Assembly (NCBI GenBank): GCA_963707025.1
Contig: CAVPOM010000006.1
Location: 704,001-768,000, forward strand
Length of the DNA: 64,000 bases
Direction: 5' to 3'
Source of the DNA: an uncultured Verrucomicrobiae bacterium
GTDB lineage: Bacteria > Verrucomicrobiota > Verrucomicrobiia > Limisphaerales > Palsa-1400
The translations under genes were made by a program, and so were the position numbers. Shown in pieces: positions 1 through 64,000 of this stretch. Positions within the stretch are counted from its first letter, which is position 1, and each line of letters begins with the position of its first letter. The notes beneath the pieces are model-generated. The model saw only the letters and a program-made list of their open reading frames with translations. It searched no databases and was not told where the DNA came from.

Positions 1-538
1 TGGTGGCCAGCACCAACGGGACCTCGTAGCTGATCATTTGCGCGATGGCCCGCATCGCGCCCAGCAGCGAATATTTATTCTGACTCGACCATCCCGCCAT
101 GAAGACCGCCAGCTCGGACGCGGAGCCGATGGCAAAAAAGAAGAGAATGCCCGCGTCCAGTTCAATCGCGCTCATGTTGCGTCCGAAGGGCAGAACGGCG
201 AAGGCCAGCCAAATCGGCGCCGTCAGGGCCACCGGCGCGAGGAAATGCACCACTTGGTCGGCGGAAAAAGGAACAATGTCCTCCTTGATGAGCATCTTGA
301 CCCCGTCGGCCAACGGTTGGAACAAACCGCAAGGCCCGACGCGGTTGGGGCCATAACGATTCTGCATCCGGCCCAGGATCTTGCGCTCCAGGATCGTGGT
401 CAGGGCAAAGCACGTTCCGAACACCGCCATCAGGCCCGCGATGATGAGCACCATCAAAACCAGCGGACGGACCGAAGCCGGAGCCAATCCCGCCAGCCAA
501 TGCTGGGTCGAAACAAAAACTTGGTCTAAGGCGTTCAT
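1..538 (-). CDS. nuoH: NADH-quinone oxidoreductase subunit H, runs off the window start
   Basis: Manual translation from ATG 538: MNALDQ...TILERKILGRMQNRYGPNRVGPCGLFQPLADGVKMLIKED, the NuoH signature. ATGA overlap with the nuoI stop. Confidence 0.93.
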   Translation of the reverse strand, partial: MNALDQVFVSTQHWLAGLAPASVRPLVLMVLIIAGLMAVFGTCFALTTILERKILGRMQNRYGPNRVGPCGLFQPLADGVKMLIKEDIVPFSADQVVHFLAPVALTAPIWLAFAVLPFGRNMSAIELDAGILFFFAIGSASELAVFMAGWSSQNKYSLLGAMRAIAQMISYEVPLVLAT

Positions 539-1104
539 GCGGTGGTTGGCGTGGCTGGAGCCGGGGTGACGGCCTTCCTGGCCTGCGCCTTGCGTTGTTC
601 TTCCGTCCGCTCTGCATCCACGGCGGCGGCTTCGGCGGGATGGATTCGGCGGAAGTAATCATTGGATTTGGCCAAGTCCCTTTTCTGCAACACCATGGCG
701 CAATCCTCGCTGGCCAGCTCAAAAACCTGGTCCATCTTGATGGAATCAAACGGGCAAACTTCCACGCAGATGCCGCAACCCATGCAGACGGCCATGTCAA
801 TGTTGAAAACCTTGGGTTGGAACTGCAGCTTCCCCAGGTAATCCTGCTTTTTGACCGTATCTTTGACGATTTCTATGCAATGCGCCGGACATTCCTGCGC
901 ACAGATCGTGCAGGCGGTGCAGCGCAACCCGGCGAGGGGATCCGCGCCATCGCAAACCAAAAAAGGAACCGTGCGCGCGTTTGCCTGCGGGGCAAGTTTC
1001 TCCTCCGGGTACTGCACGGTGGTCAGCCGCGCGGGATCAAAATAGCTGCCGCAAAAATTGCGCCCGGTCTCGAAGAACCCTCGAAGTAAGCCGCGGCCCA
1101 GCAT
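535..1104 (-). CDS. nuoI: NADH-quinone oxidoreductase subunit I (2x[4Fe-4S])
   Basis: TVQYPEE, CTACTICAQECP and CMGCGICVEVCP motifs; nuo context. Confidence 0.9.
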   Translation of the reverse strand: MLGRGLLRGFFETGRNFCGSYFDPARLTTVQYPEEKLAPQANARTVPFLVCDGADPLAGLRCTACTICAQECPAHCIEIVKDTVKKQDYLGKLQFQPKVFNIDMAVCMGCGICVEVCPFDSIKMDQVFELASEDCAMVLQKRDLAKSNDYFRRIHPAEAAAVDAERTEEQRKAQARKAVTPAPATPTTA

Positions 1105-2255
1105 TAGCGATCCACCTCCCCGAGCACAATATCAATGCTGCCCAGGATAATGACGACATCCGCGATGGTATGGCCGAGGCACATATCTTCCAGGACCGTC
1201 AGGTTGATAAGACTTGGAGGGCGGATGCGGTAACGCCAAGGCGTCGGCCCGCCGTCGCTGATGAGGTAAAAGCCCAGTTCGCCTTTGGGCGATTCGATCC
1301 GCCCGTAGGCTTCCCCGGTTTTGGGGCGCAGATTGCGCAGTTTGACTTTGGGATCCAGGATTGCTCCCGCGGGAATGTCGCGCAAGGCCTGGGCCAGAAT
1401 CTTGACCGATTCCCGCATTTCGAGAATCCGCACCATGTAACGATCGAAAACGTCCCCTTGCTGGCCGAGCGGGACGCGGAATTTGAAGCGGTCGTAAATC
1501 CCGTAGCGGTCCACTTTGCGAAGGTCGTAATTGACTCCGCTGGCCCGCAGCCCCGGGCCGGTCACGCCGGCATTGACCGCCAGGTCGCGCGGCAACACGC
1601 CCACGCCTTCACTGCGAGCGCGGAGAATTTCGTTTTCGCTCAGGAGAGCCTCGAATTGGTCGAGAAAGACGTCGAAATCCGCCGCGACCCTGGCGGCCTG
1701 TTCCTGCCAGCCGGGCGGGAGGTCGCAACGGCAGCCGCCGAAACGCAGGTAATTGCACATCATCCGCGAGCCGCTGAGCGCTTCGAAAAGGTCGAGGATT
1801 TTTTCCCGTTCGCGAAAGGCGTACATCAGGGGCGTGCCCAGGGCGCCCATGTCCTGCAAAACAAATCCCGCCAGGCAGGCGTGGTTGAACAGGCGGGTCA
1901 GTTCGGCGACAATGACCCGGATGTATTCGGCGCGCTCGGCCACCATCAATCCCGCCAGCTTCTCCACGCTCAGGACATAGGCCCAGTTGTTGGTCATCGA
2001 GCAGATGTAATCCAGCCGGTCGGTGTAGGGGATGGAGGCCAGGTAGCTGTTCTTCTCGGCGATTTTCTCGTGGTTGCGATGGAGGTAGCCGAAAACCGGC
2101 GTCAGTTTCACCACCGTTTCGCCATCCAGAACAACATTCATCCGAAAAACACCGTGAGTGGAGGGATGATGCGGCCCCATGGACACTTCGAGCAGGTCAT
2201 GGCCGTCAAATTTGGAGAGGGCCTGCCCCTGCGGCGCTGGCAGTGTGGCGATCAT
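1104..2255 (-). CDS. nuoD: NADH-quinone oxidoreductase subunit D
   Basis: [30 protein letters not shown] and C-terminal [12 protein letters not shown]; no Ni-binding CxxC pairs. Start placed at the ATGA overlap with the nuoC stop. Confidence 0.93.
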
Positions 2256-2827
2256 GGCTGGGCCTCCATTTGCTCGGCCGGCACGTAATCCTTGCGCATG
2301 GGATGATCGGCAAAGTTGTCCCACATCAGGATGCGGCGCAGATCGGGATGTCCCTCAAACTCGATGCCAAACAGATCAAAGATCTCCCGTTCCTGCAACT
2401 CGCAACTGCGCCAAACCGGCGTGAGGGAGGGCAGGGCGACGCGGTCGGTTCGATTGCCGGTGCGCAGCCGGATAATGAGCGGCCCCTGGCCGAGCGCCAT
2501 GGAATAGAGATGATAAACCGCTTCGAGGAAGGCGGGGGTCTTGCGTGCGGCCAGTTCCTCGGCTTCCTTTTCCACTCCGTCAATGATCTGCTTGACCTTG
2601 ACTTTCTCCTGGACGGTTTTTTCCGGCCAGTCCACGCCCGTGACGTTGGAGGCGTAGTCGAAGCGCAACTGCGGCTGGTCGCGCAAAAATTTTGCGATCT
2701 CCCGCGCCTGCCCGTGATCCAGGAGCAGGGAGGCTTGATTGGCCGGACTACCGTTGGGAATGACCTCCAGGCGCGCGCCCGGAAAAGCGGCGGCGATGCA
2801 GTCTTTGATTTGTTGCAGAGTTTGCAT
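2252..2827 (-). CDS. nuoC: NADH-quinone oxidoreductase subunit C
   Basis: VTGVDW and [23 protein letters not shown]...HPMRKDY. Confidence 0.92.
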
Positions 2828-3441
2828 CAGGTGTTCCGGGCTTTGTCCAATTGCGGCCCCACCAAGTCATGCGGTCCGAATTGCGGCACGGGGAATTCGC
2901 CGGCGGCGCCCGCCTCCAGGTGGGGCGGACGATCCGGGCCCGTCAGGCGCTGGCGCGCTATTTTTTGTTGCAAAGTGATCAGCCCCTCCAGCAACGCCTC
3001 CGGCCGGGGCGGACAACCGGGGATATACACGTCCACCGGCAGATAGAGGTTTATCCCCCGCAGGACATTGTAGCCGTCGCGAAAGGGTCCGCCGCAAATG
3101 GCGCAGGCGCCCATGGCGATGACATATTTGGGCTCCGGCATCTGGTTGAACAGGCGCACGACTTGCGGGGCCATTTTCTTGGTGACGGTCCCGGAAACGA
3201 TCATCAGGTCCGCCTGCCGGGGGGAGGGCCGAAAGACCTCCGCGCCGAAGCGGGCCATGTCGAAGCGGGCCATGGAGGCGGCGATCATCTCAATGGCGCA
3301 GCAGGCCAGGCCGAACTGCAGCGGCCACAGGGAATTCTTCCGGCCCCAGTTGTAAAGCTCCTCCACCGTGGTGAGAACGACGCCTTGCTGCCTCAATCGG
3401 TTTTGTAGTTCCTGGTTCATGGGAGGCTTGTCCTCGTTCAT
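2827..3441 (-). CDS. nuoB: NADH-quinone oxidoreductase subunit B
   Basis: [37 protein letters not shown]. Start at the ATGA overlap with the nuoA stop. Confidence 0.95.
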
Positions 3442-3809
3442 TTCCAGGCCAGAATCCCCTTGGCCCAGGCCCAGGCCAGTCCTTCCACCAGCAGGAGGAG
3501 GAAAATCAACATCGCCAGGCACGCGGCAAAGGGAAGGCCTTTGCAGGCCACGGCAAACGGCAGCAAGAAAATGGTTTCCACATCGAAGATCAGGAAAATG
3601 ATCCCATAGAGGTAGTATTCGGACTTGAATTGCACCCATCCGGTGGGTTGGACGTCCAGGCCGCATTCGTAAACGGCATTTTTGACCGCACCGGGCTTGC
3701 GCGGCGAGAAAGCGCGCGCCCAGAGCCAGGCGATGGCCAGCGGCGCCAGGGCGAACCCGACCGCCGCGGCGGCAAAAACGGCCAGAAACAAACAGGTATT
3801 CGTGCTCAT
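3438..3809 (-). CDS. nuoA: NADH-quinone oxidoreductase subunit A
   Basis: Three hydrophobic segments, [22 protein letters not shown]-terminal WAKGILAW. Confidence 0.93.
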
Positions 3810-3841
3810 AACCTACGACTCGATCAGCCTCCCCGGCCGCC

Positions 3842-4144
3842 TCAAGACGGCAGCGGCTCGACCAGTATCATTTGGGCCAATTGTGAACTCAGGGCCAGGC
3901 GCGCGTTGCACACCTGGCAAATCAGGTTGGATTGGCGGATCAGCAGTCTGATCACCTGCCGTTCGCCAAAGCCAATTTCCCGCAAGCGCCGCGTCACCGC
4001 CGGCGGCGCGGAAAGTTCCTTGATCCGCACCAGCATCCCCGCCCGGACCCGGCTGAGCGGGCAGGTGAAGGGCTTCGCACAATGGATTTCGCCGCCCGGC
4101 GGGTTGCGGTCATCTAATTGAGTTGTCTGAGCAAACGGTTTCAT
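3842..4144 (-). CDS. feoA: Stand-alone FeoA-domain (SH3-like) protein
   Basis: [16 protein letters not shown]...RRLREIGF...[14 protein letters not shown] matches the FeoA pattern; no feoB adjacent. Confidence 0.75.
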
Positions 4145-4433
4145 TGTTTTTACTGTTCGAGAGCCAACCTACAAGGAGGTGGCGGCGGAGACTCCACTGT
4201 TTTTGCTATTCACAGGCCATTTTTTGGCCGATGGCGAAACGTGGAATTTTTCCGCCGACACTCCACTTCCCAATAAATGTCGAACAAATCGCAACCTGTG
4301 TGTAGTTGGTCTTACCCCTCATGGGCGATGGTGCGAGCGACATGAAAAGCACAAAAAGGTTTAAGAACCTCGAATCGCTTATGAGTAAAATGCAAAATTT
4401 CAAGCAGGGCGCCAGTGCCGCAAGGAGGCCCGC

Positions 4434-5522
4434 ATGATGTTCGTGGCTGGCATCAGTTTTAAGACCGCCCCGGTCGCCCTGCGCGAGCAATTGGCAGTGA
4501 CGCCCTCGCGTCTCATCGAAACCGCCATCCGGCTCAAAGAGCAGGGCGGCCTGTCCGAATTGGTGCTCCTCTGCACCTGCAACCGGGTGGAATTGTACGG
4601 CGTGGCCGATCAGGACGGGGGACTGGCCGGGTTGCTCGCCTCGCTCGCCCGCACCCCGGCGGAAGTCGCGCCTTATGTCTATCTTCATACCGGGGAGGCG
4701 GCCGCCCGCCATCTTTTCTCCGTCGCCAGCGGGCTGGATTCGATGGTGCTGGGCGAAACGGAAATCACCGGCCAGATAAAAACCGCCTACGAGACGGCCC
4801 TGGCGGCGAAGTTGACCGGGCGGGTCCTCAATTGCGCCTTCCAACGCGCCTTTCAAGTGGTCAAAGCCATTCGCACCAAGACGCTCATCGGGCGCGGCGC
4901 CACCTCCGTGGGCAGCGTGGCCGTGCAGTTGGCGGAGAAGATCTTCGGCGGCGATTTTCACGACAAGACCGTCATGATCATCGGCGCCGGCAAAATGGGG
5001 GAAGCCTGCATCCGGCACATCGCCAAAAACGGCATCGGCTCCATCATCGTGGCCAACCGCACCCTCCAGCACGCCGAGGAACTCGCCCGCCAATTCGGAG
5101 GACGCGCGGTCAATTATATGGACGACGGCCTGGCCGCGATGGCCGGGGCGGACATCGTGGTCAGTTCCACCGGCTGCCCGGAAACCATCCTGGACCGGGA
5201 GGACGTGGAAGCGGTCATGCGGCAGCGGCCCAACCGGCCGTTGTTCCTGATTGATATCGCCGTGCCCCGGGACATTGATCCCGCGGCGCAGCGGGTGGAG
5301 AACGTTTTTCTGTACGACATAGACGACCTGGAGAAGCTGGTGGCCGAAAATGTGAAGCTGCGCGAGCAGGAGATGGCGCCCTGCCGGAGCATCATTGAAA
5401 AGCACACGGCGGAATTGATGGCCAAACTCAACGGCGCGGCCAGGAAGCCGGAGGCGGCCGGCCCGCCACCCCACGTGGCCTGGGAATTTCCCGGACGGAT
5501 TCACGACTATGCACAACCATAA
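4434..5522 (+). CDS. hemA: Glutamyl-tRNA reductase
   Basis: KTAPVALRE, CTCNRVELY, SGLDSMVLGETEITGQ, IIGAGKMG, IDIAVPRDID. Confidence 0.95.
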   Translation: MMFVAGISFKTAPVALREQLAVTPSRLIETAIRLKEQGGLSELVLLCTCNRVELYGVADQDGGLAGLLASLARTPAEVAPYVYLHTGEAAARHLFSVASGLDSMVLGETEITGQIKTAYETALAAKLTGRVLNCAFQRAFQVVKAIRTKTLIGRGATSVGSVAVQLAEKIFGGDFHDKTVMIIGAGKMGEACIRHIAKNGIGSIIVANRTLQHAEELARQFGGRAVNYMDDGLAAMAGADIVVSSTGCPETILDREDVEAVMRQRPNRPLFLIDIAVPRDIDPAAQRVENVFLYDIDDLEKLVAENVKLREQEMAPCRSIIEKHTAELMAKLNGAARKPEAAGPPPHVAWEFPGRIHDYAQP

Positions 5523-5655
5523 CCGGGCCGATAATGGCCCTGCACAAATTTTGACAGTTGAAAACCAAAGGCGGGTGGGATTGGGACGGCTGTCAGGACG
5601 CAACGCCGCGCGGCGCTGCGGATCAGCAAACACCATGACAGCCCCGGAACCCTGG

Positions 5656-5703
5656 CAAACTTAACGATCAACGCAACGACAAACTTAACGACAAACGCAA
5701 CGA
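5656..5703 (+). repeat. Four imperfect 12-bp tandem repeats immediately upstream of the nonaheme cytochrome start
   Basis: caaacttaacga / tcaacgcaacga / caaacttaacga / caaacgcaacga. Confidence 0.8.
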
Positions 5704-5710
5704 CGCAACT

Positions 5711-8077
5711 ATGAAAACAAACATGTCAACCCAACAAAAGGCAACCCGCCTAAAAGGAGCATTGCTCCTGGCGCTGGCCGCCACCCTGGGGGCCCAGGCG
5801 GCGCCGATTCCGCTGACCGCGCGGCTCATCGCCCGGCCGGTAACACCCGGCGACGTGACCCGGTTCGCGCTTCCCGCGAGCACGGAGTATTCAACAGGCT
5901 TCAATACGGTGGGCATTGGCACGCCCGTTTATCTGGAGGTGGATGTGAGCAGCAAGGTTCCGCTCTCCACCATCACCAACGTCACCTTTACGCTCACGCA
6001 AGCGCCGCTGAGATCGGCAGCGGGGTTTACGGCCAACACGTTCCCCACGAACATGGGGGTCTTTGAGCCGGCTGACAAACTGATTTACGAGGTGGCCGGG
6101 CGCGCGGTGTTGCGGCCCGACCTGACGACGGCTGACCGGCCCTACATCGTCACCGCGACGATCAACACCACGACCAATGGCTCGACCAACGTGAGCTTCA
6201 CCATTAACGCGGGAACGTATTTGGGAATTTCAGCGTGCGTGTTTTGCCACAGTCCCGGCGGCGGCGCGCCGCCCAAGGTGCCGTTTTGGCAGACCACGGA
6301 GCATGCGAGCATGTTTACCCGAGGGATTGACGGCGTGGTGAGCAGCCACTACAGCGCATCGTGCGAAAAGTGCCATACGGTCGGCTACGACACCAATGCG
6401 GCGAGCCTGGCGGACAACGGATTCTACTCGACGGCCCAGGCCGAGGGTTGGACATTTCCGGCGACATTGAACAGCAACAATTGGGCGTCCATGGTGAGTA
6501 ACTACCCGGACCTCGCCAACCTGGCCAATATTCAATGCGAGAATTGCCACGGGCCAGCCAGCGAACACGCTTATGCCTTCGGCGATACCAACGCAGCCTA
6601 CTGGCCGAGGATCGCGGTGGCGACCAACAACGCGGGCACTTGCAACCAATGCCATGACAGTCCCCCGACGGAAGCCGACGGAGCGCAATGGTACTCCTCG
6701 GCGCACGCGGTGACCACGACCATTCCCACCGGCTCCGGCCGCGACCAATGCGTGATGTGCCACACCGCCTTTGGCTTCGTCACCCGGATCAACAACGTCC
6801 TGACCAACAGCCTGGTTGGCAACACCATCACGAATTTTGCTCCGACCAATACGGCCTACGCGGCGATCAATTGCCAGACCTGCCATGAGCCGCACGGCGA
6901 AACCACCCCGACGAACAATCCGCACTTGATCCGCATGCTGGCATCGGTCACGCTCGGCGACGGCACGGTCGTCACCAACGCGGGAGAGGGAGAACTGTGC
7001 CTGGAATGCCACCACTCGCGCAATGGCTCGGCCGTCACCAACGTCACCCTGTGGTCGTCGGGGCAAAAAACCTGGGCAGGAGCCGCAGTGCCTGTCAGTT
7101 CAAGCGACTTTGGCCCGCACGACGGAGGGCAGGGAGACATGATCGAGGCGGCCAACGCCATCACTTACGGCCTGACCATCCCCAGTTCCGCCCACCGCTT
7201 AACGGTGAGCAACGTGTGCGTCGGCTGCCACATGCAAACGATTGCTTCCGCCGATCCGGGCTTCCTCGTCTCGGGCGAGCACAGCTTCGAAATGAAATAC
7301 AATGTCACCAACAGCGGCGTGGTGACGGAGGTGGACCAGGTGGGCGTCTGCAATGAATGCCACGGCGGGATCAAGTCCTTCAACTTCCCTGTGGAGGACT
7401 ACGATGGCGACGGCGTGATCGAAGGCGTCCAGACCGAAGTGCAGAATCTCCTGAACAAGCTCTCGACACTCGTGCCCAACGCCAACGGCGTGGTGGACGG
7501 CACGGTGAAAACCAAGATGTCTGTCACCACCAACTGGAGCCAGGCGCAGTTGCAGGCGGCCTACAATTGGCAGTATGTCGCCAATGACGGCAGCTTGGGT
7601 GTGCATAACGCCCCCTTTGCCACCGGCATCCTCAAAGCCTCCATCGCCAACCTGACCGGCGTGTCGGCGGCGGGCGGCCTGCCGGATGTGTGGGAGACCG
7701 CATACTACGGCTCGATCACCAACGCCAGCGGCGCACCCAACGCCGTCGGCGCCTGCGGCCTGCCGAACTGGCTGGCCTACGCGCTGGGCGTTAATCCCAA
7801 CAGCGCCAGTGTCACTTACCCAGGCGGAGTGGTTTGGGCCAACAGCTCGGGCGTGGTGGGCGGCAGCACTAACACCATCCAGATCTACACGGCGGCCGAT
7901 ATCACCTTTGACACGGTGGCCGGCACGTCTTATCAAATCCAGGCCATCAACTTCCTGGGCGGGACATGGGCGAATGTCGGAGACCCGATTGTGGCGACCA
8001 ACACCGCCTCCATGAGCTACTTGACGCCGACGCATGGTAATGCGCAACAATTCTACCGCGTAGTGCATACGCCCTGA
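5711..8077 (+). CDS. Secreted nonaheme c-type cytochrome (NrfA/HAO-superfamily-type C-terminal helices) with a C-terminal 'FYRV' domain
   Basis: Signal peptide (...LGAQA), 9 CXXCH motifs, DGSLGVHN, DYDGDG loop, C-terminus SYQIQA...W...QQFYRV. Confidence 0.88.
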   Translation: MKTNMSTQQKATRLKGALLLALAATLGAQAAPIPLTARLIARPVTPGDVTRFALPASTEYSTGFNTVGIGTPVYLEVDVSSKVPLSTITNVTFTLTQAPLRSAAGFTANTFPTNMGVFEPADKLIYEVAGRAVLRPDLTTADRPYIVTATINTTTNGSTNVSFTINAGTYLGISACVFCHSPGGGAPPKVPFWQTTEHASMFTRGIDGVVSSHYSASCEKCHTVGYDTNAASLADNGFYSTAQAEGWTFPATLNSNNWASMVSNYPDLANLANIQCENCHGPASEHAYAFGDTNAAYWPRIAVATNNAGTCNQCHDSPPTEADGAQWYSSAHAVTTTIPTGSGRDQCVMCHTAFGFVTRINNVLTNSLVGNTITNFAPTNTAYAAINCQTCHEPHGETTPTNNPHLIRMLASVTLGDGTVVTNAGEGELCLECHHSRNGSAVTNVTLWSSGQKTWAGAAVPVSSSDFGPHDGGQGDMIEAANAITYGLTIPSSAHRLTVSNVCVGCHMQTIASADPGFLVSGEHSFEMKYNVTNSGVVTEVDQVGVCNECHGGIKSFNFPVEDYDGDGVIEGVQTEVQNLLNKLSTLVPNANGVVDGTVKTKMSVTTNWSQAQLQAAYNWQYVANDGSLGVHNAPFATGILKASIANLTGVSAAGGLPDVWETAYYGSITNASGAPNAVGACGLPNWLAYALGVNPNSASVTYPGGVVWANSSGVVGGSTNTIQIYTAADITFDTVAGTSYQIQAINFLGGTWANVGDPIVATNTASMSYLTPTHGNAQQFYRVVHTP

Positions 8078-8128
8078 GCGGGTTGTGTGCCTGCGGCCTG
8101 TGGCCGCACGGCAACTGACTGACAACAT

Positions 8129-8154
8129 GGCGGCTGGCCGCGAGGCCAGCCGCC
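8129..8154 (+). other. 11-bp GC-rich hairpin with GCGA tetraloop and no U-tract (possible mRNA stabiliser or weak terminator)
   Basis: ggcggctggcc-gcga-ggccagccgcc. Confidence 0.5.
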
Positions 8155-8182
8155 GCACCAAATAGTGCGAGAAAGAAAATCT

Positions 8183-9097
8183 ATGAACCGATCCACGGCG
8201 GACAATGCGGGTGCAACGGAGAAACGGCGCGAAGGCGCGGGGGCGGGCGTTCGCAGCCTGGTTGTGGGATTGGCCTTTTTCGCGGCCGGGGTTGCTCTGA
8301 GTGCGTTGTGGTTTATGCGCGCGCCGGCGCGTGCTCCGTCCGCGCCCGAGGACGCCGGACAGCCCGCGTTGTCGGACGCCACCAGGGCGATTCTACAGCA
8401 CCTTGCTTCACCGGTTGAAATCCGGTTTTATTCATTGCTCGATCCTGCCAGCGCCGGCGACCGCGGGCGGGAATTTTCCGGGCGGGTGGACCAAATGCTG
8501 GCGCAATACGAGCAGGAGGCCGGCGGCAAAATCAAGGTCGCGCGTGTCAATTCGATTTCTACAGCCGCGGCCAATGCGGCGGAGGCTGATGGCATCAAGG
8601 CATTCAACAGGGACAAAGGCGAGGTCTGTTACCTCGGCCTCGCGGTGGTCCGCAACGGCCACAAGGAATCTGTTCCGTCGCTGGCCCCGGAGTGGGAGCC
8701 AGCCTTGGAATCGGACCTGAGCCGCGCCATCGCGGGCGTGGCCGAGGCCGATCCCCCGGCGCAACGCATGGCCAAGGCGGATGGGGCCGCGCTGGAAGCG
8801 GTGAGACGGACCATACCGAACCTTGATGCCGTGTCAGTGGAGGAGGGTTCGCGGCTGCTGCGGGTCGCGGCGGTCGCTCAATTTAAGAAGACCGGGCAGG
8901 AAATGCAGGCCCGGGTCAAACAGGCGGAAGAACATTTTCTCCAAGCGCAAAGCAGCCAGGCCGAGGCGGAACAGGAAGCCGCCGTGAAGGACCTTGAGCA
9001 AGCCAAAAAGGAACAGGCGGCGAAGCTGAAGGAAATCGCCTTGCAGTCCAAGGCGCAAGTGGAGGCGCTGCAACAGCTCAAGGGAGCGGCCCATTGA
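8183..9097 (+). CDS. Membrane-anchored protein with a GldG-N-terminal-like domain and a C-terminal coiled coil
   Basis: One N-terminal TM helix; LSDATRAILQHLASPVEIRFYS...Y...GGKIKV resembles the GldG N-terminus; Q/E/K/A-rich heptad tail. Confidence 0.6.
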   Translation: MNRSTADNAGATEKRREGAGAGVRSLVVGLAFFAAGVALSALWFMRAPARAPSAPEDAGQPALSDATRAILQHLASPVEIRFYSLLDPASAGDRGREFSGRVDQMLAQYEQEAGGKIKVARVNSISTAAANAAEADGIKAFNRDKGEVCYLGLAVVRNGHKESVPSLAPEWEPALESDLSRAIAGVAEADPPAQRMAKADGAALEAVRRTIPNLDAVSVEEGSRLLRVAAVAQFKKTGQEMQARVKQAEEHFLQAQSSQAEAEQEAAVKDLEQAKKEQAAKLKEIALQSKAQVEALQQLKGAAH

Positions 9098-9104
9098 CGC
9101 GGCG

Positions 9105-10733
9105 ATGAGAGGCCTTCCGCGCTTGACATTCCACCGATATTCAGGAATTGCAAAGAATGTGAAGACGCTCTTGTTTGACGGCGTGGCCGGCCTGCTGGCG
9201 GCGGGGTGCCTGGCCGCGCACGCCCAGAGCGTGCCCCATCTGAGCATCACCCAGCCGGGAGGAATGCCCGGGTTGCCGGTGGTGACCGGAGTGGCGCGGG
9301 CGACCAACGGCCTGAGCGTCACCTGGGACGGCCCCTCCGGCTATTACCAACTGTTTGAAAGCGGCAGCTTGACCAACGCCAAGTGGCAGGCCGTGGGAAA
9401 AGACACCAATTTGAACCGACAAGCGACCGTCAGCATAATTTCATCCAACGAGTTCTTTCGCGTCTCGGGCCCGCCGCCCCAATACGCGGGATGGCAGGAA
9501 TGCGCGGGATGCCATTCGCCCATCTTCAACACGGTGGCGCATACCGCGCATCCGTCGGCCTTCACCAACGCGGAGTTTGTCACCGCCGGCGGCCAAAGCA
9601 ACGTCTCCTGTCTGCCCTGCCACACCGTCGGTGCCGGCTTGCCCACGGGATTCACCAGCCTGGCCAAAACTCCCAAACTGGCGGGCGTGCAATGCGAGAA
9701 TTGCCACGGGCCGGCCGGCTATCACGCCGCCAATCCCGAAGATCCAACCCTGGTGCCGCGCGTCGAAGTCGCGGCCACCGCCTGCGGCGGCTGCCATGCC
9801 CGGAGGTATGGGGAATGGGGAACCAGCCAACACGCGGTGGTGATCTCCAATCTGAACGCCAGCACACAGATTGACAACTGCGGACGTTGTCACTCCGGCA
9901 CGGCGCGCTTGAGCCTGATCCAGGGCCTGGCGCCGCTCGCAGGCGACACCGGCTTGGGAATCCAGTGCATCAACTGCCATGACCCGCATCAGACCAACGG
10001 CTACGCGGCGCAACTCCGCTATCCTTTGTCCTCGACCAACGACTATTTCATGCCCACCAACGGCGTGTTCACCAATTACTACAATGCCAGCATCAACGTG
10101 TGCGGCCAGTGCCACAATGATGCCGGGGCCTCGTGGACCAATTCCGCCGCCCCGCCGCATCTCTCGCCGCAATACAACCTGCTGTTGGGAACCGTGGGCG
10201 AACTGGACCCGCCGCTGGCGCATTTCCCGGCCTCCCATGCCACCAAGCTGACCAACCAATGCGTGGCCTGCCACATGCAAACGACGCCTTTCGTCAGCCA
10301 GGCGGCGCCTGGCGACGGCGGCCACAAGTTCACGGTGGACAGTTATGTGGTGTGCGCCGGTTGTCATGGGACCCTCGCCACAGTGCCGCAATTTATGCAG
10401 CAGGTGCAACAATTTCGGAAGGGCAATGCACTTTATCTTCAAGAGTTGACGCTGGATTTGGCTTACTGGGCGACCAACAGCGCCCCCGCGGCGCTGCGGA
10501 GCAAATACGGAACCAATGCGTGGGAATACACCGCGCCCGGCGGGTTGTCACCCGGCGCCCTTGCCGGACCAAACGCGGCCGAGCAGGCGTCAATACCCGC
10601 CAACATTCAAAGGGCGCGGTTTAATATTTACATTGTGTTCAGCGACCAAAGCCTGGGTGTCCACAACCCCGATTATGTGCTGAATCTCCTCGATCAGGCG
10701 GAAATGTGGATCGCCGACGAGCTGGCCCCGTAG
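9105..10733 (+). CDS. Secreted nonaheme c-type cytochrome, paralogue of 5711-8077; true start may be GTG 9159
   Basis: Signal peptide (...LAAHA), 9 CXXCH motifs, shared QCENCHGPA and DQSLGVHN motifs. Confidence 0.88.
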   Translation: MRGLPRLTFHRYSGIAKNVKTLLFDGVAGLLAAGCLAAHAQSVPHLSITQPGGMPGLPVVTGVARATNGLSVTWDGPSGYYQLFESGSLTNAKWQAVGKDTNLNRQATVSIISSNEFFRVSGPPPQYAGWQECAGCHSPIFNTVAHTAHPSAFTNAEFVTAGGQSNVSCLPCHTVGAGLPTGFTSLAKTPKLAGVQCENCHGPAGYHAANPEDPTLVPRVEVAATACGGCHARRYGEWGTSQHAVVISNLNASTQIDNCGRCHSGTARLSLIQGLAPLAGDTGLGIQCINCHDPHQTNGYAAQLRYPLSSTNDYFMPTNGVFTNYYNASINVCGQCHNDAGASWTNSAAPPHLSPQYNLLLGTVGELDPPLAHFPASHATKLTNQCVACHMQTTPFVSQAAPGDGGHKFTVDSYVVCAGCHGTLATVPQFMQQVQQFRKGNALYLQELTLDLAYWATNSAPAALRSKYGTNAWEYTAPGGLSPGALAGPNAAEQASIPANIQRARFNIYIVFSDQSLGVHNPDYVLNLLDQAEMWIADELAP

Positions 10734-10745
10734 CACATCGAGTTT

Positions 10746-11606
10746 ATGATAAAACGCAACCTCAGCATCCTCGCCCGGCAGGCCGAACGGCACGCCCGGG
10801 CATTGGCGCTGATGGCCGCCGCGCTGGTCCTGGCGCTGGCGGCGATCTCATGCGGCACGGTCAGCCGTTCGGTGGTGTTGCTGCCCAATGTTCCCGGCGC
10901 GAAGTACATCGGCTCCAAGGAATGCGAACAGTGTCACGACGAGCTTTACAAGGATTTTGCCACCGCGGACCACGCCCGGTTGATGGCGCCCGGAACCAAC
11001 GCCCTTAATGCCGGCTGCGAATCATGTCACGGGCCCTGCAGTGTTCACGCCGAATCCGGCGGCGAGACCCTGCCTCCCTACACCTTTAAACCAGGACGCC
11101 CGGCAACGGGCAGCTTCGGGGCGCGCCTGGCCGAAGCGCCCGCGCGCTCCACCGGGACGATGTGTTTTCAATGCCACGCCGACGTGCGCGGCGCGTTCTC
11201 CCTGCCCAGCCATCATCAGGTGCCGGAAGGCAAGCTTTCCTGCACCGACTGCCATTCGCCGCACAAGGGTTCCATTCATCTTGGCGGGGGAACTTCGATC
11301 CTGTCCGAAAATGAAACGTGCCTGCGGTGCCACGCCGCGCAGCGCGGGCCTTATGTCTTCGAGCACGAGGCCATCCGGGAAGGCTGCACCATCTGCCACG
11401 TCCCCCACGGCTCGGTCAATGCAAAATTATTGACAGTCCGCGACGCCAACCTCTGTTTGAAGTGCCACTTTCAACAGCAGACCGCGGGCGGGATAATGAT
11501 CGGCGGTTCCGATCACACCACCCGCGTCCAGCAAGGCACCTGCTGGACGGCGGGATGCCACGAGGCGGTGCATGGTTCGCGCGTCAGCCCTGCCCTGCGA
11601 TTCTGA
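10746..11606 (+). CDS. DmsE/MtrA-like multiheme cytochrome c lipoprotein (7 CXXCH + 1 CX4CH)
   Basis: Lipobox-like LAAISC, FSLPSHHQVPEGKLSCTDCHSPH, QRGPYVFEH, terminal CWTAGCHEAVHGS; directly upstream of a porin. Confidence 0.85.
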   Translation: MIKRNLSILARQAERHARALALMAAALVLALAAISCGTVSRSVVLLPNVPGAKYIGSKECEQCHDELYKDFATADHARLMAPGTNALNAGCESCHGPCSVHAESGGETLPPYTFKPGRPATGSFGARLAEAPARSTGTMCFQCHADVRGAFSLPSHHQVPEGKLSCTDCHSPHKGSIHLGGGTSILSENETCLRCHAAQRGPYVFEHEAIREGCTICHVPHGSVNAKLLTVRDANLCLKCHFQQQTAGGIMIGGSDHTTRVQQGTCWTAGCHEAVHGSRVSPALRF

Positions 11607-11618
11607 CCCAGGAAACCC

Positions 11619-13743
11619 ATGCCCATCAAATCACCGCGCGCATTCCGCAAGGCGCCCCTCCGCTGGTGCCGGGCATGGCTGCTGGGCCTTTGCGCCGCGG
11701 GCGGCGGTCTTTGCGCGGCCGACACCAATGCCCCGCCGGCCATGACCCCGGAGCAGATGTTCGAGGGCGGCACCAACGCCTACAGCAACTGGATTGATTT
11801 CACGGCGGGTCAGGCCTTTGTCAGCGGCAACAGCGCGCAATTTCAGCAGCAGCATCAAATCCCCGCTGGAACGTTTGGCGGCATCGGCGATTTCCATTTC
11901 CAAACCGGCATCGCCACCAACACCACGATGACCCTGGACGGCCATGCCATCGCGGAGAACCACGACTACCAGCTCACTCTCGGCGTCCAGCGCGAGAAGG
12001 TCGGCTTCTTGCGCCTGTCCTACGAGCAATCGCGCACCTGGTCCGACGGGGACGGCGGGTTTTTCCCGGGATCAGGACAATACTACCCGGCGGCGGACAA
12101 TCCGCTCGGGCTGGATCGCGGCAAGTTGTCCCTGGAAGGCGGATGGACGCCGGAAACGGGGCCGAAAGGTGACCTTTAAATACACGCACTCGTTCCGCGA
12201 CGGCGCCGAAGGCTCCACCGAGTGGGGCTACGCCCATGAGCCGGGCATCCCTTATGCGCAGGGACTCAGCCCGACCTTGGAGCAGAACCACGAGCACAGC
12301 GACAGCTTTCAAGTGGACGTGGCCAATCACATCAAGGCCACGGATGTCGGCCTGGGCCTCCGTTATGAGACCGGACATCTGGATGATGCGATCAAAATAA
12401 CCGAGTACCCGGGCGAGCCGGTCCAGCAGAAGATCACCGACCGCCAGGGCACGAGCTACGACCTGTTCAGTGTCCACAGCTTCACCGAGACATGGGTCAG
12501 GACCAATGTCATGTTCTCCACCGGGTTCTCCTATTCCGGCGTGGGCAACGACTTTTCCGCCAGCCGGATATACGGCAATGACTTCAACGTCGGTTACGTC
12601 CCCAATGCCAACAGCGATTTCGGCTACTACGGACTGACCGGCACATCGCGTTTGCACGATTATGTATTTGACCTGAACCTGTTCTACAAACCGTCGCCCC
12701 ATTTCACGCTCGTCCCTTCTCTGCGGGTGGATCGGGAAGATTGGAACGCGAGCAGCAGCGGTCTTGAAACCTTTGAGTTGAACACGCCCGTGCCCTTCAC
12801 CACCGACAGCTCCCGCGGCCTGATTGATCTGCGCGAGCGGCTGGACCTGAATTACAACGGCCTGACCAATTGGGCCTTCTATGGACGCGGCGATTTCACC
12901 GAGGGCGACGGGAACTTGAACCAGAACGGCGGGTTGATCCCGGTGGCCGGCTACGGAATTCCAGGCGTGGAGGAGCAGACCGATGACCGCCGCTTCTTCC
13001 AAAAATACAGCGCGGGCGCCCGCTGGTATCCCTCGCGCGGCGTCACGCTGGACGTCGGCGGTTATTACAAAATCAACCACTACCACTATGGCATCGGCCT
13101 GGACAGCACAACCAACAGCCCCGGCAGCCCGAACGAATATCCCAATTTTCTGGCCATGCAGGATTTCGAGACCTATGACGCCAATTGCCGGCTGACCTTG
13201 AGGCCGTGGCAGAACGTGACCGCCATCAGCCGCTACGAGTTCCAACTATCCACCATTCACACCGAGCCGGACCCGGCCTCGGGCCTCTCCGAGGTCGAAG
13301 CATCGCGCATGACCAGCCATATCATCGCCCAGGATGTCAGTTGGATCCCGTGGAGCCGCCTCTCCCTCCAAGCCGGCTTGAACTACGTTTTGAGCGACAC
13401 CCACACGCCGGCCTCCGACCTCACCCAGGCCATCCTCACCGCGCAAAACAACTATTGGACGGTCAACTTTTCCTCGGGCCTGGTGCTGGATGACAAGACC
13501 GACCTCAACCTCAGCTACCTCTACTACCTTTCCGGCGATTACAGCAACAATTCCCCGCTGGGGGTGCCCTACGGCGCCGGCAGCGAGGAGCACGCCCTGA
13601 CGGCGACCTTGACCCGGCGCCTCAGCCAAAGCCTTCGTCTGGCCCTCAGGTATGGCTATTTCCGCTACAACGACGCGGCCTTTGGCGCAAACCGGGATTT
13701 CGGGGCGAACCTCATTTCCGCGAGCCTGCGCTACCGGTTTTGA
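11619..13743 (+). CDS. MtrB/PioB-like outer-membrane beta-barrel porin; one frameshift at ~12165-12168, probably an error
   Basis: ORFs 11619-12179 and 11944-13743 join at ccgaaaggtg (one extra base). Signal peptide, amphipathic beta-strands, C-terminal SASLRYRF beta-signal. Confidence 0.8.
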
Positions 13744-13905
13744 ACGGCTTCTCTAAAAATGTCATGCGAGGCGCAAAAAATGGCCAGCAAAACACAATTC
13801 ACGTTGAGCAAAGAATGGCCGGCAAAGCCATCTTGAACACGATGAAACACAAATAGGCCCGCCCAACGCGGGCCTGACCGAAAACAAAACGACAAAATAA
13901 ATGCC

Positions 13906-14235
13906 ATGAAAATGAAAAAAATGCTCCTTACTTCCCTGGCCCTCGCGGCCACCACGGCGGCCGTGTCGGCTGCCGACGCTGCGGCGACTTGGGACAAGCA
14001 ATGCAAGGCCTGCCACGGCGTTGACGGAAAGGGCCAGACGGCGATGGGCAAGAAACTGGGTTTGAAGGATTTCACTGATGCCAAGTTCCAGGCCACTTTC
14101 ACCGATGTCCAGGCCACCAAGGCCATCAAGGAAGGCGTCAAGGACGGCGACAAGACCAAGATGAAAGCCGCCGAAGACGTGACCGACGCCGACATCAAGG
14201 CGCTCGTCGCCATGGTTCGCGCATTCAAGAAATAG
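13906..14235 (+). CDS. Periplasmic monoheme class I cytochrome c
   Basis: Signal peptide, CKACH, distal Met in KMKA, Lys-rich. Confidence 0.9.
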   Translation: MKMKKMLLTSLALAATTAAVSAADAAATWDKQCKACHGVDGKGQTAMGKKLGLKDFTDAKFQATFTDVQATKAIKEGVKDGDKTKMKAAEDVTDADIKALVAMVRAFKK

Positions 14236-14345
14236 CCAGAACTGCGTCCGGACGGATACTGGCGGGTGTCCTGCCAGCTCCGTCCCCGTGGTCCTCCCCG
14301 GGGCCGGCGGGAAGCCAGGCCGGACTTTCACGGCCGTCGCCTCCC

Positions 14346-15768
14346 ATGGAAGCCTCCGGCCCGGGTTGCACCACAAACCGCCTGATGACAGCCAACGCGA
14401 AATCCGGAATCACCGTCGCAGTGATGTGTGCCGCCTTCTCCGCGCTGGCGCTGGCCTTTTTGTCGGATTCGGGCGGAACGCACCTCAACCGCCCCGCCAT
14501 TGCCCTGGTGGACACCAATTTCCTGGACACCTCAACCACCCGGCGGTCCTACGCGGACTTGGTTCGGGCGGGAGCGGACCTGTCGGATTTTGACTGCTAT
14601 GTTTGTCACGATAAGAAGGCCCCCCCGCCATTGCGCCTGGACGCCCACCAGAACATCATCGTCGCCACGGAGCATGTCGGTCCCACGACGTTTGCAGCGG
14701 ATGACCTGGGCACCAACGATTTGGCCGGGATCATCAAGCGATTAAGGGGGCACTCCGATCCAGTATCCGCTTTGCTGTGGCAGGGTTTGTCAAACTCGGA
14801 GCAATTACTGCTGGTGAATTACCAGCCTGCGGAACCCAGTTCCAAGCCGGCTCAAGATTTGGTGGTGGCAGCTCTTAACAAGATCATTGCAGGACCGTGT
14901 CTTTACGAGCGCGAACGATTCAAAGGGATCTTGTTGGGAGCGGAAACGATCGTCCATCTGGCGCAAAGCCGGACAGGCCCCAACCTGGCCCATCTCAACC
15001 GCCTGCTTCTGGAAGACGCCTTTCCACTGGAATTGTCCAGGAACCGGCATGCCGACATTGTGATGGGGCACGGAGAGCACGGCCGCAACAACAATTGCTT
15101 TAACTGCCACAACGAAACCAATCTCCTCCTGCTCCAGCCCAGGGACGGGCGGGAGTTGACCTTCGCCCAAAGCACCCAATTGTGCGGCAGTTGTCACGGG
15201 CCGACCAAGGCCGACTGGGACGCGGGCGCGCATGGCCGCACCAGCGGGGATTGGGATCGTCACTCCGGGCGCCAAGGGGTACGCTGCCTTTTCAGTTGAT
15301 GAAATCAAGGATTGGCCGGGTTTCGCAAAGAAGTTGAAGGACCATTCCGATGCGGTCTCCGCTTTTCTCTGGCAGAGATTGTCCAACCAGGACCAGGAAC
15401 TGCTGAAGAGCGACCGGCCGTCAGGGCCAGGCTCCAATCCAGCTCAAGTTGCCGTGGTTCAAGTCCTGAACAAGATCATCGGAGAACCGAGTATTGACCA
15501 GGACAAGCGGTTCCAAGGCATTTTGTTGCGTCCCGAAACAACCGACCTGAGGAAAGGATCTCCGGCTGGACCCGGCTTGAGCCGCCTCAACCGGTTGCTT
15601 CTCGAAGACGCGTATCCGCTGGAATTGTCCAGGGACATGGAACGCAAGGACTGCGTGAACTGCCACAACCCTCATTACCCCCACTTTCCTTCGCGAAAGC
15701 CCGCCCCCGGCCCGCACCCATTGAGGGAGATTGACACGGCCGCCGTGGCGCAGACCGGCCAGGAATGA
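14346..15768 (+). CDS. Membrane-anchored tetraheme cytochrome c with two ~120-aa inserted domains; frameshift at ~15267-15270
   Basis: CYVCH, CFNCH, CGSCH in ORF 14346-15299 and CVNCH in ORF 15232-15768; frames join at tccgggcgcc. Confidence 0.75.
14676..15636 (+). repeat. Two diverged copies of an in-frame protein-coding insert (~14676-15050 and ~15271-15636)
   Basis: Both copies read HSD.VSA.LWQ.LSN...LNKII..P...RF.GILL..ET...LNRLLLEDA[FY]PLELSR. Confidence 0.85.
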
Positions 15769-15769
15769 T

Positions 15770-16729
15770 ATGGACAAACCACCCTCATCTCCAGCCAGGA
15801 ATCCGGGGCCCCCGGCCAACGTGATGGGGCGGCGCAGCTTCCTGCGCACCTCCGCCGTGCTGACGACGGGGTTGGCCGCGCTGGCCGCCAGCCTGAAGCC
15901 GCTGCTGGAGATGAACGATTTTCCCACCATGGAGCGGTTCCTGCAAAAGTATTACAAGGAGATGACGCCGCAGGACATGGCCAAAGTTTTGAAGCGGATC
16001 GAGGACGAAGTGGAAGAGCAGTATCACTTGCGCCCCCATGTGCGGGATTTGAAGCCCATGGACGGGGTTGATTTCGTCTATTGCCTGAACTTGACCCGGT
16101 GCATCGGCTGCCGCAAATGCGTCCACGCCTGCGTGGCGGAGAACAACCAGTCGCGCGATCCCGAAATCCAATACATCCGCGTTCTGCGGCTGCCGGACGG
16201 CTCGCTGGATATTGACAAAGCCGACCACTTCTACGCGCCGGATTCGGTGCCGGAGAAGGGCTACTTTTACATGCCGGTGCAGTGCCAGCAATGCAGGAAT
16301 CCGCCCTGCGTCAAAGTTTGCCCGGTGCATGCGACGTGGCAGGAAGCCGACGGCATCACCGTGATAGATTACGACTGGTGCATTGGCTGTCGCTATTGCG
16401 AAGCGGCCTGCCCGTATTGGGCGCGGCGCTTTAACTTCACCAAGCCGTCCACCCTGCCCAAGGAACGCCTCAACCTCGATATGTCTTATCTGGGCAACCG
16501 CCCGCGGCGCCAGGGGGTCATGGAGAAATGCCACTTCTGCATCCAGCGCACGCGCGTCGGCCGCTATCCGGCCTGCGTGGAGGTCTGCCCCGCCGGCGCC
16601 CGCAAGTTCGGCAACATTCTCGACCCGGCCAGCGAGGTCTCCTACATCCTGAGAAGCAAACGTGTTTTTATTCAGCTCAAGGAGGAAATGGGCACCGCGC
16701 CGCGCTTCTTTTACTACTTCGACGTATGA
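15770..16729 (+). CDS. Tat-exported 4x[4Fe-4S] protein (NrfC/DsrO/CbcT family)
   Basis: GRRSFL Tat motif; CIGCRKCVHAC, CQQCRNPPCVKVCP, CIGCRYCEAACP, CHFC...PACVEVCP. Confidence 0.9.
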   Translation: MDKPPSSPARNPGPPANVMGRRSFLRTSAVLTTGLAALAASLKPLLEMNDFPTMERFLQKYYKEMTPQDMAKVLKRIEDEVEEQYHLRPHVRDLKPMDGVDFVYCLNLTRCIGCRKCVHACVAENNQSRDPEIQYIRVLRLPDGSLDIDKADHFYAPDSVPEKGYFYMPVQCQQCRNPPCVKVCPVHATWQEADGITVIDYDWCIGCRYCEAACPYWARRFNFTKPSTLPKERLNLDMSYLGNRPRRQGVMEKCHFCIQRTRVGRYPACVEVCPAGARKFGNILDPASEVSYILRSKRVFIQLKEEMGTAPRFFYYFDV

Positions 16730-18465
16730 GGCGCGCCACTCGGAACTATTTTGTTTTTCTGCGGCGTTGCGCGGGCCTGGCCTTGGAGGGCGACTGGCGT
16801 TACTACGCGTGGATGGGCCTGCTCATCGTGTTCTGCCTGCTCGGCCTCAACGCTTATTGCCGGCAGTTTGCGCATGGCCTGATCGTCACCGGGATGAGCG
16901 ACGAAGTTTCCTGGGGCGTTTACATTGCCAACTTCACTTTCCTGGTCGGGGTGGCGGCGGCGGCCGTCATGATGGTCATCCCCGTTTATATCTATAAGAA
17001 CGAGGACCTGCATGACTTGGTCATCTTCGGAGAACTGCTCGCCGTGGCGGCGATCCTGATGTGCCTGGCCTTTGTCACCGTTGACCTGGGGCGGCCGGAT
17101 CGCTTCTGGCATCTGATCCCTGGAATCGGGCAATTCAACTTTCCCAAATCCATGCTCAGTTGGGACGTCCTGGTGCTCAACGGCTATCTCTTGCTCAACG
17201 TCCACATTTGCGGCTATCTGCTCTACTGTCGCTATCGCAAGGTTAAACCGGCCAAATGGTTTTACATTCCGTTTGTGTTCATCGCCATCGTCTGGGCTGT
17301 CTCCATCCACACCGTCACCGCCTTTCTCTATGTGGGTCTGGGCGGGCGGCCATTTTGGAATTCTTCCATCGTTGGACCCCGTTTCCTGGCCTCCGCCTTT
17401 ACCGCGGGTCCGGCTCTGATCATCCTGGCCATGCAGGTCGTGCGCCGCGTCACCTCTTCCTCTTACATGGCCGCCAGCCCGCCCGGCGAGGGCAGCGGTC
17501 CCATGCCGCAACCCAAACGCCGCGCCGCCACCATCGCCGACTTCGCTCTGCTGTGCCGCCATCTTCCCGAAATGGCCTCGGTGCCGGGCGAGGCCGGCCA
17601 GCGGGCTTTGGCGACGGCGGAAGTCCTGGAGGCCCAGCCTGGCGATGCGGTTTTGCGCCAGGGAGAAACGGAGGCTCGGGCCTTCTTTATCCTGCGCGGC
17701 ACGGTGGTGGTGATACGTCAGGAAGCCGGGCGTTTTCGGGTCACGCGCACGGCAGGACCGGGGGAACAGGTGGGAGAGGTTTCGGCTCTCCATGCCACCC
17801 CGCGCATGGCCAGCGCCATCGCCGAAGAACCCAGCCTGGTCTTGAGCTTCACCGCCGATGCCTTGCGCCTGCTCATGGAATCCACCCAGGTCAACAAGAT
17901 CGTCCGGTCCAGAATGTCCGAGCGGCTCCTCATCACCGATCGCGCCCTCATGACCCTGCGCAGCATCGTGCAGGTTTCCATGCTCATCAACGTCTTCTTG
18001 CTCGTCAACGAAGTCTTCAAGGAATTCTATTCGGGCAACCTGCATGACGAGTCCTCCAAATACCTCTTTGTCGGCCTGGACGGCCATCACGCCCTGGTGC
18101 CCTGGATTTGGACCGCCATCGCCTTCAACCTGACGGCCATGGTCCTGCTGGTCCTGCCGGTCAGCCGCAGCCTCAAATGGCTCAACCTGACCTGCGTCCT
18201 TTGTATTGTGGGCATCTGGATCGAAAAAGGCATGGGCTTGGTCATCCCCGGCTTCATCCCGACGCCCCTGGGCGAAATGATGGAATACCGGCCTTCCCTC
18301 AACGAGACCCTGGTTTGCTTTGGCATCTGGGCCTTCGGACTGCTCTGCTACACGGTTTTCCTCCGCATGTCCGTGCCCATTCTCCAGGGACGATTGTCCA
18401 GGGAGAACGAAGGCGCGCCGAGCCGGTCCATTCGGGCCGCCGTCCCCGCCTCCCCTCAGGGCTGA
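16726..18465 (+). CDS. NrfD/PsrC/DsrP-family quinol-interacting membrane protein with an inserted cNMP-binding domain
   Basis: TGMSDEVSWGVYIANFTF, VDLGRPDRFW, SIHTVTAFL; insert QGE...FFILRGTV...GEVSAL...PRMASA. Confidence 0.88.
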   Translation: MRRATRNYFVFLRRCAGLALEGDWRYYAWMGLLIVFCLLGLNAYCRQFAHGLIVTGMSDEVSWGVYIANFTFLVGVAAAAVMMVIPVYIYKNEDLHDLVIFGELLAVAAILMCLAFVTVDLGRPDRFWHLIPGIGQFNFPKSMLSWDVLVLNGYLLLNVHICGYLLYCRYRKVKPAKWFYIPFVFIAIVWAVSIHTVTAFLYVGLGGRPFWNSSIVGPRFLASAFTAGPALIILAMQVVRRVTSSSYMAASPPGEGSGPMPQPKRRAATIADFALLCRHLPEMASVPGEAGQRALATAEVLEAQPGDAVLRQGETEARAFFILRGTVVVIRQEAGRFRVTRTAGPGEQVGEVSALHATPRMASAIAEEPSLVLSFTADALRLLMESTQVNKIVRSRMSERLLITDRALMTLRSIVQVSMLINVFLLVNEVFKEFYSGNLHDESSKYLFVGLDGHHALVPWIWTAIAFNLTAMVLLVLPVSRSLKWLNLTCVLCIVGIWIEKGMGLVIPGFIPTPLGEMMEYRPSLNETLVCFGIWAFGLLCYTVFLRMSVPILQGRLSRENEGAPSRSIRAAVPASPQG

Positions 18466-18476
18466 CCACCGCTCCG

Positions 18477-18917
18477 ATGTCAAGAAGACTTACAGCCGAT
18501 GACGCCAGGCAATCGTTGAGCGCCCATGTCGCGGGCAGAGGCGCCGAAATATTTGAAAAATATGGACCGCGCATCGGCTGGAACGAGTTGCTGCGCATTC
18601 TGGAAGACCGCGCCTGCGTCCGCTACCCCTGCAAGGCCGCCTTCGACGCCGCCCCGCTGCAACCGGGAGAGTGCGCCTATGCCAGGGCAAATAGCGTCCA
18701 GCCCGAAGACGGATTTGTGATTTACATCCATCCTCTCTTCATGACGCAGATGGACCGGGTGGCGCACCTGGCGCTCTATCAGTTGGCCGTTGTCAACTAT
18801 GGGGAGTTCGCGTCCCCGGATGACGCGGAGGCTTTTGGCGCGGCCGCCCTGGGCATTTCCCGGGAACAGTACTATCAGGGCCTTTGTCAAATGGCCGGTT
18901 TGCTCGAAGAACAGTAA
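18477..18917 (+). CDS. Hypothetical protein (146 aa)
   Basis: ATG 11 nt after the nrfD stop; ordinary globular composition. Confidence 0.6.
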   Translation: MSRRLTADDARQSLSAHVAGRGAEIFEKYGPRIGWNELLRILEDRACVRYPCKAAFDAAPLQPGECAYARANSVQPEDGFVIYIHPLFMTQMDRVAHLALYQLAVVNYGEFASPDDAEAFGAAALGISREQYYQGLCQMAGLLEEQ

Positions 18918-18941
18918 CGCCCTGATTCGAAGTGTCTTTAT

Positions 18942-19364
18942 TTATCGCCCGTCAAAAAGCTGGCCCACCAATGCGCCGGCCTTGCGCGTGGAGATTCGGA
19001 TGCGCAAGATTTTGCGGGCCACGCCTCCCCTGGCCTGGTTTGCCTCCACCAAGGCGGCCAATTCATGCAACGCATCGCGCTGCCGCCGGGCCTTGCCCAA
19101 ATACCGGACCAGCATGAAATCCCGCTCGAAGCAGCGGGGCAGAGTTTTGCGGATGAGAGGAGCCAGCAGGCGCGCGCGCCGGTAAAGCAATATTCGGAAG
19201 GCGCGCTCCTCAAATTCCGCGGGCGGGCAGCGGTGCCGCTGGCAGAATAGAGACATGAAATCCGGCGTGGCCGGCGGTGCGCCGGTTGGTTGTTCCGGGG
19301 ATAATCTGGATGAGGTCATAAAACCACGGGGCATTATCGCCGCGCCGCGGTCGGAATATGGCAT
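18942..19364 (-). CDS. Hypothetical basic protein; start uncertain (19364, 19319 or later)
   Basis: SLFCQRHRCPPAEFEE...LRIRISTRK; TGATG overlap with the upstream gene. Confidence 0.5.
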   Translation of the reverse strand: MPYSDRGAAIMPRGFMTSSRLSPEQPTGAPPATPDFMSLFCQRHRCPPAEFEERAFRILLYRRARLLAPLIRKTLPRCFERDFMLVRYLGKARRQRDALHELAALVEANQARGGVARKILRIRISTRKAGALVGQLFDGR

Positions 19365-19789
19365 CAGCTTTTCGAGTTGGTCCCGCCCTGCCCGGGTGAC
19401 TGATTTTCCGGCGGGCCGGCCTGGTCCACCCAATTCATCTCATCGAGACCGAGGAATTTTCCGCCGCACTGGCATTGGGTTTGGCCATCGTTGATTTTTA
19501 AGCCGTGGCATTTTTGGCAAACGACGGTGCGGTTCCTCTTGGCGCGCCCCCGATACACCCAGTACCCAACTGCCAGCACCAACCCAACCAGCGCGACCTT
19601 GCGCAAGGCGTCCGGCACGAGCCGGGGAATCGGCAAAACCAATCCCCAGAGACTCCGGCCATGCCAGGCCGGCGAGGTGGCGACCACATAGAGCAACACC
19701 GTCCACGCCGCCAACGCCGCCAGGATTTGGCGCCGCCGCCGGATTCTTTTCTGCGCGAGTTTTTCCGCCTCTGTTTTTTCGCGCCACAT
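19364..19789 (-). CDS. Small two-TM membrane protein with a C-terminal Zn-ribbon-like motif
   Basis: Two hydrophobic segments; VCQKC...CQCGGKF. Confidence 0.6.
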   Translation of the reverse strand: MWREKTEAEKLAQKRIRRRRQILAALAAWTVLLYVVATSPAWHGRSLWGLVLPIPRLVPDALRKVALVGLVLAVGYWVYRGRAKRNRTVVCQKCHGLKINDGQTQCQCGGKFLGLDEMNWVDQAGPPENQSPGQGGTNSKS

Positions 19790-20264
19790 GTTTCAGAAAC
19801 AGGTTTACCCGGACATCTCAATCCGCGCGTGCCTCGCAGCACTTTGGAAATTTAAGCCAGGCTCGCCGCGGCGTATAGCGGGTCATTTACCAAACTTATA
19901 GTAGGTTTTACCAGGAATGCTGTAGGGGCTTGCCTCTCACGATGGCCGTCCGGCCCCGGACCGCGGATTGGAAACTCCCGTCAGGCTGGCCGGCGGGCTT
20001 GTGATGTCGGGGCACTCAAGTCTGGTCTTTTCGTGCTTGCAGACGGCGCGCTTGTCGGCCACAGCGCGCACCGGAGCCGTGTGTGGTTTGGTGATAAAGG
20101 AAACGCGGCAGAGGCTTGATGGACGCAGCGCTGCCCAAAAAGCGGACAGTGGCATGGGATCACTGGACAAGCGACGCGTCTTGCCTGGTGCTTTCCGCCG
20201 CCCGCGACGGCCATCCACTGGCAGGAAGGCTGCGGAATTCCTCACTTTGACTGCGCCAAAGGAC

Positions 20265-20280
20265 TGGCATCGCTTCTGCT
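20265..20280 (+). promoter_or_regulatory. Sigma-54 (-24/-12) promoter upstream of the pilin gene
   Basis: TGGCATCGCTTCTGCT has canonical GG-N10-GC spacing, 135 nt before the pilin ATG. Confidence 0.65.
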
Positions 20281-20415
20281 ATAGTTTCTTAGTGTATCAT
20301 CGTCGTGATGACAAAACGCCAGACTGGCAGCATTGGAAAGATCGGACAAACGCAATCATGCTAACCCGCTGCTGGTAATGATTAACAACATATCAAACGA
20401 AAGGTCAGTCAAACT

Positions 20416-20793
20416 ATGAAAATGAAGAACAAGAAACAGAGTGGGTTCACACTGGTCGAAATTATGATCGTGGTCGCCATTATCGGCCTGCTGGCCGCCA
20501 TCGCGATTCCGAACTTCGTTCGCGCCCGCACCACCTCGCAGACCAATGCCTGCATCAGCAACCTCCGCATCATTGACGGCGCCAAGGGCCAGTGGGCCTT
20601 GGAAGTCCACAAACAGAACACCGACACGCCGCTCGGCACCGACCTCCAGCCCTACATGGGCCGTGGTTCCGCCGGTGAATTGCCCATGTGCCCGAATGAC
20701 TCGGCGCAAACCTTCGCCACCAGCTACACCCCCAACAGTGTTGGCATCAAACCGGTGTGCAACATCGTGCCGGCCACCCACAGCCTGCCATAA
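20416..20793 (+). CDS. Type IV pilin / prepilin (class III signal peptide)
   Basis: KKQSG|FTLVEIMIVVAIIGLLAAIAIPNF with E5; 115-aa mature protein. Confidence 0.92.
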   Translation: MKMKNKKQSGFTLVEIMIVVAIIGLLAAIAIPNFVRARTTSQTNACISNLRIIDGAKGQWALEVHKQNTDTPLGTDLQPYMGRGSAGELPMCPNDSAQTFATSYTPNSVGIKPVCNIVPATHSLP

Positions 20794-20835
20794 GACAACT
20801 CTTCTGTCTTGATCGCTCAGATCATGACAGCCCAG

Positions 20836-20864
20836 GCCCGGAAGAAATTCCGGGCTTTTTTTTT
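20836..20864 (+). terminator. Rho-independent terminator after the pilin gene
   Basis: gcccggaa-gaaa-ttccgggc followed by T9. Confidence 0.9.
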
Positions 20865-21285
20865 GTTCGCGCGGCACGACCGGCGCAACGGGTGTCCCGG
20901 CCGGCCGCTCCACGTGCGCCGGGTGAAGGGCGATGGAGCGGTGGCGGCGAGTGCGGCCGGGGGAGGCGGTTCTTCCTCTCACGGCGATGGAGGGGCCGGC
21001 AAGACTTTGAGCGAAAGACGGTATTCTTGCCAAACGAACCCAACTTGGACTTCCCGGCAAGAGCGCGGCAGCGGAATTGAACCCCTTGTGGGCCAACGCG
21101 CCAGGAATGAACGGCCTCTTTCCGTTAAAAACAAGGCGATGTGGGAAAGCAACTCCACAAAAAATGTCGTGTAAATGACAAATCCCGCGAAGCCGAATCG
21201 GCGCTGGGTTGCGATGTTGCCAAAGTGAAAACAAAGTGGAAATCAAAAGCCGCCGGAAATTCCGGCGCCGCCTGGAACGGAGACG

Positions 21286-21747
21286 ATGTCGCGCTTGCTT
21301 AAAATGCCGCCGCAACTGGTCCGCCTGGTGCTGCTGACCATTGGGATCGTGTGCGTTTATTTCGTCGCGCGCTACTTCCTGGCGCCCCCGTCCTTTGGGC
21401 AATACGGCCATTACCGGGCGGCCGCGTTGCAGGAGATCGCCGCGCGCCAGCCCTATTGGGCCGGCAAGGCGGCGTGCGTGGAATGCCATGCCGCCCATGC
21501 GGAGAAGCTGGCCAAAGGCGAGCACAAGAACCTTTCGTGCGAAACCTGCCACGGCCCCGGCCAGGCGCATGTGGCCAATCCCCCCGAGAAACTGCCCAAG
21601 CTCGACATGAGCCTTTGCGTGCGGTGCCATGAGGCCAGCCCGTCCAAACCGAAATGGCTCCATCAAATCAACAGCCACGACCATTACACCGGGAATCTTT
21701 GCACCGAGTGCCATGTTCCCCACCAACCCAAGGAGGTTCCACCATGA
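21286..21747 (+). CDS. Membrane-anchored tetraheme cytochrome c (CbcS-like)
   Basis: N-terminal TM helix; CVECH, CETCH, CVRCH, CTECH. Confidence 0.85.
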   Translation: MSRLLKMPPQLVRLVLLTIGIVCVYFVARYFLAPPSFGQYGHYRAAALQEIAARQPYWAGKAACVECHAAHAEKLAKGEHKNLSCETCHGPGQAHVANPPEKLPKLDMSLCVRCHEASPSKPKWLHQINSHDHYTGNLCTECHVPHQPKEVPP

Positions 21748-22550
21748 GCGAGCAGATCACCCGGCGCACCATCCTGAAGAATCTGGCTGGAATAGTCGGA
21801 GGTATTCTTGCCTTGCCGGCCGCCCGCACCTGCAAAGCGGGGGTGCAAAACCTTCTGGCCTCATCTCCCGCCCCGTCCGGCTACGATCCGTTCGAGCACA
21901 AATGGCTGATGGCGCTGGACGTGGACCGGTGCATCGGCTGCGGCCGTTGCGTGGAAGCTTGCTGCGAGGAGAACGGGGTGCCGGAAGGCCACTGGCGCAC
22001 CTGGATTGAACGCTACGTCATCACCAGGCCCAAGGCAGGCTCCGGCGAGACCCGCGGGGCAACGTTTGTGGACTCACCGGATGCCGGGAGATATGGCTTT
22101 CCGCAGTTGCTCATTCCAAAGGAGGACATTCTCAAGTCGTTCTTTGTCCCCAAACTCTGCAACCTGTGCGAGCATTCGCCCTGCACCCAGGTCTGCCCGG
22201 TTGGGGCCACCTTCGACGCCCCGGACGGCGCGGTGCTGGTGGACAAGAATTATTGCATCGGCTGCGGTTTTTGCATCCAGGCCTGCCCGTACGGATGCCG
22301 CTTTTTTAATCCGCAAACCCACACCGCCGACAAATGCAACCTGTGCTACCATCGGATTACCCGCGGCCTCAAGCCCGCCTGCGTGGAGATTTGTCCCTCG
22401 CAGGCCCGGGTTTTCGGCGATCTGAAACACCCCGTGCCGGACGATCCGCTGCAAAAATTCATCAACGAGAACAAGGTGGAAGAGTTGAAAAAAAGCCTGG
22501 GCACCGGTCCGCGCGTGGTCTATGCGGGCCTGGACGAGGAGGTCCGATAA
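21744..22550 (+). CDS. Tat-exported 4x[4Fe-4S] protein (NrfC/CbcT-like)
   Basis: TRRTIL twin-arginine motif; four ferredoxin cluster motifs; ATGA overlap with the upstream stop. Confidence 0.88.
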   Translation: MSEQITRRTILKNLAGIVGGILALPAARTCKAGVQNLLASSPAPSGYDPFEHKWLMALDVDRCIGCGRCVEACCEENGVPEGHWRTWIERYVITRPKAGSGETRGATFVDSPDAGRYGFPQLLIPKEDILKSFFVPKLCNLCEHSPCTQVCPVGATFDAPDGAVLVDKNYCIGCGFCIQACPYGCRFFNPQTHTADKCNLCYHRITRGLKPACVEICPSQARVFGDLKHPVPDDPLQKFINENKVEELKKSLGTGPRVVYAGLDEEVR

Positions 22551-23809
22551 TGAGCGCCGCCATTCTCACCAACGTCGTGGAGGCGCTCCCGCAGTTCCAA
22601 GGCTACGTCTATCCCAACGAACGGACGCTGCATCCCCTGTGGAGTGTGCTCATCGTGGTCTATCCCTACATCACCGGTTTGGTGGCGGGGGCTTTCATCA
22701 TGGCCTCGCTGGTGCGGGTTTTCAAAGTCAAGGCGCTGGAGCCGATTTACCGGCTGGCCCTGTTGACGGCGCTGGCCTTCATGCTCTGCGCCACCTTGCC
22801 CCTGCTGTTTCACCTCGGCCATCCGGAACGCTGCTTTGAAATCATGATGACGCCGCACTTCAGTTCTCCCATGGCCATGTTCGGCTTCGTCTATGCCTGG
22901 TACCTGATGGCCGTGCTCCTGCTCGAACTTTGGTTTGACTACCGCCGGGACTTTGTCGCCTGGTCCAAGACGGCGGCCGGTTTGCGCGGCATCCTCTACC
23001 GCGCCTTCACCTTGGGAGTGACCGACCTGTCCGAGCCGGCGCTGCGGCTGGATGCCCGCATGGGCCGGATCATTTCCATCGTCGGCATTCCGTCGGCCTT
23101 TCTCTTGCACGGTTATGTCGGTTTCATTTTCGGCTCGATCAAGGCCAATCCCTGGTGGGGCAACCCGCTGATGCCGATTATTTTCATTCTTTCCGCCGTG
23201 GTGTCGGGCATGGCGCTGTGCGTGTTCGCCTACATGTTCCTGTGCTGGGCGCGACGCATCACGGCAGACATGCGGTGCCTGGATTTGATGATCAGCTTCC
23301 TTTTTTATGCCGTGGTGCTGGATGCGACCATCGAAGGGCTGGACTGGCTGCACCGGCTTTATTCGGCGGAGGAGGGGATTGAAGTGCTCAAGTCGGTGGC
23401 GTCGAGCAAGCTGTTTTACACGCTGCTCATCGGGCAGGCCTGCCTGGGCACGCTGGTGCCGCTCCTGCTCCTGGGAACCATGCAACTCATCCGCAAAAAA
23501 GTCGCGGAGTTGAATCGCCGCCGCGTCTATTTCTCCAGCACGGTGCTCATCCTGATCGGCGTGCTGGCCATGCGGTGGAATGTGGTCATCGGCGGCCAGC
23601 TTTTTTCCAAGAGCCTGCGCGGTTTCATGAGCTACAAAATGGAGTTCGCCGGCCACGAAGGCTGGTGGCTTTCCCTCGCGCTGCTCGCCCTTCCTTTTGT
23701 CATTTTGACGGTGTTCATCAAGTATTTTTTGGACCGGGACCTGCCCACGCTGGAGAACGTGGTTCCGGGCGCGCCGCCGCGGGCGGGTTCGCCCCCGGCG
23801 CCGGCTTGA
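22550..23809 (+). CDS. NrfD/PsrC-family membrane protein (CbcU-like)
   Basis: WSVLIVVYPYITGLVAGAF, HLGHPER, SPMAMFG, LHGYVGFIF, RWNVVIGGQ; TAATG coupling. Confidence 0.88.
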   Translation: MSAAILTNVVEALPQFQGYVYPNERTLHPLWSVLIVVYPYITGLVAGAFIMASLVRVFKVKALEPIYRLALLTALAFMLCATLPLLFHLGHPERCFEIMMTPHFSSPMAMFGFVYAWYLMAVLLLELWFDYRRDFVAWSKTAAGLRGILYRAFTLGVTDLSEPALRLDARMGRIISIVGIPSAFLLHGYVGFIFGSIKANPWWGNPLMPIIFILSAVVSGMALCVFAYMFLCWARRITADMRCLDLMISFLFYAVVLDATIEGLDWLHRLYSAEEGIEVLKSVASSKLFYTLLIGQACLGTLVPLLLLGTMQLIRKKVAELNRRRVYFSSTVLILIGVLAMRWNVVIGGQLFSKSLRGFMSYKMEFAGHEGWWLSLALLALPFVILTVFIKYFLDRDLPTLENVVPGAPPRAGSPPAPA

Positions 23810-23903
23810 GATTTGGCCGCGTGTGGCGCGGCCTCGGTTTTCCCGGCGGGTTGGAGTTCGCCGCCGGGAAACACGCAAAAAAACCCGGACTCCCGGAGGA
23901 ACT

Positions 23904-24233
23904 ATGAAAAGAAAGATAATAATTGCAGCGGTCATCGGCATGATGGCGGCCGGGGTGGCTTACGCGCAGGACGACAGCAAGGCGTTGTACGAAAAGAGCT
24001 GCCAAAAGTGCCATGGCGCGGACGGCAAGGGCCAGGTCACAATGGGCAAGAAGCTCGGGTGCAAAGATTACAGCGACGCCAAGGTCCAGGATGCGTTGAA
24101 GGACGACGTGGCGCTCAAGTCCATCAAGGAAGGACTGAAGAAGGGTGACACGACGTTGATGAAGCCCGCCGAGGGCCTCACCGACAACCAGATCAAGGGG
24201 CTTGTCAAGTACATGAGGACCTTCAAGAAGTAA
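23904..24233 (+). CDS. Periplasmic monoheme cytochrome c, paralogue of 13906-14235
   Basis: GGAGG RBS, signal peptide, CQKCHGADGKGQ..MGKKLG. Confidence 0.9.
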   Translation: MKRKIIIAAVIGMMAAGVAYAQDDSKALYEKSCQKCHGADGKGQVTMGKKLGCKDYSDAKVQDALKDDVALKSIKEGLKKGDTTLMKPAEGLTDNQIKGLVKYMRTFKK

Positions 24234-24305
24234 AAGCGCCCAGGGCGTGAATCTGTGTTGGAGCAGCCCCGCAATGGGTTGCTCCAACACTCCCGCCCCC
24301 CAACC

Positions 24306-25790
24306 ATGGACACACTTCCTCCAACCGGCCCGGCTCGCCTGCCTTCCCTGTTCCGCAACTGGGTTTCCCTGGCGGGGATGGTGCTCATGGCTTCGAGCAT
24401 TTTCGCCTTTCTCCTCTTGTTCTTCCTGGACACGATGGCGTATTCCTCCAATCCGTACGTGGGGATCCTGACGTTCTTTGTGGCGCCGGCCTTCTTTTTC
24501 GCGGGGCTGATCGTGTTTCTTTTTGGAGCGTGGCGCTGGCGGAGGAAGATGGCCAAAGCCAATGGCGGCGCGGGCGCGTTGCGCATCAACATAGACTTCT
24601 CGCGCCCCCACGACCGGCGGGTGCTGGCCTTCTTTGTTCCAGCCAGCGCGGGCTTCCTCCTCCTCACGGCGATGGGCAGCTACCACACCTATCATTTCAC
24701 CGAATCGGTGCAGTTTTGCGGGGAGTCCTGCCATACGGTCATGAAGCCGGAGCTGATCAGCTACCTCCATTCGCCGCACGCCAGGGTGGCCTGCGCGGAA
24801 TGCCACATCGGCGCGGGGGCCACCTGGTACGTGCGCTCAAAATTGTCTGGCACCTACCAGGTTTATGCCACCCTGGCCCACAAATACCCCACGCCCATTC
24901 CCACCCCGGTCAAGAATCTGCGGCCCGCCCAGGAAACCTGCGAGCAATGCCATTGGCCCAAGAAGTTTGTCGGCAACCTGGACCGCACCCTCTCTTATTA
25001 TCTCCCGGACCAGTCCAATTCCCTCTACACCGTCCGCCTCCTGCTCAAAGTCGGCGGCGGGGACCCGACGCATGGGCCGCTGGGCGGCATTCATTGGCAC
25101 ATGAACGTGGCCAACAAAATCGAATACATCGCCACCGATGAGGCCCGCCAAAAAATCCCCTGGGTGCGCATGACCGACCCCCAGGGCGTGGTGACCGAGT
25201 ATCGGACCAAGGAATTCACCAATGACGTCAGCCAGGCGCCCAAGCGCAGGATGGACTGCATGGATTGCCACAACCGGCCCGCCCACAAGTTCCAGTCCCC
25301 GGAAAGCGCGGTCAACCTGGCCATGTCGCTCAGCAACATTGATATTTCGCTGCCCTACATCAAGACCAACGCCGTCGGCGTCCTCTGCCGCCCCTACACC
25401 AACCAAACCGAAGGCCTGGAAGGCATTGCCACCACCTTGTCGGAACGATTCCCCAAAGATCCGCGCATCCGCGGGACGATCGCAGCGGTGCAGGATATTT
25501 ACACGAACAATTTCTTCCCGGAAATGAAAGCCAGTTGGCGCGACTACCCGGACAACATCGGGCACAAGGACTTTCCCGGCTGCTTCCGCTGCCATGATGG
25601 CAAGCACATTTCCAGCGCCGGCCGCGACATGATCAAGGCCAACGACTGCAACGCCTGCCATCTCATTTTGGCCCAGGGCAGCGGCGCGCAGTTGAACCAA
25701 GTCAACGCGGAGGGCCAGAAGTTCGCCCATCCTTTCGATGAATATGATCCAGCTTACCAATGCACCGACTGCCATAACGGCGGCTTGTAA
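24306..25790 (+). CDS. imcH: ImcH-like heptaheme inner-membrane cytochrome c with a NapC/NirT domain
   Basis: Three N-terminal TM helices; FCGESCH (CX3CH) plus 6 CXXCH; RPAQETCEQCHWP, GIHWH, GCFRCH. Confidence 0.78.
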   Translation: MDTLPPTGPARLPSLFRNWVSLAGMVLMASSIFAFLLLFFLDTMAYSSNPYVGILTFFVAPAFFFAGLIVFLFGAWRWRRKMAKANGGAGALRINIDFSRPHDRRVLAFFVPASAGFLLLTAMGSYHTYHFTESVQFCGESCHTVMKPELISYLHSPHARVACAECHIGAGATWYVRSKLSGTYQVYATLAHKYPTPIPTPVKNLRPAQETCEQCHWPKKFVGNLDRTLSYYLPDQSNSLYTVRLLLKVGGGDPTHGPLGGIHWHMNVANKIEYIATDEARQKIPWVRMTDPQGVVTEYRTKEFTNDVSQAPKRRMDCMDCHNRPAHKFQSPESAVNLAMSLSNIDISLPYIKTNAVGVLCRPYTNQTEGLEGIATTLSERFPKDPRIRGTIAAVQDIYTNNFFPEMKASWRDYPDNIGHKDFPGCFRCHDGKHISSAGRDMIKANDCNACHLILAQGSGAQLNQVNAEGQKFAHPFDEYDPAYQCTDCHNGGL

Positions 25791-27901
25791 GGCGGCGCGC
25801 CGGGCCATTTGCGCGCTCGCCTTCCTGTCCTTGCTCCAGGCGGGCCGCCTCGCCGCGCACATTATCTCCAACCAGGATTGCCTGGAGTGCCACCGTGATC
25901 CCACCACCGCGCGCACCGTCGCCGGGAAATCCGTGGCGCTGGCGGTATTCGACACCAATGCCTTTCAGAAGTCCGTGCATGCCCGGCTCAATTGCACCGA
26001 CTGCCACAACACCGTCAAAGAGCTGGTGCATCCGGGCGGACTGCCCCCCGCCCAATGCGCCTCGTGCCATTCTTCCGAGACGGCCCAATACGTGGGCAGC
26101 ATCCACGGCATGAGCAAGGCCCGGGGGGCCTCCGCGGCCGCCGGGTGCGCGGACTGCCACGGCACCCACGGCATCGTTTCTGTCAAGAATGTAGATTCGC
26201 CCGTTTTCAAGCTCAACCTGTCGGTCACCTGCGCCAAATGCCATAGTGAACCCGGGCTGACCAGCCGAGTACCGGATGAAGTATCCGCTGGTGGCCAGCC
26301 AGTACACCGACAGCATCCACGGGCGGGCGCTGATGAAAATGGGATTGATCGTGGCCCCTTCGTGCAACGATTGCCACGGCACGCACGACATCGGGCGGAG
26401 CGTGGACCGCAGTTCGCCCATCAACCACGCCAACGTCGCCGCCACCTGCGGCAAATGCCATCTGGGGATCGAAAAAACCTACAACGCCAGCATCCACGGG
26501 CAGCTTCTGGCCAAGGGCGGGCAAAACGGCCCGGTCTGCGTGGATTGCCATTCCGCCCATCAAATCACCGAGCCGGACGGCAGCAATTTCAAGGCGGCCA
26601 GCGACGAGAAATGCGGCAGTTGCCACCAGGACCGGCTGGCGCATTATCGCGACACCTACCACGGCAAGGCGATGTTGCTGGGCCGGCCCAACCTCGCCCC
26701 CGAAGTGGCGGCGTGCTACGACTGCCACGGCCATCACGACGTGCTGCCGCGGTCCGATCCGGCCTCGCATCTTTCCAAGGCCAATATCGTGGCCACCTGC
26801 CAGAAATGCCATCCGGGCGCCAACGCCAATTTTGCCAAATACATCCCCCACGCCAATCCGCTCGACGCCCAGCACTATCCGCAGTTGCATTGGACCTTCT
26901 TGGCGATGACGGCGCTGTTGATCGGCGTCTTTGCCTTCTTCGGCGCGCATACCGGCCTGTGGCTCTTCCGCTCCGGTTACCTATGGGCGCACGACTCGAA
27001 AACTTTCCGCGAAGCCAAGATCAAAACCCAACAAAGCGATGAGTGGTTCACCCGCTTCCCGCCCTTTGAACGGCTGCTGCACTTTCTGGTGGTGACCAGT
27101 TTTCTCCTGCTGGTCCTGACCGGCATGCCGCTCAAGTTTTACTATACCAGTTGGGCCAAAGTCATCTTCGCGTTGCTGGGCGGCCCGGAAACGGCCCGCT
27201 TCCTTCACCGCACTGGCGCGGTCATTACCTTCCTCTATTTCGGTCTGCACCTGGCCAAGCTGCTCCTTAGGTCCTGGCAGGCCCGCGGCCGCTTCCGCGG
27301 CGGCGACTGGCACTCCAAGTGGACCCGGCTGAAATGGGCGCTGTTCGGTCCCGACTCGATGATTCCAACCTGGCAGGATGTGAAGGAATTCATGGCGCAC
27401 CAGAAATGGTTTTTCGGCCAGGGGCCCAAGCCGCAATTCGACCGGTGGACTTACTGGGAGAAGTTCGATTACTTCGCCGTGTTCTGGGGGGTCTTTATCA
27501 TTGGAGCGTCGGGGTTGGTCATGTGGTTCCCGCAGTTCTTTTCCTATTTTCTGCCGGGCTGGACCATTAACATCGCGCTCATCATTCATTCCGACGAAGC
27601 CCTCTTGGCGGCGGGTTTCATCTTCACGATTCACTTCTTCAACACCCATTTTCGCCTGGAGAAATTTCCCATGGACACCGTGATTTTTTCCGGCCGCATT
27701 TCCAAAACCGAAATGCTGCATGAACGCCGGCGCTGGTACGAGCGGCTCCTGGCCGCCGGACGCCTGAACGATCTGCGTGTCAAAGACGAATGGGAACGCT
27801 GGAAAGCCATCGCCCGCGCCTTCGGCTTCCTCTTTTTCGGCGCCGGCATCGTCCTGCTGGTTTTGATCATCTACGCCATGGTCACGCGCCTGGCGCACTG
27901 A
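25738..27901 (+). CDS. cbcL: CbcL-like fusion: 11-heme periplasmic domain plus cytochrome b membrane domain; frameshift at ~26261-26265
   Basis: 5 CXXCH in ORF 25738 and 6 in ORF 26276; ERLLHF..LVLTGMP, RWTYWEKFDYFAVFWG, IIHSDEALLA, IHFFNTH. Confidence 0.78.
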
Positions 27902-27980
27902 AGCAATGCCCAGCAAAATTGGTAAAGCAAAGGCCAACCAATGAGGAGCCGTTGGCCACGCCCCCTGTCACCCTTTCATC

Positions 27981-28560
27981 ATGGGCATTCGATTGATTGT
28001 AACCCTGGCCGGGGCCTGTTATGCGGGCTGCCTCACGGCTTGCCGGGAGGGGCGGCGGCTGGTCAAGGACATGCTGCCCCGCCTGAAGGAGGCTCGGGAG
28101 GCGGCCGCCCATGCGCGGCGGCGGGCGGGCCTCGGCGGTGTCAAATCTAAATTTGAACGGTCCGGCTGCGCCGGGAAAATGGAGTATTGGCCGGTGGTCT
28201 GGGGCGCCGTCATCATGGGGGCGGCCGGCCTGATGATCTGGTCCAAAAGCCAGGGTGACCCAGTTTCTGCCCCGACGGGCGGTGGATGTGGCGGCGACCA
28301 ATCACTATTACGAGGCAATCCTGGCTTGCCTGGCCATTTTAGTATGGCATCTTTGTCACGTCATCTTTGATCCGGACGTCCATCCTTGGAACCGGGAGGT
28401 TCTAGACGGACGCGTCTCGCGGGAATGGCTGGAAGAGGAACACCGGTTGAACCGGGCCCTGGCCGGCGGCAAACCGGAAGCGGCCGCCCGCCGGGCGGCG
28501 GCGCCCAACGCGACCGCCCGCGCCGGCGAAGATGGAGGAACGAAACGTGCGCAGCTTTGA
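27981..28560 (+). pseudogene. Degenerate fragment of a second cytochrome b (FdnI/CbcL-type) membrane domain
   Basis: KMEYWPVVWGAVIMGAAGLMIW, then a frame change to HYYEAILACLAILVWH..VIFDPDV; N-terminal half and hemes absent, conserved positions substituted. Confidence 0.65.
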
Positions 28561-29491
28561 GAGCCTGAGCGAACGCGAGGTTCTTTCCCTGGCCATCGCG
28601 CTGGAGGAAGAGGACGCCAAGGTCTATGACAACTTCGCCGAAGGGTTGCGCGAAAGCTATCCGGCGCAGGCCGCCAAGTTCGATGAAATGCGCCGGGACG
28701 AGGACGGGCATCGCCACCGGCTGCTCGAACTTTTCCAAAGCCGTTTTGGCGGCCACCTTCCCTTGGTGCGGCGCGAGGACGTGCGCGGATTCATCAAGCG
28801 GCGCCCCATCTGGCTGGAACGGCCGCTCAGTTTGAAGGCGGCGCGAAAGCGGGCCGAATTGATGGAGTTGGAAACGGAACGCTTTTATGAGGTCTCGGCC
28901 CGCCGCGCGACCGATGCCGGCATCCGGCAATTGCTGGGGGATTTGGCGGCCGAGGAGCGCCATCACGCCCTGGCGGCGGAGGCGCTCGGTCAGACCCAGT
29001 TGAGCGACGCCGAAAGAGCCCATGAAAAACGGCGTTTTGCCTTGCAGGTCATCCAACCGGGCCTGGCCGGGCTGATGGACGGCTCGGTCTCAACCCTGGC
29101 TCCGTTGTTTGCCGCCAGATTTGCCACGGGCAACCATTGGGAAACTTTTCTGGTCGGTCTCGCCGCCAGCCTTGGGGCGGGCATCAGCATGGGGTTTGCC
29201 GAAGCGCTGTCAGACGACGGAACGCTCACCGGGCGCGGACATCCCTGGGCGCGCGGCTGGGTCTGCGGGGCCATGACCGCCGCGGGCGGATTGGGGCACA
29301 CACTGCCGTTTTTGATTCATGATATCAACTTTGCCACGGCCCTGGCGCTGGCGGTGGTCTGCGTGGAACTGGGGGTGATCGCCTGGATCCGCCACAAGTA
29401 CATGGACTCGCCGTGGACGGCCGCGACCCTTCAGGTCGTGCTCGGCGGCGTGCTGGTTTTTCTGGTGGGCATGCTCATCGGCAGCTCTTGA
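28547..29491 (+). CDS. mbfA: Rubrerythrin/ferritin-like + VIT1/CCC1 iron exporter
   Basis: LSEREVLSLAIALEEED, two ExxH motifs, IQPGLAGLMDGSVSTLAPLFA, EALSDDG; GGAGG before GTG 28547. Confidence 0.88.
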   Translation: MRSFESLSEREVLSLAIALEEEDAKVYDNFAEGLRESYPAQAAKFDEMRRDEDGHRHRLLELFQSRFGGHLPLVRREDVRGFIKRRPIWLERPLSLKAARKRAELMELETERFYEVSARRATDAGIRQLLGDLAAEERHHALAAEALGQTQLSDAERAHEKRRFALQVIQPGLAGLMDGSVSTLAPLFAARFATGNHWETFLVGLAASLGAGISMGFAEALSDDGTLTGRGHPWARGWVCGAMTAAGGLGHTLPFLIHDINFATALALAVVCVELGVIAWIRHKYMDSPWTAATLQVVLGGVLVFLVGMLIGSS

Positions 29492-29526
29492 CAAACCGTT
29501 AACAACCGCAAACACACAGGAATATT

Positions 29527-30270
29527 ATGACTGACACACATGACCGCGAGGCCTGGGTCAAGGGGGGCGACGCCCTCTGCGCCGCCTTGCCGCCGCCACC
29601 ACCGCACATCTACCGTCTGATCCTGCTGGGCGCGCCGGGCGCCGGCAAGGGCACCCAGGCGGACTTGCTCGGCCAACGCCTCGGGGCGTGCCATCTTTCC
29701 ACCGGCGACGTTTTCCGCGCCGCCAAATCATTGCCCCGGGAGCAGCTCAGCCCGGCCATGCAAACCGCCATCATCTCCATGTCCCGGGGCGAACTGGTCC
29801 AGGACGAGACCGTGCTGGCCCTGGTCCGGGAGCGCTCGCGGTGCCTGCGGTGCCGGGGAGGGTTCTTGCTCGACGGGTTTCCCAGGACGGTCGTCCAAGC
29901 CGAGGCGCTGGACAACCTTTTGAAATGGGAGCGGCGCGCCCTCACCGCCGTTGTCAATTATGATTTGCCCACGGACGTTATCGTCGCCCGGTTGAGCGGG
30001 CGCCGCACCTGCCCGGGGTGCAAGGCCGTCTATCACGAGACGACCCGCCCGCCCAGGACGCCGGGCGTCTGCGACAACTGCGGGGGCAAATTGTATCAAC
30101 GGGAGGATGACCGGGCGGAATCGGTGCGGGTGCGGATGACGGCCTACCAGAAGAGCACCAAGCCGCTGGTAGACTTTTACGAGCGGCGCGGCCTGCTGGT
30201 GACGGTGGCGGCCTCGGGCACGCCGGACGAAATTTGCGAGCGGACCCTGGCCGCGCTGCACGCGCGGTGA
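29527..30270 (+). CDS. adk: Adenylate kinase with Zn-lid
   Basis: GAPGAGKGTQ, HLSTGDVFR, LDGFPRT, CPGC...CDNC, QREDD. Confidence 0.9.
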   Translation: MTDTHDREAWVKGGDALCAALPPPPPHIYRLILLGAPGAGKGTQADLLGQRLGACHLSTGDVFRAAKSLPREQLSPAMQTAIISMSRGELVQDETVLALVRERSRCLRCRGGFLLDGFPRTVVQAEALDNLLKWERRALTAVVNYDLPTDVIVARLSGRRTCPGCKAVYHETTRPPRTPGVCDNCGGKLYQREDDRAESVRVRMTAYQKSTKPLVDFYERRGLLVTVAASGTPDEICERTLAALHAR

Positions 30271-30394
30271 CGGCCTGCGCCGACCCATAGCTGGCTTTGT
30301 TCACGCAGTTGCCAATGTTTAATCGCATTCATATAATGCTGACAGAGGATTTAAGGCGGGAACACAAACAGGCGTCTTTCCTATAATCCGTGAC

Positions 30395-30505
30395 CTCTGC
30401 AAAACGCCTGTAGCGGCGGTCTATGACCGCCGCCATGCCGTTATTTCCCTTGGTTTGCGGCGGTCATAGACCGCCGCTACAATCGTGGACGCGCGTTTTG
30501 CAGAG
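30395..30505. repeat. GTAG-type REP doublet (REPIN-like) inside a second 13-bp inverted repeat
   Basis: Perfect 25-bp IR tgtagcggcggtctatgaccgccgc (30409-30433 / 30457-30481); outer IR ctctgcaaaacgc (30395-30407 / 30493-30505). Confidence 0.85.
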
Positions 30506-30571
30506 ATCTCAATTGGTAATTCGTGAATGTGAATCAATTACTCACGGTCTGCAGAATATAAAGGATGCGGG

Positions 30572-31177
30572 TTAATGATTCGGGTCCGCGTCGCCCAGGC
30601 CCAGCCCGGCCAGGGATTTTCGCAGCGCATGGCGCGCGCGGTAAATCCGCACCTCCACGGCCTTGGGTGTGCAATGCAGAATCCCGGCAATTTCCGCTTG
30701 CGCCAGATTCTCGTACTCGAACAGCACTAGCGCCGCGCGCAAATCCTCCGGCAGCGCCTGCACCGCCGCCCGCACTTGGGCGGCCCGTTCGCCCGCCTGC
30801 AATACTTCCCCCGGCAGCGGAGCATGGTCCGGCATCATTTCCAGGCCGCCGCCGCCCGCCCTCTCTCCTTCGGGCAGCGCAACCTCGGGATGCCGGGCCT
30901 GGCGGCGGTGGCAATCGCGCGCCAGATTGGTCGCGATGGCATAAAGCCAGGTGGTGAATTTCGCGCCGGAACGGAATTTTGCGCGATGACGATAAACCCG
31001 CACGAAGGCTTCCTGCGCGCAATCCTCGGCGTCGGATTGGTTGGATAATTGCCTGAGAAGATAGTGAAACAAGCGCTGGCCGTGGCGCTCCATCAAATCG
31101 TTGAGGGCCGCGTCCTGCCCGCCCGCCAAACGTTCCATGTCTTGCCGGTCTTGTTCATCATGCCCAGGGTCGCTCAT
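30572..31177 (-). CDS. ECF RNA polymerase sigma-70 factor (CnrH-like position)
   Basis: DAEDCAQEAF, FTTWLYAIATN, EIAGILHC...VEVRIYRAR. Confidence 0.9.
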   Translation of the reverse strand: MSDPGHDEQDRQDMERLAGGQDAALNDLMERHGQRLFHYLLRQLSNQSDAEDCAQEAFVRVYRHRAKFRSGAKFTTWLYAIATNLARDCHRRQARHPEVALPEGERAGGGGLEMMPDHAPLPGEVLQAGERAAQVRAAVQALPEDLRAALVLFEYENLAQAEIAGILHCTPKAVEVRIYRARHALRKSLAGLGLGDADPNH

Positions 31178-31668
31178 TGCATCTGGTGCAGTTCATGGCC
31201 GGCGGCGTTCGACGGACTGCCGCCGCCGCCGAGCGTCCGGTCCTGAATCCAATCCAGATAGCGCCGGCCCTCCTCGGGCGGCATGGCGCGGCTGACCTCA
31301 TAAAAATGTTCCAGCATGTTTTCCTGGCATTGCGCGCGCAGTTGCGCGATCTCCGCCAACTTGTTCTCGATCTCCGGCGTCACGTTGTTGGTCCTGGCCA
31401 GCAGCGCCCGCAATTCCTCGTTCCGGGCGGCGATGCGCCCGCACATTTCCCGGCACTTGGGCAGGTAGCCCGCGTGCAGGTCGCTGATGCGCTGGAACTC
31501 GGCGTCGCCGAGCTTGAATTCCTGTTTCAACCACGACAATTCCGGCGTCCCGGCGCGGCGCGCCGCGCGGGTGGGGGCCGTGGCGGAGAGATAGAGGGCG
31601 CAATAGGCCAGCGCCGCCGCCACGATTCCGCAACAGAGAATGGTCAGGCCGCGTCTCATCTCAGTCAT
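31174..31668 (-). CDS. Periplasmic heavy-metal sensor (CnrX/ZraP-like)
   Basis: N-terminal anchor; ELSWLKQEF, H...C..MC, C...MLEH, MPPEEGRRY helical hairpin. Confidence 0.72.
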   Translation of the reverse strand: MTEMRRGLTILCCGIVAAALAYCALYLSATAPTRAARRAGTPELSWLKQEFKLGDAEFQRISDLHAGYLPKCREMCGRIAARNEELRALLARTNNVTPEIENKLAEIAQLRAQCQENMLEHFYEVSRAMPPEEGRRYLDWIQDRTLGGGGSPSNAAGHELHQMQ

Positions 31669-31990
31669 GGTTCTGGTAATAAGGATCAACGGACTGAACA
31701 TACCGGGCCGCCAGTTGGGCGTTCCCGCGCTGCTCACGCGCCTGGCCGCTGGCGTAGCCGGCGATCAACCCGGCGGCCAGCAGCACGGTGACGTAAGCCA
31801 GAGCCACCGCCTTTCTGGCGAAGATGCTTTCCATCCATCCTTGCAAAAATTCCCACGCGCTGGCTTTTCCCGCCGCCTCGGTCTGCTCGATGCGGCGCCA
31901 GACTTGTTCCTTAAAACGCGGCGGCAGCGGCTCGGCGATTCTCCATTGCCTGAGCCATGCGCGCAGAGGGTCATTTTCCGGGGACTTCAT
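31661..31990 (-). CDS. Single-TM anti-sigma factor (CnrY-like position)
   Basis: L..W...PLPPRFKEQVWRRI, one TM helix, YVQSVDPY; first gene of the three-gene ECF operon. Confidence 0.65.
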   Translation of the reverse strand: MKSPENDPLRAWLRQWRIAEPLPPRFKEQVWRRIEQTEAAGKASAWEFLQGWMESIFARKAVALAYVTVLLAAGLIAGYASGQAREQRGNAQLAARYVQSVDPYYQNHD

Positions 31991-32123
31991 AGGTGTTGGG
32001 TGCGCTGGACGGCGTTGCCGCAGTCCAATCTGCATGAGGACACTGTTCGGAACAAGCCAATACCGTTTTCGCAATCATTCTTGGCGCGGGGTTTGTTTTT
32101 CCCGGCTTCACCTTTCCATCCTT

Positions 32124-32151
32124 AATACGCCGCCCTGCCGGAAATCCCTCA
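32124..32151 (-). promoter_or_regulatory. Candidate autoregulated ECF promoter
   Basis: Minus strand TGAGGG-N16-CGTATT upstream of the anti-sigma gene. Confidence 0.4.
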
Positions 32152-32551
32152 CGGTGGGTAATGCGTCCGTCATGGGCGGGCCGGGAGAGCAGGGGCTACT
32201 CCGCCCGTGCGCCATGGTCTTGGCGAAGGCGCCAGCCCGCTGTCGGGCATTGGCAGAGGAAGCAACGTCGCACTGCCGTCGTGCGGCGGGTCCCGATAGT
32301 TCGGGACCGGCCCTGCCGCCCATGACTGACGCGTTACGCGCTTTTTGGTTTGCCGGCTGCAAAGCAAGGTGAGTATTTGCCAAAAGGTGTGGAGTCGCCG
32401 GGCCGCTTCACGGCCAGAGTGTTCCATGAGATAAAGAAGGGTCGAACGCCTGTGCCAGGCCGGGGCATCCGCCTCGGATTTTGGACCAGGCCGATGCCGA
32501 TGAACACATTTAACCAGCCAGGTTTCAAATCACATCTTTCCACATAATCCT

Positions 32552-35312
32552 ATGCCTGCCACCACATCCCCTGCGGGTCCCGAGCGCGTTGAACCCGTCC
32601 ACGACATCCTGAAGGAGACCCTGTCGCGGCCGCTGGACTGCATTTTTTCGCCCAAAGCAGTCGCCCTCATTGGCGCCACGGAATCGCCCAACAGCGTCGG
32701 GCGCACCGTGCTGGAGAACCTGCAGAAGGGCGAGTTCCCCGGCGCGATTTACCCGGTCAACCCAAAGCGCGACCAAGTCCTGGGCGTAAAGGCTTACCCC
32801 GGCATTCTGGCCGTGCCGGACAAGGTTGACTTGGCTGTCATCGTCACGCCACCGGCAACCGTTCCCGGAATCATCCGCGACTGCGCCCAGGCAGGCGTGC
32901 CCGGCGCCGTCATCATTTCGGCCGGGTTCAAGGAAACCGGCGCGGCGGGCCTGGAGCTGGAACGCCAGATCCTGGTGGAGGCCCGGCGCGGCCACATGCG
33001 GGTGGTGGGGCCCAATTGCCTGGGCGTGATGGTGCCCGCCAGGAAGCTGAATGCCACTTTTGCCGCGAGCATGGCCCGGACAGGGACGGTAGGATTCATC
33101 AGCCAGAGCGGCGCGCTCTGCACGGCGGTCCTGGATTGGAGTCTGCACGAAAACGTAGGCTTCAGCGCCTTTGTCTCCATAGGTTCGATGGTGGATGTCG
33201 GCTGGGGCGACTTGATCTTTCACCTGGGTGACGATCCCGGCACCCGCAGCATCGTCATTTACATGGAAACCATCGGCGACGCCCGCGCCTTCCTCTCCGC
33301 GGCCCGGGAAGTTGCCCTGACCAAGCCCATCATCGTCATCAAGCCCGGCCGCAGTTCCGCGGCGGCCAAGGCGGCTGCCTCGCACACCGGCTCATTGACC
33401 GGCAGTGACGAGGTGTTGCAGGCGGCCTTCCAGCGCGCCGGGGTGTTGCGGGTCGAGAACATCTCCGAGTTGTTCGACATGGCCGAAGTTCTTTCCAAGC
33501 AGCCGCGTCCCCGGGGCCCGCACCTGACGCATCATCACCAATGCCGGCGGTCCGGCCGTGCTGGCCACGGACATGCTGATCACCGGCGGCGGCCAGTTGG
33601 CGGAACTGACGCCCGAAACGATGGCGGCCTACAACCAGATTCTGCCCCCTACCTGGAGCCATAACAACCCGGTGGACATCATTGGCGACGCCGGCCCGGA
33701 ATTATACGCCAAGGCGGTGGACCTTGCGGCCAAAGACCCGAATACCGATGGCTTGCTGGTGATCCTGACGCCCCAAGCCATGACGGATGCGACCGCGACG
33801 GCCGAGCAACTCAAGCCCTTCGCCCGCCTGGAAGACAAACCGATCCTGGCCAGTTGGATGGGGGCGGACGAAGTGGAGGGGGGGGAGGACATTCTCAACG
33901 CCGCCAATGTGCCGACCTTTAAATATCCGGACCGGGCGGCCCGGGCCTTCTGTTACATGTGGCGCTACACGCAGAACCTCCGCGCCCTCTACGAAACTCC
34001 CGTGGCGGCGCCCGAATCGGAGGATGTGGCCAGCGCGCGCCACGACGCCGACGCCATGCTCAAGGCCATTCGCCACCAGGGACGCAGCCTGCTGACTGAA
34101 TTTGAGTCCAAGCAACTTCTGGCCGCGCATGGCATCCCTACTGTGGAAACCCATGTCGCCGCCACTGAGGCCGAAGCCGTGGGGCACGCCACCCGCTTGG
34201 GTTTTCCCGTCGTGCTCAAGCTCTACTCGGAAACCATCAGCCATAAGACCGACGTCGGCGGCGTGCAGTTGAACCTGCGCAATGCGACCTCGGTGCGCCG
34301 CGCCTGGCACGCCATTCAAAACTCCGTCGTGGCCAAGGCCGGCGAGGAACATTTCCTGGGCGTGACGGTCCAGCCGATGATCAAATTGGAGGGCTACGAG
34401 TTGATCATCGGCAGCAGCATTGATCCGCAGTTCGGACCGGTGCTGTTGTTTGGCGCTGGCGGTCAGTTGGTGGAAGTCTCCAAGGACCGCGCCCTGGCTT
34501 TGCCGCCGCTCAATGCCACCCTGGCCCGGCGCATGATGGAGGGCACCCGCATCCTCACCGCCTTAAAGGGCGTCCGTGGGCGCGCCGCGGTGGATGTGCC
34601 CGCGCTGGAACAATTGCTGGTGCGCTTCAGCGAGCTGGTGGTGGCGCATCCGTGGATCAAGGAAATTGACATCAATCCGCTCATCGCCGCGCCCGGACGC
34701 CTCCTGGCCCTGGACGCGCGCGTGGTGCTGCACCCGCCCACGACCCCGGAAACGGCGCTGCCCACTCCCGCCATCCGGCCCTATCCGGTGCAATACGTCG
34801 GGGTGTGGAAATCGAAGAACAAAAAGCGCATCGTCATCCGGCCCATCCGTCCGGAAGACGAACCCTTGATGGTGAAGTTCCACCAAACCCTCTCCGAACA
34901 AAGCGTCTATCAACGCTATTTCAGCGTCCTGCAATTGTCGCAGCGCACCGCCCACGAACGGCTGACGCGGATTTGTTTCAATGATTACGACCGCGAGATC
35001 GCGCTGGTGGCCGAACACCGGGAAACCCCGGGGGCGGAACCGTGCATTCTGGGCGTCGGGCGCTTGAGCAAGCTGCACGGCGTGAACGAGGCCGAATTCG
35101 CCCTCCTCGTCAGCGACCCCTGGCAGGGGATCGGGCTGGGCACCGAACTGCTCAGGCGCATCGTGCAGGTCGGCCGCGAGGAGAAACTGAAACGCCTTAT
35201 CGGCCACGTTCTGGCGGACAACCACGCCATGAAGCTGGTTTGCCAGCAGGTCGGGTTCAAAGTCGGGCACGAGGCTGATCACCACGATCTATTGGCCGAA
35301 TTCAAGTATTAA
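32552..35312 (+). CDS. NDP-forming acyl-CoA ligase / GNAT acetyltransferase fusion (Pat/Pka family); frameshift at ~33528-33530
   Basis: [40 protein letters not shown]-terminal GNAT WQGIGLG. Confidence 0.9.
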
Positions 35313-35393
35313 CTCATCCGCCGCGCGGGGGAGCGCGCGCCGGGGTGGCCGGCAAGCACCTGCCATGGCGCGGACCGCCGCAAAGATCAACCC

Positions 35394-37421
35394 ATGATTC
35401 CCAAGCTGACTACTTGCACTTTCTGCGGCACCGGCTGCGGCATTTATTTGGAAACCGAGGGCAACCGGATCGTTGGCGCCTATCCGAGCATGTCGCATCC
35501 GGCCAACAAAGGGAAGATTTGCCTGCGCGGCTGGCATGTGCATGAAGTGGCCAGTTCCCCGGACCGCGTCTTCAGCCCGCTGCTCCGCAGGAACGGCCGG
35601 TTTGAGAAAGCCTCCTGGGGTGAGGCCCTGGACTTCGTCGCCTCACGCCTCGGGAAAATCCGCGACCAATACGGCCCCGAGTCGGTCGCCTTCCTCGACT
35701 CGCCCCGTTGTTCCAACGAGGAAGCCTACCTCACGCAAAAGCTGGCCCGCACCATCATCGGCACCAACAACGTGGATCACGGCGCCGGTGTCTATTGCAA
35801 CAACTCCATCAATGTCCTCCTCGACATGCTCGGCATTGCCGCGGCCACCAACTCCATCGGCGAACTGGCCCGCAGCGGCGTCATCATCGTGGACGGCGTT
35901 GACCTGGGCCGCCAATTGCCGACCATTGGCGGCTGGGTCATTCGCGCAAAACTTAGCGGGACCCGGCTCATCGTCGTGGATTCCCGCCGTCATCGGGTGG
36001 CGGAAAACGCCGACATTTTCCTGCAGATCAAACCCGGCACCGAATCCCTCCTCTACGGCGCCCTGGCCAAGGTCATCGTGGACCGTGGCCTGCTGGACCT
36101 GCCCTTTGTCAAGGCCCGCTGCGAGGGGTGCGAAGCGTTTCTGGCGCGGGTGCGGGATTACGATCTGCTCCAGGCCGCCGAAGGTTGCGGCGTGCCGGCG
36201 GAGTTGATCGAGGAGGCGGCCCTGGCCTACGGCCGGGCGAAGAGCGCGGCCATCCTTTATTCGACCGGGGTGGAAGCCCGCGACGAGGACAGTATCCGCG
36301 GCATCATCAACCTGGCGCTGCTCACCGGCAACTTGGGCAAGGAAGGGGCGGGCGTGTTCCCCTTGACCGAGCACAATAATTTGCAGGGCGTGTGCGACAT
36401 GGGCATGTTGCCGGACCGGTTGCCGGGTTATCAGTCCATCCACAATCCCAAGGCGCGCGCCGCGCTGGAAGGCCTCTGGCGGGCGACGGTGCCCGCCATG
36501 CCGGGGGTGGGAGCCGACACGCTCTTTGCCGGGGGCGGGCGCGCGCCGCTCAAGGCGCTCTGGCTTGGGCGTTATGACCCGATTAGCACGGCGTTTTTCG
36601 GCGACGCCGCCGCCGCGCTGGCCCGCTGCGAACTGGTCGTCGTGCAGCATTTGTTCATGACCGAATCCACCGCCTTCGCCGATGTGGTGCTGCCGGCCAC
36701 GGCCTTCGGCGAGGAACGTGTTTCCTTCACCAGCACCGAGAGACGGATTCAAATCGCCGAGCGCGTGATTGACCCGCCCGAGGGTCCCATGCCCGCCTGG
36801 GAACAACTGACTCGCCTGGCCCGGGCCATGGGCGCCCCCTGGAGTTATGAGTCCGCCGCGGAGGTCATGCGCGAGATCGGGGAGGTCATCCCCTTCTACA
36901 GCGGGGCCAGCCATGACAACTTGATGCGCGATTACGGCCGCCAATGGCCCTGCACCACCGACCGCCCGCTCGGCACCGCGCGTCTGTTTGCCGGGGATGA
37001 AATGGACCGGCCTTTCAAGTTTGTTCCCGTCGCCCGGCCGCCGAAACCGGCCGGAAATCCGGACGGGTTCCCCTTCACTTTGGTCTTCGGACATTCCCTT
37101 TACTATTGGCATCAAAATGTCCTCATCCGGCACAGTGAGACACTCAAGCGCGAATATCGTCTCCTGTTGCTGGATTATCCGGACGGCTTCGTCGAGATCA
37201 ACAGCGACGACGCCAAGCGCCTGGGCATCCGCGACGGCGACCGGATCCGCCTGAGCACGGCCGGCGGCACGCTGACCTCCGCGGCGCGAGTGACGCCGGA
37301 AGTGCGCAGCGGCACGGCGTTTGTTCCGTACTTTGTGCGGCAAATGAAACGGGAAATGCTCGGCCCCACTGGCGACGGCACAGCCCTGGTTCCGGTGCGC
37401 GTGGAAAAGGAGGCGTCATGA
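35394..37421 (+). CDS. FdhF-like molybdopterin oxidoreductase-family protein with a non-canonical active site
   Basis: TTCTFCGTGCG...C [4Fe-4S], GTNNVDH, NNLQGVCDMG, ADVVLPA, FTSTERRIQ. Confidence 0.85.
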   Translation: MIPKLTTCTFCGTGCGIYLETEGNRIVGAYPSMSHPANKGKICLRGWHVHEVASSPDRVFSPLLRRNGRFEKASWGEALDFVASRLGKIRDQYGPESVAFLDSPRCSNEEAYLTQKLARTIIGTNNVDHGAGVYCNNSINVLLDMLGIAAATNSIGELARSGVIIVDGVDLGRQLPTIGGWVIRAKLSGTRLIVVDSRRHRVAENADIFLQIKPGTESLLYGALAKVIVDRGLLDLPFVKARCEGCEAFLARVRDYDLLQAAEGCGVPAELIEEAALAYGRAKSAAILYSTGVEARDEDSIRGIINLALLTGNLGKEGAGVFPLTEHNNLQGVCDMGMLPDRLPGYQSIHNPKARAALEGLWRATVPAMPGVGADTLFAGGGRAPLKALWLGRYDPISTAFFGDAAAALARCELVVVQHLFMTESTAFADVVLPATAFGEERVSFTSTERRIQIAERVIDPPEGPMPAWEQLTRLARAMGAPWSYESAAEVMREIGEVIPFYSGASHDNLMRDYGRQWPCTTDRPLGTARLFAGDEMDRPFKFVPVARPPKPAGNPDGFPFTLVFGHSLYYWHQNVLIRHSETLKREYRLLLLDYPDGFVEINSDDAKRLGIRDGDRIRLSTAGGTLTSAARVTPEVRSGTAFVPYFVRQMKREMLGPTGDGTALVPVRVEKEAS

Positions 37422-38494
37422 AGGCGCGCCTGCTGGCCCTGGCCGACGTACTGAAGATTACGGACCTGCTGCGCGGACGCGGCTACGAGGTCATCGCGCC
37501 GTTCTGCGGGCGCGGCCGGGACAGTTACTTCGACACCGTGACCGACGCGAATCGCATGCAGGTGCAGATTCATCTGCCCAATCCGTATTACCCTCCCAAG
37601 CGCTTTGTCTTTCCGCACATCGAGCGCTTGCTCAAGGTTCGAGGGCCCAACGGTGCCATGAAGATTGAGCCGACTTATGAGGAGCCCCGCCGCGCCATTT
37701 TCGGCATCCGCTCCTGCGATGTCGCCGGCCTGTGGCATCTGGACCGTTTCTACCTGGGCCGTGATTTCCGGGATGTCTATTATGAGAAGCGCCGCAAGAA
37801 TCTCTTCCTGGTCAACGTCGTTTGCACCGACCCGGCGCGCGACATTGGCGAGGACTGCTTTTGTCTGTGCGCCGACACCGGACCGGCCGCGCGCGATCAT
37901 TTTGACTTGCAGCTCATGGACCTGGGTGACGGTGATTTCATGGCCGTGGCCGGAACGCCGGCTGGCGAAGAACTTTTCTCCGAGCCGATTTTCCGCCAGG
38001 CGACCGCCGCGCATGTGGAACGCCGCCGCGCTCTTCTGGCCGGGGTGCGCCAGCAATTCCGCACCACGACCAGTTGGTTTCCCGCCACCGTCCGCTACGT
38101 TTCGCAGGGCGCGATCCTGGACAAGACCTGGGAGGAAATCGGCAACCGCTGCCTGGAATGCGGCGGCTGCACCTACGTCTGTCCCGCCTGCACTTGTTTC
38201 ACCGTGTCCGACCGCCAGGTGGGGCCGGAACAAATCGAGCGCGTGCGGATTTGGGATTCCTGCGCCCTGCGCGGCTTCACGCGCATGGCGGGCGGTTTCA
38301 ACCCCCGCCGCGCGGTGCATGACCGCCGCAACCGCCGCTTTTTCCGCAAGCTGGCGTATTACTTCATCCAGCGCGAACTGTCCATGGCCTGCGTCGGCTG
38401 CGGCCGTTGCGCCGCCGTCTGCCACGGCGACATCGGCATGCCCAGCGTCGTGGAGATGATCCGGCGCGCCGCGCCTAAGAATGAGAAGTCTTAG
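37418..38494 (+). CDS. AsrA / sulfhydrogenase-beta (HydB)-like Fe-S subunit
   Basis: FGIRSCD, CFC, CLECGGCTYVCPACTCF, RIWDSC, CVGCGRCAAVC. Confidence 0.85.
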   Translation: MKARLLALADVLKITDLLRGRGYEVIAPFCGRGRDSYFDTVTDANRMQVQIHLPNPYYPPKRFVFPHIERLLKVRGPNGAMKIEPTYEEPRRAIFGIRSCDVAGLWHLDRFYLGRDFRDVYYEKRRKNLFLVNVVCTDPARDIGEDCFCLCADTGPAARDHFDLQLMDLGDGDFMAVAGTPAGEELFSEPIFRQATAAHVERRRALLAGVRQQFRTTTSWFPATVRYVSQGAILDKTWEEIGNRCLECGGCTYVCPACTCFTVSDRQVGPEQIERVRIWDSCALRGFTRMAGGFNPRRAVHDRRNRRFFRKLAYYFIQRELSMACVGCGRCAAVCHGDIGMPSVVEMIRRAAPKNEKS

Positions 38495-38501
38495 AGCCGA
38501 A

Positions 38502-39344
38502 ATGCATCCCACTGACAACATTTATCTGCCCAAGCTGGCGGTCCTGGACCGGGTGGCGGAGGACATCCCGGAAGTGAAGACGTTTTACTGGCGCTTCGAG
38601 GACCCGGCGGCGCAGGCGGAGTTCAAACGCTTCCGCCCGGGACAATTCGCCCAGATTTCCGTGTTCGGCGCGGGCGAATTCCCGGCCTCGCTTCCGCCCA
38701 GCCCGACCGAGGAGGAGACCTTTTTCACCATCCGGCAAGTCGGCAGTTGCACCGCCGCCCTCCATCAACTTAAACCGCGCGACAAATTCGCGGTGCGCGG
38801 CCCTTACGGCAACGGCTTTCCGATGGAGGATTATCAAGGGATGAACCTGACCTTCGTCGCCGGCGGCATCGGGTTGATTCCCTTGCGCTCCTGCATCGTC
38901 TATGCGCTCAAACACCGCTCCAAATACGGGCGGATCCAGGTGTTCTATGGCGCAAAAACTCCCGGCGAACTCATGTACCGGGCGGATTTGCGGGCGTGGG
39001 AGAAGGCCGGCGGCATGGAGTGTCATCTTACCGTGGACCGCGGCGGGGGCGGCTGGACCGGGCATGTCGGCGTAGTGGGCAGCCTCTTCAAGAAAGCCGG
39101 GGTGGACGTGCCGGTGGACAACACCACCGTCTTCGTCTGCGGCCCGCCGGTCATGTTCCGCTTCGTCATCCGGGACCTGCTCGCGCTGGGTTTCAAGGAG
39201 CGCCACATCGTCTCCACTCTGGAGCGTTACATGAAATGCGGGGTGGGCAAGTGCGGCCATTGCTGCATTGGCGTCGCCTATATATGCGTGGACGGCCCGG
39301 TATTCACCTACGAACAAATCAAAAAACTTGGGGAGGACATTTAA
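38502..39344 (+). CDS. AsrB / sulfhydrogenase-gamma (HydG)-like FAD/NAD(P)-binding [2Fe-2S] subunit
   Basis: PGQF, VRGPYGNGF, AGGIGLIP, CGPPVM, MKCGVGKCGHC...C. Confidence 0.88.
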   Translation: MHPTDNIYLPKLAVLDRVAEDIPEVKTFYWRFEDPAAQAEFKRFRPGQFAQISVFGAGEFPASLPPSPTEEETFFTIRQVGSCTAALHQLKPRDKFAVRGPYGNGFPMEDYQGMNLTFVAGGIGLIPLRSCIVYALKHRSKYGRIQVFYGAKTPGELMYRADLRAWEKAGGMECHLTVDRGGGGWTGHVGVVGSLFKKAGVDVPVDNTTVFVCGPPVMFRFVIRDLLALGFKERHIVSTLERYMKCGVGKCGHCCIGVAYICVDGPVFTYEQIKKLGEDI

Positions 39345-39865
39345 TGCCCGGCCTGCGCGAACAAATTCAGTCCGCTCTTCATGGCCGGGTCTGTTTCCTG
39401 GGCCTGGGCAATGTGGAGGGCGGCGACGACGGTTTGGGAGTGCGGCTGGCGGAAGCGCTGGCCCGCGCCGGGGTGCCCGATGTCCTCGTCGGCGGAACCG
39501 CCCCGGAGCAACTGGCCGGCCGTTGCGTTGCCAGTGGGTTCGACCATCTGGTTTTTCTGGATGCGGTGGATGTTGGCGCCGCGCCCGGCTCGGTCGTCTT
39601 CCTGAATTCAGAGGAAATGGCTGCGCGCTTTCCGCAGATTTCCACCCACCACCTCGCGCTGGGCCTGTTGGCCCGGTATGTTGAATCCAGCGGCAGGACG
39701 CGGGCCTGGCTCCTGGGCGCCCAACCGGCCTCCTTAAAACGCGGGCTGTTGCTTGCGCCCGCCATGCAAACGACCTTGGCCATCCTCACCGAACTGATTG
39801 TGAGTTCTTTTTTGGGCCGCGGTTGTTCCACTCCTAATCTTTATGAATTGGAGCAGATTCCCTGA
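39344..39865 (+). CDS. hycI: Hydrogenase maturation protease (HycI-like)
   Basis: LGLGN..GDDGLG, GTAPE, LDAVD, STH; TAATG coupling. Confidence 0.85.
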   Translation: MPGLREQIQSALHGRVCFLGLGNVEGGDDGLGVRLAEALARAGVPDVLVGGTAPEQLAGRCVASGFDHLVFLDAVDVGAAPGSVVFLNSEEMAARFPQISTHHLALGLLARYVESSGRTRAWLLGAQPASLKRGLLLAPAMQTTLAILTELIVSSFLGRGCSTPNLYELEQIP

Positions 39866-39868
39866 AAC

Positions 39869-41868
39869 ATGATGACTCCCGAAAAGGCCGTGTTTGCGTC
39901 CATGCTCGTCTGCATCGCCGGAGCGCTGCTGACGTGGCTGACCGCCCGGAACCGGACGCTGGCGGGCTGGCTCGCCTTCCTGGTGACCGCCGCGAGTGCG
40001 ACCCTCGTCTTCCTGGCCGTGGGGACCGTGCTGGCTGGCGGCGCTTCCGCCGGCTCGGAAGCATTTCTCCCGCTGCCGGCGCTGGGTTTCGCCCTGCGCT
40101 TGCATGTGGACGGATTGACCGCGTTGTTCCTGCTGCTGGCGGCGCTGATCGCGGTGCCGGCTTCGTTTTATTCCATTGCCTACATGAGGCATTATCCCGA
40201 TTATGGCGTCGCCCGGTATTATCCCTGGTTCCTCCTGTTCCTGGCGGCGATGTTCGGCCTGCTCAGCACCACGGACATGATGTGGTTCTTCCTCATTTTC
40301 TGGCAGATGATGACTCTGCCCGGCTACGCGCTCATCCGTTTCGAGCACAAAAAACCGGGCAACATTCGCGCGGCCAACAAATTTCTGTGGATGATGCAAA
40401 TCGCATGCGCGGCGACTCTCCTCGGCGCGCAGATTCTGGCCGGCGCGGGCGCCTCTGCCAATGCGGGCATGGGGGTGAAGTATGACTTCGACACCGTGAG
40501 CGCGAATCTGCCGGCGTTGTTGCACTCCCACCCAGTCCTCACGGCGACGGCCTTCGCGCTGTTCCTCGCCGGTTTTGGCATCAAGATGGGCATGTGGCCC
40601 TTTGGGCAGATATGGCTGCCGGACGCGCACCCCGCGGCGCCTTCCCCGGTCAGCGCGATGCTTTCCGGTGTCATGATCAAGACCGGGGTTTATGGCCTGA
40701 TGCGCTATTTCCTCTGGCTGACGCCCGCGCCGGCGCAGGCCGCTTTCCCCTGGGACGCTGGGGTTTGGTGGTGGCGGTGCTTGGGACCATCACGCTTTTC
40801 ACCGGCACCATGCAGGCCCTCAAGCAGGAGCAGACCAAGCGCCTGCTGGCCTTCCACAGCATCGGCCAGGTCGGCTACATCCTGCTCGGTTTCGGGGCCT
40901 GCATGGCGCTGCTGCCGGCCGCAGGACCGGAGGCTGCCACACTGGCGGCCCTGGGCATGACCGGCGCGCTCTTTCACACCCTCAACCACGGCGTCTTCAA
41001 GGCGCTGCTCTTCCTCAACGCCGGCTCCATGCTCCACGCCACCGGCACGCAGGACCTGAACAAAATGGGCGGTTTGCTCAAATACATGCCGCTGACGGCT
41101 GCCACGGCGCTCGTCGCCTCCCTCTCCATTTCCGGCGTGCCCTTGTTCAACGGCTTCGCCAGCAAATGGACGATTTACGTGGCGACGGTGCAAGGCAGCC
41201 ATCTGGCCGGCTATCTGGCCGTGTGCGCCGCCATTGCCATCCTGACCAGCGCACTGACCCTGGCCTCGTTCGTCAAGTTCTTTGGGGCCGGCTTCCTGTC
41301 ACGCACAAGCGCGCTGGTGAAGGAGAAGGCCGCCTGCCGGCGCCGGCTGGAGGTTGGGATGATCATGCAATTACCGCAGTTGATGCTGGCGCTGATCTGC
41401 CTGCTGCTGGGGATCATGCCGGCCATTGCCTGCAGCCTGATTCAGAGCGCGCTGGCGGCAAGCCCTCATGGTTTTGGCCAGGCCCTCGGCCGCGCGGTGC
41501 CTGCCCCAGGCAACCTGTGGGCCGGCCTGTCCGGGACCGGGTTGCGTTGCCTGTTCGTTCCGCTGGCCTTGCTGGCCGTCCTGGCGCTGGCGCTTTTTGC
41601 GGCCGGGTTTATTTCAAAGCTCGGCGGCGCGCCGCGCCGCGCCTCGCCTCCCTGGCTTTGCGGCTACGCGCGCGAGGCGGAATGCAACCGTTACGTGGCG
41701 CACGGCTTTTACGGCGAGATCAAACGTTATTTCCGCTGGCTCGGCGGCGCACCCGCGCCGCAGCACGAATCCTCTCCTAATCCTAATCTTAATCCTAATC
41801 TTAATCTTAATCCTAATCGTAATCTTAATCCTAATCGTAATCCGAATGAATCCCGTCTTCGACCATGA
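39869..41868 (+). CDS. hyfB: Antiporter-like membrane subunit of a group 4 hydrogenase (HyfB/HycC); frameshift at ~40747-40750
   Basis: Many TM helices; WLPDAHPAAPSPVSAMLSGVMIKTGVYG, KRLLAFHSIGQVGY, NHGVFKALLF, PWLCGY. Confidence 0.85.
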
Positions 41869-41916
41869 AAAGCTACAAAAAGGAGATTAAGATTAAGATT
41901 ATGATTAAGATTAAGA
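41775..41916. repeat. Inverted hexanucleotide microsatellite pair, (AATCBT)n ... (AGATTA)n
   Basis: About 11 units of aatcct/aatctt/aatcgt at 41775-41845 and about 5 reverse-complement units at 41884-41914. Confidence 0.9.
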
Positions 41917-41954
41917 GGAGCAGAGACCCATGCGCCTTTTGAAGGAACCTTGAA

Positions 41955-43644
41955 ATGATTGCGCGCGAAAAACTGGATCAGTTGCAGGCAAGGTGGGCTT
42001 CCGCCATCCGGCGGGCCGACTTGCCCTCCGACCGCTGCCTGTTCGTCTTCGTGGAAGCGTCCGCTTTGAAGGGCGTGTGTCAGTACGTTTTTCGCGATCT
42101 GAATGCCCGCTATGTGACCAGCATCGGGGCGGATGACCGGCCCTTCTCCGGTTCGTTCCTGGTGGCGCACCATTTTGCCTTTGATCAGGACCATGTATTG
42201 TGCAGCATCCTGGCGGAGATTCCGCCCGGCGATCATCCCAGAGTGGACAGCATCTCGGAGGTGGTGCCCCCGGCGAATTGGGCCGAGCGGGAAATGCGCG
42301 ATCTGGTGGGCATCGAGCTGACCGGCCATTCCTATCCCAAGCGCCTGGTCCTGCCGGACGGCTGGCCGGAGGGCGTCCACCCGCTGCGCAAGGACATCCC
42401 CTGGAATTTTGTGCCCGAAGGCTACGATGAGGAACGCGAATTCAAGTTCGACGAACCGCCCGAAGGCTGCACCGTCGTGCCGTTCGGCCCGTTTCATCCC
42501 ACCCTGGATGAACCGGCCCATTTCCGGCTCTACGTGGACGGCGAGCGGGTGCGCGGGTGCGAATACCGCGGCTTCATGGCCCATCGCGGGATCGAGAAAC
42601 TGGCCGAGTCGGTGCTCAGCTACAACGACATCCCGATCATGGCCGAGCGCATCTGCGGCATCTGCGGCTGCGTGCATAACGTGACCTACGCGCAGGCGGT
42701 GGAAAGCGCCGCGGCCTTGCAAGCGCCGCCCCGCGCGGAGTATCTGCGCACCATCATGCTGGAACTGGAGCGGCTGCACAGTCATCTCCTTTGGGTCGGG
42801 CTGGCCTGCCACATCGTCGGTTTTGACACTTTGTTCATGCAATGCTTCCGCATTCGCGAGCCGGTCATGTGGGTGGCGGAGAAAATCACCGGCAACCGCA
42901 AAACTTACGGCCTCTGTGTCATCGGCGGGGTGCGGCGGGACTTGACGGATGAGTTGAAGGCCGAACTGCAACAGGTGCTCGCCGGGCTGGAAACGGAATG
43001 GCAGGCAGTGACCGGCGCGGTGCTGAAGGACCGGAACATCCAGCAGCGCACGCGCGGGGTGGGCATCGCCGACCGCAACTTGGTCAAGGAAGCCGGGCTG
43101 ATCGGACCGGTGGCGCGCGCGGCGGGTGTGGAAATTGATTGCCGCCGCGATCATCCTTATGCCGCTTATGACCGCGTGGCTTTCGAGGTCATCACCGCCG
43201 CCGACGGCGACGTTCTGGGCGCGGCTGGTGGTGCGGGCGCGAGAAGTATTTGAGTCCATTAAAATCATCCGGCAATGCCTCGACAAAATGGAAAGCGGGC
43301 CAATCCAGTTGGAGTTGAAGGACGAATTGCCGGTTGGCCGGCTGGGCATGTCAAGCATCGAAGCCCCGCGCGGGGAGTGTCATCACTTCGTCATCACCGG
43401 CGAGGGCAACCGTCCGCGCCGCTGGCGGGTGCGCGCCCCCACCTATCAGAATCTACAGGGCGTTCCGGCGATGATCAAGGACCAGCAACTGGCGGACATG
43501 ACGATTACGCTGGGCAGCATAGACCCGTGTTTCTCCTGCACCGACCGTCTCGAAACCATTGACATCAAGTCCGGAGCGATCAAAGTCTGGTCGCCGGAAG
43601 AAATGCTCAAATTGGGCCAAGCCAAACAACGAATAGAGCCATGA
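41955..43644 (+). CDS. hycE: Group 4 [NiFe]-hydrogenase large subunit (HycE-type NuoC+NuoD fusion); frameshift at ~43212-43215
   Basis: WAEREMRDLVG, L1 motif ERICGICGCVH, L2 motif DPCFSCTDR, cleavable C-terminal extension. Confidence 0.92.
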
Positions 43645-44354
43645 AAACAACAAGGCCATTTGCCACATCATGGTCAGCGACATTCCTCGCCGTGCTTTCG
43701 GCACAAGCCCAAGGCACATTTCAAAACCTGAATTTTGAGTCCGCTAATTTGTCGCCGATCGTATCGGGTCAATATGGAGGGGAGGTTGCGATCAGTTCAG
43801 CCTTGCCGGGATGGAGCGCTACAATCGGCGGAGTTGCAGTGACACAGGTTTTGCAAAACAATTACACCCTTGGAGAAGCAAGCATAAGCATCTTTGGCCC
43901 GAGCTGGAATGACGTTGACCCCGGCATTATTGACGGAAACTATACTGTGTTTCTGCAAGCGTTTAACCCAGGCCAAGGCAATGTGTCGCTGTGGCAAACC
44001 GGCACGATTCCGGCAAATGCGGCTTCGCTTCAATTCAGCGCTTGGAACTACACGTCAGTTAACGAAGCTTTTTCTGTGTCTTTCGCCGGTAACAGCTTGT
44101 CCCCGGTTTCCCTCGGCTCCGGACAATCCGCATCCGGACAAGCTTACACCGTCTACGGTGTCAGCATAGCCCCTTATGCTGGTCAGACAGGGCAACTCGA
44201 ATTCACAGCCTTCGGTGGTCAAGGCCCGGACTGGATCGAGCTTGATGACATCGCGTTTTCCCCAAACGGCGTGCCCGAACCCAGCACGCTGGCGCTCGTC
44301 GTCATCGGCGGACTGGCGCTGGCCGCCCGCCGCTGGCGCAAAGTGGCTTCATGA
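43641..44354 (+). CDS. PEP-CTERM sorting-domain protein
   Basis: Signal peptide (...SAQA), QNLNFES, C-terminal VPEPSTLALVVIGGLALAARRWRK. Confidence 0.92.
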   Translation: MKTTRPFATSWSATFLAVLSAQAQGTFQNLNFESANLSPIVSGQYGGEVAISSALPGWSATIGGVAVTQVLQNNYTLGEASISIFGPSWNDVDPGIIDGNYTVFLQAFNPGQGNVSLWQTGTIPANAASLQFSAWNYTSVNEAFSVSFAGNSLSPVSLGSGQSASGQAYTVYGVSIAPYAGQTGQLEFTAFGGQGPDWIELDDIAFSPNGVPEPSTLALVVIGGLALAARRWRKVAS

Positions 44355-44369
44355 AAACCACAACCTTAT

Positions 44370-45296
44370 ATGCAACGTGACCTGATATGGATAATGGCAA
44401 GGGGACTGGCCAATGTGGCCGCAGTGCTGCTCTTCGCGCCGCTGTGCGAAGGGGTGCTGCGGAAGGTGACGGCGCGCCTGCAATCGCGCCGGGGACCACC
44501 GCTGTGGCAGCCTTATTTTGACCTGCTGAAGTTGCTCGGCAAGGAGGACATTGAATCGGGCGAATCACCGGGCTTGCAGCGGTTTGTCGCCCGGCTGGCG
44601 CTGGCGGCGGTGCTGACAGTGGCCTGCCTGGTGCCGATGGGATTTGCCGCGCCCATGAACGGAGCAGGGGACGTGATTCTGCTCATTTACCTGCTGACCC
44701 TCTGCGGCATCAGCACGTTGCTCGGCGGCCTGGCGGCGGGGTCCACTTATTCGCTGCTCGGCATCGGGCGCGAGATGATGACGATGATCGCCCTGGAACC
44801 GTTGTTTGCCATTGCCCTCCTCATCGGCGCGGTCCATGTGGGGTCGTTCCGGCTGGACGCCGTTTTGAACGGCTCAGTTTATGCCGTCACTGGCATTCCG
44901 TGGTCGGGGCTGATCCTGCTGGTGGTGATGGTGCTGTCCTTCCAGGCGTTTGTGCAACGGATGCCGTTTGACATTTCCGAGGCGGAAACGGAAATTATGG
45001 AAGGGCCGCTGGTGGAGTACTCCGGCCCCAAGCTGGCCCTGTTCAAGTACGCGCAAATGGCGCGGCTGGTGGTTCACAGCGGGTTGTTCGTCGCGTTGTT
45101 TGTGCCCTGGGGAGCGGGGCTGGCCTTCCCGCTGGGCTGGTTGTTGTTCTGGGCAAAAGTGCTGGCGCTGGTGCTGATCGTGACGGTCGTGGCGGCGACG
45201 CACGCGCGCTACCGGATTGACCAGGCCATTCGATTTTTCGCCGGATTGCTGGCGGCGGCGTTCGCGGCCCTGGCCCTGGCGGCTTACGGTCACTGA
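44370..45296 (+). CDS. hycD: Hydrogenase membrane subunit (HycD/NuoH-like)
   Basis: RKVTARLQSRRGPPLWQPYFDLLKLLGKE, PFDISEAETEIMEGPLVEYSG. Confidence 0.88.
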   Translation: MQRDLIWIMARGLANVAAVLLFAPLCEGVLRKVTARLQSRRGPPLWQPYFDLLKLLGKEDIESGESPGLQRFVARLALAAVLTVACLVPMGFAAPMNGAGDVILLIYLLTLCGISTLLGGLAAGSTYSLLGIGREMMTMIALEPLFAIALLIGAVHVGSFRLDAVLNGSVYAVTGIPWSGLILLVVMVLSFQAFVQRMPFDISEAETEIMEGPLVEYSGPKLALFKYAQMARLVVHSGLFVALFVPWGAGLAFPLGWLLFWAKVLALVLIVTVVAATHARYRIDQAIRFFAGLLAAAFAALALAAYGH

Positions 45297-45309
45297 TGGA
45301 GGCGCATTC

Positions 45310-45834
45310 ATGTCCATGATGAGCAAATTCAAAGAAGCGATGGTCGGCCTCAAGGCCGGCTGCGTGACCCTGGATTATCCGGCGCAGCCGCGGCCGGTGG
45401 CGGAGAATTTCCGCGGCCGGCCGGTCTTCGACGCCCAAAAGTGCATCGGCTGCGCGGGCTGCGCCAACAACTGTCCGGCGCGCGAGATCCTGGTTTTCGA
45501 TGTCTGCCAGGAAATTCGCATCCTGCAGTATCTGGGGCGGCGTTGCACCTACTGCGGACGGTGCGCGGAGGTTTGCCCGGAGAAGGCCATCACCATGAGC
45601 CATGACTACGAGACGGCGACCAACAAAATTGGCGACATGGAGCAACGATTGGATTTGTTCATGAGCACCTGCCAGCGCTGCGGGCGTTGTTTCAAGGAAA
45701 CTTCGCCCTTGGAAACGCTCAAGCTCAAGGGCTACCGCTTTGACGAGCTGGCCAGCGAGCGCTGGATTTTCCGCTCCCGCGCCTACCTGGAAAAGGAGCC
45801 GGTGGTGGATGACCTCAAGATCGAACTGGATTAA
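45310..45834 (+). CDS. hycF: Hydrogenase 2x[4Fe-4S] subunit (HycF/NuoI-like)
   Basis: TLDYP, FRGRP, CIGCAGCANNCP, CTYCGRCAEVCP, CQRCG. Confidence 0.85.
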   Translation: MSMMSKFKEAMVGLKAGCVTLDYPAQPRPVAENFRGRPVFDAQKCIGCAGCANNCPAREILVFDVCQEIRILQYLGRRCTYCGRCAEVCPEKAITMSHDYETATNKIGDMEQRLDLFMSTCQRCGRCFKETSPLETLKLKGYRFDELASERWIFRSRAYLEKEPVVDDLKIELD

Positions 45835-45840
45835 ACCGCC

Positions 45841-46377
45841 ATGCTGAAGAATCTTTGCCAAAAAATGTTCGGCCGCTCGCTCTGGGTCTATCACGCCAAC
45901 AGCGGCGGCTGCAACGGCTGCGACATCGAGGTGCTCAACGTGCTCACGCCCTATTATGACGTGGAGCGTTTCGGCATCAAGCTGGTCGGCTCGCCGCGCC
46001 ACGCGGATGTGATGCTCTGCCAGGGGCCGGCCCTGCGCGCCACTGCGCGGGCTTTGCGCTGCGCCTACGAGGCGATGCCGGCGCCCAAGCTGGTCTTTGC
46101 CATCGGCGGCTGCGCCTGCGGCGGCGGCATCTGGCACGACACTTATGCTGTGCTCGGCCCGGTGGAAAAAGTCATCCCGGTCAACTTCTACATTCCCGGC
46201 TGCCCGCCGCGGCCCGAAGCCATCATCTATGGCGTGGCGGTGGCCGTCGGGCTGGTGGACAAGAAGGTGGCGCCGGTGGAGTTCAAGCAACTGGAAATGC
46301 CCATTCCACGCTACCACCCCGCCGACCTCCGCGGCCGGGACGAAATGGTGGTTTACGAAAAGGTGGAGAAGGTTTAG
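45841..46377 (+). CDS. hycG: Hydrogenase small subunit (HycG/NuoB-like)
   Basis: [32 protein letters not shown]. Confidence 0.9.
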   Translation: MLKNLCQKMFGRSLWVYHANSGGCNGCDIEVLNVLTPYYDVERFGIKLVGSPRHADVMLCQGPALRATARALRCAYEAMPAPKLVFAIGGCACGGGIWHDTYAVLGPVEKVIPVNFYIPGCPPRPEAIIYGVAVAVGLVDKKVAPVEFKQLEMPIPRYHPADLRGRDEMVVYEKVEKV

Positions 46378-46381
46378 CTTA

Positions 46382-46729
46382 ATGCACGAGTATTCCATTA
46401 TGCAAAGCGCGCTCCATCAGGCCTTGCGGGAAGCCCGGCTGGCCGGAGCCGCGCGCGTGCATGAAATCCGGCTGCGCGTCGGCGTGCTCAGTGGAGTCGT
46501 GCCCGACGCGCTCCAGTTCGCCTTCGAGGCGCTCACGCCCGGAACGTCCGCGGAAGGCGCTTTGTTGAGGATTGAGGAAGTGGCGGCGCGATTCTGGTGC
46601 GCCCCGTGCGGCCGGGAGTTTGTGTCGGCCAATTTGTACGCCGAGTGCCCGGATTGCGGCGCCGCCAGCGGCGAACTTCGCGCCGGGCGGGAATTGGAAT
46701 TAAGCTCGATGGAGGTGGACCATGTGTGA
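46382..46729 (+). CDS. hypA: Hydrogenase nickel metallochaperone HypA
   Basis: MHEYSI, CAPC...CPDCG, GRELEL. Confidence 0.92.
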   Translation: MHEYSIMQSALHQALREARLAGAARVHEIRLRVGVLSGVVPDALQFAFEALTPGTSAEGALLRIEEVAARFWCAPCGREFVSANLYAECPDCGAASGELRAGRELELSSMEVDHV

Positions 46730-47558
46730 AGATTGCGGCTGCGGGTTGACCGCGGGAATTCCAGTGACCGTTTCCGGCCACAACCAGCATGACCCTGGCG
46801 ATCATGAACACCATCACCACGACCCTGAGCACGGACACGGGCATTCGCACGACCATCCTCATTCGCACGAACCCGGCGCGGCAGAGCGTCAGACGATGGA
46901 ACTGCGGCACGCCATCCTTGAGAAGAACGACCGCCTGGCCGAACGCAACCGCGGCTTCTTCCGGGCGCGCGGGCTTTTGGTCATCAATGTCCTCTCCGCT
47001 CCCGGCTCGGGCAAAACGACGCTGATTGGCGAAACCATCCGCCGGCTCGGCCCGCGCCTGAAGACGGCCGTGATTGTCGGCGATCTGGCGACCGACAACG
47101 ACGCCCGCCGCCTGCGCGATTCCGGCGCGCCGGTCGTCCAGATCAACACAGGCACGGTCTGCCATCTGGAAGCGGACATGGTGGCCCGCGCCGTCAAGCA
47201 ACTGGATCTGGCCGGGCTGGACCTGCTCATCATCGAGAACGTCGGCAACCTGGTCTGCCCGGCCAGCTATGATTTGGGCGAGGACCTGCGCATCGTGCTG
47301 TTGTCGGTCACGGACGGCGAGGACAAGCCGCTGAAATATCCCCCCATCTTCCACCTGGCCAACGCGGTCATCGTCAGCAAATTGGATCTGGACCGGGCCT
47401 GCGACTTCAACCGCGAGGCGGTGACGGCGAACATCCGCCACATCGCGCACCACGCCCGGCTGTTCGAAATCTCCGCCAAGACCGGGACCGGCCTGGATGA
47501 CTGGTGCGACTATCTGTTACAGCAGCACCAAGCTGTCCAACACCGCGATCCGCTCTAA
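46722..47558 (+). CDS. hypB: Hydrogenase nickel-incorporation GTPase HypB
   Basis: MCEDCGC, His-rich segment, PGSGKTT, CHLEA, ENVGNLVCP, GEDKPLKYP. Confidence 0.95.
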   Translation: MCEDCGCGLTAGIPVTVSGHNQHDPGDHEHHHHDPEHGHGHSHDHPHSHEPGAAERQTMELRHAILEKNDRLAERNRGFFRARGLLVINVLSAPGSGKTTLIGETIRRLGPRLKTAVIVGDLATDNDARRLRDSGAPVVQINTGTVCHLEADMVARAVKQLDLAGLDLLIIENVGNLVCPASYDLGEDLRIVLLSVTDGEDKPLKYPPIFHLANAVIVSKLDLDRACDFNREAVTANIRHIAHHARLFEISAKTGTGLDDWCDYLLQQHQAVQHRDPL

Positions 47559-47670
47559 TCGGCGCGCCCATTAATGATGCACTGTGAAACTTGGCGCAGG
47601 CAAGGGCGCCGGACTATCTCGTATTGGGCGCCCGATGAGGAAGAGTAGAATTCGGTTTGGCCAATGATTT

Positions 47671-49545
47671 ATGAGCGACCCCCTGCACAAGGAGGACAAT
47701 GTCACCTACCAAAACGTGGCCACGGTTTCGGGCGGCAAGCTGACCGATATCAAGCCGGCCCAGCGGGCGGGCGCGTTGCGCGGCGCCCAGTTGCTGGCCA
47801 AGGCCCTGCGCGCCGAGGGCGTGGATACGCTGTTTGGCTATCCCGGCGGCGCGAATCTGGAAATCTTCGACGTGCTGCGCGAATTCGACATCCGCTGCAT
47901 CCGCACGGAACACGAGCAAGGCGCGGCCCATGCGGCGGAGGGCTATGCCCGCGCCACCGGCAGGGTGGGGGTGTGCCTGGCCACCTCGGGTCCGGGAGCC
48001 ACCAACCTGGTCACGGGCCTGGGCGATGCCCATAGTGATTCCACTCCCATCGTCGCCATTACCGGCAATGTCCCGTCGCATCTGCTGGGCAAGAATGCCT
48101 TTCAGGAGGTGGATATCGTGGGCGTGACCAAGCCGATCACCAAAAAGAATTACCTGGTGAAAAGGGTGACGGACATCCCCGAAGTGGTGCGCGAAGCCTT
48201 CGCCCTGGCAGGCGGCAATCGCCCCGGACCGGTGTTGATTGATATTCCCAAGGATATTCAGCAACAGTATCCGCGCGACGCGGAGGGCAATTACACCCCG
48301 CCCCGCATTCCGGCCATCATCGAAGCGCCGGAGCCTGAGATCGGCGGACTGACCGCGGATCAACTGGGCGAGTGCTGCCGCCTGCTGGAGGAGGCCCGGC
48401 GTCCGGTCATTTACGCCGGCGGCGGCATCGTCTCCTCCGGCAGCGCGGCGGCCTTGTTGCAGTTGGCCGAACGCCTCCAGTGCCCGGTGACCACGACCCT
48501 GATGGCTTGGGGCGCGTTTCCGCCGCAACATCCGCTGGCCCTGCATTGCCTGGGCATGCACGGCGGCAAATATGCCAACATCGCCGTCAACGAGGCGGAT
48601 TTGGTCATCGCGGCGGGCGTGCGCTTCGACGACCGGGTGACGGGAAACGTCCGCGAATTCATCAAGCGCGGCAAAATCATTCATATTGACATAGATCGCG
48701 ACGAACTGAACAAGAACAAGACGGTGACGCTGCCCATCTGCGCCAATGTGGCGGTGGCCCTGGCGCAACTGGCCGGCCGGGCCAGCGGCGGCGATTACAG
48801 CCAGTGGCGCAAGTATCTGGCGTCGTTGCGGGAGCAACACCCGTTTCAAGTTCCGGCGTCGGAGAAGATCAAGCCGCAACACGCCATCCGGTTGCTGAGC
48901 GATTTAACGGGCGGCGAAGCCATCATCACTCTGGGCGTGGGCCAGCACCAGATGTGGGCCATGCAACACTACCAGTCCAAGCGGCCCCGTTCCTTTCTGA
49001 GCAGCTCCGGCTTTGGCACCATGGGCTACGGGCTGCCCGCCGCCATCGGGGCCAAGGTGGGTTGCCCGGACCGGATGGTGATTGATATTGACGGCGACGG
49101 TTCGCTCAACATGACCGTGCATGAACTGGCCACCTGCCGCCGCTTCGGCCTGGGCGTCAAGGTGGTCGTGATCAACAACCAATGGCTGGGCATGGTGCGC
49201 CAGTGGCAGGACATGATTTATGGCGGACACCGTTCCGGCTCAGCCATGGCGGACCCCGCCACGGCGGTGAAACCCGAGGGGGAAGATGATGTTTATCCCG
49301 ATTTCGTGACCATCGCCGCGGGCTATCGCGTCCGCGCCGAACGCGTCAAGCAAAAAGCGGAATTGCCGGCCGCGTTTGCCCGGATGCTCGCCGACCCCGG
49401 CGAGCCGTTTTTGCTGGACGTGATTGTGGAAGGGGAGGAAAACGTGTTTCCGATGATTCCGGCCGGCGGCAGCTACCGGGACATCATCATGAGCGCGGAG
49501 GATCTGGCGGCGCGCAACCGCGGTTCGCAGGGCAGTTCTATTTAA
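47671..49545 (+). CDS. ilvB: Acetolactate synthase large subunit
   Basis: FGYPGGA, HEQGAAH, TSGPGATN, GMHG, RFDDRVTG, GQHQMW, GDGSLNM...NN. Confidence 0.9.
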   Translation: MSDPLHKEDNVTYQNVATVSGGKLTDIKPAQRAGALRGAQLLAKALRAEGVDTLFGYPGGANLEIFDVLREFDIRCIRTEHEQGAAHAAEGYARATGRVGVCLATSGPGATNLVTGLGDAHSDSTPIVAITGNVPSHLLGKNAFQEVDIVGVTKPITKKNYLVKRVTDIPEVVREAFALAGGNRPGPVLIDIPKDIQQQYPRDAEGNYTPPRIPAIIEAPEPEIGGLTADQLGECCRLLEEARRPVIYAGGGIVSSGSAAALLQLAERLQCPVTTTLMAWGAFPPQHPLALHCLGMHGGKYANIAVNEADLVIAAGVRFDDRVTGNVREFIKRGKIIHIDIDRDELNKNKTVTLPICANVAVALAQLAGRASGGDYSQWRKYLASLREQHPFQVPASEKIKPQHAIRLLSDLTGGEAIITLGVGQHQMWAMQHYQSKRPRSFLSSSGFGTMGYGLPAAIGAKVGCPDRMVIDIDGDGSLNMTVHELATCRRFGLGVKVVVINNQWLGMVRQWQDMIYGGHRSGSAMADPATAVKPEGEDDVYPDFVTIAAGYRVRAERVKQKAELPAAFARMLADPGEPFLLDVIVEGEENVFPMIPAGGSYRDIIMSAEDLAARNRGSQGSSI

Positions 49546-49559
49546 TGTGAGCAGACGAA

Positions 49560-50951
49560 TTAGGGTTTGCGGCGGGGCGGGGCGTGAATGGACTCGCCGT
49601 GGAGGGCGTGGGCCGTCTCCATCCAGGCTTCGCTGAAGGTGGGATGGGCGTGGATGGTGCGGCCCAGTTCGCGCGCGGTCCACTCGGCGCGGATGGCGGC
49701 GGTGGCCTCGGCAATGAGTTCAGTGGCGTGCGGGCCGACGGCGGCGGCGCCGAGAAAGCTGGTCGGTGGCGGCGTCGGCAATCCATTTGACAAAGCCCAG
49801 GGTTTCCCCCGAGGCGAGGGCCTTGCCCAGGCCGGCGAAGCGGAACTTGCCGGTTTTGACGGCGCGTTCCGCCTTTTTGGCGTCGTTCTCGCCCAGGCCG
49901 ACCGTGCCGACCTCCGGGGAGGTGAAGATGACGTTGGGGACGAGGGTGTCGCAGGGCTGGTATGTATTCATTGACAGCGTTGGCGGCGGCGGCCAGACCC
50001 TGCGCGGTGGCGTAGTGGGCCAACTGGGTTTTGCCGGTCACGTCGCCGATGGCAAAGATGTTGGCGGCCTGGGTGCGGCAGCAGTCGTCCGCTTCAATAA
50101 AACCGCGCTCGGCCGGTTTTCAACCCGGCGTTCTCCAGTTGCAACCCGTCGGTGACGGGCTGGCGGCCGACGGCGCTGAGCAGCAGGGCGGCCTGCAGCG
50201 ATTCGCCGCCGCAATCGCCGCGCACGCCCTGGCCGCCGGCGGATGTTTTCCAGCGCTTTGCCGGTGAGGATGCGGATGCCAAGGGCTTTTTCCATGTGGG
50301 CGCGCACTTCGCGGCGCACATCGGGATCGAGCAGGAGCAGAATGTCTTCCAGCAATTCCACGATGGTCACCTTCACGCCCAACTGCGCGGCCATGCAGGC
50401 GAGTTCGCAGCCAATGAACCCGCCGCCCAGGACGATCATGCTGGCGGGCAGCGCGGTCAGTCCAGGAAGCCCCGGCTTTCCACCACGCGCTCATGCTTCG
50501 GCGAAGAAAGGCGGGCATGGCGGAGGTCGAGCCGGTGGCAATGATGATCTTCTTCGCGCCGATGGTCGCGCGCCGCCGCTAATGGCGATGGTGTGCGCGA
50601 TCCTTGAAGGAAGCCACGCCGGTGAATTGCTTGACGCCGTTGGCCGTGAGCAGTTGTTTGACGCCGCTTTTGAGCTGGCCGACGATCTTATTCTTGTTGC
50701 CCGATCATGGCGGCGTAATCCACGGACATGCCGGTGACGGTGATGCCGAAAGCGGCGGCGCGTTTGATTTTGGCCAAGGTATCGGCGGCGGCGATCAGCG
50801 TCTTGGTGGGGATGCAACCCCAGTTCAGGCAGGTGCCGCCGAGCTGTTCCTTTTCCACGATGGCGACCGACGCGCCCAGTTGCGCGGCGCGGATGGCCGC
50901 GGGATAACCGCCCGGTCCGGCGCCGATGACTACGATGTCAAACGTTTCCAT
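49560..50951 (-). CDS. lpdA: Dihydrolipoamide dehydrogenase (E3); multiple frameshifts
   Basis: [34 protein letters not shown] and HAHPTFSE lie in different frames. Confidence 0.85.
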
Positions 50952-52305
50952 AATTCCATGTCCTCCAGTTTGGCTTTGATGGCGTTGCTGAATTGAGCGC
51001 CCAGCGCGCCGTCAATCAGGCGGTGGTCGACCGAGAGCGTCATCTTCATGATCTGGCGGACGACCACCTGGTCGTCGCGCACGACGGGCTTGCGGCAGGG
51101 TGCTGGCGACGGCGAGGATGGCGCTTTCGCCGGGATTGATGATGGCGGTGAAGTTCTCCACATCCAGCATGCCCATGTTGGAGATGGTGAACGTGCTGCC
51201 GCTCATCTCGTCGGGGGTGAGCTTGCCGGCGCGGGCCTTGTCGGCGAGCGCCTTGGAGCGCGCGCTGATTTCCAGCAGCGTCAGTTCGTCCGGCGTTGCG
51301 GATCACCGGCACGACCAGGCCCTGCTCCAGCGAGACCGCGAGGCCGAGATGGACGTGGCTGTTCCAGCGCGTGGTCTTGCCGTCGGTCGCGCTGTTCACC
51401 GTCGGGGAATTCCTGCAGCGTCAGCACCACCGCCTGCGGAGATGAAGTCCGTGACGGTGTAGGGCGCGCCCGCCGCCTTGAGCTGCGTTGCGGAACGCCA
51501 CAAGGTCGGTCATGTCCACCGACGACGGTGACGTAGAAATGCGGCGTGTCGCGGAAGCTTTGCGTGAGCCGCTGGGCGATGATCTGCCGCATCTTGGTCA
51601 TCGGCCTTTGGCTTCTCGGCGATGGCGCGCTCGACGTCGGCCAGGCTGATGCGTCCGCCGAATCGCCGTGGCCTGGATGCGCCAGCACATCGAGCTTTTC
51701 CTTCGCCGCGAGTTCCTTGGCGGCGGGACTGATGCGCAGACTTGTTGTAGCCGTGCGCTTCCAGATAATGCCTGCACGTCCTTCTCCACGACGCGTCCCT
51801 GCGGGCCGGTGCCTTTGATGCGGGGCCGGGTCAATGACGCAATCGCCTGGCCAAGGCCGCCGCGCGCGGGCTGATGCGGAAGAGGGCGGGAGCCGCCGGA
51901 GCGGGTGCGGGCAGGGCTGGAATGGCGCCGGGGACGGAGGCCGCGGCCGTTGGCGCCGCGCCCGGCGGCGGCGGCGATGGCGGCGCGACGGGCGACAGCG
52001 CGCCCTGCTTCCGCGGGCTTGGGAGCGGGGACCGGGCGCGGGCGGTCACTGCGGGAATCGGCTTCGCCCGGTTGGCCGAGAAAACCGACCGTGCTTTGCA
52101 CCGGGACGCTGACTCCCGGCGGCACGACGATTTTCAGCAGCGTGCCGGCCTCGAAACTCTCCACTTCCATGACCGACTTGTCGGTTTCGACGGTGAACAG
52201 GATGTCGCCCTTGGCGACCTTGTCGCCTTCCTTCTTGAGCCATTCGACGATGGCGCTTTCTTCGGTCATCTGACCGAACTTGGGCATGATGATGGGGGTA
52301 GCCAT
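50930..52305 (-). CDS. Dihydrolipoamide acyltransferase (E2); multiple frameshifts
   Basis: Lipoyl domain VETDKSVME, Ala/Pro linker, [22 protein letters not shown]. Confidence 0.85.
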
Positions 52306-52314
52306 GGTCGTGCC

Positions 52315-54624
52315 TTACAGGATGGAGTTGGCGGCGGCGAGGATGTCGTCGACGTTGGGCAGGAACGCCGCTTCCAGAACGTGCGATTGCGGCGCGATGC
52401 CGTTCTTGGCGCCGACGCGTTTGACGGGGGCGTCGAGGTAATCGAACGCCGCGTCCTGAATGGTCGAGGCGATTTCGCCGGTGTAACTGCCGATGTGAAT
52501 GGCCTGGCTGGCGACCACGCAGCGGCCGGTCTTCTGCACCGAGCGCAACACCGTGTCCATATCCAGCGGCACGAGGCTGCGCAGGTCAATGACCTCGGCG
52601 CTGACATTTTTTTCCGCCTTCAACTTGTCCGCGGCCTTGAGGCAGTCGTGAACCAGCGGACCCCAGGCGACGAGCGTGATGTCGGCGCCCGCGCGCTTGA
52701 TGTCGGCGACGCCCAGCGGGAACGAGGTATTCCGCCTTCCGGCACCGGACCTTTCATGCCGTAAAGCCCCTGCGACTCGACAAACAGGACGGGGTTGTTG
52801 TCGCGAATGGCCGATTTCAGCATGCCCTTGGCGTCGTCGGGCGTCGCGGGGTAAACCACATAGAGGCCGGGGATGTGGCAGAACATGGATTCGAGCGTCT
52901 GCGAATGCTGGCCGCCGTAGCCCTTGCCCGCGCCGGCCGAGACGCGGATGACCAGCGGCACCTCGGTTTGCGCGCCGCTCATGTAATGCCATTTGGCGGC
53001 CTGGTTGCTGATCTGGTCGGACGACATCAGCGCGAAATCGAAGTACATCAATTCCACCACCGGCCGCAGTCCGATCATGGCCGCGCCGCAGCCGGTGCCG
53101 CAGATGCAGGCTTCGCTAATCGGCGTGTTGAAGACGCGATCGCGCCCGAAGGCTTCGAGCAATCCCTTGGTCACCTTGAACGCGCCGCCGTAATCGGCCA
53201 CGTCTTCGCCATAGAAGATGACGCGCTTGTCGCGCGCCATTTCCTCGACCAGCGCTTCTTTGATGGCGTCCTTGTAGGTGAGTTCGCCGTTGACGCGCTT
53301 GATTTCCGGGAGCGGGCCGGACGAGTTCCACCTTGGCAAATTCCGCCGGCACGGTCTCGCACTTCGTGTCGGTGTACATGAACTTGATGACGTCCTTGGC
53401 GAGCGGATCGGCCGCGGCGGCGGCGCGCTTGGCGGCGCGGGCGTTGCGGTCGGCGACGCGCTTTTCCACCGCGGCGAGTGCCTTCGGCGTCGAGCACCCC
53501 GGCTTCCAGCAGCTCCTTCTTGAAGGTCTCGATGGGATCGACGGCTTTCCAGGCGGCTTCCTCTTCCTTGGTGCGGTATTCGTTGCGCGGGTCGCTGAGC
53601 GAGTGGCCCCAATAACGGTAGCAGTCCACATCGAGGAAGACCGGGCCCTTGCCTCGCGGCAGAGCTGGGCGGCGCGCAGGACGGCGTCGCGCACGGCCAG
53701 CGACGTTCATGCCGTTGACGATCTCCGCGTGCATGTTGTTGTCGGCAAAGCCGGCCGGCGCGGCGCGCGATGCGGTCCACGCCCATGACTTCGTCATCGG
53801 TGCGGTGGGTCATGCCGTAATGGTTGTTGCAGACGAGGAAGATAATCGGCAGGCCGAATTTGGGGCCGGTCGGCCAGGTGGTTGGTGAACTGGGCCTGGG
53901 CGGCGAAATTCAAGCGATTCCAGCACCACGCCGTTGGCGTAGGCGCCGTCGCCGGCAAAGCAGCAAACCACGTTGCCGCGCTGGAGATAGCGGTTGGCCA
54001 GGGCCGCGCCGGTGGCAATGGGCACGCCGCCGCCGACGATGGCGTTGGCGCCGAGGTGGCCGACGGTGAAATCGGCGATGTGCATCGAGCCGCCGCGGCC
54101 GCGGCAATAGCCGTCGTCCTTGCCGAAGAGTTCGCAAATGGTGCGATAGACGTGTTGTTCCAGCGCGGCTTCGAGCAGGTCCTCGTGCTTGGGTGGATGG
54201 GCAGTGGGGCACGCGCTGGCGCAGTTGCGCGTCGGTCATCTGGCGGATGGCGACGGTGCCCTTGGCCAGGCTTTCGCCATGGCCGCGATGCGTGCTGGTG
54301 ATGTTGTCGGGCAACTGCAGCGCGCAGCACGCGCCCGGCCGCGGTGCCTTCCTGGCCGATGGAAACATGGGTCGGCCCGCGATAGTTGTAGTCGCGGATC
54401 GGCTCGTAGGCGCCGGACCGCAGCTTGACGATCATCTCTTCCATCTCGCGGATGATGAGCATGTCTTCGAGGATGGCCACCGCTTCCGCCGGCGGGAGGG
54501 TCCCGGCTTTGAGTTCGGCCTGGAGCGTGCCGTGGTAGCGATAGGCGGGAATCCGGCCGCAGTCTATGTCAAAGGGGGTCAATTCGGGGCGTGAATCGCT
54601 GAGATAGGCGGTTGATTTCTTCAT
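52315..54624 (-). CDS. Fused E1 alpha+beta TPP-dependent 2-oxoacid/acetoin dehydrogenase; multiple frameshifts
   Basis: HVSIGQEG, STHRGHG, MHIAD..LGANAIVG, GDGA, YRYWGHS, GEDV, NTPISE, GQHSQ, IDLRSLVPLD spread over several frames. Confidence 0.82.
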
Positions 54625-54627
54625 CGG

Positions 54628-55404
54628 TTATTCCGGGTTGCTGGCTCGGACAATTTTAATGCCTTTGTGAACCAGGGCGCTGGCAAAAGCCAGGGGCTTG
54701 TCGGTGATCAAAACGTGGACGCTGGACCAGCGGCCGGCGCTGGCGAAAGAAACTTTGCCAGCCTTGCTGCTGTCAGCCAGGACGATCACCTGGCGCGCCT
54801 GGGCCATGACGGCTTGTTTGGTAAAGGCCTCGCTGGGGTCGGTGGTGGTCAGTCCTTCTTTCAAGGCGAATCCCATGGTCCCCATGAAGGCTTTGTCCAG
54901 ATGCAGTTCCTGAAGGACCAGGCGCGTCAGCGGCCCCACCAGGGTCTGGCTGAGGCGCCGCAATTCGCCGCCAATGACAATGAGTCGCGGCCCGCGCCCG
55001 GCCAGTTCGTGGGCGGCGTGCAAGGAATTGGTGACGACGGTCAGGTTGCTCCGTTCGCCCAGCAGGCGCGCCAGCTCCAGAACGGTGCTGCCGCCGTCGA
55101 GGTAGATGGTGTCGCCCGGCTCGATAAATGACAAGGCGGCCCCGGCAATGCACCGCTTCTCCCGCACGGCCAGGGATGTCTTGTCCTCGAAAAGCGACTC
55201 GTCCAGCCGGTTCTCCACGCTGACCGCGCCGCCATGCACCCGGCGGACGGCCCCGCGGCGCTCCAACAGGTCCAGGTCCCGCCGCACCGTGGCGGGGGAG
55301 ACATGGAGGCGGCGGCAGAGATCCTCGACGCGGTTGACGCCGTTGTCGCGGATCAAGGCGCGCAGGTTGTCCCATCGCTGGGGCGCCAGCGCTTTCTGGT
55401 CCAA
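54628..55404 (-). CDS. DeoR/GlpR-family transcriptional regulator; start uncertain (TTG 55404 or 55470)
   Basis: HTH VSPATVRRDL, RVHGGA, LDGGST, VTNS, LADSSK. Confidence 0.88.
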   Translation of the reverse strand: MDQKALAPQRWDNLRALIRDNGVNRVEDLCRRLHVSPATVRRDLDLLERRGAVRRVHGGAVSVENRLDESLFEDKTSLAVREKRCIAGAALSFIEPGDTIYLDGGSTVLELARLLGERSNLTVVTNSLHAAHELAGRGPRLIVIGGELRRLSQTLVGPLTRLVLQELHLDKAFMGTMGFALKEGLTTTDPSEAFTKQAVMAQARQVIVLADSSKAGKVSFASAGRWSSVHVLITDKPLAFASALVHKGIKIVRASNPE

Positions 55405-55419
55405 ATCCGGGTTGACGAG

Positions 55420-55472
55420 TTTTGATTGAATATGATCGAATATAGGGTGGAATTGGTTTAAATCAATCAAAA
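55420..55472 (-). promoter_or_regulatory. Candidate sigma-70 promoter bracketed by a 10-bp inverted repeat (possible DeoR operator)
   Basis: ttttgattga (55420-55429) / tcaatcaaaa (55463-55472); minus-strand TTGATT-N16-TATATT. Confidence 0.5.
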
Positions 55473-55603
55473 TATTTCAGAATGTTTCATTCATCTATAT
55501 AGTTGGGCTGGGCTGGTTCCTGGGCGAACCTGTTGCCTCACGCCGAAAGACAACGATAATATGCGATTATTCGGGACCGACCCCGATTTCGCGGCGGGGG
55601 GTA

Positions 55604-56359
55604 TCAGATTTTTAAGGCGCGCTGGCGGTAGGCTTCGTCGGGACGGCCGGCGATGCGCGCGATGTTTTCGCTGGAGAAAAAAACGGGGCCGCCCAGGGCG
55701 GCGGCGCCGATGAAAATTCTGGCGGCTTTCTCGGCCATGAGCATGGCGGAGAGAACGGATTGCCAGGTGCCCCCAAGGGTGATAAGGCCGTGGTTTTGCA
55801 TGAGGATGACCCGGGGCTGGCACTGTTCCTTTTGAAGGAACGCTTCGGTCTGGCGACGGATGGCCTGGGCCAGTTTCAAGCCCGGATCGGTAAAGGGAAC
55901 GAAGACCGAGGCGGTGCCGCAACAAACGATTTCGTCGGGAAACATGCGGTGTTCGCTGAAATCCCGCGCGCGGGGCGAACAAAGGATTTGATTGACGGTG
56001 GTGGCATGGGTGTGGCCGACGAATTTGACGCCGGGCAGGGAAAGCAGCCAGGCATGGAAGACGGCTTCGACGGACGGTTTTTTCGCCTTGGAATCAACGC
56101 GGGCGGCGAGCAGGGCGTCGTCCACCTGCTGATCGGCCAGGCTTTCTTGTTCGAGCATGGGCAGCAGGGCGGAGAAACGGCACTCGATGAGGTCGTCGTC
56201 TTTGAGAGTGCCGAGGCAGGTGCCGCTGGCTTTGACGAGAAAGGATTTGTCGCCCAGGCGGGCGGAGGTGTTGCCTTCGCCGAGGATGGCCAGACCGCGG
56301 TCTTCGCGGCCGAGATCGTGGGAAAGGGCGAGGAGTTCTTGGCGGATGGTATTTTGCAT
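55604..56359 (-). CDS. Class II aldolase/adducin-family protein
   Basis: GEGNTSAR, VKASG, PSVE..FH, GHTH, QNHG. Confidence 0.85.
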   Translation of the reverse strand: MQNTIRQELLALSHDLGREDRGLAILGEGNTSARLGDKSFLVKASGTCLGTLKDDDLIECRFSALLPMLEQESLADQQVDDALLAARVDSKAKKPSVEAVFHAWLLSLPGVKFVGHTHATTVNQILCSPRARDFSEHRMFPDEIVCCGTASVFVPFTDPGLKLAQAIRRQTEAFLQKEQCQPRVILMQNHGLITLGGTWQSVLSAMLMAEKAARIFIGAAALGGPVFFSSENIARIAGRPDEAYRQRALKI

Positions 56360-56364
56360 TTGGG

Positions 56365-57177
56365 TTAGTTCATTTCCTGGCCGCCGGCCACGCTCAAGGC
56401 AACGCCGGTGATGTAAGAGGACTGGTCGGAGGCGAGAAAGACGACGGCGTTGCAGACGTCCTCGTAAGTGCAGCCGCGTTTCATGGGGACTTGATTGACA
56501 TAGGCCTGGCGGACGTCGGCCACGTTTTTGGCGCCGGGGACTTTGCCGGCACGAAGGTACTGGGCAAACAAGCCTTTTTCAGGATGGGTCCAAAGCGGGG
56601 AGTCGAGCAGGTTGCCGGGGCAGACGGCGTTGCAGCGGACCTGGAACGGGGCCATTTCCAGCGCGACGCTCTGGGTGTGGCCGATGCCGCCGAACTTGCT
56701 GGCGGCGTAGGCGGAGTTGGCGGCGCTGCCCTTCTTGCCGGATTTGGAATTAATATTGATGATGGAACCGCCCCCCTGGCTCTGCATGAGGCGGCAGGCG
56801 TATTTGGTGACCAGGAAATAGCCGAATAGGTTCACCTCCAGGACCGCGCGCCATTTGCCGGCATCGGCCTCGGCAATGGGTTCGGCCATGAGGATGCCGG
56901 CGTTGGCCACGACGATGTCCAGGCGGCCGAACTCCTGCGCGGCGCGGGCGAAGAGCATTTGGACGTCGGCTTCCTGGGTGACGTCCACTTTGACTCCGAG
57001 GACGGTACCGGCGGTTTGGGCGGCGATAGCGGCGGCGGTTTCGGCAACGCCCTTCTCGTTGACATCGGCAATAAGGACCTTGCAGCCTTCGCGGACGAGG
57101 CGGAGGGAGATGGCCTGGCCCAAACCCTGCGCGCCGCCGGTGACGATGGCGGTCTTGTTCTTCAAATCCGCGCTCAT
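56365..57177 (-). CDS. srlD: Sorbitol-6-phosphate dehydrogenase-like SDR
   Basis: TGGAQGLG, NSKSGKKG, YAASKFGG, GNLLDSP, VPMKRGCTYEDV. Confidence 0.78.
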   Translation of the reverse strand: MSADLKNKTAIVTGGAQGLGQAISLRLVREGCKVLIADVNEKGVAETAAAIAAQTAGTVLGVKVDVTQEADVQMLFARAAQEFGRLDIVVANAGILMAEPIAEADAGKWRAVLEVNLFGYFLVTKYACRLMQSQGGGSIININSKSGKKGSAANSAYAASKFGGIGHTQSVALEMAPFQVRCNAVCPGNLLDSPLWTHPEKGLFAQYLRAGKVPGAKNVADVRQAYVNQVPMKRGCTYEDVCNAVVFLASDQSSYITGVALSVAGGQEMN

Positions 57178-58796
57178 GTTTTGGGGAATTGTTGCAAGAG
57201 AGCTTCTTCGGCCTGTTTGTTCCAGTGGCCGTCGGAAAGCGGCAGCGAGCCGGCCAGTTCGGCCAGCGGGGTGAGCTTTAATCCGCGGCAGGAAGGGTAA
57301 ACCAGGATTTTGCCGGGCATGAGATTTTTTTCCACGGCGCGGATGCCGTCAATCGCGCCGTCCAATCCGGCCACGGCGGCGACGGACAGATTGGTGTCGA
57401 GGCGGCGGGAAACGACTTTGGCCAGGACCTGTTTCATGTCCTCGAGGACCGAACCGCTGGTGCCGATGAAGTAAAGTTTCTTCTGGATGTAGGCGTCCAG
57501 GTCAAGGGCGGCGGTCTTGTCGGCGGGAATGCCGGCGAAGATGTTGATGAGGCCGCCGGGCGCGGCGTCCTGGACGGCCTGGGCGACCAGGGCGGGCACG
57601 GGGGCCATGAGAACGATGTAGTTGAAAGGGCCGGGAAGCTTGTCTTTGGACGGATTGCAGGGGCGGAAGGTGAGGTTGTTCCTGGCGGCCAGGGGTTCGG
57701 CCAGCCTTTGCAGCACGGCCAAACGCTCGTCGCTCAGGTCGCAAGCGAACACGGTGACGCCGGGCACGCCCTGGCAGAGGTCGCGGATGACGTGCATGGT
57801 GCCCATCGGACCGGCCGCGCCGATGATGTTGATTTTGTCGTTGGGACGGATTTCGGCCGTGGCGGGAATGGCGGACAAGGCCGCGGCGGCGTCCCTGCCG
57901 GTGGTGCCGACCAGGCGGATGCCGCCGTAGTGAACGCGGCCGACCTGGGAGACGACCGGACGGCCAAACTTGCCGCCGGCTTGAACGATGTTGAACAAGC
58001 CGCCGACGGCGACTTTGGGGAAAAGTTGTTCCACCGTCGCCGGGTTTGAGCCGAAGTAAATGACGTCGTCAAAAGCGGCGTTGTTCAGTTCGGCAATTTT
58101 GGCAGCGGCGGTGAAGGTGGTGGTTTTGGGCTTGCCCGGCAGGCTCCAGACCCGGCTTTTGTCCACCAGCGTCTCGCCGACGACGAGCAACTGGCCGCCG
58201 TCCTTGAGGGTCTGGCGTTGCTTCTCGACGTAGGAATCTTCGACGCAGGCCCACGGCTCGACCAAGGCGAGGGCGGAGGAGGACAAATCTTCGGGGACGG
58301 GAATGAGCATGGATTCTCCCTCCGGGGCGGTGATGACGCGCTCGTCCAGAAGGACATATTCCTGGAGGGCGCCTTCAAAATTGTAGCCGAAGGCGGAGCA
58401 AGAGTTGGCGGTGGGCAGCCAGCGGTAATCGGTTTGCACCAGGTAGCGCCCGCCGACCTTGTGGCGCTGGACATTGGCGCCGACCTGGACCAGGCGGATG
58501 ACCGTCTCATGGCCGGGCACGGCCGGTTGGTCGCCGGGCACATAGTTGGGCATTTGCCGCAAAAGATCCGGAGCAATGCCGGCGGTGATGGGAGATTTGC
58601 GGGCGTGGCCGGAAAATTGTTTGAGCAGCTTGAGGTCGGAAAAGCACAAGCCGACGACTTCCACCCGTCCCAGCACCTGATCGGGACCCGGTTGCAAGAC
58701 GGGCTTGGTTTCGTTCATCTGCAACTGGTCGGGTCCGACCAGTTGCACGGCGCGCTGTTGTTTTGGAATGGGGGCGGCTGACATAATGTTGCTCAC
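57174..58796 (-). CDS. Extended medium-chain (GroES/Zn-type) alcohol/polyol dehydrogenase, 540 aa
   Basis: GLCFSDLK, PGHE, EPWAC, IGAAGPMG; no four-Cys structural Zn site. Confidence 0.78.
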   Translation of the reverse strand: MSNIMSAAPIPKQQRAVQLVGPDQLQMNETKPVLQPGPDQVLGRVEVVGLCFSDLKLLKQFSGHARKSPITAGIAPDLLRQMPNYVPGDQPAVPGHETVIRLVQVGANVQRHKVGGRYLVQTDYRWLPTANSCSAFGYNFEGALQEYVLLDERVITAPEGESMLIPVPEDLSSSALALVEPWACVEDSYVEKQRQTLKDGGQLLVVGETLVDKSRVWSLPGKPKTTTFTAAAKIAELNNAAFDDVIYFGSNPATVEQLFPKVAVGGLFNIVQAGGKFGRPVVSQVGRVHYGGIRLVGTTGRDAAAALSAIPATAEIRPNDKINIIGAAGPMGTMHVIRDLCQGVPGVTVFACDLSDERLAVLQRLAEPLAARNNLTFRPCNPSKDKLPGPFNYIVLMAPVPALVAQAVQDAAPGGLINIFAGIPADKTAALDLDAYIQKKLYFIGTSGSVLEDMKQVLAKVVSRRLDTNLSVAAVAGLDGAIDGIRAVEKNLMPGKILVYPSCRGLKLTPLAELAGSLPLSDGHWNKQAEEALLQQFPKT

Positions 58797-60088
58797 TGAA
58801 TTCTCGCCAAAATATGGCCGGGCGCAACCGCCGCGGTCAAGCCGCGCAACTGATTCTCTTTCGCCGGCTCCAGTTGGCGTCCCAGCTTCTCAAAAAACTC
58901 GTTTTTGGCGGGGACCGTTGGGAAAGAGCTGGCGGCCCACGGGCTGAGGTAGCCCAAGCCGCTCTGGCGCTGCAAGACCGAGTGAGCATAGAAGATATGC
59001 GCGCCGCGCAGGAACACCGGCGCCAGCGGCTTGAGTTCCGCCGTTTCAAATGAATCCACGAACTTGTTGCCCGGGGAATTCATCTCAGTGCCGACGATGA
59101 TGGGGAAGTGATGCTTGTCCGCCAGGGCGACGACCTCGTGGAGTTTCTGGAGTTTCTGGTCGCGCCGGCCGGGGGTATAGTTGCGGTCGGGGATGAGATT
59201 CAGCGCCGCCGCGCCGGAGGCCATGCCCAGGGCGAACAGCTCCTCCATGCACTGCTCCCCCTGGCTGGCGCCGTCCAGCCAGGCCAGCGTGGGAATGGCG
59301 CCGGACTGGAGGACGAAACGGTTCATGTCAGCCAGCAAAGGAAAGGAGCCTTCGCCCGGCTGCACGTAGCCCACGCCGCCTTGCTTCATCGTCCTGGCGC
59401 GAATGAGGTTCTGGAGATTGGCGCCGGGGGACGGGGCGTCGCCGAGTTTTTGTTTCCAAAATGCGGCGCGGTCGGCGGGGTCGGGAAAGACCTGGGCGGC
59501 CTTGCGCTCGAAGGCTTCGCAGAGGTGGCGCTCGGTGGCATTGCCCTGCGGCGTGATGGCCGCCACGTCCTTCTCGTAATCCAGTTCGACCGGCCGCAGG
59601 TAGCGGTTGACCCGGGCCAGCAGATCGCGAGTGCGTTGGGCGGCGGCCCCGCGCATCCGGGCCAGAAACGGATGCGGCGCGGCGCTGGTGAAGCCCACGC
59701 CCATGTGATAGGCGATCCCTGGTTCGCCGGGAGAATTGATGACGCGCGCGGCAAACTCCGGGACAAAAGTGCGCGATTCCAGGCTGACGCAGGTTTTCAG
59801 GCCCAGGAGACGCCCGGCTTCCAGAAATTCTTCCAGGCCGTCCAGCACATCGAAGTCAACAATGCCCGCCGCGGCCAAGCCGGCCTTGCGCGCCAGCCAG
59901 GCAAATTTGGAGGGAGAATAGCCATAGGCATTGTAGGAAAAGAAAGTGTGCGCGTGGAGATTGACGGCGGTTCCCGGCTGCGGCAGTGTCGTCCGCCCGT
60001 CGCCGACCTGCCGCCAGAGGGCGGCCAGCGCGCGGCGGCGCTGCGCCGCATCAAAACTATCGAGTTGTTGTTCCAGTGATTCGGTCAT
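58793..60088 (-). CDS. PHP-domain metallohydrolase
   Basis: VNLHAHTFFS, GIVDFD, GTEMNSP. Confidence 0.72.
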   Translation of the reverse strand: MTESLEQQLDSFDAAQRRRALAALWRQVGDGRTTLPQPGTAVNLHAHTFFSYNAYGYSPSKFAWLARKAGLAAAGIVDFDVLDGLEEFLEAGRLLGLKTCVSLESRTFVPEFAARVINSPGEPGIAYHMGVGFTSAAPHPFLARMRGAAAQRTRDLLARVNRYLRPVELDYEKDVAAITPQGNATERHLCEAFERKAAQVFPDPADRAAFWKQKLGDAPSPGANLQNLIRARTMKQGGVGYVQPGEGSFPLLADMNRFVLQSGAIPTLAWLDGASQGEQCMEELFALGMASGAAALNLIPDRNYTPGRRDQKLQKLHEVVALADKHHFPIIVGTEMNSPGNKFVDSFETAELKPLAPVFLRGAHIFYAHSVLQRQSGLGYLSPWAASSFPTVPAKNEFFEKLGRQLEPAKENQLRGLTAAVAPGHILARIQ

Positions 60089-60147
60089 CGGCAAAATTTC
60101 TCAAGCAAGCTGAGGGCGGCAGGTTAGCGCGGACAGCGTCGAGATCA

Positions 60148-60179
60148 ATCCAAAAAGGCCGCGACATCCAAAAAGGCCG
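60148..60179. repeat. 14-bp direct repeat upstream of the PHP operon
   Basis: atccaaaaaggccg at 60148-60161 and 60166-60179. Confidence 0.7.
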
Positions 60180-60356
60180 GGAGGGGAGGGCGCGACGGCC
60201 ACGGTCTGTCTGTGACCGGTGAACGGCGCCGGGTTGGCATACCAACGCCTGCATCGGGCGATAAAACAACCGGGACAGACGGCGGCGTTGGCCCTGGCCT
60301 GGCTGGGCGATGAGATTTGCCGGCCAGAGGCGGGACCAGCCGGGAGCCGTCTGCAC

Positions 60357-61664
60357 CTAGAGCAAATTGGCGGCCAGTTCGGCCAGTTCGGAGCGTTCGC
60401 CTTTCTGGAGTTCGATGTGGGCGGAGATGGATTGGTGGCGGAATTTGCTGACGATGTAGTTGAAACCGTTGGAGGTGGAATCCACATAGGGATTGTCAAT
60501 CTGGTAAGGGTCGCCGGTGAAGATGATCTTGGTGCCCTGGCCCACCCGGGTGATGATGGTCTTGACCTCCAGGGGCGTGAGGTTCTGCGCCTCGTCAATG
60601 ACCATGAATTGGTGGGCGATGCTGCGGCCGCGAATGTAGCTCAGGGCTTCGACCACGATGGTGCCCGAGCGCATCAGGTCGGTGCTGCGCCGGTGGTCGG
60701 TGCCCATGTTCAAATCGCTCAACAATTCCAGCGCGTCGTGAATCGGCTGCATCCACGGATTCAGTTTTTCCTCCAGTGTGCCGGGGAGGAAACCGATTTC
60801 GCGGCCGACGGGGACGGTGGGGCGGGCGACGATCAAGCGGCGGAATTCGCGGTCCATGACGGTGCGCTTGAGACCGGCGGCCATGGCCAGGAGGGTTTTG
60901 CCGGTGCCGGCCTTGCCCATGAGGGTGACCAGTTTGATGCGGTCGTCGAGCAAGGCGTCGAAGGCGAAATGCTGCTCGCGGTTGCGCGGCTTGATGCCCC
61001 AGATGCCTTCGCGGCAATCGAGGATGGGGACCAGTTTGGCGGCGGCCTGGTCCACCTTGGCCAGGGCGGTGCGCTTGGGGTTGGTTTCCTCGGTCAAGGT
61101 GCAGAATTCGTTGGGGGAGAATTTGCCGTGGCCGTTGAGGTCCAGTTCGCCCTCGGCGCGGAACCGGGCCATTTTATCGGCGGGGATGTTGAGATCGAAC
61201 ATGCCGGTGTAGAGGTCGGTGAGAGGAACACGGTCGCTTTCGTAGTCTTCGGCCTCCAGGCCGACGATGTCGGCCTTGAGGCGGAGGTTGACGTCCTTGG
61301 AGACGAGGATGGCGGGGATTTTCGGCTCGGCCTTTTGGATGGCGAGGGCGAGATTGAGGATGCGGTTATCAACACTATTATTGCCAAAGACCGAATCGGG
61401 GTCGTCGCCCCGGCCGTGAAAGATGATGCGGAGTTTGCCGCCGTTTTCCAGCCGGACCCCCTTGTTGAGGTGGCCTTTGGCGCGCAGGGCGTCCAGGGAG
61501 CGGGACACGGTGCGGGCATTCTGGCCCAGCTCGGTGGATTCGCGTTTGAAGCGGTCCACCTCCTCGATCACCTCGATGGGGATGAGAACGGCGTTGTCCT
61601 TGAAGCAAAGGAGGGAATGGGGGTCGTGCAGGAGGACATTGGTGTCAAGAATGTAATTTTTCAC
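60357..61664 (-). CDS. PhoH2 (PIN + PhoH ATPase) protein
   Basis: YILDTNVLLHDP, DNRIL, SKDVNLR, GKAGTGKT, YIRGRSI, IDEAQN; GTG start. Confidence 0.9.
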   Translation of the reverse strand: MKNYILDTNVLLHDPHSLLCFKDNAVLIPIEVIEEVDRFKRESTELGQNARTVSRSLDALRAKGHLNKGVRLENGGKLRIIFHGRGDDPDSVFGNNSVDNRILNLALAIQKAEPKIPAILVSKDVNLRLKADIVGLEAEDYESDRVPLTDLYTGMFDLNIPADKMARFRAEGELDLNGHGKFSPNEFCTLTEETNPKRTALAKVDQAAAKLVPILDCREGIWGIKPRNREQHFAFDALLDDRIKLVTLMGKAGTGKTLLAMAAGLKRTVMDREFRRLIVARPTVPVGREIGFLPGTLEEKLNPWMQPIHDALELLSDLNMGTDHRRSTDLMRSGTIVVEALSYIRGRSIAHQFMVIDEAQNLTPLEVKTIITRVGQGTKIIFTGDPYQIDNPYVDSTSNGFNYIVSKFRHQSISAHIELQKGERSELAELAANLL

Positions 61665-62328
61665 GGTTCGGAACGGTTTTGCCGGCCTTGGACATGCGCC
61701 CGTGCCATTCGTGCAAGCGCCCGTGCGGGGCGGGCAGTTGGTAGTGCCCGGAATAAAGGAAGCAGGCCAGCATCCCCCAGAGGTCGAAATCCACAAAGTG
61801 CGGTTCGTCGCGCAAGAGGAAGGGCCTGGTGGCCAGCATCAACTCAAAGGGAACCAGGTTCTGGGTGAGCTGCTCGATCCAGGACAATTGCTGGGCGCGC
61901 CATTGTTCCAGGCAGCCGCGGCCAAACTTGCGCTCCTTGTGCCGCCGGTAGGCCAGTCGTTCCGCCGGGGGCACCATTTCCTCAAAATAAATGTCGTTGA
62001 GCCGGAAGCACGGGCCTTCGATCTGGTCTTCGATGTTGCGCCAGACCAGGCGGTCAATGCCCTGCCAGGGCTTGGGGAACAGATTGAGCTGGAACTTGGC
62101 GTCCAGGTACTTGGCGATGATTTGGGAAAAGTCGTCGGTTTCAAATACCACCGTGTGGCCATCCTTGATGATGGGCACCCCGTAATAGCGCTGCCGGCTG
62201 AGCCGCCAGACGCGGGAGCGGTCGGAAGGCGCGATATTGGTCGTTTTGAACGGCATGCCGGAGTATTCCAGGATGCGGCGCTGGACCAGACAGAACGGGC
62301 TCCATGGAAATTGGATAAGTTCGATCAT
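61645..62328 (-). CDS. Glutathione S-transferase-family protein
   Basis: FPWSPFC, VPIIKDG, SQIIAKYLD, PFLL..P.FVDFDL. Confidence 0.8.
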   Translation of the reverse strand: MIELIQFPWSPFCLVQRRILEYSGMPFKTTNIAPSDRSRVWRLSRQRYYGVPIIKDGHTVVFETDDFSQIIAKYLDAKFQLNLFPKPWQGIDRLVWRNIEDQIEGPCFRLNDIYFEEMVPPAERLAYRRHKERKFGRGCLEQWRAQQLSWIEQLTQNLVPFELMLATRPFLLRDEPHFVDFDLWGMLACFLYSGHYQLPAPHGRLHEWHGRMSKAGKTVPNREKLHS

Positions 62329-62352
62329 CTCTGTGGGCTAAACCACCCGGTC

Positions 62353-62381
62353 AGACTAACGGCGCGCGGCGGCCCTTGCAA
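62353..62381 (-). promoter_or_regulatory. Sigma-70-type promoter for the gst-phoH2 pair
   Basis: Minus strand TTGCAA-N17-TAGTCT. Confidence 0.5.
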
Positions 62382-62603
62382 GAAAAGTTTGGGCGTAAAG
62401 TCCGGTGCCCGCATCCGGGACGGCTTGCCTGGGAGCGGGACCGTCCTCCCGCCGCTGGCAACCAGGGTCTGACACCGGCCAGCTCCCGATTCTCAGTAAA
62501 TTTCAGTTGATTTCAGGCCTGACCTGCCCAAAAATCCGATCCTCTCAGCGCCGCCATAGTCAAGAATCATGCAACGCCAACCAGATGCTCAGTCCGCCGT
62601 TTT

Positions 62604-63605
62604 ATGGGAACCGCACCAATGAGCCAGCCCAGCCGCATCTCCTTTGCCATGCTTCCGCTGATTCTGGTATTGACTGGATGGCTGCACATGGGCGCGCTGC
62701 TGCTCTCGGTGTTGTTTTCCTATTTTGCCATCGCCAAGCTGGATTTCCTCAAGCCCCGGGGCAAATGGCTGGCGGTGGCCCTGTTTCTGGCGCTGCTGGC
62801 CGGTCTGGCCTACGGGCTGACCTATTTTATCCAGGCCACCGTCCAGGCCCTGCCCAACATTGCGGAGAAGGCGGTGCCCGCCATCATGCAATGGGCCTCC
62901 GACCACAAGATCAAGCTGCCGTTCACCGATCTGGACAGCTTGAAGGACCGGGCCTTCGAGTTCGCGCGCAGCCAGGCGAGCAATCTGGGCAAGTTCGCCG
63001 ACTTCGCGCGCGGGGCCACCACGCAGTTTGTCTATTTGGTGGTTGGCTGCCTGGTGGCCATCGGATTGTTTCTCAATCCGCGGCTGGAACACGGTGACCC
63101 CGCCGGCGCGCCCGTCCCCAACTTGTACTCCCTGTGTTGCGAAGAAATCAGCCGGCGTTTCGCCACCTTTTACCGCAGCTTTGACATCGTCATGAACGCC
63201 CAGGTCGCCATCTCCGCCATTGACGCGGTGCTGACGGGCATCTTCATGGCCTGCCAGGGCCTGCCCCACCTGGTGGTCGCGGTCGGAGTCACCTTTCTTT
63301 GCGGCCTGATTCCGGTGGTGGGCAATCTGGTGAGCAACACCCTGGTGGTGGCGGTTGGGTTCATGGTTTCCCCGGCCAAGGGATTGTGGGCCCTGGCTTT
63401 TTTGGTCTTCATCCACCAATTGGAATACCTCCTGCGCAGCAAAATCATCGGCGCCAAAACCCGCACCTCCCTCTGGCTGACGCTGCTGGCTTTGTTGCTG
63501 GGCGAAAGGCTCATGGGCATCACCGGCATGATGCTCGCCCCGGCCGTGCTGCATTACATTCGCATCGAAGCCTCGATAATCACAGTCAATCCTAATAATG
63601 GCTGA
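62604..63605 (+). CDS. AI-2E family transporter
   Basis: Multiple TM helices; GLIPVVGN, LEYLLRSKIIG, GITGMMLAP. Confidence 0.82.
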   Translation: MGTAPMSQPSRISFAMLPLILVLTGWLHMGALLLSVLFSYFAIAKLDFLKPRGKWLAVALFLALLAGLAYGLTYFIQATVQALPNIAEKAVPAIMQWASDHKIKLPFTDLDSLKDRAFEFARSQASNLGKFADFARGATTQFVYLVVGCLVAIGLFLNPRLEHGDPAGAPVPNLYSLCCEEISRRFATFYRSFDIVMNAQVAISAIDAVLTGIFMACQGLPHLVVAVGVTFLCGLIPVVGNLVSNTLVVAVGFMVSPAKGLWALAFLVFIHQLEYLLRSKIIGAKTRTSLWLTLLALLLGERLMGITGMMLAPAVLHYIRIEASIITVNPNNG

Positions 63606-63690
63606 GCGCGGGCGGAGCCGCCCCTGGCTTTCCCGGCCGCCCGGCAAAATTTGACTTTGAATCGCGGGGCGGAAAGTCCATTGTGCGCGC

Positions 63691-64000
63691 ATGGAAGCGG
63701 TTGATCAGTTGGACGAAATCCTGAGTTGCCGGCTGGACGCCGGCCGCAGAACGGTCGAGCCTTGCACCATGGTCATCTTCGGCGCCAGCGGCGATTTGAC
63801 CGCGCGCAAACTCATCCCCGCGCTCTACCATCTCTGCGCCGAAAGTCAGATGCCCAATCCTTTCCGCATCGTCGGCTTCGCCCGGCGCGACAAAACCAGA
63901 CGAATCCTGGCGGGAGGAATTGCGCCAGGCCACTAGTTTTCCCGCACCCAGCCGGTGGACGAGGCCGCCCAATGGGAGGCCTTCGCGCCCAATCTGTTTT
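63691..64000 (+). CDS. zwf: Glucose-6-phosphate 1-dehydrogenase, 5' part; frameshift at ~63898; runs off the window end
   Basis: [26 protein letters not shown], then DESWREELR in the shifted frame. Confidence 0.85.

Follow-up and report, generated by a model that had tools for sequence, protein, structure and literature searches.

The genes lying between positions 4434 and 28560 of the window (i.e., the whole stretch of 64,000 nucleotides that was analysed) raise the question of whether a single locus may carry a complete route for electrons from the inner membrane out to the surface of the cell. On the whole, the genes probably specify a modular pathway for extracellular electron transfer (EET), most likely dumping respiratory electrons on extracellular acceptors that are insoluble or of high molecular weight, such as Fe(III) oxides and humic quinones.

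All the genes listed in the original prediction are present on the forward strand within this region (about 24 kb), where four sub-clusters are tightly packed, with intergenic overlaps or gaps ranging from -4 to 12 nt. The host is a peat/soil-type verrucomicrobium. The 54 c-type haem motifs previously attributed to the locus were recounted in its open frames, as follows: nine CxxCH in each of 5711-8077 and 9105-10733; seven CxxCH and one CX4CH in 10746-11606; one CxxCH in 13906-14235; three plus one in the two frames 14346-15299 and 15232-15768; four in 21286-21747; one in 23823-24233; six CxxCH and one CX3CH in 24255-25790; and five plus six in the two frames 25738-27042 and 26276-27901. The same counts (9, 9, 7+1, 1, 4, 4, 1, 6+1, and 11) are found in relatives with unbroken genes. 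Considering all the open frames of at least 100 aa in the 6.96-Mb genome, 262 CxxCH motifs occur in 6.58 million residues (0.04 per 1000); eight of the 13 frames with at least three CxxCH belong to the locus, which holds 49 of the 77 motifs of such frames. Its haem-motif density is far above chance.

The Mtr-like outer module that had been proposed is borne out by both of its components. The first one is the octahaem lipoprotein MHC8 (10746-11606, 286 aa), having seven CxxCH motifs, one CX4CH motif, and a lipobox, whose Cys36 is invariant, together with all eight haem motifs, in 66 of 66 sequences. Its profile matches MtrA (6r2q chain A) with an E-value of 4.4e-33, as expected of an MtrA homologue, and its score against the DmsE-family model TIGR03508 (157.9 bits) is below the cut-off of 192.2. 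The second one is a putative MtrB-like outer-membrane β-barrel of about 707 aa (11619-13743, with an extra base at 12165), whose orthologues in relatives are unbroken ORFs 696-754 aa long. Searches of Pfam and NCBIfam, and a sequence search of the PDB, gave no match for the barrel. Its structural model has about 26 strands, no plug, and about 58 residues before the first strand. The best Foldseek match is MtrB (TM-score 0.58/0.63), and the VIA-align comparison with MtrB gave a Z of 19.9, with 549 residues aligned at an rmsd of 4.3 Å; judging from a model with a mean pLDDT of 68, the barrel appears to be closest to MtrB. A plugged TonB-type receptor was also considered and rejected, the model being plug-less, with about 26 strands and TM-scores of at most 0.40 to TonB-dependent receptors.

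MtrB is described as a 26-strand sheath around MtrA (PMC7198977). In agreement with this architecture, the predicted octahaem-barrel complex reached a score of 0.87 (0.00 for the best of three controls); of 157 solved complexes, 116 attain the mark adopted for this score, as do 2 of 215 mismatched pairs. Agreement between the runs covers at least 67% of the contacts, and the pLDDT of the partner is at least 72. The predicted octahaem contacts involve alternate residues of nearly all the barrel strands, so that the octahaem is predicted to be located in the barrel lumen. Since the solved MtrAB complex is similar, this pass may reflect the memory of the model, and the predicted complex is to be read as likeness to MtrAB, not as binding.

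An outer module of this kind has already been predicted in Verrucomicrobia, as the original prediction had mentioned: He et al. (2017) reported porin-multihaem cytochrome c clusters, putatively responsible for EET to humic substances or iron (PMC5615132). According to the description of those clusters, they and the present one pair a novel porin, of no fewer than 20 strands, with a neighbouring cytochrome in which eight haem sites are conserved; a further multihaem cytochrome is often part of the cluster, and the hosts are Verrucomicrobia of humic, anoxic habitats. The octahaem is called periplasmic there, whereas here it carries an invariant lipobox; similarly, that system is called non-homologous to Mtr/Pcc, whereas the MtrA homology and the MtrB-like barrel model reported above were obtained here. 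Linked inner-membrane modules, present in this locus, do not appear in the description on which the comparison was based. As for MtrCAB of Shewanella (6R2Q; Edwards et al. 2020), its published account (PMC7198977) likewise places a multihaem cytochrome in a 26-strand barrel and a further multihaem cytochrome at the exit, but with ten haems instead of eight, and the inner cytochrome is a lipoprotein only in the present case. The barrel shows no detectable sequence similarity to MtrB or to Pfam MtrB_PioB; moreover, the putative exit cytochromes are OcwA-type nonahaems rather than the MtrC/OmcA-type decahaems of Shewanella, and Geobacter-type quinol dehydrogenases are encoded in place of CymA.

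Four inner-membrane entry points had been predicted, and the four corresponding modules are present. The first module begins with the membrane-anchored tetrahaem cytochrome tet1 (14385-15768), whose 3+1 CxxCH motifs are read in two frames with a break near 15240-15270, and in which an internal non-haem domain of about 120 aa occurs twice, the second copy (15270-15621) having diverged; its orthologue is a single ORF of 214-339 aa with four CxxCH. It is followed by NrfC1 (15770-16729), an NrfC/DsrO-like four-cluster FeS protein with Pfam Fer4 families and a Tat-type leader, and by NrfD1 (16726-18465, 579 aa), an NrfD/DsrP-like membrane subunit with a putative quinone site. NrfD1 consists of six transmembrane (TM) segments, a cytoplasmic cNMP-binding domain (nt about 17458-17931), and four further TM segments, with Pfam matches to NrfD and to cNMP_binding (E 1e-15 for the latter); among the matches listed, 120 of 120 homologue clusters combine PF03916 and PF00027, and NrfD1 orthologues lacking the insert also exist. 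A soluble protein of 146 aa is encoded downstream (18477-18917), a position behind NrfD1 that it also keeps in relatives; it has no Pfam or NCBIfam family match, and only unnamed Verrucomicrobiota clusters correspond to it in the Atlas. The second module comprises the membrane-anchored tetrahaem cytochrome tet2 (21286-21747; four CxxCH, N-terminal TM segment, 66-81% identity to relatives), the NrfC/TtrB-like FeS protein NrfC2 (21744-22550; Pfam Fer4_11, E 1.5e-24), scoring 182.6 bits with TtrB and 164.7 bits with DsrO, both under the NCBIfam cut-offs, and the NrfD-like membrane subunit NrfD2 (22550-23809, 419 aa; Pfam NrfD, E 8.1e-41), whose start was set by its orthologues.

Judging from their sequences, both modules look like quinol dehydrogenases of the NrfBCD/DsrJOP type: as in NrfBCD of E. 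coli and in the DsrJOP part of DsrMKJOP, a periplasmic c-type cytochrome is combined with a Tat-exported four-cluster FeS protein and with an NrfD-family subunit in a quinol-linked complex. NrfB has five haems and DsrJ three, unlike the tetrahaem cytochromes of these modules. As far as DsrJOP is concerned, NrfC1 falls under the DsrO cut-off (168.2 bits versus 200), dsrA was not found in the 88%-complete genome, and NrfD1 bears the cNMP-binding domain between TM6 and TM7. NrfD1 does pass the DsrP equivalog cut-off (411.9 bits versus 350), which points to sulfur-type complexes in spite of the failure to detect dsrA.

The third entry point is an ImcH-like heptahaem inner-membrane cytochrome of 494 aa (24306-25790), with three TM segments, a CX3CH motif at residue 138, six CxxCH motifs, and a Pfam NapC/NirT match of 42.7 bits (cut-off 24.1). 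The fourth one is a CbcL-like cytochrome c-b fusion of about 720 aa (25738-27901), read as 5+6 CxxCH in two frames with an extra base at 26265; it joins 11 c-type haem motifs to a six-TM FdnI-like b domain (TIGR01583, E 1.5e-9), and its orthologues in relatives are single ORFs of 718-724 aa with 11 CxxCH. In terms of sequence, the two proteins carry the published hallmarks of ImcH and CbcL (PMC6295460). Compared by these hallmarks, Geobacter sulfurreducens ImcH (GSU3259) has the same three N-terminal TM segments, CX3CH followed by six CX2CH, NapC/NirT-like stretch, and length of 494 aa, while Geobacter CbcL (GSU0274) has the same N-terminal c-type haems and six-TM FdnI/HydC-like b domain, with nine haem motifs rather than 11. 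Zhong and Shi (2018) are reported to have seen no mtrAB or mtoAB next to imcH, whereas here the imcH-like and cbcL-like genes are linked to a porin-cytochrome module. Two monohaem class-I cytochromes c complete the set: c1a (13906-14235; one CxxCH, signal peptide, Pfam Cytochrom_C E 1.2e-8), a candidate periplasmic carrier, and c1b (23904-24233; one CxxCH, Pfam Cytochrom_C E 5.7e-10).

Do these modules serve the conduit beside them? It is conceivable, although rather unlikely, that they are just neighbours, i.e., that only the barrel, the octahaem, and the nonahaems form an EET conduit, and that the ImcH-like, CbcL-like, and NrfCD-type proteins are general quinol dehydrogenases that also, or instead, feed other periplasmic reductases. 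The conservation of the locus bears on this point in both directions. Among 80 related loci (flanks limited to 10 kb, and many contigs short), MHC8 adjoins the porin in 72 and the nonahaem MHC9b in 66, while an ImcH-like gene is found near the porin in 19 loci, an NrfC gene in about 16, and a CbcL gene in 13-16, so that the content and the order of the modules beside the porin vary. Of the 31 relatives with a porin orthologue, 27 have an ImcH-like gene and four gave no match; of the 29 without that orthologue, 8 have an ImcH-like gene, all these being related genomes and not independent samples. In a relative of the same genus, the ImcH-like gene is located on a separate contig. On the other hand, the whole gene order is kept in four family-level relatives, and the locus accounts for eight of the 13 multihaem open frames of the genome, which leaves few other periplasmic partners visible; the failure to find dsrA and the frequency of the ImcH-like gene in porin-bearing relatives also argue against mere proximity. 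Co-conservation was observed, both as a whole order and as a core trio (MHC9b-MHC8-porin), which is conserved across Limisphaerales/Pedosphaera-type genomes. The locus had also been regarded as self-contained; all the modules are linked here, but not every relative keeps them in one locus. In Limisphaera sp. 4302-co, the trio is present at 44, 61, and 50% identity, and no inner-membrane modules lie within 10 kb of the porin.

The preferred reading, a single EET pathway, starts from gene content, homologies, barrel fold, the predicted octahaem-in-barrel complex, and co-conservation, all of which were computed. As for the order of the carriers, the substrates, and the outward direction of the electrons, we infer that up to four alternative inner-membrane modules would oxidise menaquinol (the ImcH-like heptahaem, the CbcL-like 11-haem c-b fusion, and the two tetrahaem-NrfC-NrfD complexes), that the two monohaem cytochromes would probably carry the electrons over the periplasm, and that the electrons would then enter the MtrA-like octahaem lipoprotein threaded through the plug-less MtrB-like barrel of about 26 strands, leaving through one or both of the OcwA-like nonahaems as terminal reductases. 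The second hemA copy would supply haem precursor.

The direction is not fixed by sequence, and the same conduit might work in reverse, drawing electrons from Fe(II), from reduced humics, or from a partner, in the manner of MtoAB/PioAB, and delivering them to the quinone pool or to a periplasmic oxidant; Mtr-type conduits and homologues of CbcL, MtrH, and MtoC are indeed reported from Fe(III) reducers as well as from Fe(II) oxidisers (PMC6295460). Uptake is nevertheless considered unlikely: the same survey reported ImcH homologues from Fe(III) reducers only, and the present locus includes an ImcH-like gene; the nonahaems have their closest relative in OcwA, a reductase (PMC6703420); and the cultured relative Limisphaera reduces Fe(III), respiration of ferrihydrite and of ferric citrate by its strains having been described in 2026, in an account that ties no genes to iron reduction by genetics (PMC13608581).

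The two nonahaems would close the outward path. MHC9a (5711-8077, 788 aa) and MHC9b (9105-10733, 542 aa) both have nine CxxCH, an OcwA-like core, and ordinary signal-peptidase-I type leaders, and we infer that they would be exposed at the cell surface. All nine motifs occur in 38 of 41 aligned MHC9a orthologues and in 59 of 61 MHC9b orthologues. MHC9a extends the OcwA layout by non-haem regions, with about 170 residues at the N-terminus and about 240 at the C-terminus; its profile matches OcwA (6i5b_A) with an E-value of 1.5e-18, and the Pfam MtrC/MtrF domain II/IV scores 54.5 bits. MHC9b consists of an Fn3-like N-terminal domain, absent in OcwA, a c554-like plus NrfA-like core, and a C-terminal helix bundle; its profile matches OcwA at 4.7e-28 and c554 at 1.7e-13, and its model (pLDDT 72.5) has OcwA 6i5b as the top Foldseek matches (TM-score 0.43-0.50). 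For both nonahaems, OcwA ranks first by sequence as well as by fold, in spite of a low identity (16% in the fold alignment). OcwA of Thermincola potens (6I5B; Costa et al. 2019) is described as a nine-haem surface reductase acting on iron oxides, with the same nine CxxCH, c554-like then NrfA-like modules, and C-terminal helix bundle (PMC6703420). It is located on a monoderm wall, whereas the present host is diderm, with the genes beside an outer-membrane conduit; a grouping of OcwA with Gram-negative nonahaems was already reported by Gavrilov et al. (2021; PMC7829351).

In vitro, OcwA is also reported to reduce nitrite (slowly) and hydroxylamine (PMC6703420), so that an enzymatic role of the nonahaems is conceivable: they might be periplasmic enzymes for nitrite, hydroxylamine, sulfite, or tetrathionate, fed by the NrfBCD-like modules. 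The OcwA fold does belong to the NrfA/c554/MccA group (PMC6703420), MHC9b matches MccA (1.1e-5) and NrfA (about 1e-4) weakly, and it contains a His-His motif (PHH, residues 351-352) whose second His is invariant. This explanation appears quite improbable, since a motif search revealed no CxxCK in either protein, OcwA and the Carboxydothermus S-layer undecahaem outscore any reductase by many orders of magnitude, and the nonahaem genes directly adjoin the MtrAB-like pair in 66 of 80 loci. Dedicated nitrite/sulfite reductases, whose identification would have spoken against the original prediction, were rejected on the same OcwA scores, the NrfA/MccA E-values being 1e-5 or weaker. With its outer part predicted in 2017, the locus is a well-supported, fuller example rather than a novel type of system; its new features are that all the modules are linked, the likeness to OcwA, and the cNMP-binding domain inside one NrfD subunit.

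Three genes are interrupted by frame breaks: the porin (near 12154-12167), tet1 (about 15240-15270), and the 11-haem c-b fusion (26201-26307). In the same assembly, rpoB and rpoC are fragmented, each into about 10-12 frame pieces, and public near-identical contigs, one or two of low depth per site, are one base shorter at 12165 (X1 and X3) and at 26265 (X1 and X2), while X1 shows no other letters and one gap versus the window over 15137-15379. Because of the likewise shattered rpoB and rpoC and of the contigs without the extra base, the three breaks are single extra bases, i.e., assembly errors, and the genes are intact. A decaying locus with a dead conduit in this strain, which the splitting of these three genes as assembled might evoke, is extremely improbable, given that the essential rpoB and rpoC are broken far more often and that independent contigs lack the extra base at two sites, with X1 otherwise identical at the third.

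As regards the remaining genes, hemA (glutamyl-tRNA reductase, 4434-5522; Pfam GlutR_N, E 1.4e-44) is one of two genomic copies, the other being on C14, and is located upstream of the cytochrome genes at 30 of the 80 related loci. A membrane-anchored DUF7088 protein (8183-9097; Pfam DUF7088, E 9.8e-10; one N-terminal TM segment), corresponding to Verrucomicrobiota DUF7088 clusters in the Atlas, is encoded in 45 of 80 loci, often on the opposite strand. The prepilin-type gene (20416-20793), formerly counted among the components, is outside the system: it is embedded in a multicopy 2.3-kb insertion (18918-21135) that none of the 10 fetched relatives has at this locus, three paralogous copies occur elsewhere in the genome at 80-86% nucleotide identity, and its prepilin N-terminal domain is one of 68 in the genome. 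Lastly, the short frames at 27981-28560, which have no Pfam match, are probably the remnant of a second CbcL-like paralogue, corresponding to its C-terminal end, as the frame 28255-28560 shares 62% identity with residues 504-580 of the second CbcL-like, 9-haem ORF of G054.

The genes encoded on the forward strand at 4434-28560 begin with hemA, followed by a 788-aa cytochrome with nine CxxCH motifs (MHC9a), a DUF7088 protein lying between the two nonahaem genes, a 542-aa cytochrome also with nine CxxCH (MHC9b), a 286-aa cytochrome with seven CxxCH and one CX4CH (MHC8), a large protein without a family match (the barrel) and, downstream of it, a monohaem cytochrome c. The series continues with a set formed by the first tetrahaem cytochrome, an NrfC-like FeS protein (NrfC1) and an NrfD-like membrane protein (NrfD1, 16726-18465), a small uncharacterised soluble protein of 146 aa (18477-18917), an insertion bearing a prepilin gene, another tetrahaem/NrfC/NrfD set, another monohaem cytochrome, a NapC/NirT-like protein containing one CX3CH and six CxxCH, and a fusion of 11 CxxCH with a cytochrome-b-like membrane domain (the c-b fusion). 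The haem motifs sum to 54 and all the genes lie on one strand, in agreement with the original prediction. Open frames of the genome contain on average 0.04 CxxCH per 1000 residues, and eight of the 13 open frames of the genome with at least three motifs are located in this locus. Frames at 27981-28560 resemble the terminal part of another CbcL-like paralogue. The 146-aa protein is conserved, invariably located directly 3' of NrfD1 and without a family match; Atlas look-ups returned only unnamed or DUF clusters for it (in Verrucomicrobiota) and for the DUF7088 protein. An Rfam gathering scan of positions 1-32000 gave no match.

Three of these genes are split over two frames, i.e., the barrel (at 12154-12167), the first tetrahaem cytochrome (at about 15240-15270) and the c-b fusion (at 26201-26307). 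In relatives the same genes are unbroken, the barrel having 696-754 aa, the tetrahaem cytochrome 214-339 aa with four motifs, and the c-b fusion 718-724 aa with 11 motifs. The rpoB and rpoC genes of the same genome (contig C6, 393346-401325) are also cut up, with the rpoB model matching in 10 pieces and that of rpoC in 12, in several frames; this points to many single-base indel errors in the assembly, so that broken genes in this genome need checking before they are called pseudogenes. Among the public sequencing runs listed as containing the window sequence, none is of RNA, and the DNA runs all contain it in small shares (≤0.19). The base at 12165 is missing in runs X1 (4.7 of 4.7 depth) and X3 (6.13 of 6.13), with one contig each, and that at 26265 in X1 (2.1 of 2.1, one contig) and X2 (11.7 of 11.7, two contigs); these correcting contigs are of low depth, and two runs concur at each of the two sites. 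At the third site, an X1 contig covering 15137-15379 is identical to the window except for one gap. Pseudogenisation as the source of the breaks is rejected in view of the breakage of rpoB and rpoC together with the contigs without the extra bases; the three genes are treated here as intact, and their interruptions as assembly errors.

In the outer part of the locus, MHC8 has a lipobox cysteine, eight haem motifs and nine further histidines that are invariant in 66/66 sequences. Against chain A of the Mtr complex (6r2q_A) its profile gives an E of 4.4e-33, and on the DmsE/MtrA family model TIGR03508 it scores 157.9 bits against a cut-off of 192.2, with eight haem motifs rather than 10; MHC8 thus counts as a homologue of MtrA that falls short of curated family membership. 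The barrel sequence has no match in Pfam (including MtrB_PioB; E ≤0.01), in NCBIfam or in the PDB (E ≤1). By sequence it does not qualify as an MtrB/PioB sheath, and fold comparison alone is informative. An AlphaFold model of the same-genus orthologue, obtained with an alignment of 10 sequences (pLDDT of 68 on average and over 85 in most of the strands), has about 26 strands, the first of which is preceded by about 58 residues, leaving no space for a plug. Its best Foldseek match is MtrB (E 9.4e-11, TM 0.58/0.63), known as a 26-strand sheath around MtrA (PMC7198977), and MtrB is also the best VIA-align match (Z 19.9, rmsd 4.3 Å, 549/649 residues), the runners-up aligning at most 320 residues or having an rmsd of 14.5 Å. 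A plugged TonB-type receptor, the alternative named with the original prediction, is disfavoured by this plug-less model and by the TM of at most 0.40 to TonB-dependent receptors.

The mature barrel and the mature octahaem cytochrome, with a 66-row alignment each, were also predicted as a complex. The score was 0.87 and that of the best control 0.00, on a scale whose mark is passed by 116/157 solved complexes and 2/215 mismatched pairs; with a solved MtrAB structure in existence, the high score could stem from prior exposure of the model to 6R2Q, and it speaks for likeness rather than for binding. The runs agreed on at least 67% of the contacts, with a partner pLDDT of at least 72, and the predicted contacts involve alternate residues all round the barrel and run along the full cytochrome, placing the octahaem in the lumen. 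As modelled, the barrel would be a plug-less sheath of about 26 strands with room for a multihaem cytochrome.

The profiles of both nonahaem cytochromes match best OcwA (6i5b), with E values of 4.7e-28 for MHC9b and 1.5e-18 for MHC9a. In Thermincola, OcwA serves as a nine-haem terminal reductase at the surface; it is composed of c554-like and NrfA-like modules and turns over nitrite and hydroxylamine slowly (PMC6703420); moreover, it clusters with nonahaem cytochromes of Gram-negative bacteria (Gavrilov et al. 2021, PMC7829351). The next matches are the Carboxydothermus S-layer undecahaem cytochrome and cytochrome c554, followed by MccA and NrfA at 1e-5 to 1e-4, and there is a match to Pfam Cytochrome_C554 (E 4.4e-16). 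The model of MHC9b (pLDDT 72.5) combines an N-terminal sandwich of the Fn3 type and a haem core with a bundle of helices at the C-terminus (424-458, 499-514 and 522-540); its top Foldseek matches are OcwA (TM 0.43-0.50) and 6qvm, with HAO and NrfA following at E 1e-3 or weaker. With OcwA so far ahead of NrfA and MccA, the possibility raised at the outset that the nonahaem proteins are nitrite or sulfite reductases is not favoured. The locus cytochromes share with the OcwA type the nine CxxCH, the c554-like module followed by an NrfA-like one, the C-terminal bundle and the similarity to OcwA itself, whose own hallmarks also include a place on the cell surface, two penta-coordinate haems and a single haem with His-Met ligation. 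Both MHC9a and MHC9b have leaders of the signal-peptidase-I type. MHC9b as a lipoprotein was discarded, since relatives do not share its Cys35 and the leader has AxA at its end, before Q.

On the whole, the verrucomicrobial porin-cytochrome pair is predicted to be distantly related to MtrAB and to be combined with reductases of the OcwA type, an arrangement connecting EET parts of Gram-negative and Gram-positive bacteria. The verrucomicrobial system has been called not homologous to Mtr or Pcc in the account of He et al. 2017 (PMC5615132), and our literature searches, which covered sources other than subscription journals, disclosed no proposal of a relationship between this system and MtrA/MtrB or OcwA.

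Concerning the inner membrane, the NapC/NirT-like protein of 494 aa has transmembrane segments (TM) at 22-40, 54-72 and 106-124, a CGESCH motif at 138, right behind TM3, six CxxCH motifs and, for NapC/NirT (Cytochrom_NNT), a match of 42.7 bits against a cut-off of 24.1. The features published for ImcH (Zhong and Shi 2018, PMC6295460) are three N-terminal TM, an atypical CX3CH adjacent to the third, six CX2CH and a region resembling NapC/NirT; all of them are found in this protein, which, judged on features, is ImcH-like. The c-b fusion has 11 CxxCH followed by six TM, matches TIGR01583 (FdnI) with an E of 1.5e-9 and scores 29.8 bits with Pfam Ni_hydr_CYTB, just below the cut-off of 30.1. It combines the multihaem c domain and the six-TM HydC/FdnI-like dihaem b domain that characterise the CbcL/MtrH/MtoC family, whose members have 3-23 haem motifs (PMC6295460).

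Each of the two three-gene modules encodes a membrane-anchored tetrahaem cytochrome, a Tat-type four-cluster FeS protein and an NrfD-family subunit. A role of the first module in sulfite reduction might be suggested by the score of NrfD1, which is above the DsrP equivalog cut-off (411.9 vs. 350); this reading is not supported, in that NrfC1 falls under the DsrO cut-off (168.2 vs. 200) and a search of the 88%-complete genome for dsrA gave no match. The module does not qualify as a member of DsrMKJOP. From their sequences, both modules are read as putative NrfBCD/DsrJOP-like quinol dehydrogenases; the CbcSTU complex of Geobacter named in the original prediction (Cbc4) corresponds to GSU0068-0070 (bioRxiv 10.1101/2021.04.15.440034). 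The first tetrahaem cytochrome harbors, at 15270-15621, a second, diverged copy of an internal non-haem domain (about 120 aa; 47% protein identity), which is present in one copy in the same-genus relative and in none in family-level relatives. About 150 nt located 5' of the second tetrahaem gene (21136-21285) are conserved at the DNA level in three relatives (G014, G019 and G008), the preceding 2.2 kb being not conserved; this stretch, without an Rfam match, may be a promoter or a leader.

NrfD1 itself shows an unusual architecture, with six TM, about 158 residues containing a cNMP-binding domain (Pfam E 1e-15; 17458-17931) and four more TM. The arginine-rich N-terminus suggests a cytoplasmic start according to the positive-inside rule, so that the insert would be cytoplasmic. 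The phosphate-binding cassette is canonical in the family consensus (FGEISAL...PRTATA), and the window copy reads RMA rather than RTA in the alignment. Both Pfam domains occur in 120/120 NrfD1 homologue clusters among the matches listed (77-91% identity), and the insert form is present in 19 out of 60 relatives. Four other relatives (G010, G011, G050 and G054) have orthologues of 67-84% identity without the insert, in which residues 1-244 adjoin residues 403-568. It might be tentatively proposed, as a possibility on the doubtful side, that one of the points where quinol feeds the EET chain is switched open or shut, at the enzyme itself, by a second messenger (cAMP or cGMP) acting on this insert. 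If so, this would represent the post-translational gating of a respiratory quinol dehydrogenase, for which the insert-less orthologues (79-84% identity) are natural controls; together with an MtrAB-like sheath ending in OcwA-type rather than MtrC-type reductases, it would make verrucomicrobial EET a distinct, regulated type. No paper on an NrfD with a cyclic-nucleotide-binding domain was retrieved in literature searches outside subscription journals.

The distribution of the locus was also analysed. The trio MHC9b-MHC8-barrel is present in 10/10 fetched relatives, and four family-level genomes retain the entire arrangement from hemA through to the c-b fusion, in keeping with the co-conservation on which the original prediction had been made to depend. 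In 80 related loci (flanks up to 10 kb, many contigs being shorter, and genes counted at >50% query coverage), MHC8 was found in 72, MHC9b in 66, MHC9a in 61, the DUF7088 gene in 45, and hemA and the monohaem cytochrome c in 30 each; among the inner-membrane genes, the ImcH-like one was found in 19, NrfC in about 16 and CbcL in 13-16. The order of the modules 3' of the barrel varies among relatives, and in three of them (G019, G008 and G014) 3.4-5.3 kb of extra DNA, matching no window gene, separate the gene of the barrel from that of the monohaem cytochrome. A barrel orthologue (best E ≤1e-50) is present in 31 out of 60 relatives and an ImcH-like gene in 35; both occur in 27, the barrel only in four, ImcH only in eight and neither in 21, these being counts on related genomes rather than on independent samples. 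The nearest named barrel-gene records belong to Verrucomicrobiota, Verrucomicrobiia, Limisphaerales and Pedosphaera MAGs, with a few bins labelled otherwise and one isolate, Limisphaera sp. 4302-co, which agrees with the probable verrucomicrobial origin assumed from the beginning.

A system of this kind has been described by He et al. 2017 (PMC5615132) as a novel porin of at least 20 strands beside an eight-haem cytochrome, often with an extracellular multihaem cytochrome too, in bog Verrucomicrobia MAGs, Opitutus, 'Ca. Udaeobacter' and others, with EET to humic substances as the proposed function; the same claims were repeated in He et al. 2019 (PMC6344600). A barrel modelled with at least 20 strands, an eight-haem cytochrome and a verrucomicrobial host are found here as well, the two systems being likened by description. 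For Verrucomicrobia, Zhong and Shi 2018 listed four CbcL-type homologues and one ImcH homologue; in their account, no mtrAB adjoined imcH (PMC6295460). The first dissimilatory iron reduction of the phylum was reported in 2026 for two Limisphaera isolates and presumptively attributed to multihaem cytochromes, porin-associated ones and ones of the inner membrane, encoded in several small loci (PMC13608581); the record of one iron-reducing Limisphaera isolate carries the MHC9b-MHC8-barrel trio. As presented in that paper, the culture demonstration came without a genetic basis, and the locus analysed here provides a full, testable list of candidates from quinol to the surface. For a Pedosphaeraceae genome that had become enriched in an iron-fed reactor, one paper could name only 'an unidentified pathway' (PMC7914226); marker-based tools appear to miss the verrucomicrobial porin-cytochrome system. 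Peat, bogs and soils are rich in Verrucomicrobiota of the Limisphaerales/Pedosphaera type; in these habitats, iron and humics compete with methanogenesis for electrons.

Hence, from He et al. 2017 and 2019 and the later papers, both the kind of system and the outer module in the phylum are already in print as predictions. Literature searches outside subscription journals disclosed no linkage of porin-cytochrome, ImcH, CbcL and NrfCD genes in Verrucomicrobia, and such clusters may be shown in supplements (PMC6295460 Tables S2 and S3; PMC5615132 Fig. 7 and Text S1; PMC13608581 Table S5g). The novelty is moderate: a system already predicted is represented here in a more complete and more sharply defined version, with one regulatory peculiarity in addition. 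The anatomy of the locus and its probable assignment to EET stand as originally set out, with putative function, substrates and electron direction.

One component has to be removed from the proposed conduit, namely the pilin, which is encoded by one of 68 prepilin genes of the genome and whose copy in the locus is absent in relatives. The gene belongs to a four-copy cassette family, the cassette at 20100-20918 having three paralogous copies on contigs C5, C9 and C18 (80-86% nucleotide identity).

As for the surroundings, the locus is immediately followed by a gene for an MbfA-type iron exporter (28532-29491; NCBIfam 469 bits, cut-off 450) and preceded by one with a FeoA domain (3842-4144, reverse strand), so that Fe(II)-handling genes flank it; no synteny of MbfA was found among the 10 fetched relatives. 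Two kb downstream, on the reverse strand (30572-31737), an ECF-type sigma factor gene adjoins that of a Metal_resist (Spy/CpxP-like) protein, possibly forming an envelope-stress or metal regulator. Elsewhere in the genome, a second, diverged barrel paralogue (31% identity over the C-terminal third) lies beside an open frame with seven CxxCH (contig C7, 33831-37165), and a further open frame with nine CxxCH is located on contig C4 (176564-178159); these may represent additional porin-cytochrome sets.

Follow-up and report, generated by a model that had tools for sequence, protein, structure and literature searches.

The window analysed here, a stretch of 64,000 nucleotides from an uncultured Verrucomicrobiae bacterium, contains a gene for a tetraheme c-type cytochrome that is interrupted by two in-frame inserts. 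We consider it very probable that these inserts are copies of a 361-bp MITE with ISL3-type ends, which was likely pasted in by a transposase acting in trans, encodes a separate predicted fold and is carried by its hosts as a tolerated passenger. The original prediction had proposed a mobile, in-frame protein domain that colonises loops, and this proposal is borne out by unrelated hosts, by orthologues that are empty at the insertion places and by the absence of a match to a known family. The vehicle, which on comparison of the ends appears to consist of ISL3 terminal inverted repeats together with 8-bp target duplications, goes beyond what had been foreseen.

The cytochrome gene lies upstream of 4Fe-4S and NrfD/DsrP-like genes (Table 1), and its CxxCH heme motifs are found at 14595, 15096, 15183 and 15652. 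Two homologous inserts, 52% identical over 122 aa (E 4e-39), sit between heme motifs 1 and 2 and between motifs 3 and 4; by comparison with orthologues, the protein has about 215 aa when empty and 460 aa with both inserts. The GC content is 0.56 in each insert versus 0.62-0.64 in three host segments, GC3 is 0.64 and 0.66 versus 0.77-0.81, and ctggaattgtccagg is present near the 3' end of both. These results agree with the original prediction, which had described two diverged homologous inserts at these places, less GC-rich than the host and with a common 3' end sequence. The limits that it had given, about 14676-15050 and 15271-15636, are replaced by those in Table 1, and the gcatg that it had noticed on both sides of insert 1 belongs to the 8-bp duplication.

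Table 1. Positions in the window of the cytochrome gene, its two inserts and the associated target sites
Feature	Position	Strand	Basis or remark
Host gene: membrane-anchored tetraheme c-type cytochrome	14385..15768	+	Start codon by orthologue N-terminus match
Left 8-bp target duplication copy, insert 1: AGCATGTC	14671..14678	+	Empty allele comparison
Insert 1: putative coding MITE, 367 bp (361 + two internal codons)	14679..15045	+	Net +125 aa vs empty orthologues
Left terminal inverted repeat, insert 1; reads GPTTFAAD	14679..14702	+	20/24 to ISL3 end
Right terminal inverted repeat, insert 1; + strand reads FPLELSRN	15022..15045	-	19/24 and 21/24 to two ISL3 ends
Right target duplication copy, insert 1: GGCATGCC	15046..15053	+	6/8 to left copy
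Extra frame-shifting base	15261..15261	+	Missing from otherwise identical public contig
Left target copy, insert 2: GCGCCAAG	15269..15276	+	6/8 to empty allele of G001/G003
Insert 2: putative coding MITE, 360 bp; predicted six-helix domain	15277..15636	+	Net +121 aa vs empty orthologues
Empty target site, neighbouring 4Fe-4S gene	16233..16240	+	In G004 (L010) the unit is here, between ACGCGCCG and CCGCGCCG

The two ends of insert 2 each match one ISL3 end at 17 of 24 positions, and when the ISL3 end of genome G319 is compared with the whole 64-kb window, its four best matches (17-20/24) fall on the four insert ends. We infer that the right target copy of insert 2 has lost 6 bp. The two inserts appear to be separate insertions and not the outcome of a local duplication. 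We rejected insert 2 as a local copy of insert 1 because of the 52% identity and because the two fall in separate starred clades of a tree built from 36 rows chosen out of 124; in this tree the deep forks are weakly supported (8 of 33 starred).

In the window, a +1 frameshift immediately ahead of insert 2 divides the cytochrome gene into ORFs 14346-15299 and 15232-15768. A contig of run X1 (n = 1, 242 bases, depth 2.3) is identical to the window except that it does not have base 15261, and run X1 may be the source sample of the window assembly. In the orthologues P0001-P0004 both inserts lie within a single frame of 459-460 aa. Base 15261 is probably an assembly error. Because of this extra base, the junction "GDWDRHSG" that had originally been proposed for insert 2 is a shifted-frame reading; at this position the orthologues read W-D/N-R-x-P-G-A-K. 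The cytochrome of this strain could instead be a real pseudogene broken at insert 2, a question that concerns the locus only and not the element: the frameshift is indeed present in the window sequence itself. Set against the public contig, possibly of the source sample, without the extra base, the intact orthologues and a second frameshift in the porin-like ORF pair close by, a pattern that fits an assembly prone to indels, this reading seems quite unlikely to us.

The porin-like gene (11619-13743) is made of two ORFs that overlap near 12170, where the second frameshift may be an assembly error, and it adjoins a gene for a DmsE-like multiheme protein (10746-11606). Both lie in a large multiheme cluster (5711-23809) with several cytochromes and two cytochrome/4Fe-4S/NrfD-type modules, which we take to resemble a porin-cytochrome electron-transfer system. 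Another observation is the gene at 16726-18465, whose product is a DsrP/NrfD-type membrane protein into which a cyclic-nucleotide-binding domain is inserted (residues 302-386); for a quinone-coupled redox module this fusion is unusual.

In its youngest copies the unit measures 361 bp and has inverted ends; this length is found in 50 of the 124 full copies, which range from 343 to 394 bp. The copies were arranged in 68 host-site groups, a grouping that merged two genomes repeating genomes already counted. Across these groups, positions 1-9 have the same majority base in the left end and in the right end when the latter is reverse-complemented, and the signal of a flanking duplication peaks at the 8-bp register. 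The ends came to light only from young copies. The G319 ISL3 end, GGTTCCTCGACGTTTTCAGTGGAT, is identical (24/24) to the left end of the coding copies L045 and L259. There it reads GSSTFSVD, the translated ends of the unit being GSSTFSVD and YPLELSRN. As a control for bias, we considered 36 sites (68 copies) obtained from the protein profile alone, with loci found by the DNA pattern left out. At these sites both consensus ends match an ISL3 end at 20 of 24 positions, and the duplications give 3.17 of 8 matches versus 2.25 when shuffled, a value reached in 0 of 10,000 shuffles. Moreover, arginine at the right end is encoded by AGR in 16 of 32 cases versus 3 of 57 just inside, and leucine by TTR in 20 of 41 versus 23 of 124; codon choice at the right end follows the IS. 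The young copies L062, L259 and L010 have duplications of 7/8 and a match of 6/8 is reached at 11 of 80 sites; no perfect 8/8 duplication was seen among the coding copies at these 80 sites. We saw no near-identical pair of copies in different genes (best 82% DNA identity) and found no intact free-standing coding copy. An unanchored repeat search at the junctions of the own genome gave nothing clear, and a search of viral contigs with one end-motif pattern gave no match.

The partner element was reached by a 15-base end pattern with matches in 2 of 301 genomes. It is 1334 bp long, is flanked by a perfect 8-bp duplication and encodes an ISL3 transposase (PF01610, E 3e-60; NF033550 above the cut-off). 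Close transposases occur in 8 of the 31 genomes of the window's family, several of them in elements of 1325-1336 bp with perfect duplications. Within the window's genus, none of 6 genomes has a matching transposase at E<=1e-60, including the window's own genome, G000 (88% complete; the assemblies range from 64 to 92%), in which one weak ISL3 fragment was detected. The ISL3 transposases that this genus does have share 25-33% identity with the partner, and we could link no matching ends to them. In G014 (L288, L294, L297-L299) one ISL3 transposase has no fewer than 11 matches, several of them in identical elements of 1333 bp; judged from these sequences, this ISL3 element is a candidate for a recently active partner.

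Non-coding MITEs with the same ends are present in G214 and G001, and others with related ends in the own genome. The latter include two elements of 347-351 bp with related ISL3 ends (G000:C6:185535-185885, L229, and C15:41820-42166, L230), which have duplications of 8/8 and 7/8 as well as internal repeats; the whole genome gives about 30 end-like matches versus 5 for the control. G214 (L189, L201, L236-L239) shows a burst of non-coding MITEs of 316-322 bp with the unit's ends, with 76 end matches versus 0 for the control, and also holds the young coding copy L259. The interior of the unit has no clear likeness to the IS or to these sister MITEs (best nhmmer E 0.033).

We found 16 orthologues of the cytochrome in a search of the 31 family genomes. 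Ten of them, all from other genera, are empty at both places; the notion that all orthologues carry both inserts therefore fails, on the very alignment for empty sites that the original prediction had suggested. The 6 filled orthologues belong to one genus, that of the window, and display three insertion sites. Two have site 1 only, two have another site five codons upstream of insert 2, and in two genomes, this one and G005, sites 1 and 2 are both filled; a duplication at site 2b would need an 18-bp loss. Contigs of run X2 skip both inserts. In G004 the unit is found in the 4Fe-4S gene next to the cytochrome, at a site where the window has no insert, and YidC is filled at two different places. 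From these alignments, the three sites in the cytochrome appear to be independent insertions.

The reading frame used by the unit is open in all 68 host-site groups, which is so by construction, and the other five frames contain 2.5-5 stops on average. For the interior, the median dN/dS is 0.28 in same-site pairs (n = 19) and 0.41 in different-host pairs (n = 70); these values come from the 361-bp copies only (50 of 124), the pairs are not independent, and in one "different host" pair, L002/L119, both copies in fact come from a single site in a BSP-type gene. The ratios indicate that the domain is under purifying selection. Copies are mostly 30-65% identical, with free third codon positions in the core. 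AlphaFold, run on an alignment of 106 copies, gave six helices (pLDDT 90.6, pTM 0.85), and the product is predicted to be a separate six-helix domain of about 120 residues; bridge residues, at 10 and 117, suggest that its termini meet in the model. We found no family match in Pfam, NCBIfam or PDB sequences (two singletons only in Pfam at E<=0.01). Foldseek gave no fold match at E<=0.001, an absence that is no proof of a new fold. The best VIA-align hit among solved folds was weak (Z 4.0, rmsd 3.5, 97 aligned), and the ESM Atlas returned only patatin clusters below 0.9, which we treat as a lead. The structure prediction and Foldseek search that had been called for thus yielded a confident helical model and no characterised domain. 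Unusual RNA structure was not found: the folding z-scores are -1.35 and -1.48 and only the ends pair. An RNA hairpin or RNA splicing was rejected on these scores. The suggested comparison with coding palindromic elements holds for the in-frame mobility; the unit is not palindromic.

A profile search of the own genome gave 14 copies, 13 of them within 10 genes. The hosts are the cytochrome (2 copies), YidC, an MgtA-like P-type ATPase, a BSP peptidase (2), a CHASE2 cyclase, a GH95 protein, TssG (2), two TMEM260-like paralogues and a membrane protein without Pfam match. A left-truncated orphan copy (G000:C18:118669-118998, L006) with an open frame of 149 aa was observed downstream of an IS3-like element. 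The domain is present in 38 of 41 related genomes, and the copy number is 7-14 within the window's genus and 0-8 outside it; among 150 listed matches of 155, 147 lie in open frames of at least 200 aa and 1 has a stop. In protein databases, 437 longer proteins match the domain, and the best 120 of them represent 33 unrelated Pfam architectures, counted by eye, including sigma factor, LigA, integrase, peroxiredoxin, MFS, ABC and SurA proteins. At E<=0.001, 1,685 protein clusters (50% identity) match. These profile searches, which the original prediction had proposed, place the domain in many unrelated hosts, with soil bacteria as the carriers, and support its mobility. A species-wide scan with the DNA pattern found at least 117 loci; the 117 listed all hold the domain, 74 of them being from Verrucomicrobiota and the rest from about ten other phyla, including one archaeon. 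Some records outside Verrucomicrobiota are single host families or possibly mis-binned contigs. Outside this phylum the spread consists of domain records only, and our claim of independent mobility is limited to Verrucomicrobiota.

Several arrangements of the unit were observed among the proteins. One copy is nested within another in P0041, the unit occurs in the zinc-finger region of an NAD-dependent DNA ligase (P0095), and P0033 and P0121 contain it in a PF09617 Cas protein and in a tandem array of six or seven copies, respectively. In TMEM260-like proteins (L008, L026-L038), many families of the order share an old copy at a single site, where it is apparently fixed.

On these data we propose the following mechanism. 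An ISL3 transposase, provided in trans, would recognise the 24-bp ends and insert the unit at 8-bp targets. Unit and duplication together add 361 + 8 = 369 bases, that is 123 codons, so that the downstream frame is kept whatever the insertion phase. Of the six phases just one is read through cleanly, and therefore the other insertions would be lost, a purge that we infer; no intact copy in another phase was seen. Surviving copies would fold with both termini close, in a host loop and apart from the host, and would be kept in shape because misfolding would harm the host. Since no free coding copy was seen, the copies within genes may be the donors. Most likely, the domain is a tolerated passenger without a shared host function. 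The same few genes are filled repeatedly, for which neutral insertion gives no explanation; few tolerant sites, a target preference or a benefit could account for it.

If a benefit were the reason, the unit could be an ISL3-bounded cassette whose captured domain is functional, acting for instance in binding or self-association, and is kept because it serves the host. Independent repeats in the same genes (the cytochrome at three sites, the next gene at one, YidC at two), the fixed copy of TMEM260-like proteins in many families of the order and the conserved polar residues N105, R106 and E110, partly due to bias of the search pattern, are in line with this possibility. So is the presence of at least two copies in 78 of 248 matched proteins, a biased count since multi-copy proteins score higher. 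However, the hosts have no pathway or compartment in common, ranging from a periplasmic cytochrome and YidC to a sigma factor, a DNA ligase, an integrase and a peroxiredoxin, and most orthologues do without the domain. In addition, a dN/dS of 0.3-0.4 is moderate, and no donor family was found in the ESM Atlas, Pfam, PDB sequences, VIA-align or Foldseek. We hold this account to be unlikely.

Alternatively, an ordinary promiscuous domain might have spread by illegitimate recombination, its ISL3-like ends being due to chance or to constraint on the protein. The low identity between most copies, the free third codon positions of the core and the many old copies without duplication would fit such a history, but the ends are mutual inverted repeats despite different frames and strands, one of them matches an IS end at 24/24, the synonymous codon bias is confined to the end and the duplication signal appears only at the 8-bp register. 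This explanation, which the comparison of ends appears to have largely refuted already, is to our mind very improbable. Still less credit can be given to removal of the insert from the product, either by RNA splicing or in the manner of an intein. The occurrence of the insert in usually essential genes such as YidC and LigA could be so explained; against this, there is no match to an intein family, the model is all-helical, RNA structure is not strong, copies also lie near protein termini (53 of 361 matches) and selection acts on the protein. The original prediction had likewise seen no intein, and the lack of a family match together with the helical model confirms it. The preferred reading remains that of a passenger domain moved by ISL3 ends.

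Inteins have a beta-rich HINT fold, an N-terminal Cys, Ser or Thr and a C-terminal His-Asn, and spread by homing. Like them, the unit is an in-frame mobile insert in conserved proteins; unlike them, it has no splicing motifs or family match, is helical and has DNA-transposon ends in place of homing. It displays the features of a MITE, with inverted repeats, duplications, many short copies without transposase and empty as well as filled alleles. As in the ISL3 family (PF01610, NF033550), its ends are about 24 bp long and begin with GG and its duplications have 8 bp, whereas it has no transposase and its ends are themselves translated. PMC5559704 reports an ISL3-like transposon that has 25-bp repeats, generates 8-bp duplications and forms circular intermediates.

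The closest comparison is with Rickettsia palindromic elements (RPEs; Ogata et al. 2000, 2002), which the passages on them in PMC10969869 present as small mobile in-frame repeats that insert in unrelated genes and encode a conserved peptide; they are palindromic, measure about 105-150 bp, lie in ORFs for about half of them, and no transposase is named in those passages. Like RPEs, the unit sits in frame in unrelated hosts and encodes a conserved peptide. It differs from them in being 361 bp long and not palindromic, in its ISL3 ends with an identified partner, in its location almost only in ORFs, in encoding a confidently modelled domain of 120 aa and in a range that covers a bacterial order, with records in other phyla. 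By analogy, the unit would work like RPEs, but it does not seem to be one. In-frame fusions with chromosomal ORFs are also described for the ORFs of MITEs or repeats such as ERIC/YPAL, BOX, BRE, Anabaena MITEs and Coxiella QMITE1/2 (PMC3184786, PMC5896051); according to the former, a 2011 review, the stability of in-frame repeat fusions was not known. Unlike the unit, all these repeats are mostly intergenic, short and often terminal extensions, and the fusions of the unit persist across genera under apparent purifying selection. We found no description of this element in searches of the open-access literature. The kind, an in-frame MITE, is already known, and we regard the ISL3-ended, domain-coding unit of 361 bp as a new variant of it.

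A further-reaching proposal, possible though somewhat short of probable, is that of a selfish protein domain. Its fold would have been born on an ISL3 MITE, partly from transposase binding sites; the adjacent termini would be an adaptation to survival within genes; in-gene copies would be long-term donors, re-mobilised by each arriving ISL3 transposase; and more than 1,000 protein clusters would have been seeded in this way. How a domain comes to be inserted in the middle of a protein and how new folds originate are open questions, usually without a traceable mechanism. In the present case the vehicle, the enzyme, the 361 + 8 arithmetic and the empty and filled alleles are all in hand, so that laboratory work can reconstruct the process and put it to the test, and the copies form an age series from intact 24/24 ends to copies fixed across the order. 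The unit distorts the annotation of Verrucomicrobiota proteins, and its positions mark loops that tolerate insertions in YidC, P-type ATPase, LigA, MFS transporters and cytochromes. It shows a way in which proteins can acquire entire domains from mobile DNA.

Follow-up and report, generated by a model that had tools for sequence, protein, structure and literature searches.

A cyclic-nucleotide-binding domain within a DsrP-like membrane subunit hints at a second messenger acting directly on a respiratory enzyme in a soil Verrucomicrobium

The locus lies in a multihaem-cytochrome island of a 64,000-nucleotide stretch of verrucomicrobial DNA (the whole stretch is hereafter the window); all genes of the operon are read on the forward strand. 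Just upstream, a monohaem class I cytochrome c (13906..14235, +; Pfam Cytochrom_C) is encoded, whose homologs occur near the operon in several relatives and which is a possible periplasmic redox partner. A membrane-anchored tetrahaem cytochrome c with four CxxCH motifs follows (14346..15768, +); in this assembly it is spread over two frames (14346-15299 and 15232-15768), and an additional domain of about 120-150 aa occurs in it twice, the counterpart of the cytochrome in relatives being a compact tetrahaem protein in one frame. If this frame break is real, the window copy of the complex could be impaired. The next gene encodes a DsrO/NrfC-like FeS subunit with four clusters (15770..16729, +; Pfam Fer4_11 and others), a predicted periplasmic partner with the twin-arginine signal RRSFLR. 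By our own reading it starts at the first ATG after the upstream stop; it scores 168 bits against NCBIfam DsrO, under the cut-off of 200, and is syntenic in every locus examined. The DsrP-like gene (16726..18465, +) is always directly followed by that of a conserved cytoplasmic protein of 146-147 aa of no known family (18477..18917, +). This protein is present with and without the insert described below, has 25 invariant columns among 12 sequences, gave no match in Pfam or NCBIfam, and in the Atlas was found only in unnamed Verrucomicrobiota clusters, the nearest named ones (0.80-0.82) being at chance level. The order cytochrome c, FeS and DsrP-like was kept in 13/13 relatives' loci examined, and the downstream gene of about 146 aa was found in 11 of them; the remaining two loci stop at a contig end.

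The open reading frame at 16726-18465 (+) encodes 579 aa and shares the four letters ATGA with the preceding FeS gene, whose stop codon its ATG overlaps. Its product is a DsrP-like, NrfD-family membrane subunit with ten predicted transmembrane (TM) helices and an inserted cNMP-binding (CNB) domain. Pfam NrfD (PF03916) matches residues 54-244 (E 1.6e-36; 127 bits against a cut-off of 25.8) with profile positions 2-203 of 313, and the C-terminal half is recovered by the NCBIfam DsrP profile (NF045798), which scores 411.9 bits against an equivalog cut-off of 350 in two stretches. The two profile pieces abut, covering positions 5-216 ahead of the insert and 215-344 behind it, and Pfam cNMP_binding is detected in the whole protein at residues 302-386 (E 1e-15). 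An earlier note on this DNA had reported an in-frame insert at 17455-17931 between the strings AMQVVRRVT and ITDRALMTL; both strings and the CAP-like motifs quoted there are in the protein, and the positions, corresponding to residues 244-402, are nearly exact against the 245-402 found here. In alignment with insert-less orthologs, which have a three-residue turn at this position, the insert is bounded as a single, cleanly delimited block of about 157 aa flanked by RRVT and ITDRAL. The same note had described a second NrfD protein of the window as free of an insert, and that protein (22544-23806) indeed shows a contiguous Pfam NrfD match over 32-354. The AF2 model of the 579-aa protein (pLDDT 87.2, pTM 0.85) places the insert behind six TM helices, with four more following it. 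As a separate observation, only one-third of the sampled words were present in the best-matching DNA run, where parts of the 16726-18465 gene were uncovered; among the runs listed for the gene, none was an RNA run.

The assignment to NrfD/DsrP, also made in the earlier note, holds at the level of the profile score and not at that of the complex: the protein scores as DsrP yet stands outside any DsrMKJOP complex. The setting of DsrP in DsrMKJOP, with dsrMKJ neighbors in a genome that has dsrAB, was not found, and its partners are the tetrahaem cytochrome and the protein of about 146 aa. In its own genome, which is 87.95% complete, the best DsrK match reached 39.3 bits against a cut-off of 400, and no match to dsrA was found. 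By contrast, the adjacent genes are those of a tetrahaem/FeS/NrfD quinol module of the DsrOhPh-tetrahaem and Cbc4 type.

The membrane core is divided by the insert into two parts, for which we adopt the helix nomenclature (A, TMH1-8, B) given in the accessible text of PMC8076601. The N-terminal part (residues 1-244; 16726..17457, +; Pfam NrfD and AF2) comprises the extra helix A, the TMH1-4 bundle and TMH5, modeled at residues 24-50, 65-88, 93-121, 143-170, 177-203 and 216-243. The C-terminal part (residues 403-579; 17932..18462, +; DsrP positions 215-344) comprises TMH6-8 and the extra helix B, modeled at 405-435, 458-481, 483-510 and 525-554. In the predicted model, the eight helices common to NrfD/PsrC proteins form two four-helix bundles, to which A and B are added, and the core superimposes on ActC (6btm_C; Z 38.7, rmsd 2.9 over 374 residues) and PsrC (2vpw_C; Z 21.7 over 240 residues). 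D120, nearly invariant in A1, lies where the third helix of this model ends on the periplasmic side. The available part of PMC8076601 describes, as a feature of the P-side quinone site in the NrfD family, a protonatable TMH2 residue, which is Asp106/110 in DsrP. The quinol-site Asp is strictly conserved in DsrP, and D120, compared with it by position, is a candidate equivalent.

According to the same text, both termini of ten-helix NrfD proteins are on the N-side (PMC8076601), and the loop after helix 6 therefore falls on the N-side as well. Together with the helix count, homology to ActC, the Tat signal of the FeS partner and a positive-inside count (13 K+R in predicted cytoplasmic loops, insert excluded, versus 6 in periplasmic loops) place the insert, between the sixth and seventh helices, on the cytoplasmic side, as had been supposed from the sequence. 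Rows with and without the insert are told apart best by core positions 406 and 239, which adjoin the junction; after these come the cytoplasmic-loop positions 172 and 91, and position 160 inside the TM helix at 143-170. These positions hint at co-adaptation of insert and core; drawn from related sequences, they may instead reflect ancestry rather than contact.

The insert begins with a flexible, fast-evolving linker (residues 245-271; 17458..17538, +), in which AF2 pLDDT is 53-64, falling below 50 at 251-255, and mean amino acid identity is 0.35. The CNB domain proper (residues about 272-402; 17539..17931, +; Pfam PF00027 and structural matches) is modeled at pLDDT 80-95, with N-terminal helices, an eight-stranded beta-roll with strands between 299 and 376, and flanking helices at 377-383 and 387-398; a connector of six residues (399-404) links it to the next TM helix. 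Scanned alone, the insert matches cNMP_binding over positions 3-88 of 89 (E 1e-16; 61.1 bits against 27.5), which bears out the full CAP/cNMP pattern read from the letters. Its model superimposes on the MloK1 CNBD (3cl1_A) with Z 17.0 and rmsd 2.1 over 126 of 130 residues, and ligand-bound structures are among its matches (MloK1-cGMP, Z 17.0; Rv0998-cAMP, Z 15.8; PKG I-beta-cGMP, Z 15.8).

The phosphate-binding cassette GEVSALHATPRMASAIA (residues 350-366; 17773..17823, +) aligns with those of PKG and PKA. In CNB domains, the Gly, Glu, Arg and Thr/Ser of this cassette contact the ribose-phosphate. The pattern Gly-Glu ... Arg-x-Ala-Thr/Ser is present, the window protein reading GEVSALHATPRMAS, and the Glu and Arg said earlier to be retained are E351 and R360, each conserved in 44/45 insert-bearing rows. 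In the same rows, G350, L355 and T/S363 are found in 45/45 and A364 in 43/45; the position that follows the cassette Arg varies (T in 24, M in 9 and V in 7 of 45), and the window copy has Met. Among insert-bearing species-representative loci, 52/56 match the strict pattern; of the four that do not, one is truncated where its contig ends, and on inspection by eye the other three still have Gly-Glu and Arg.

Members of the CRP/FNR superfamily can bind ligands other than cAMP or cGMP. A first alternative is that the fold senses another ligand, or nothing, and serves as a cytoplasmic docking or dimerization module, for example by pairing complexes or recruiting a partner. The variable residue behind the cassette Arg and matches to CRP/FNR-type proteins (2gau, Z 15.6; Crp family in PDB phmmer searches, E about 1e-4) favor it, and for docking in particular the available text of a preprint describes DsrP-DsrP contacts that hold the DsrMKJOP decamer together (10.64898/2026.08.25.746951). 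On the other side, the best PDB sequence matches are true cNMP binders, PKG (5.5e-14) and PKA RI-alpha (6.5e-8), well ahead of Crp/Fnr, and 44-45 of 45 sequences retain the cassette Gly, Glu, Arg and Thr/Ser. We therefore consider this alternative unlikely, though it carries more weight than any other rival to a cNMP-driven regulator. As a possible source of cNMP, a PF00211 class III cyclase occurs in 18/19 insert-bearing genomes (the exception is only 64% complete) and is equally common in insert-less ones (11/13), so that its co-occurrence does not discriminate. The genome under study encodes one such protein, a CHASE2-cyclase of 990 aa, and seven CNB proteins.

The NrfD + CNB architecture was found in 120/120 database homologs among the matches listed, in 16/41 related genomes and in 56/76 species-representative loci, with record titles naming Limisphaerales, Opitutales and Verrucomicrobiales; record titles also show the family to be abundant in genomes from peat, soil and freshwater samples. 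The statement that no characterized respiratory subunit is built this way stands insofar as no paper on the architecture was found in the literature searched, most subscription journals being outside its scope, but the architecture itself is not rare and is common among Verrucomicrobiota database sequences. Insert-less orthologs share the same operon, and their halves flanking the insert position are 75-86% identical to the window protein. A careful 33-row core tree requires three changes of insert state, and a single clade of insert-bearing rows is rejected by the AU test (p 0.011); a quick 94-row core tree shows seven changes, at least five of them forced by starred branches. Near-identical insert-less orthologs and this patchy presence indicate that the CNB domain is an optional add-on, and its absence from close orthologs that the complex works without it. 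Repeated precise deletion is an unlikely cause of the patchiness, as 18/18 nested insert-less rows keep the same x-Tyr-x turn; outside the insert clade, 13/15 rows that lack the insert likewise have Tyr or Phe at the aromatic position. Recombination that exchanges alleles or cassettes would fit better. An apparently larger insert at one locus (L110) proved to be two tandem insert-less paralogs.

The same patchiness (three and seven changes), the same operon retained by insert-less orthologs and evolution of the CNB domain about four times faster than the core could suit a tolerated passenger, that is, a mobile domain cassette in a permissive loop with little or no effect. Over 12 pairs, however, dN/dS was 0.087-0.349 for the CNB domain, 0.040-0.181 for the core and 0.25-1.2 for the linker: the CNB domain is under purifying selection, its values of 0.09-0.35 not being about 1, which the adjoining linker does approach. 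With ligand-site residues close to invariant and the domain kept in 56 of the 76 species-level loci across the three orders named in record titles, we judge a passenger improbable. An optional CNB add-on would most simply be a regulator.

A mis-join in this metagenome-assembled genome, which three apparent frame breaks in genes neighboring 16726-18465 (at 15232-15299, about 12170 and about 26276) might suggest in that the assembly is therefore not error-free, is refuted by an intact reading frame collinear end to end with homologs from many independent assemblies and by independent metagenome contigs bridging both insert junctions (an exact 171-nt contig from another sample spans 17388-17558, and two diverged contigs from other samples span 17278-17979 and 17335-18465), leaving its probability negligible.

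Taken together, the evidence makes it somewhat probable that the CNB insert is a cNMP-driven regulator of a quinone-linked membrane complex. The 16726-18465 product would be the quinone-interacting, cofactor-less membrane subunit, and with the membrane-anchored tetrahaem cytochrome c and the Tat-exported four-cluster FeS protein it would form an inner-membrane complex of three subunits that connects periplasmic cytochromes with the quinone pool. The second four-helix bundle opens with TMH5 and TMH6, and the tight turn that joins these two helices on the cytoplasmic side has, in one clade of Verrucomicrobia, been swapped for a floppy linker and a complete CNB domain, whose last helix is joined to TMH6 by only six residues. 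For the ligand, its coupling and the direction of its effect, we infer a route in which cAMP or cGMP from the class III cyclases of the cell would bind the canonical cassette and shift the C-terminal lid helices, a movement that the short connector could relay to TMH6 and to the core's cytoplasmic face. The outcome would be post-translational switching or tuning of quinol turnover or of a coupled proton path; allosteric gating of electron flow, as the earlier note had proposed, remains at the level of inference.

A more specific version is tentative, and we would sooner expect it to need revision than to hold in full. It proposes that cAMP or cGMP binds the quinone-site subunit directly and switches one of several parallel quinol dehydrogenases of an extracellular-electron-transfer island on or off within seconds and without transcription, the sensor being an exchangeable cassette swapped into and out of an otherwise constant enzyme. 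The switch would run through the six-residue link to TMH6 and through docking of the domain on first-bundle loops at the cytoplasmic face, the proposed site of the mouth of the N-side proton half-channel in NrfD proteins.

The known control of respiratory chains acts mainly at the level of transcription and through the availability of substrates. If true, a quinone-handling subunit with a built-in sensor would represent a direct post-translational link between signaling and membrane energetics. It would also offer a handle on whether cofactor-less NrfD subunits undergo functionally important conformational changes and whether their proposed proton pathways are actually used, coupling in NrfD proteins being still a proposal in the accessible text of PMC8076601 and 10.64898/2026.08.25.746951; natural pairs of insert-bearing and insert-less orthologs provide ready-made controls. 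Since the family is abundant in peat, soil and freshwater genomes, a switch of this kind could matter for the cycling of carbon and metals in those habitats.

Among known systems, DsrP of DsrMKJOP (NF045798), for which cryo-EM is reported in a preprint consulted in part (10.64898/2026.08.25.746951), is resembled in the score above the equivalog cut-off, the ten helices, the lack of cofactor motifs and the DsrO-like FeS partner. The cytochrome partner, however, is tetrahaem and not DsrJ, and the DsrP profile has no counterpart of the 157-aa CNB insert. By gene composition, the window operon resembles DsrOhPh-tetrahaem, of cable bacteria and others, and Cbc4 of Geobacter sulfurreducens rather than DsrMKJOP, sharing the same three parts with both. 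As far as the accessible text of each source goes, DsrOhPh-tetrahaem combines a membrane-anchored tetrahaem cytochrome c with an FeS protein of four clusters and an NrfD-type integral subunit (PMC13047784), Cbc4 has the same composition as CbcS/CbcT/CbcU (bioRxiv 10.1101/2025.04.14.648717), and both are proposed to pass electrons from quinol to periplasmic cytochromes. These texts mention no regulatory domain in the membrane subunit of either, and where the window operon has a fourth conserved gene encoding 146 aa, the cable-bacterial locus is described with TMH1 instead.

The best structural matches of the core are ActC of alternative complex III (6btm_C, 8k9e_C) and PsrC of polysulfide reductase (2vpw_C), which have both four-helix bundles in common with it, ActC also having the two additional helices at the termini, but which are only 14-20% identical in sequence, belong to different complexes and have no soluble domain in the TMH5-TMH6 loop. 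For the insert, MloK1, SthK, HCN/CNG channels and the SLC9C1 Na+/H+ exchanger likewise tie a cytoplasmic canonical CNB domain to a TM helix, and this group, in which structural matches were found, shows the working principle proposed here; their domain is C-terminal and coupled through an N-terminal linker, whereas that of the window protein is internal and would be coupled through its C-terminal helix, and their hosts are channels or transporters rather than a subunit of a redox complex. The cAMP-regulated acetyltransferase Pat/Rv0998 (4avc, 4avb) is also a bacterial enzyme controlled directly by a fused CNB domain, which matches the insert with Z 15.8 and about 24% identity as well as in NCBIfam, although in Pat the enzyme is soluble and the fusion N-terminal. 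An independent parallel is provided by the P0129 cluster of DsrP-like proteins (24 members), whose core is 52% identical and which also bear a nucleotide-sensing module on the cytoplasmic side; there the sensor is a C-terminal CBS pair, located after the last helix.

The DsrP-like gene that carries the insert (16726-18465, forward strand) encodes 579 amino acids; its start codon and the stop of the upstream FeS gene overlap as ATGA. Pfam assigned residues 54-244 to NrfD (E 1.6e-36) and residues 302-386 to cNMP_binding (E 1e-15), bearing out the earlier note, which had placed a cNMP-binding domain inside an NrfD-type subunit at 17455-17931. That segment alone (residues 244-402) passed the cNMP_binding model at E 1e-16 (61.1 bits; cut-off 27.5), and a Pfam scan of the second NrfD protein of the window (22544-23806) found no such insert, as the same note had stated. 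Against the NCBIfam DsrP equivalog the protein scored 411.9 bits (cut-off 350) in two pieces, profile positions 5-216 ahead of the insert and 215-344 behind it. Because these pieces abut, the insert breaks into an otherwise complete DsrP-like protein from which nothing has been removed.

An assembly chimera, which the earlier note had raised as an objection, is contradicted at both junctions by independent contigs and by the same architecture across independent assemblies. One contig from another sample bridges a junction exactly (171 nt, 17388-17558), and diverged contigs from other samples do so over 17278-17979 (703 nt) and 17335-18465 (1977 nt); another links 17450 to 17938 through 19 other letters and therefore derives from an insert-less relative. 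Among the best 120 of 8000 scored candidates, drawn from JGI, ENA, NCBI and Logan assemblies, NrfD and cNMP_binding were both present in all 120, at 77-91% identity except for one 468-aa fragment encoded by the window itself. Atlas clusters with both domains in 100% of members belong to Verrucomicrobiota. Of 41 related genomes, drawn from this genus, family and order, 16 encode a full-length collinear copy with insert, and an even phylum sample yielded DsrP-like matches (E <= 1e-30) in 15 of 401 genomes, 4 with and 11 without the insert. In the species-representative genome scan (557 relatives), the best 76 loci comprised 56 with insert, 19 without and 1 partial. Taxa given in the record titles are Limisphaerales/Pedosphaera, Opitutales/Opitutaceae and Akkermansiaceae/Verrucomicrobiales. 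Three contigs with the Verrucomicrobial gene (L041, L096, L100) lie in MAGs titled Bifidobacteriaceae or Klebsiella pneumoniae, probably through binning or labelling errors in public records.

An AlphaFold2 model built from a 77-row alignment (pLDDT 87.2, pTM 0.85) predicts six TM helices ahead of the insert (residues 24-50, 65-88, 93-121, 143-170, 177-203 and 216-243) and a low-confidence linker (pLDDT block means 64 and 53 over residues 241-260, with 251-255 below 50). The CNB domain itself is modelled with confidence (pLDDT 80-95), its beta-roll accompanied by helices 377-383 and 387-398, and six connecting residues (399-404, pLDDT about 75) join it to four further TM helices (405-435, 458-481, 483-510 and 525-554). 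The modelled membrane core superposed on ActC of alternative complex III (6btm_C; Z 38.7, rmsd 2.9, 374 residues) and PsrC (Z 21.7), and the insert on the ligand-bound CNB domains of MloK1 with cGMP (Z 17.0, rmsd 2.1, 126 residues), Rv0998 with cAMP and PKG I-beta with cGMP; Foldseek comparisons agreed for both parts. Calisto and Pereira (PMC8076601) describe ten-helix NrfD members in which the common TMH1-8 form two four-helix bundles, flanked by the extra helices A and B, with both termini on the N-side; the insert, between TMH5 and TMH6, is therefore on the N-side, in the cytoplasm. The cytoplasmic loop suspected from the raw sequence also agrees with the distribution of K+R (13 on the predicted cytoplasmic loops, not counting the insert, vs 6 on the periplasmic ones) and with the twin-arginine signal on the FeS partner. 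In the model, the CNB domain hangs on a floppy tether at its N-terminal end, and six residues tie its last helix tightly to TMH6, in the second bundle.

The insert is a canonical CNB domain, whose phosphate-binding cassette (GEVSALHATPRMASAIA) aligns with those of PKG and PKA RI-alpha. In phmmer comparisons it matched PKG at 5.5e-14 and PKA RI-alpha at 6.5e-8, with Crp/Fnr proteins behind at about 1e-4. The cassette Glu and Arg that the first reading had seen retained, E351 and R360, were each kept in 44 of 45 insert-bearing sequences, G350, L355 and T/S363 in all 45, and A364 in 43; the residue following the Arg was T in 24, M (the window's state) in 9, V in 7 and another in 5. A strict cassette pattern was matched by 52 of the 56 insert-bearing loci among the best 76 species-representative loci, three of the four misses still having Gly-Glu and Arg and the fourth being truncated. 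Nei-Gojobori dN/dS over 12 pairs was 0.041-0.087 for the N-terminal core (mean amino acid identity 0.87), 0.040-0.181 for the C-terminal core (0.83), 0.087-0.349 for the CNB domain (0.61) and 0.25-1.2 for the linker (0.35); the CNB domain is thus under selection, laxer than that on the core.

Cyclases are encoded in these genomes. A class III cyclase domain was found in 18 of 19 insert-bearing genomes, the lone exception being 64% complete, and in 11 of 13 insert-less genomes, so that the cyclase such a sensor requires is present yet does not discriminate between the two states. In the window's own genome, one class III cyclase was found, a 990-aa CHASE2-cyclase (G000:C18:153870-156842 = L034:1371-4343), alongside seven CNB-domain proteins. 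The next gene after this cyclase encodes a 784-aa Ser/Thr protein kinase.

The insert is optional. Insert-less orthologues in G010, G011 and G277 lie in the same operon and share 82-86% identity with the window protein in their N-terminal halves and 75-80% in their C-terminal halves. In a careful core tree of 33 rows, insert columns taken out, 18 insert-bearing and 3 insert-less rows formed one clade (support 92/98), with at least three changes of insert state; a single insert clade was rejected (AU test p 0.011, for a group defined by the trait itself). A quick tree of 94 rows gave seven changes, at least five of them forced by starred branches; of the 76 extra loci considered for it, 2 were excluded because no ORF reached 380 aa, and 10 were identical to existing rows. 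An x-Tyr-x turn occurs in 18/18 nested insert-less rows, and 13 of the 15 insert-less rows that lie beyond the insert clade have Tyr or Phe at its aromatic position. Because the nested rows keep this turn, repeated exact deletion is disfavoured, and we favour allele or cassette exchange through recombination as the likelier source of the patchiness. The core positions that best split insert-bearing from insert-less sequences, 406 and 239, adjoin the junction, followed by 172 and 91 in cytoplasmic loops and 160 inside TM helix 143-170; they would fit co-adaptation to a docked domain or linked ancestry, only a hint because the compared sequences share kinship.

The order tetrahaem cytochrome c, DsrO-like FeS protein, DsrP-like protein was found in all 13 relatives' loci (L002-L014), identically with or without the insert. 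The gene for a 146-aa protein (18477-18917) comes next in 11 of them, insert-bearing and insert-less alike, the remaining two stopping at a contig end. This protein lacks a signal peptide, belongs to no known family, shows 25 invariant columns among 12 orthologues and may be a fourth subunit or assembly factor. The tetrahaem cytochrome c (14346-15768) contains, twice over, an extra domain of ~120-150 aa without a Pfam match; the copies, 46% identical over 152 aa, lie between haems 1 and 2 and haems 3 and 4. Most relatives lack the domain, and G003 has the first copy only. Its gene occupies two frames, with a break between about 15232 and 15299, one of three apparent +1/-1 breaks within about 16 kb; the others lie at about 12170 (barrel-like ORF pair, 11619-12179 / 11944-13743) and about 26276 (multihaem-cytochrome b561 fusion, 25738-27042 / 26276-27898). 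These may be assembly indel errors rather than pseudogenes, and the DsrP-like ORF with its insert is intact despite them.

Cytochrome and quinol-dehydrogenase genes surround the operon (5711-14235 and 21286-27898). Upstream, on the same strand, three multihaem cytochromes match MtrC/MtrF-like domains; a DUF7088 protein and one of the island's two monohaem cytochromes are encoded there too, as is a 599-aa ORF that matched nothing in Pfam and is, at a guess, an outer-membrane barrel. Downstream are a second NrfC/NrfD pair, a NapC/NirT-type cytochrome and the b561 fusion, which is CbcL-like. This respiratory island looks like several parallel quinol dehydrogenases with cytochromes that would be periplasmic or outer. 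PMC13608581 reports that cultured Limisphaera reduces iron with multihaem cytochromes, here a lead only.

In CNB domains, cNMP binding repositions the lid helices. Binding of cAMP or cGMP to the insert would do likewise, and the shift could be passed to TMH6 and the cytoplasmic face, altering how quinol is turned over or the proposed path of protons. For the NrfD family, PMC8076601 places an N-side half-channel in TMH1-4 and a gate where the half-channels meet.

A literature search, with most subscription journals outside its reach, found nothing on an NrfD-type subunit with a CNB insert, and databases name the homologues (best 120 of 8000) only 'HybB-like' or 'NrfD/PsrC family membrane anchor'; the architecture is widespread yet unstudied. 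Other DsrP-like fusions carry a C-terminal cytochrome c (P0133) or the FeS subunit (P0203). P0129 (566 aa, 52% identical; 24 members from several contigs in its 90%-identity cluster) has a C-terminal CBS pair, an independent nucleotide-sensor fusion on the same protein face as the insert. Two insert-less DsrP-like paralogues in tandem in an Opitutales MAG (L110:195-2734) recall the ActC/ActF pair. The operon is not DsrMKJOP, since the window's own genome (88% complete) yielded no dsrA and no DsrK that reaches its cut-off. The two closest described units are the DsrOhPh-tetrahaem locus of cable bacteria and others, with a proposed electron route from quinol to periplasm (PMC13047784; DsrMKJOP cryo-EM preprint), and Geobacter Cbc4 (CbcS/T/U; bioRxiv 10.1101/2025.04.14.648717). 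The architecture joins an NrfD-family subunit with putative CNB-type regulation, each kind already known.
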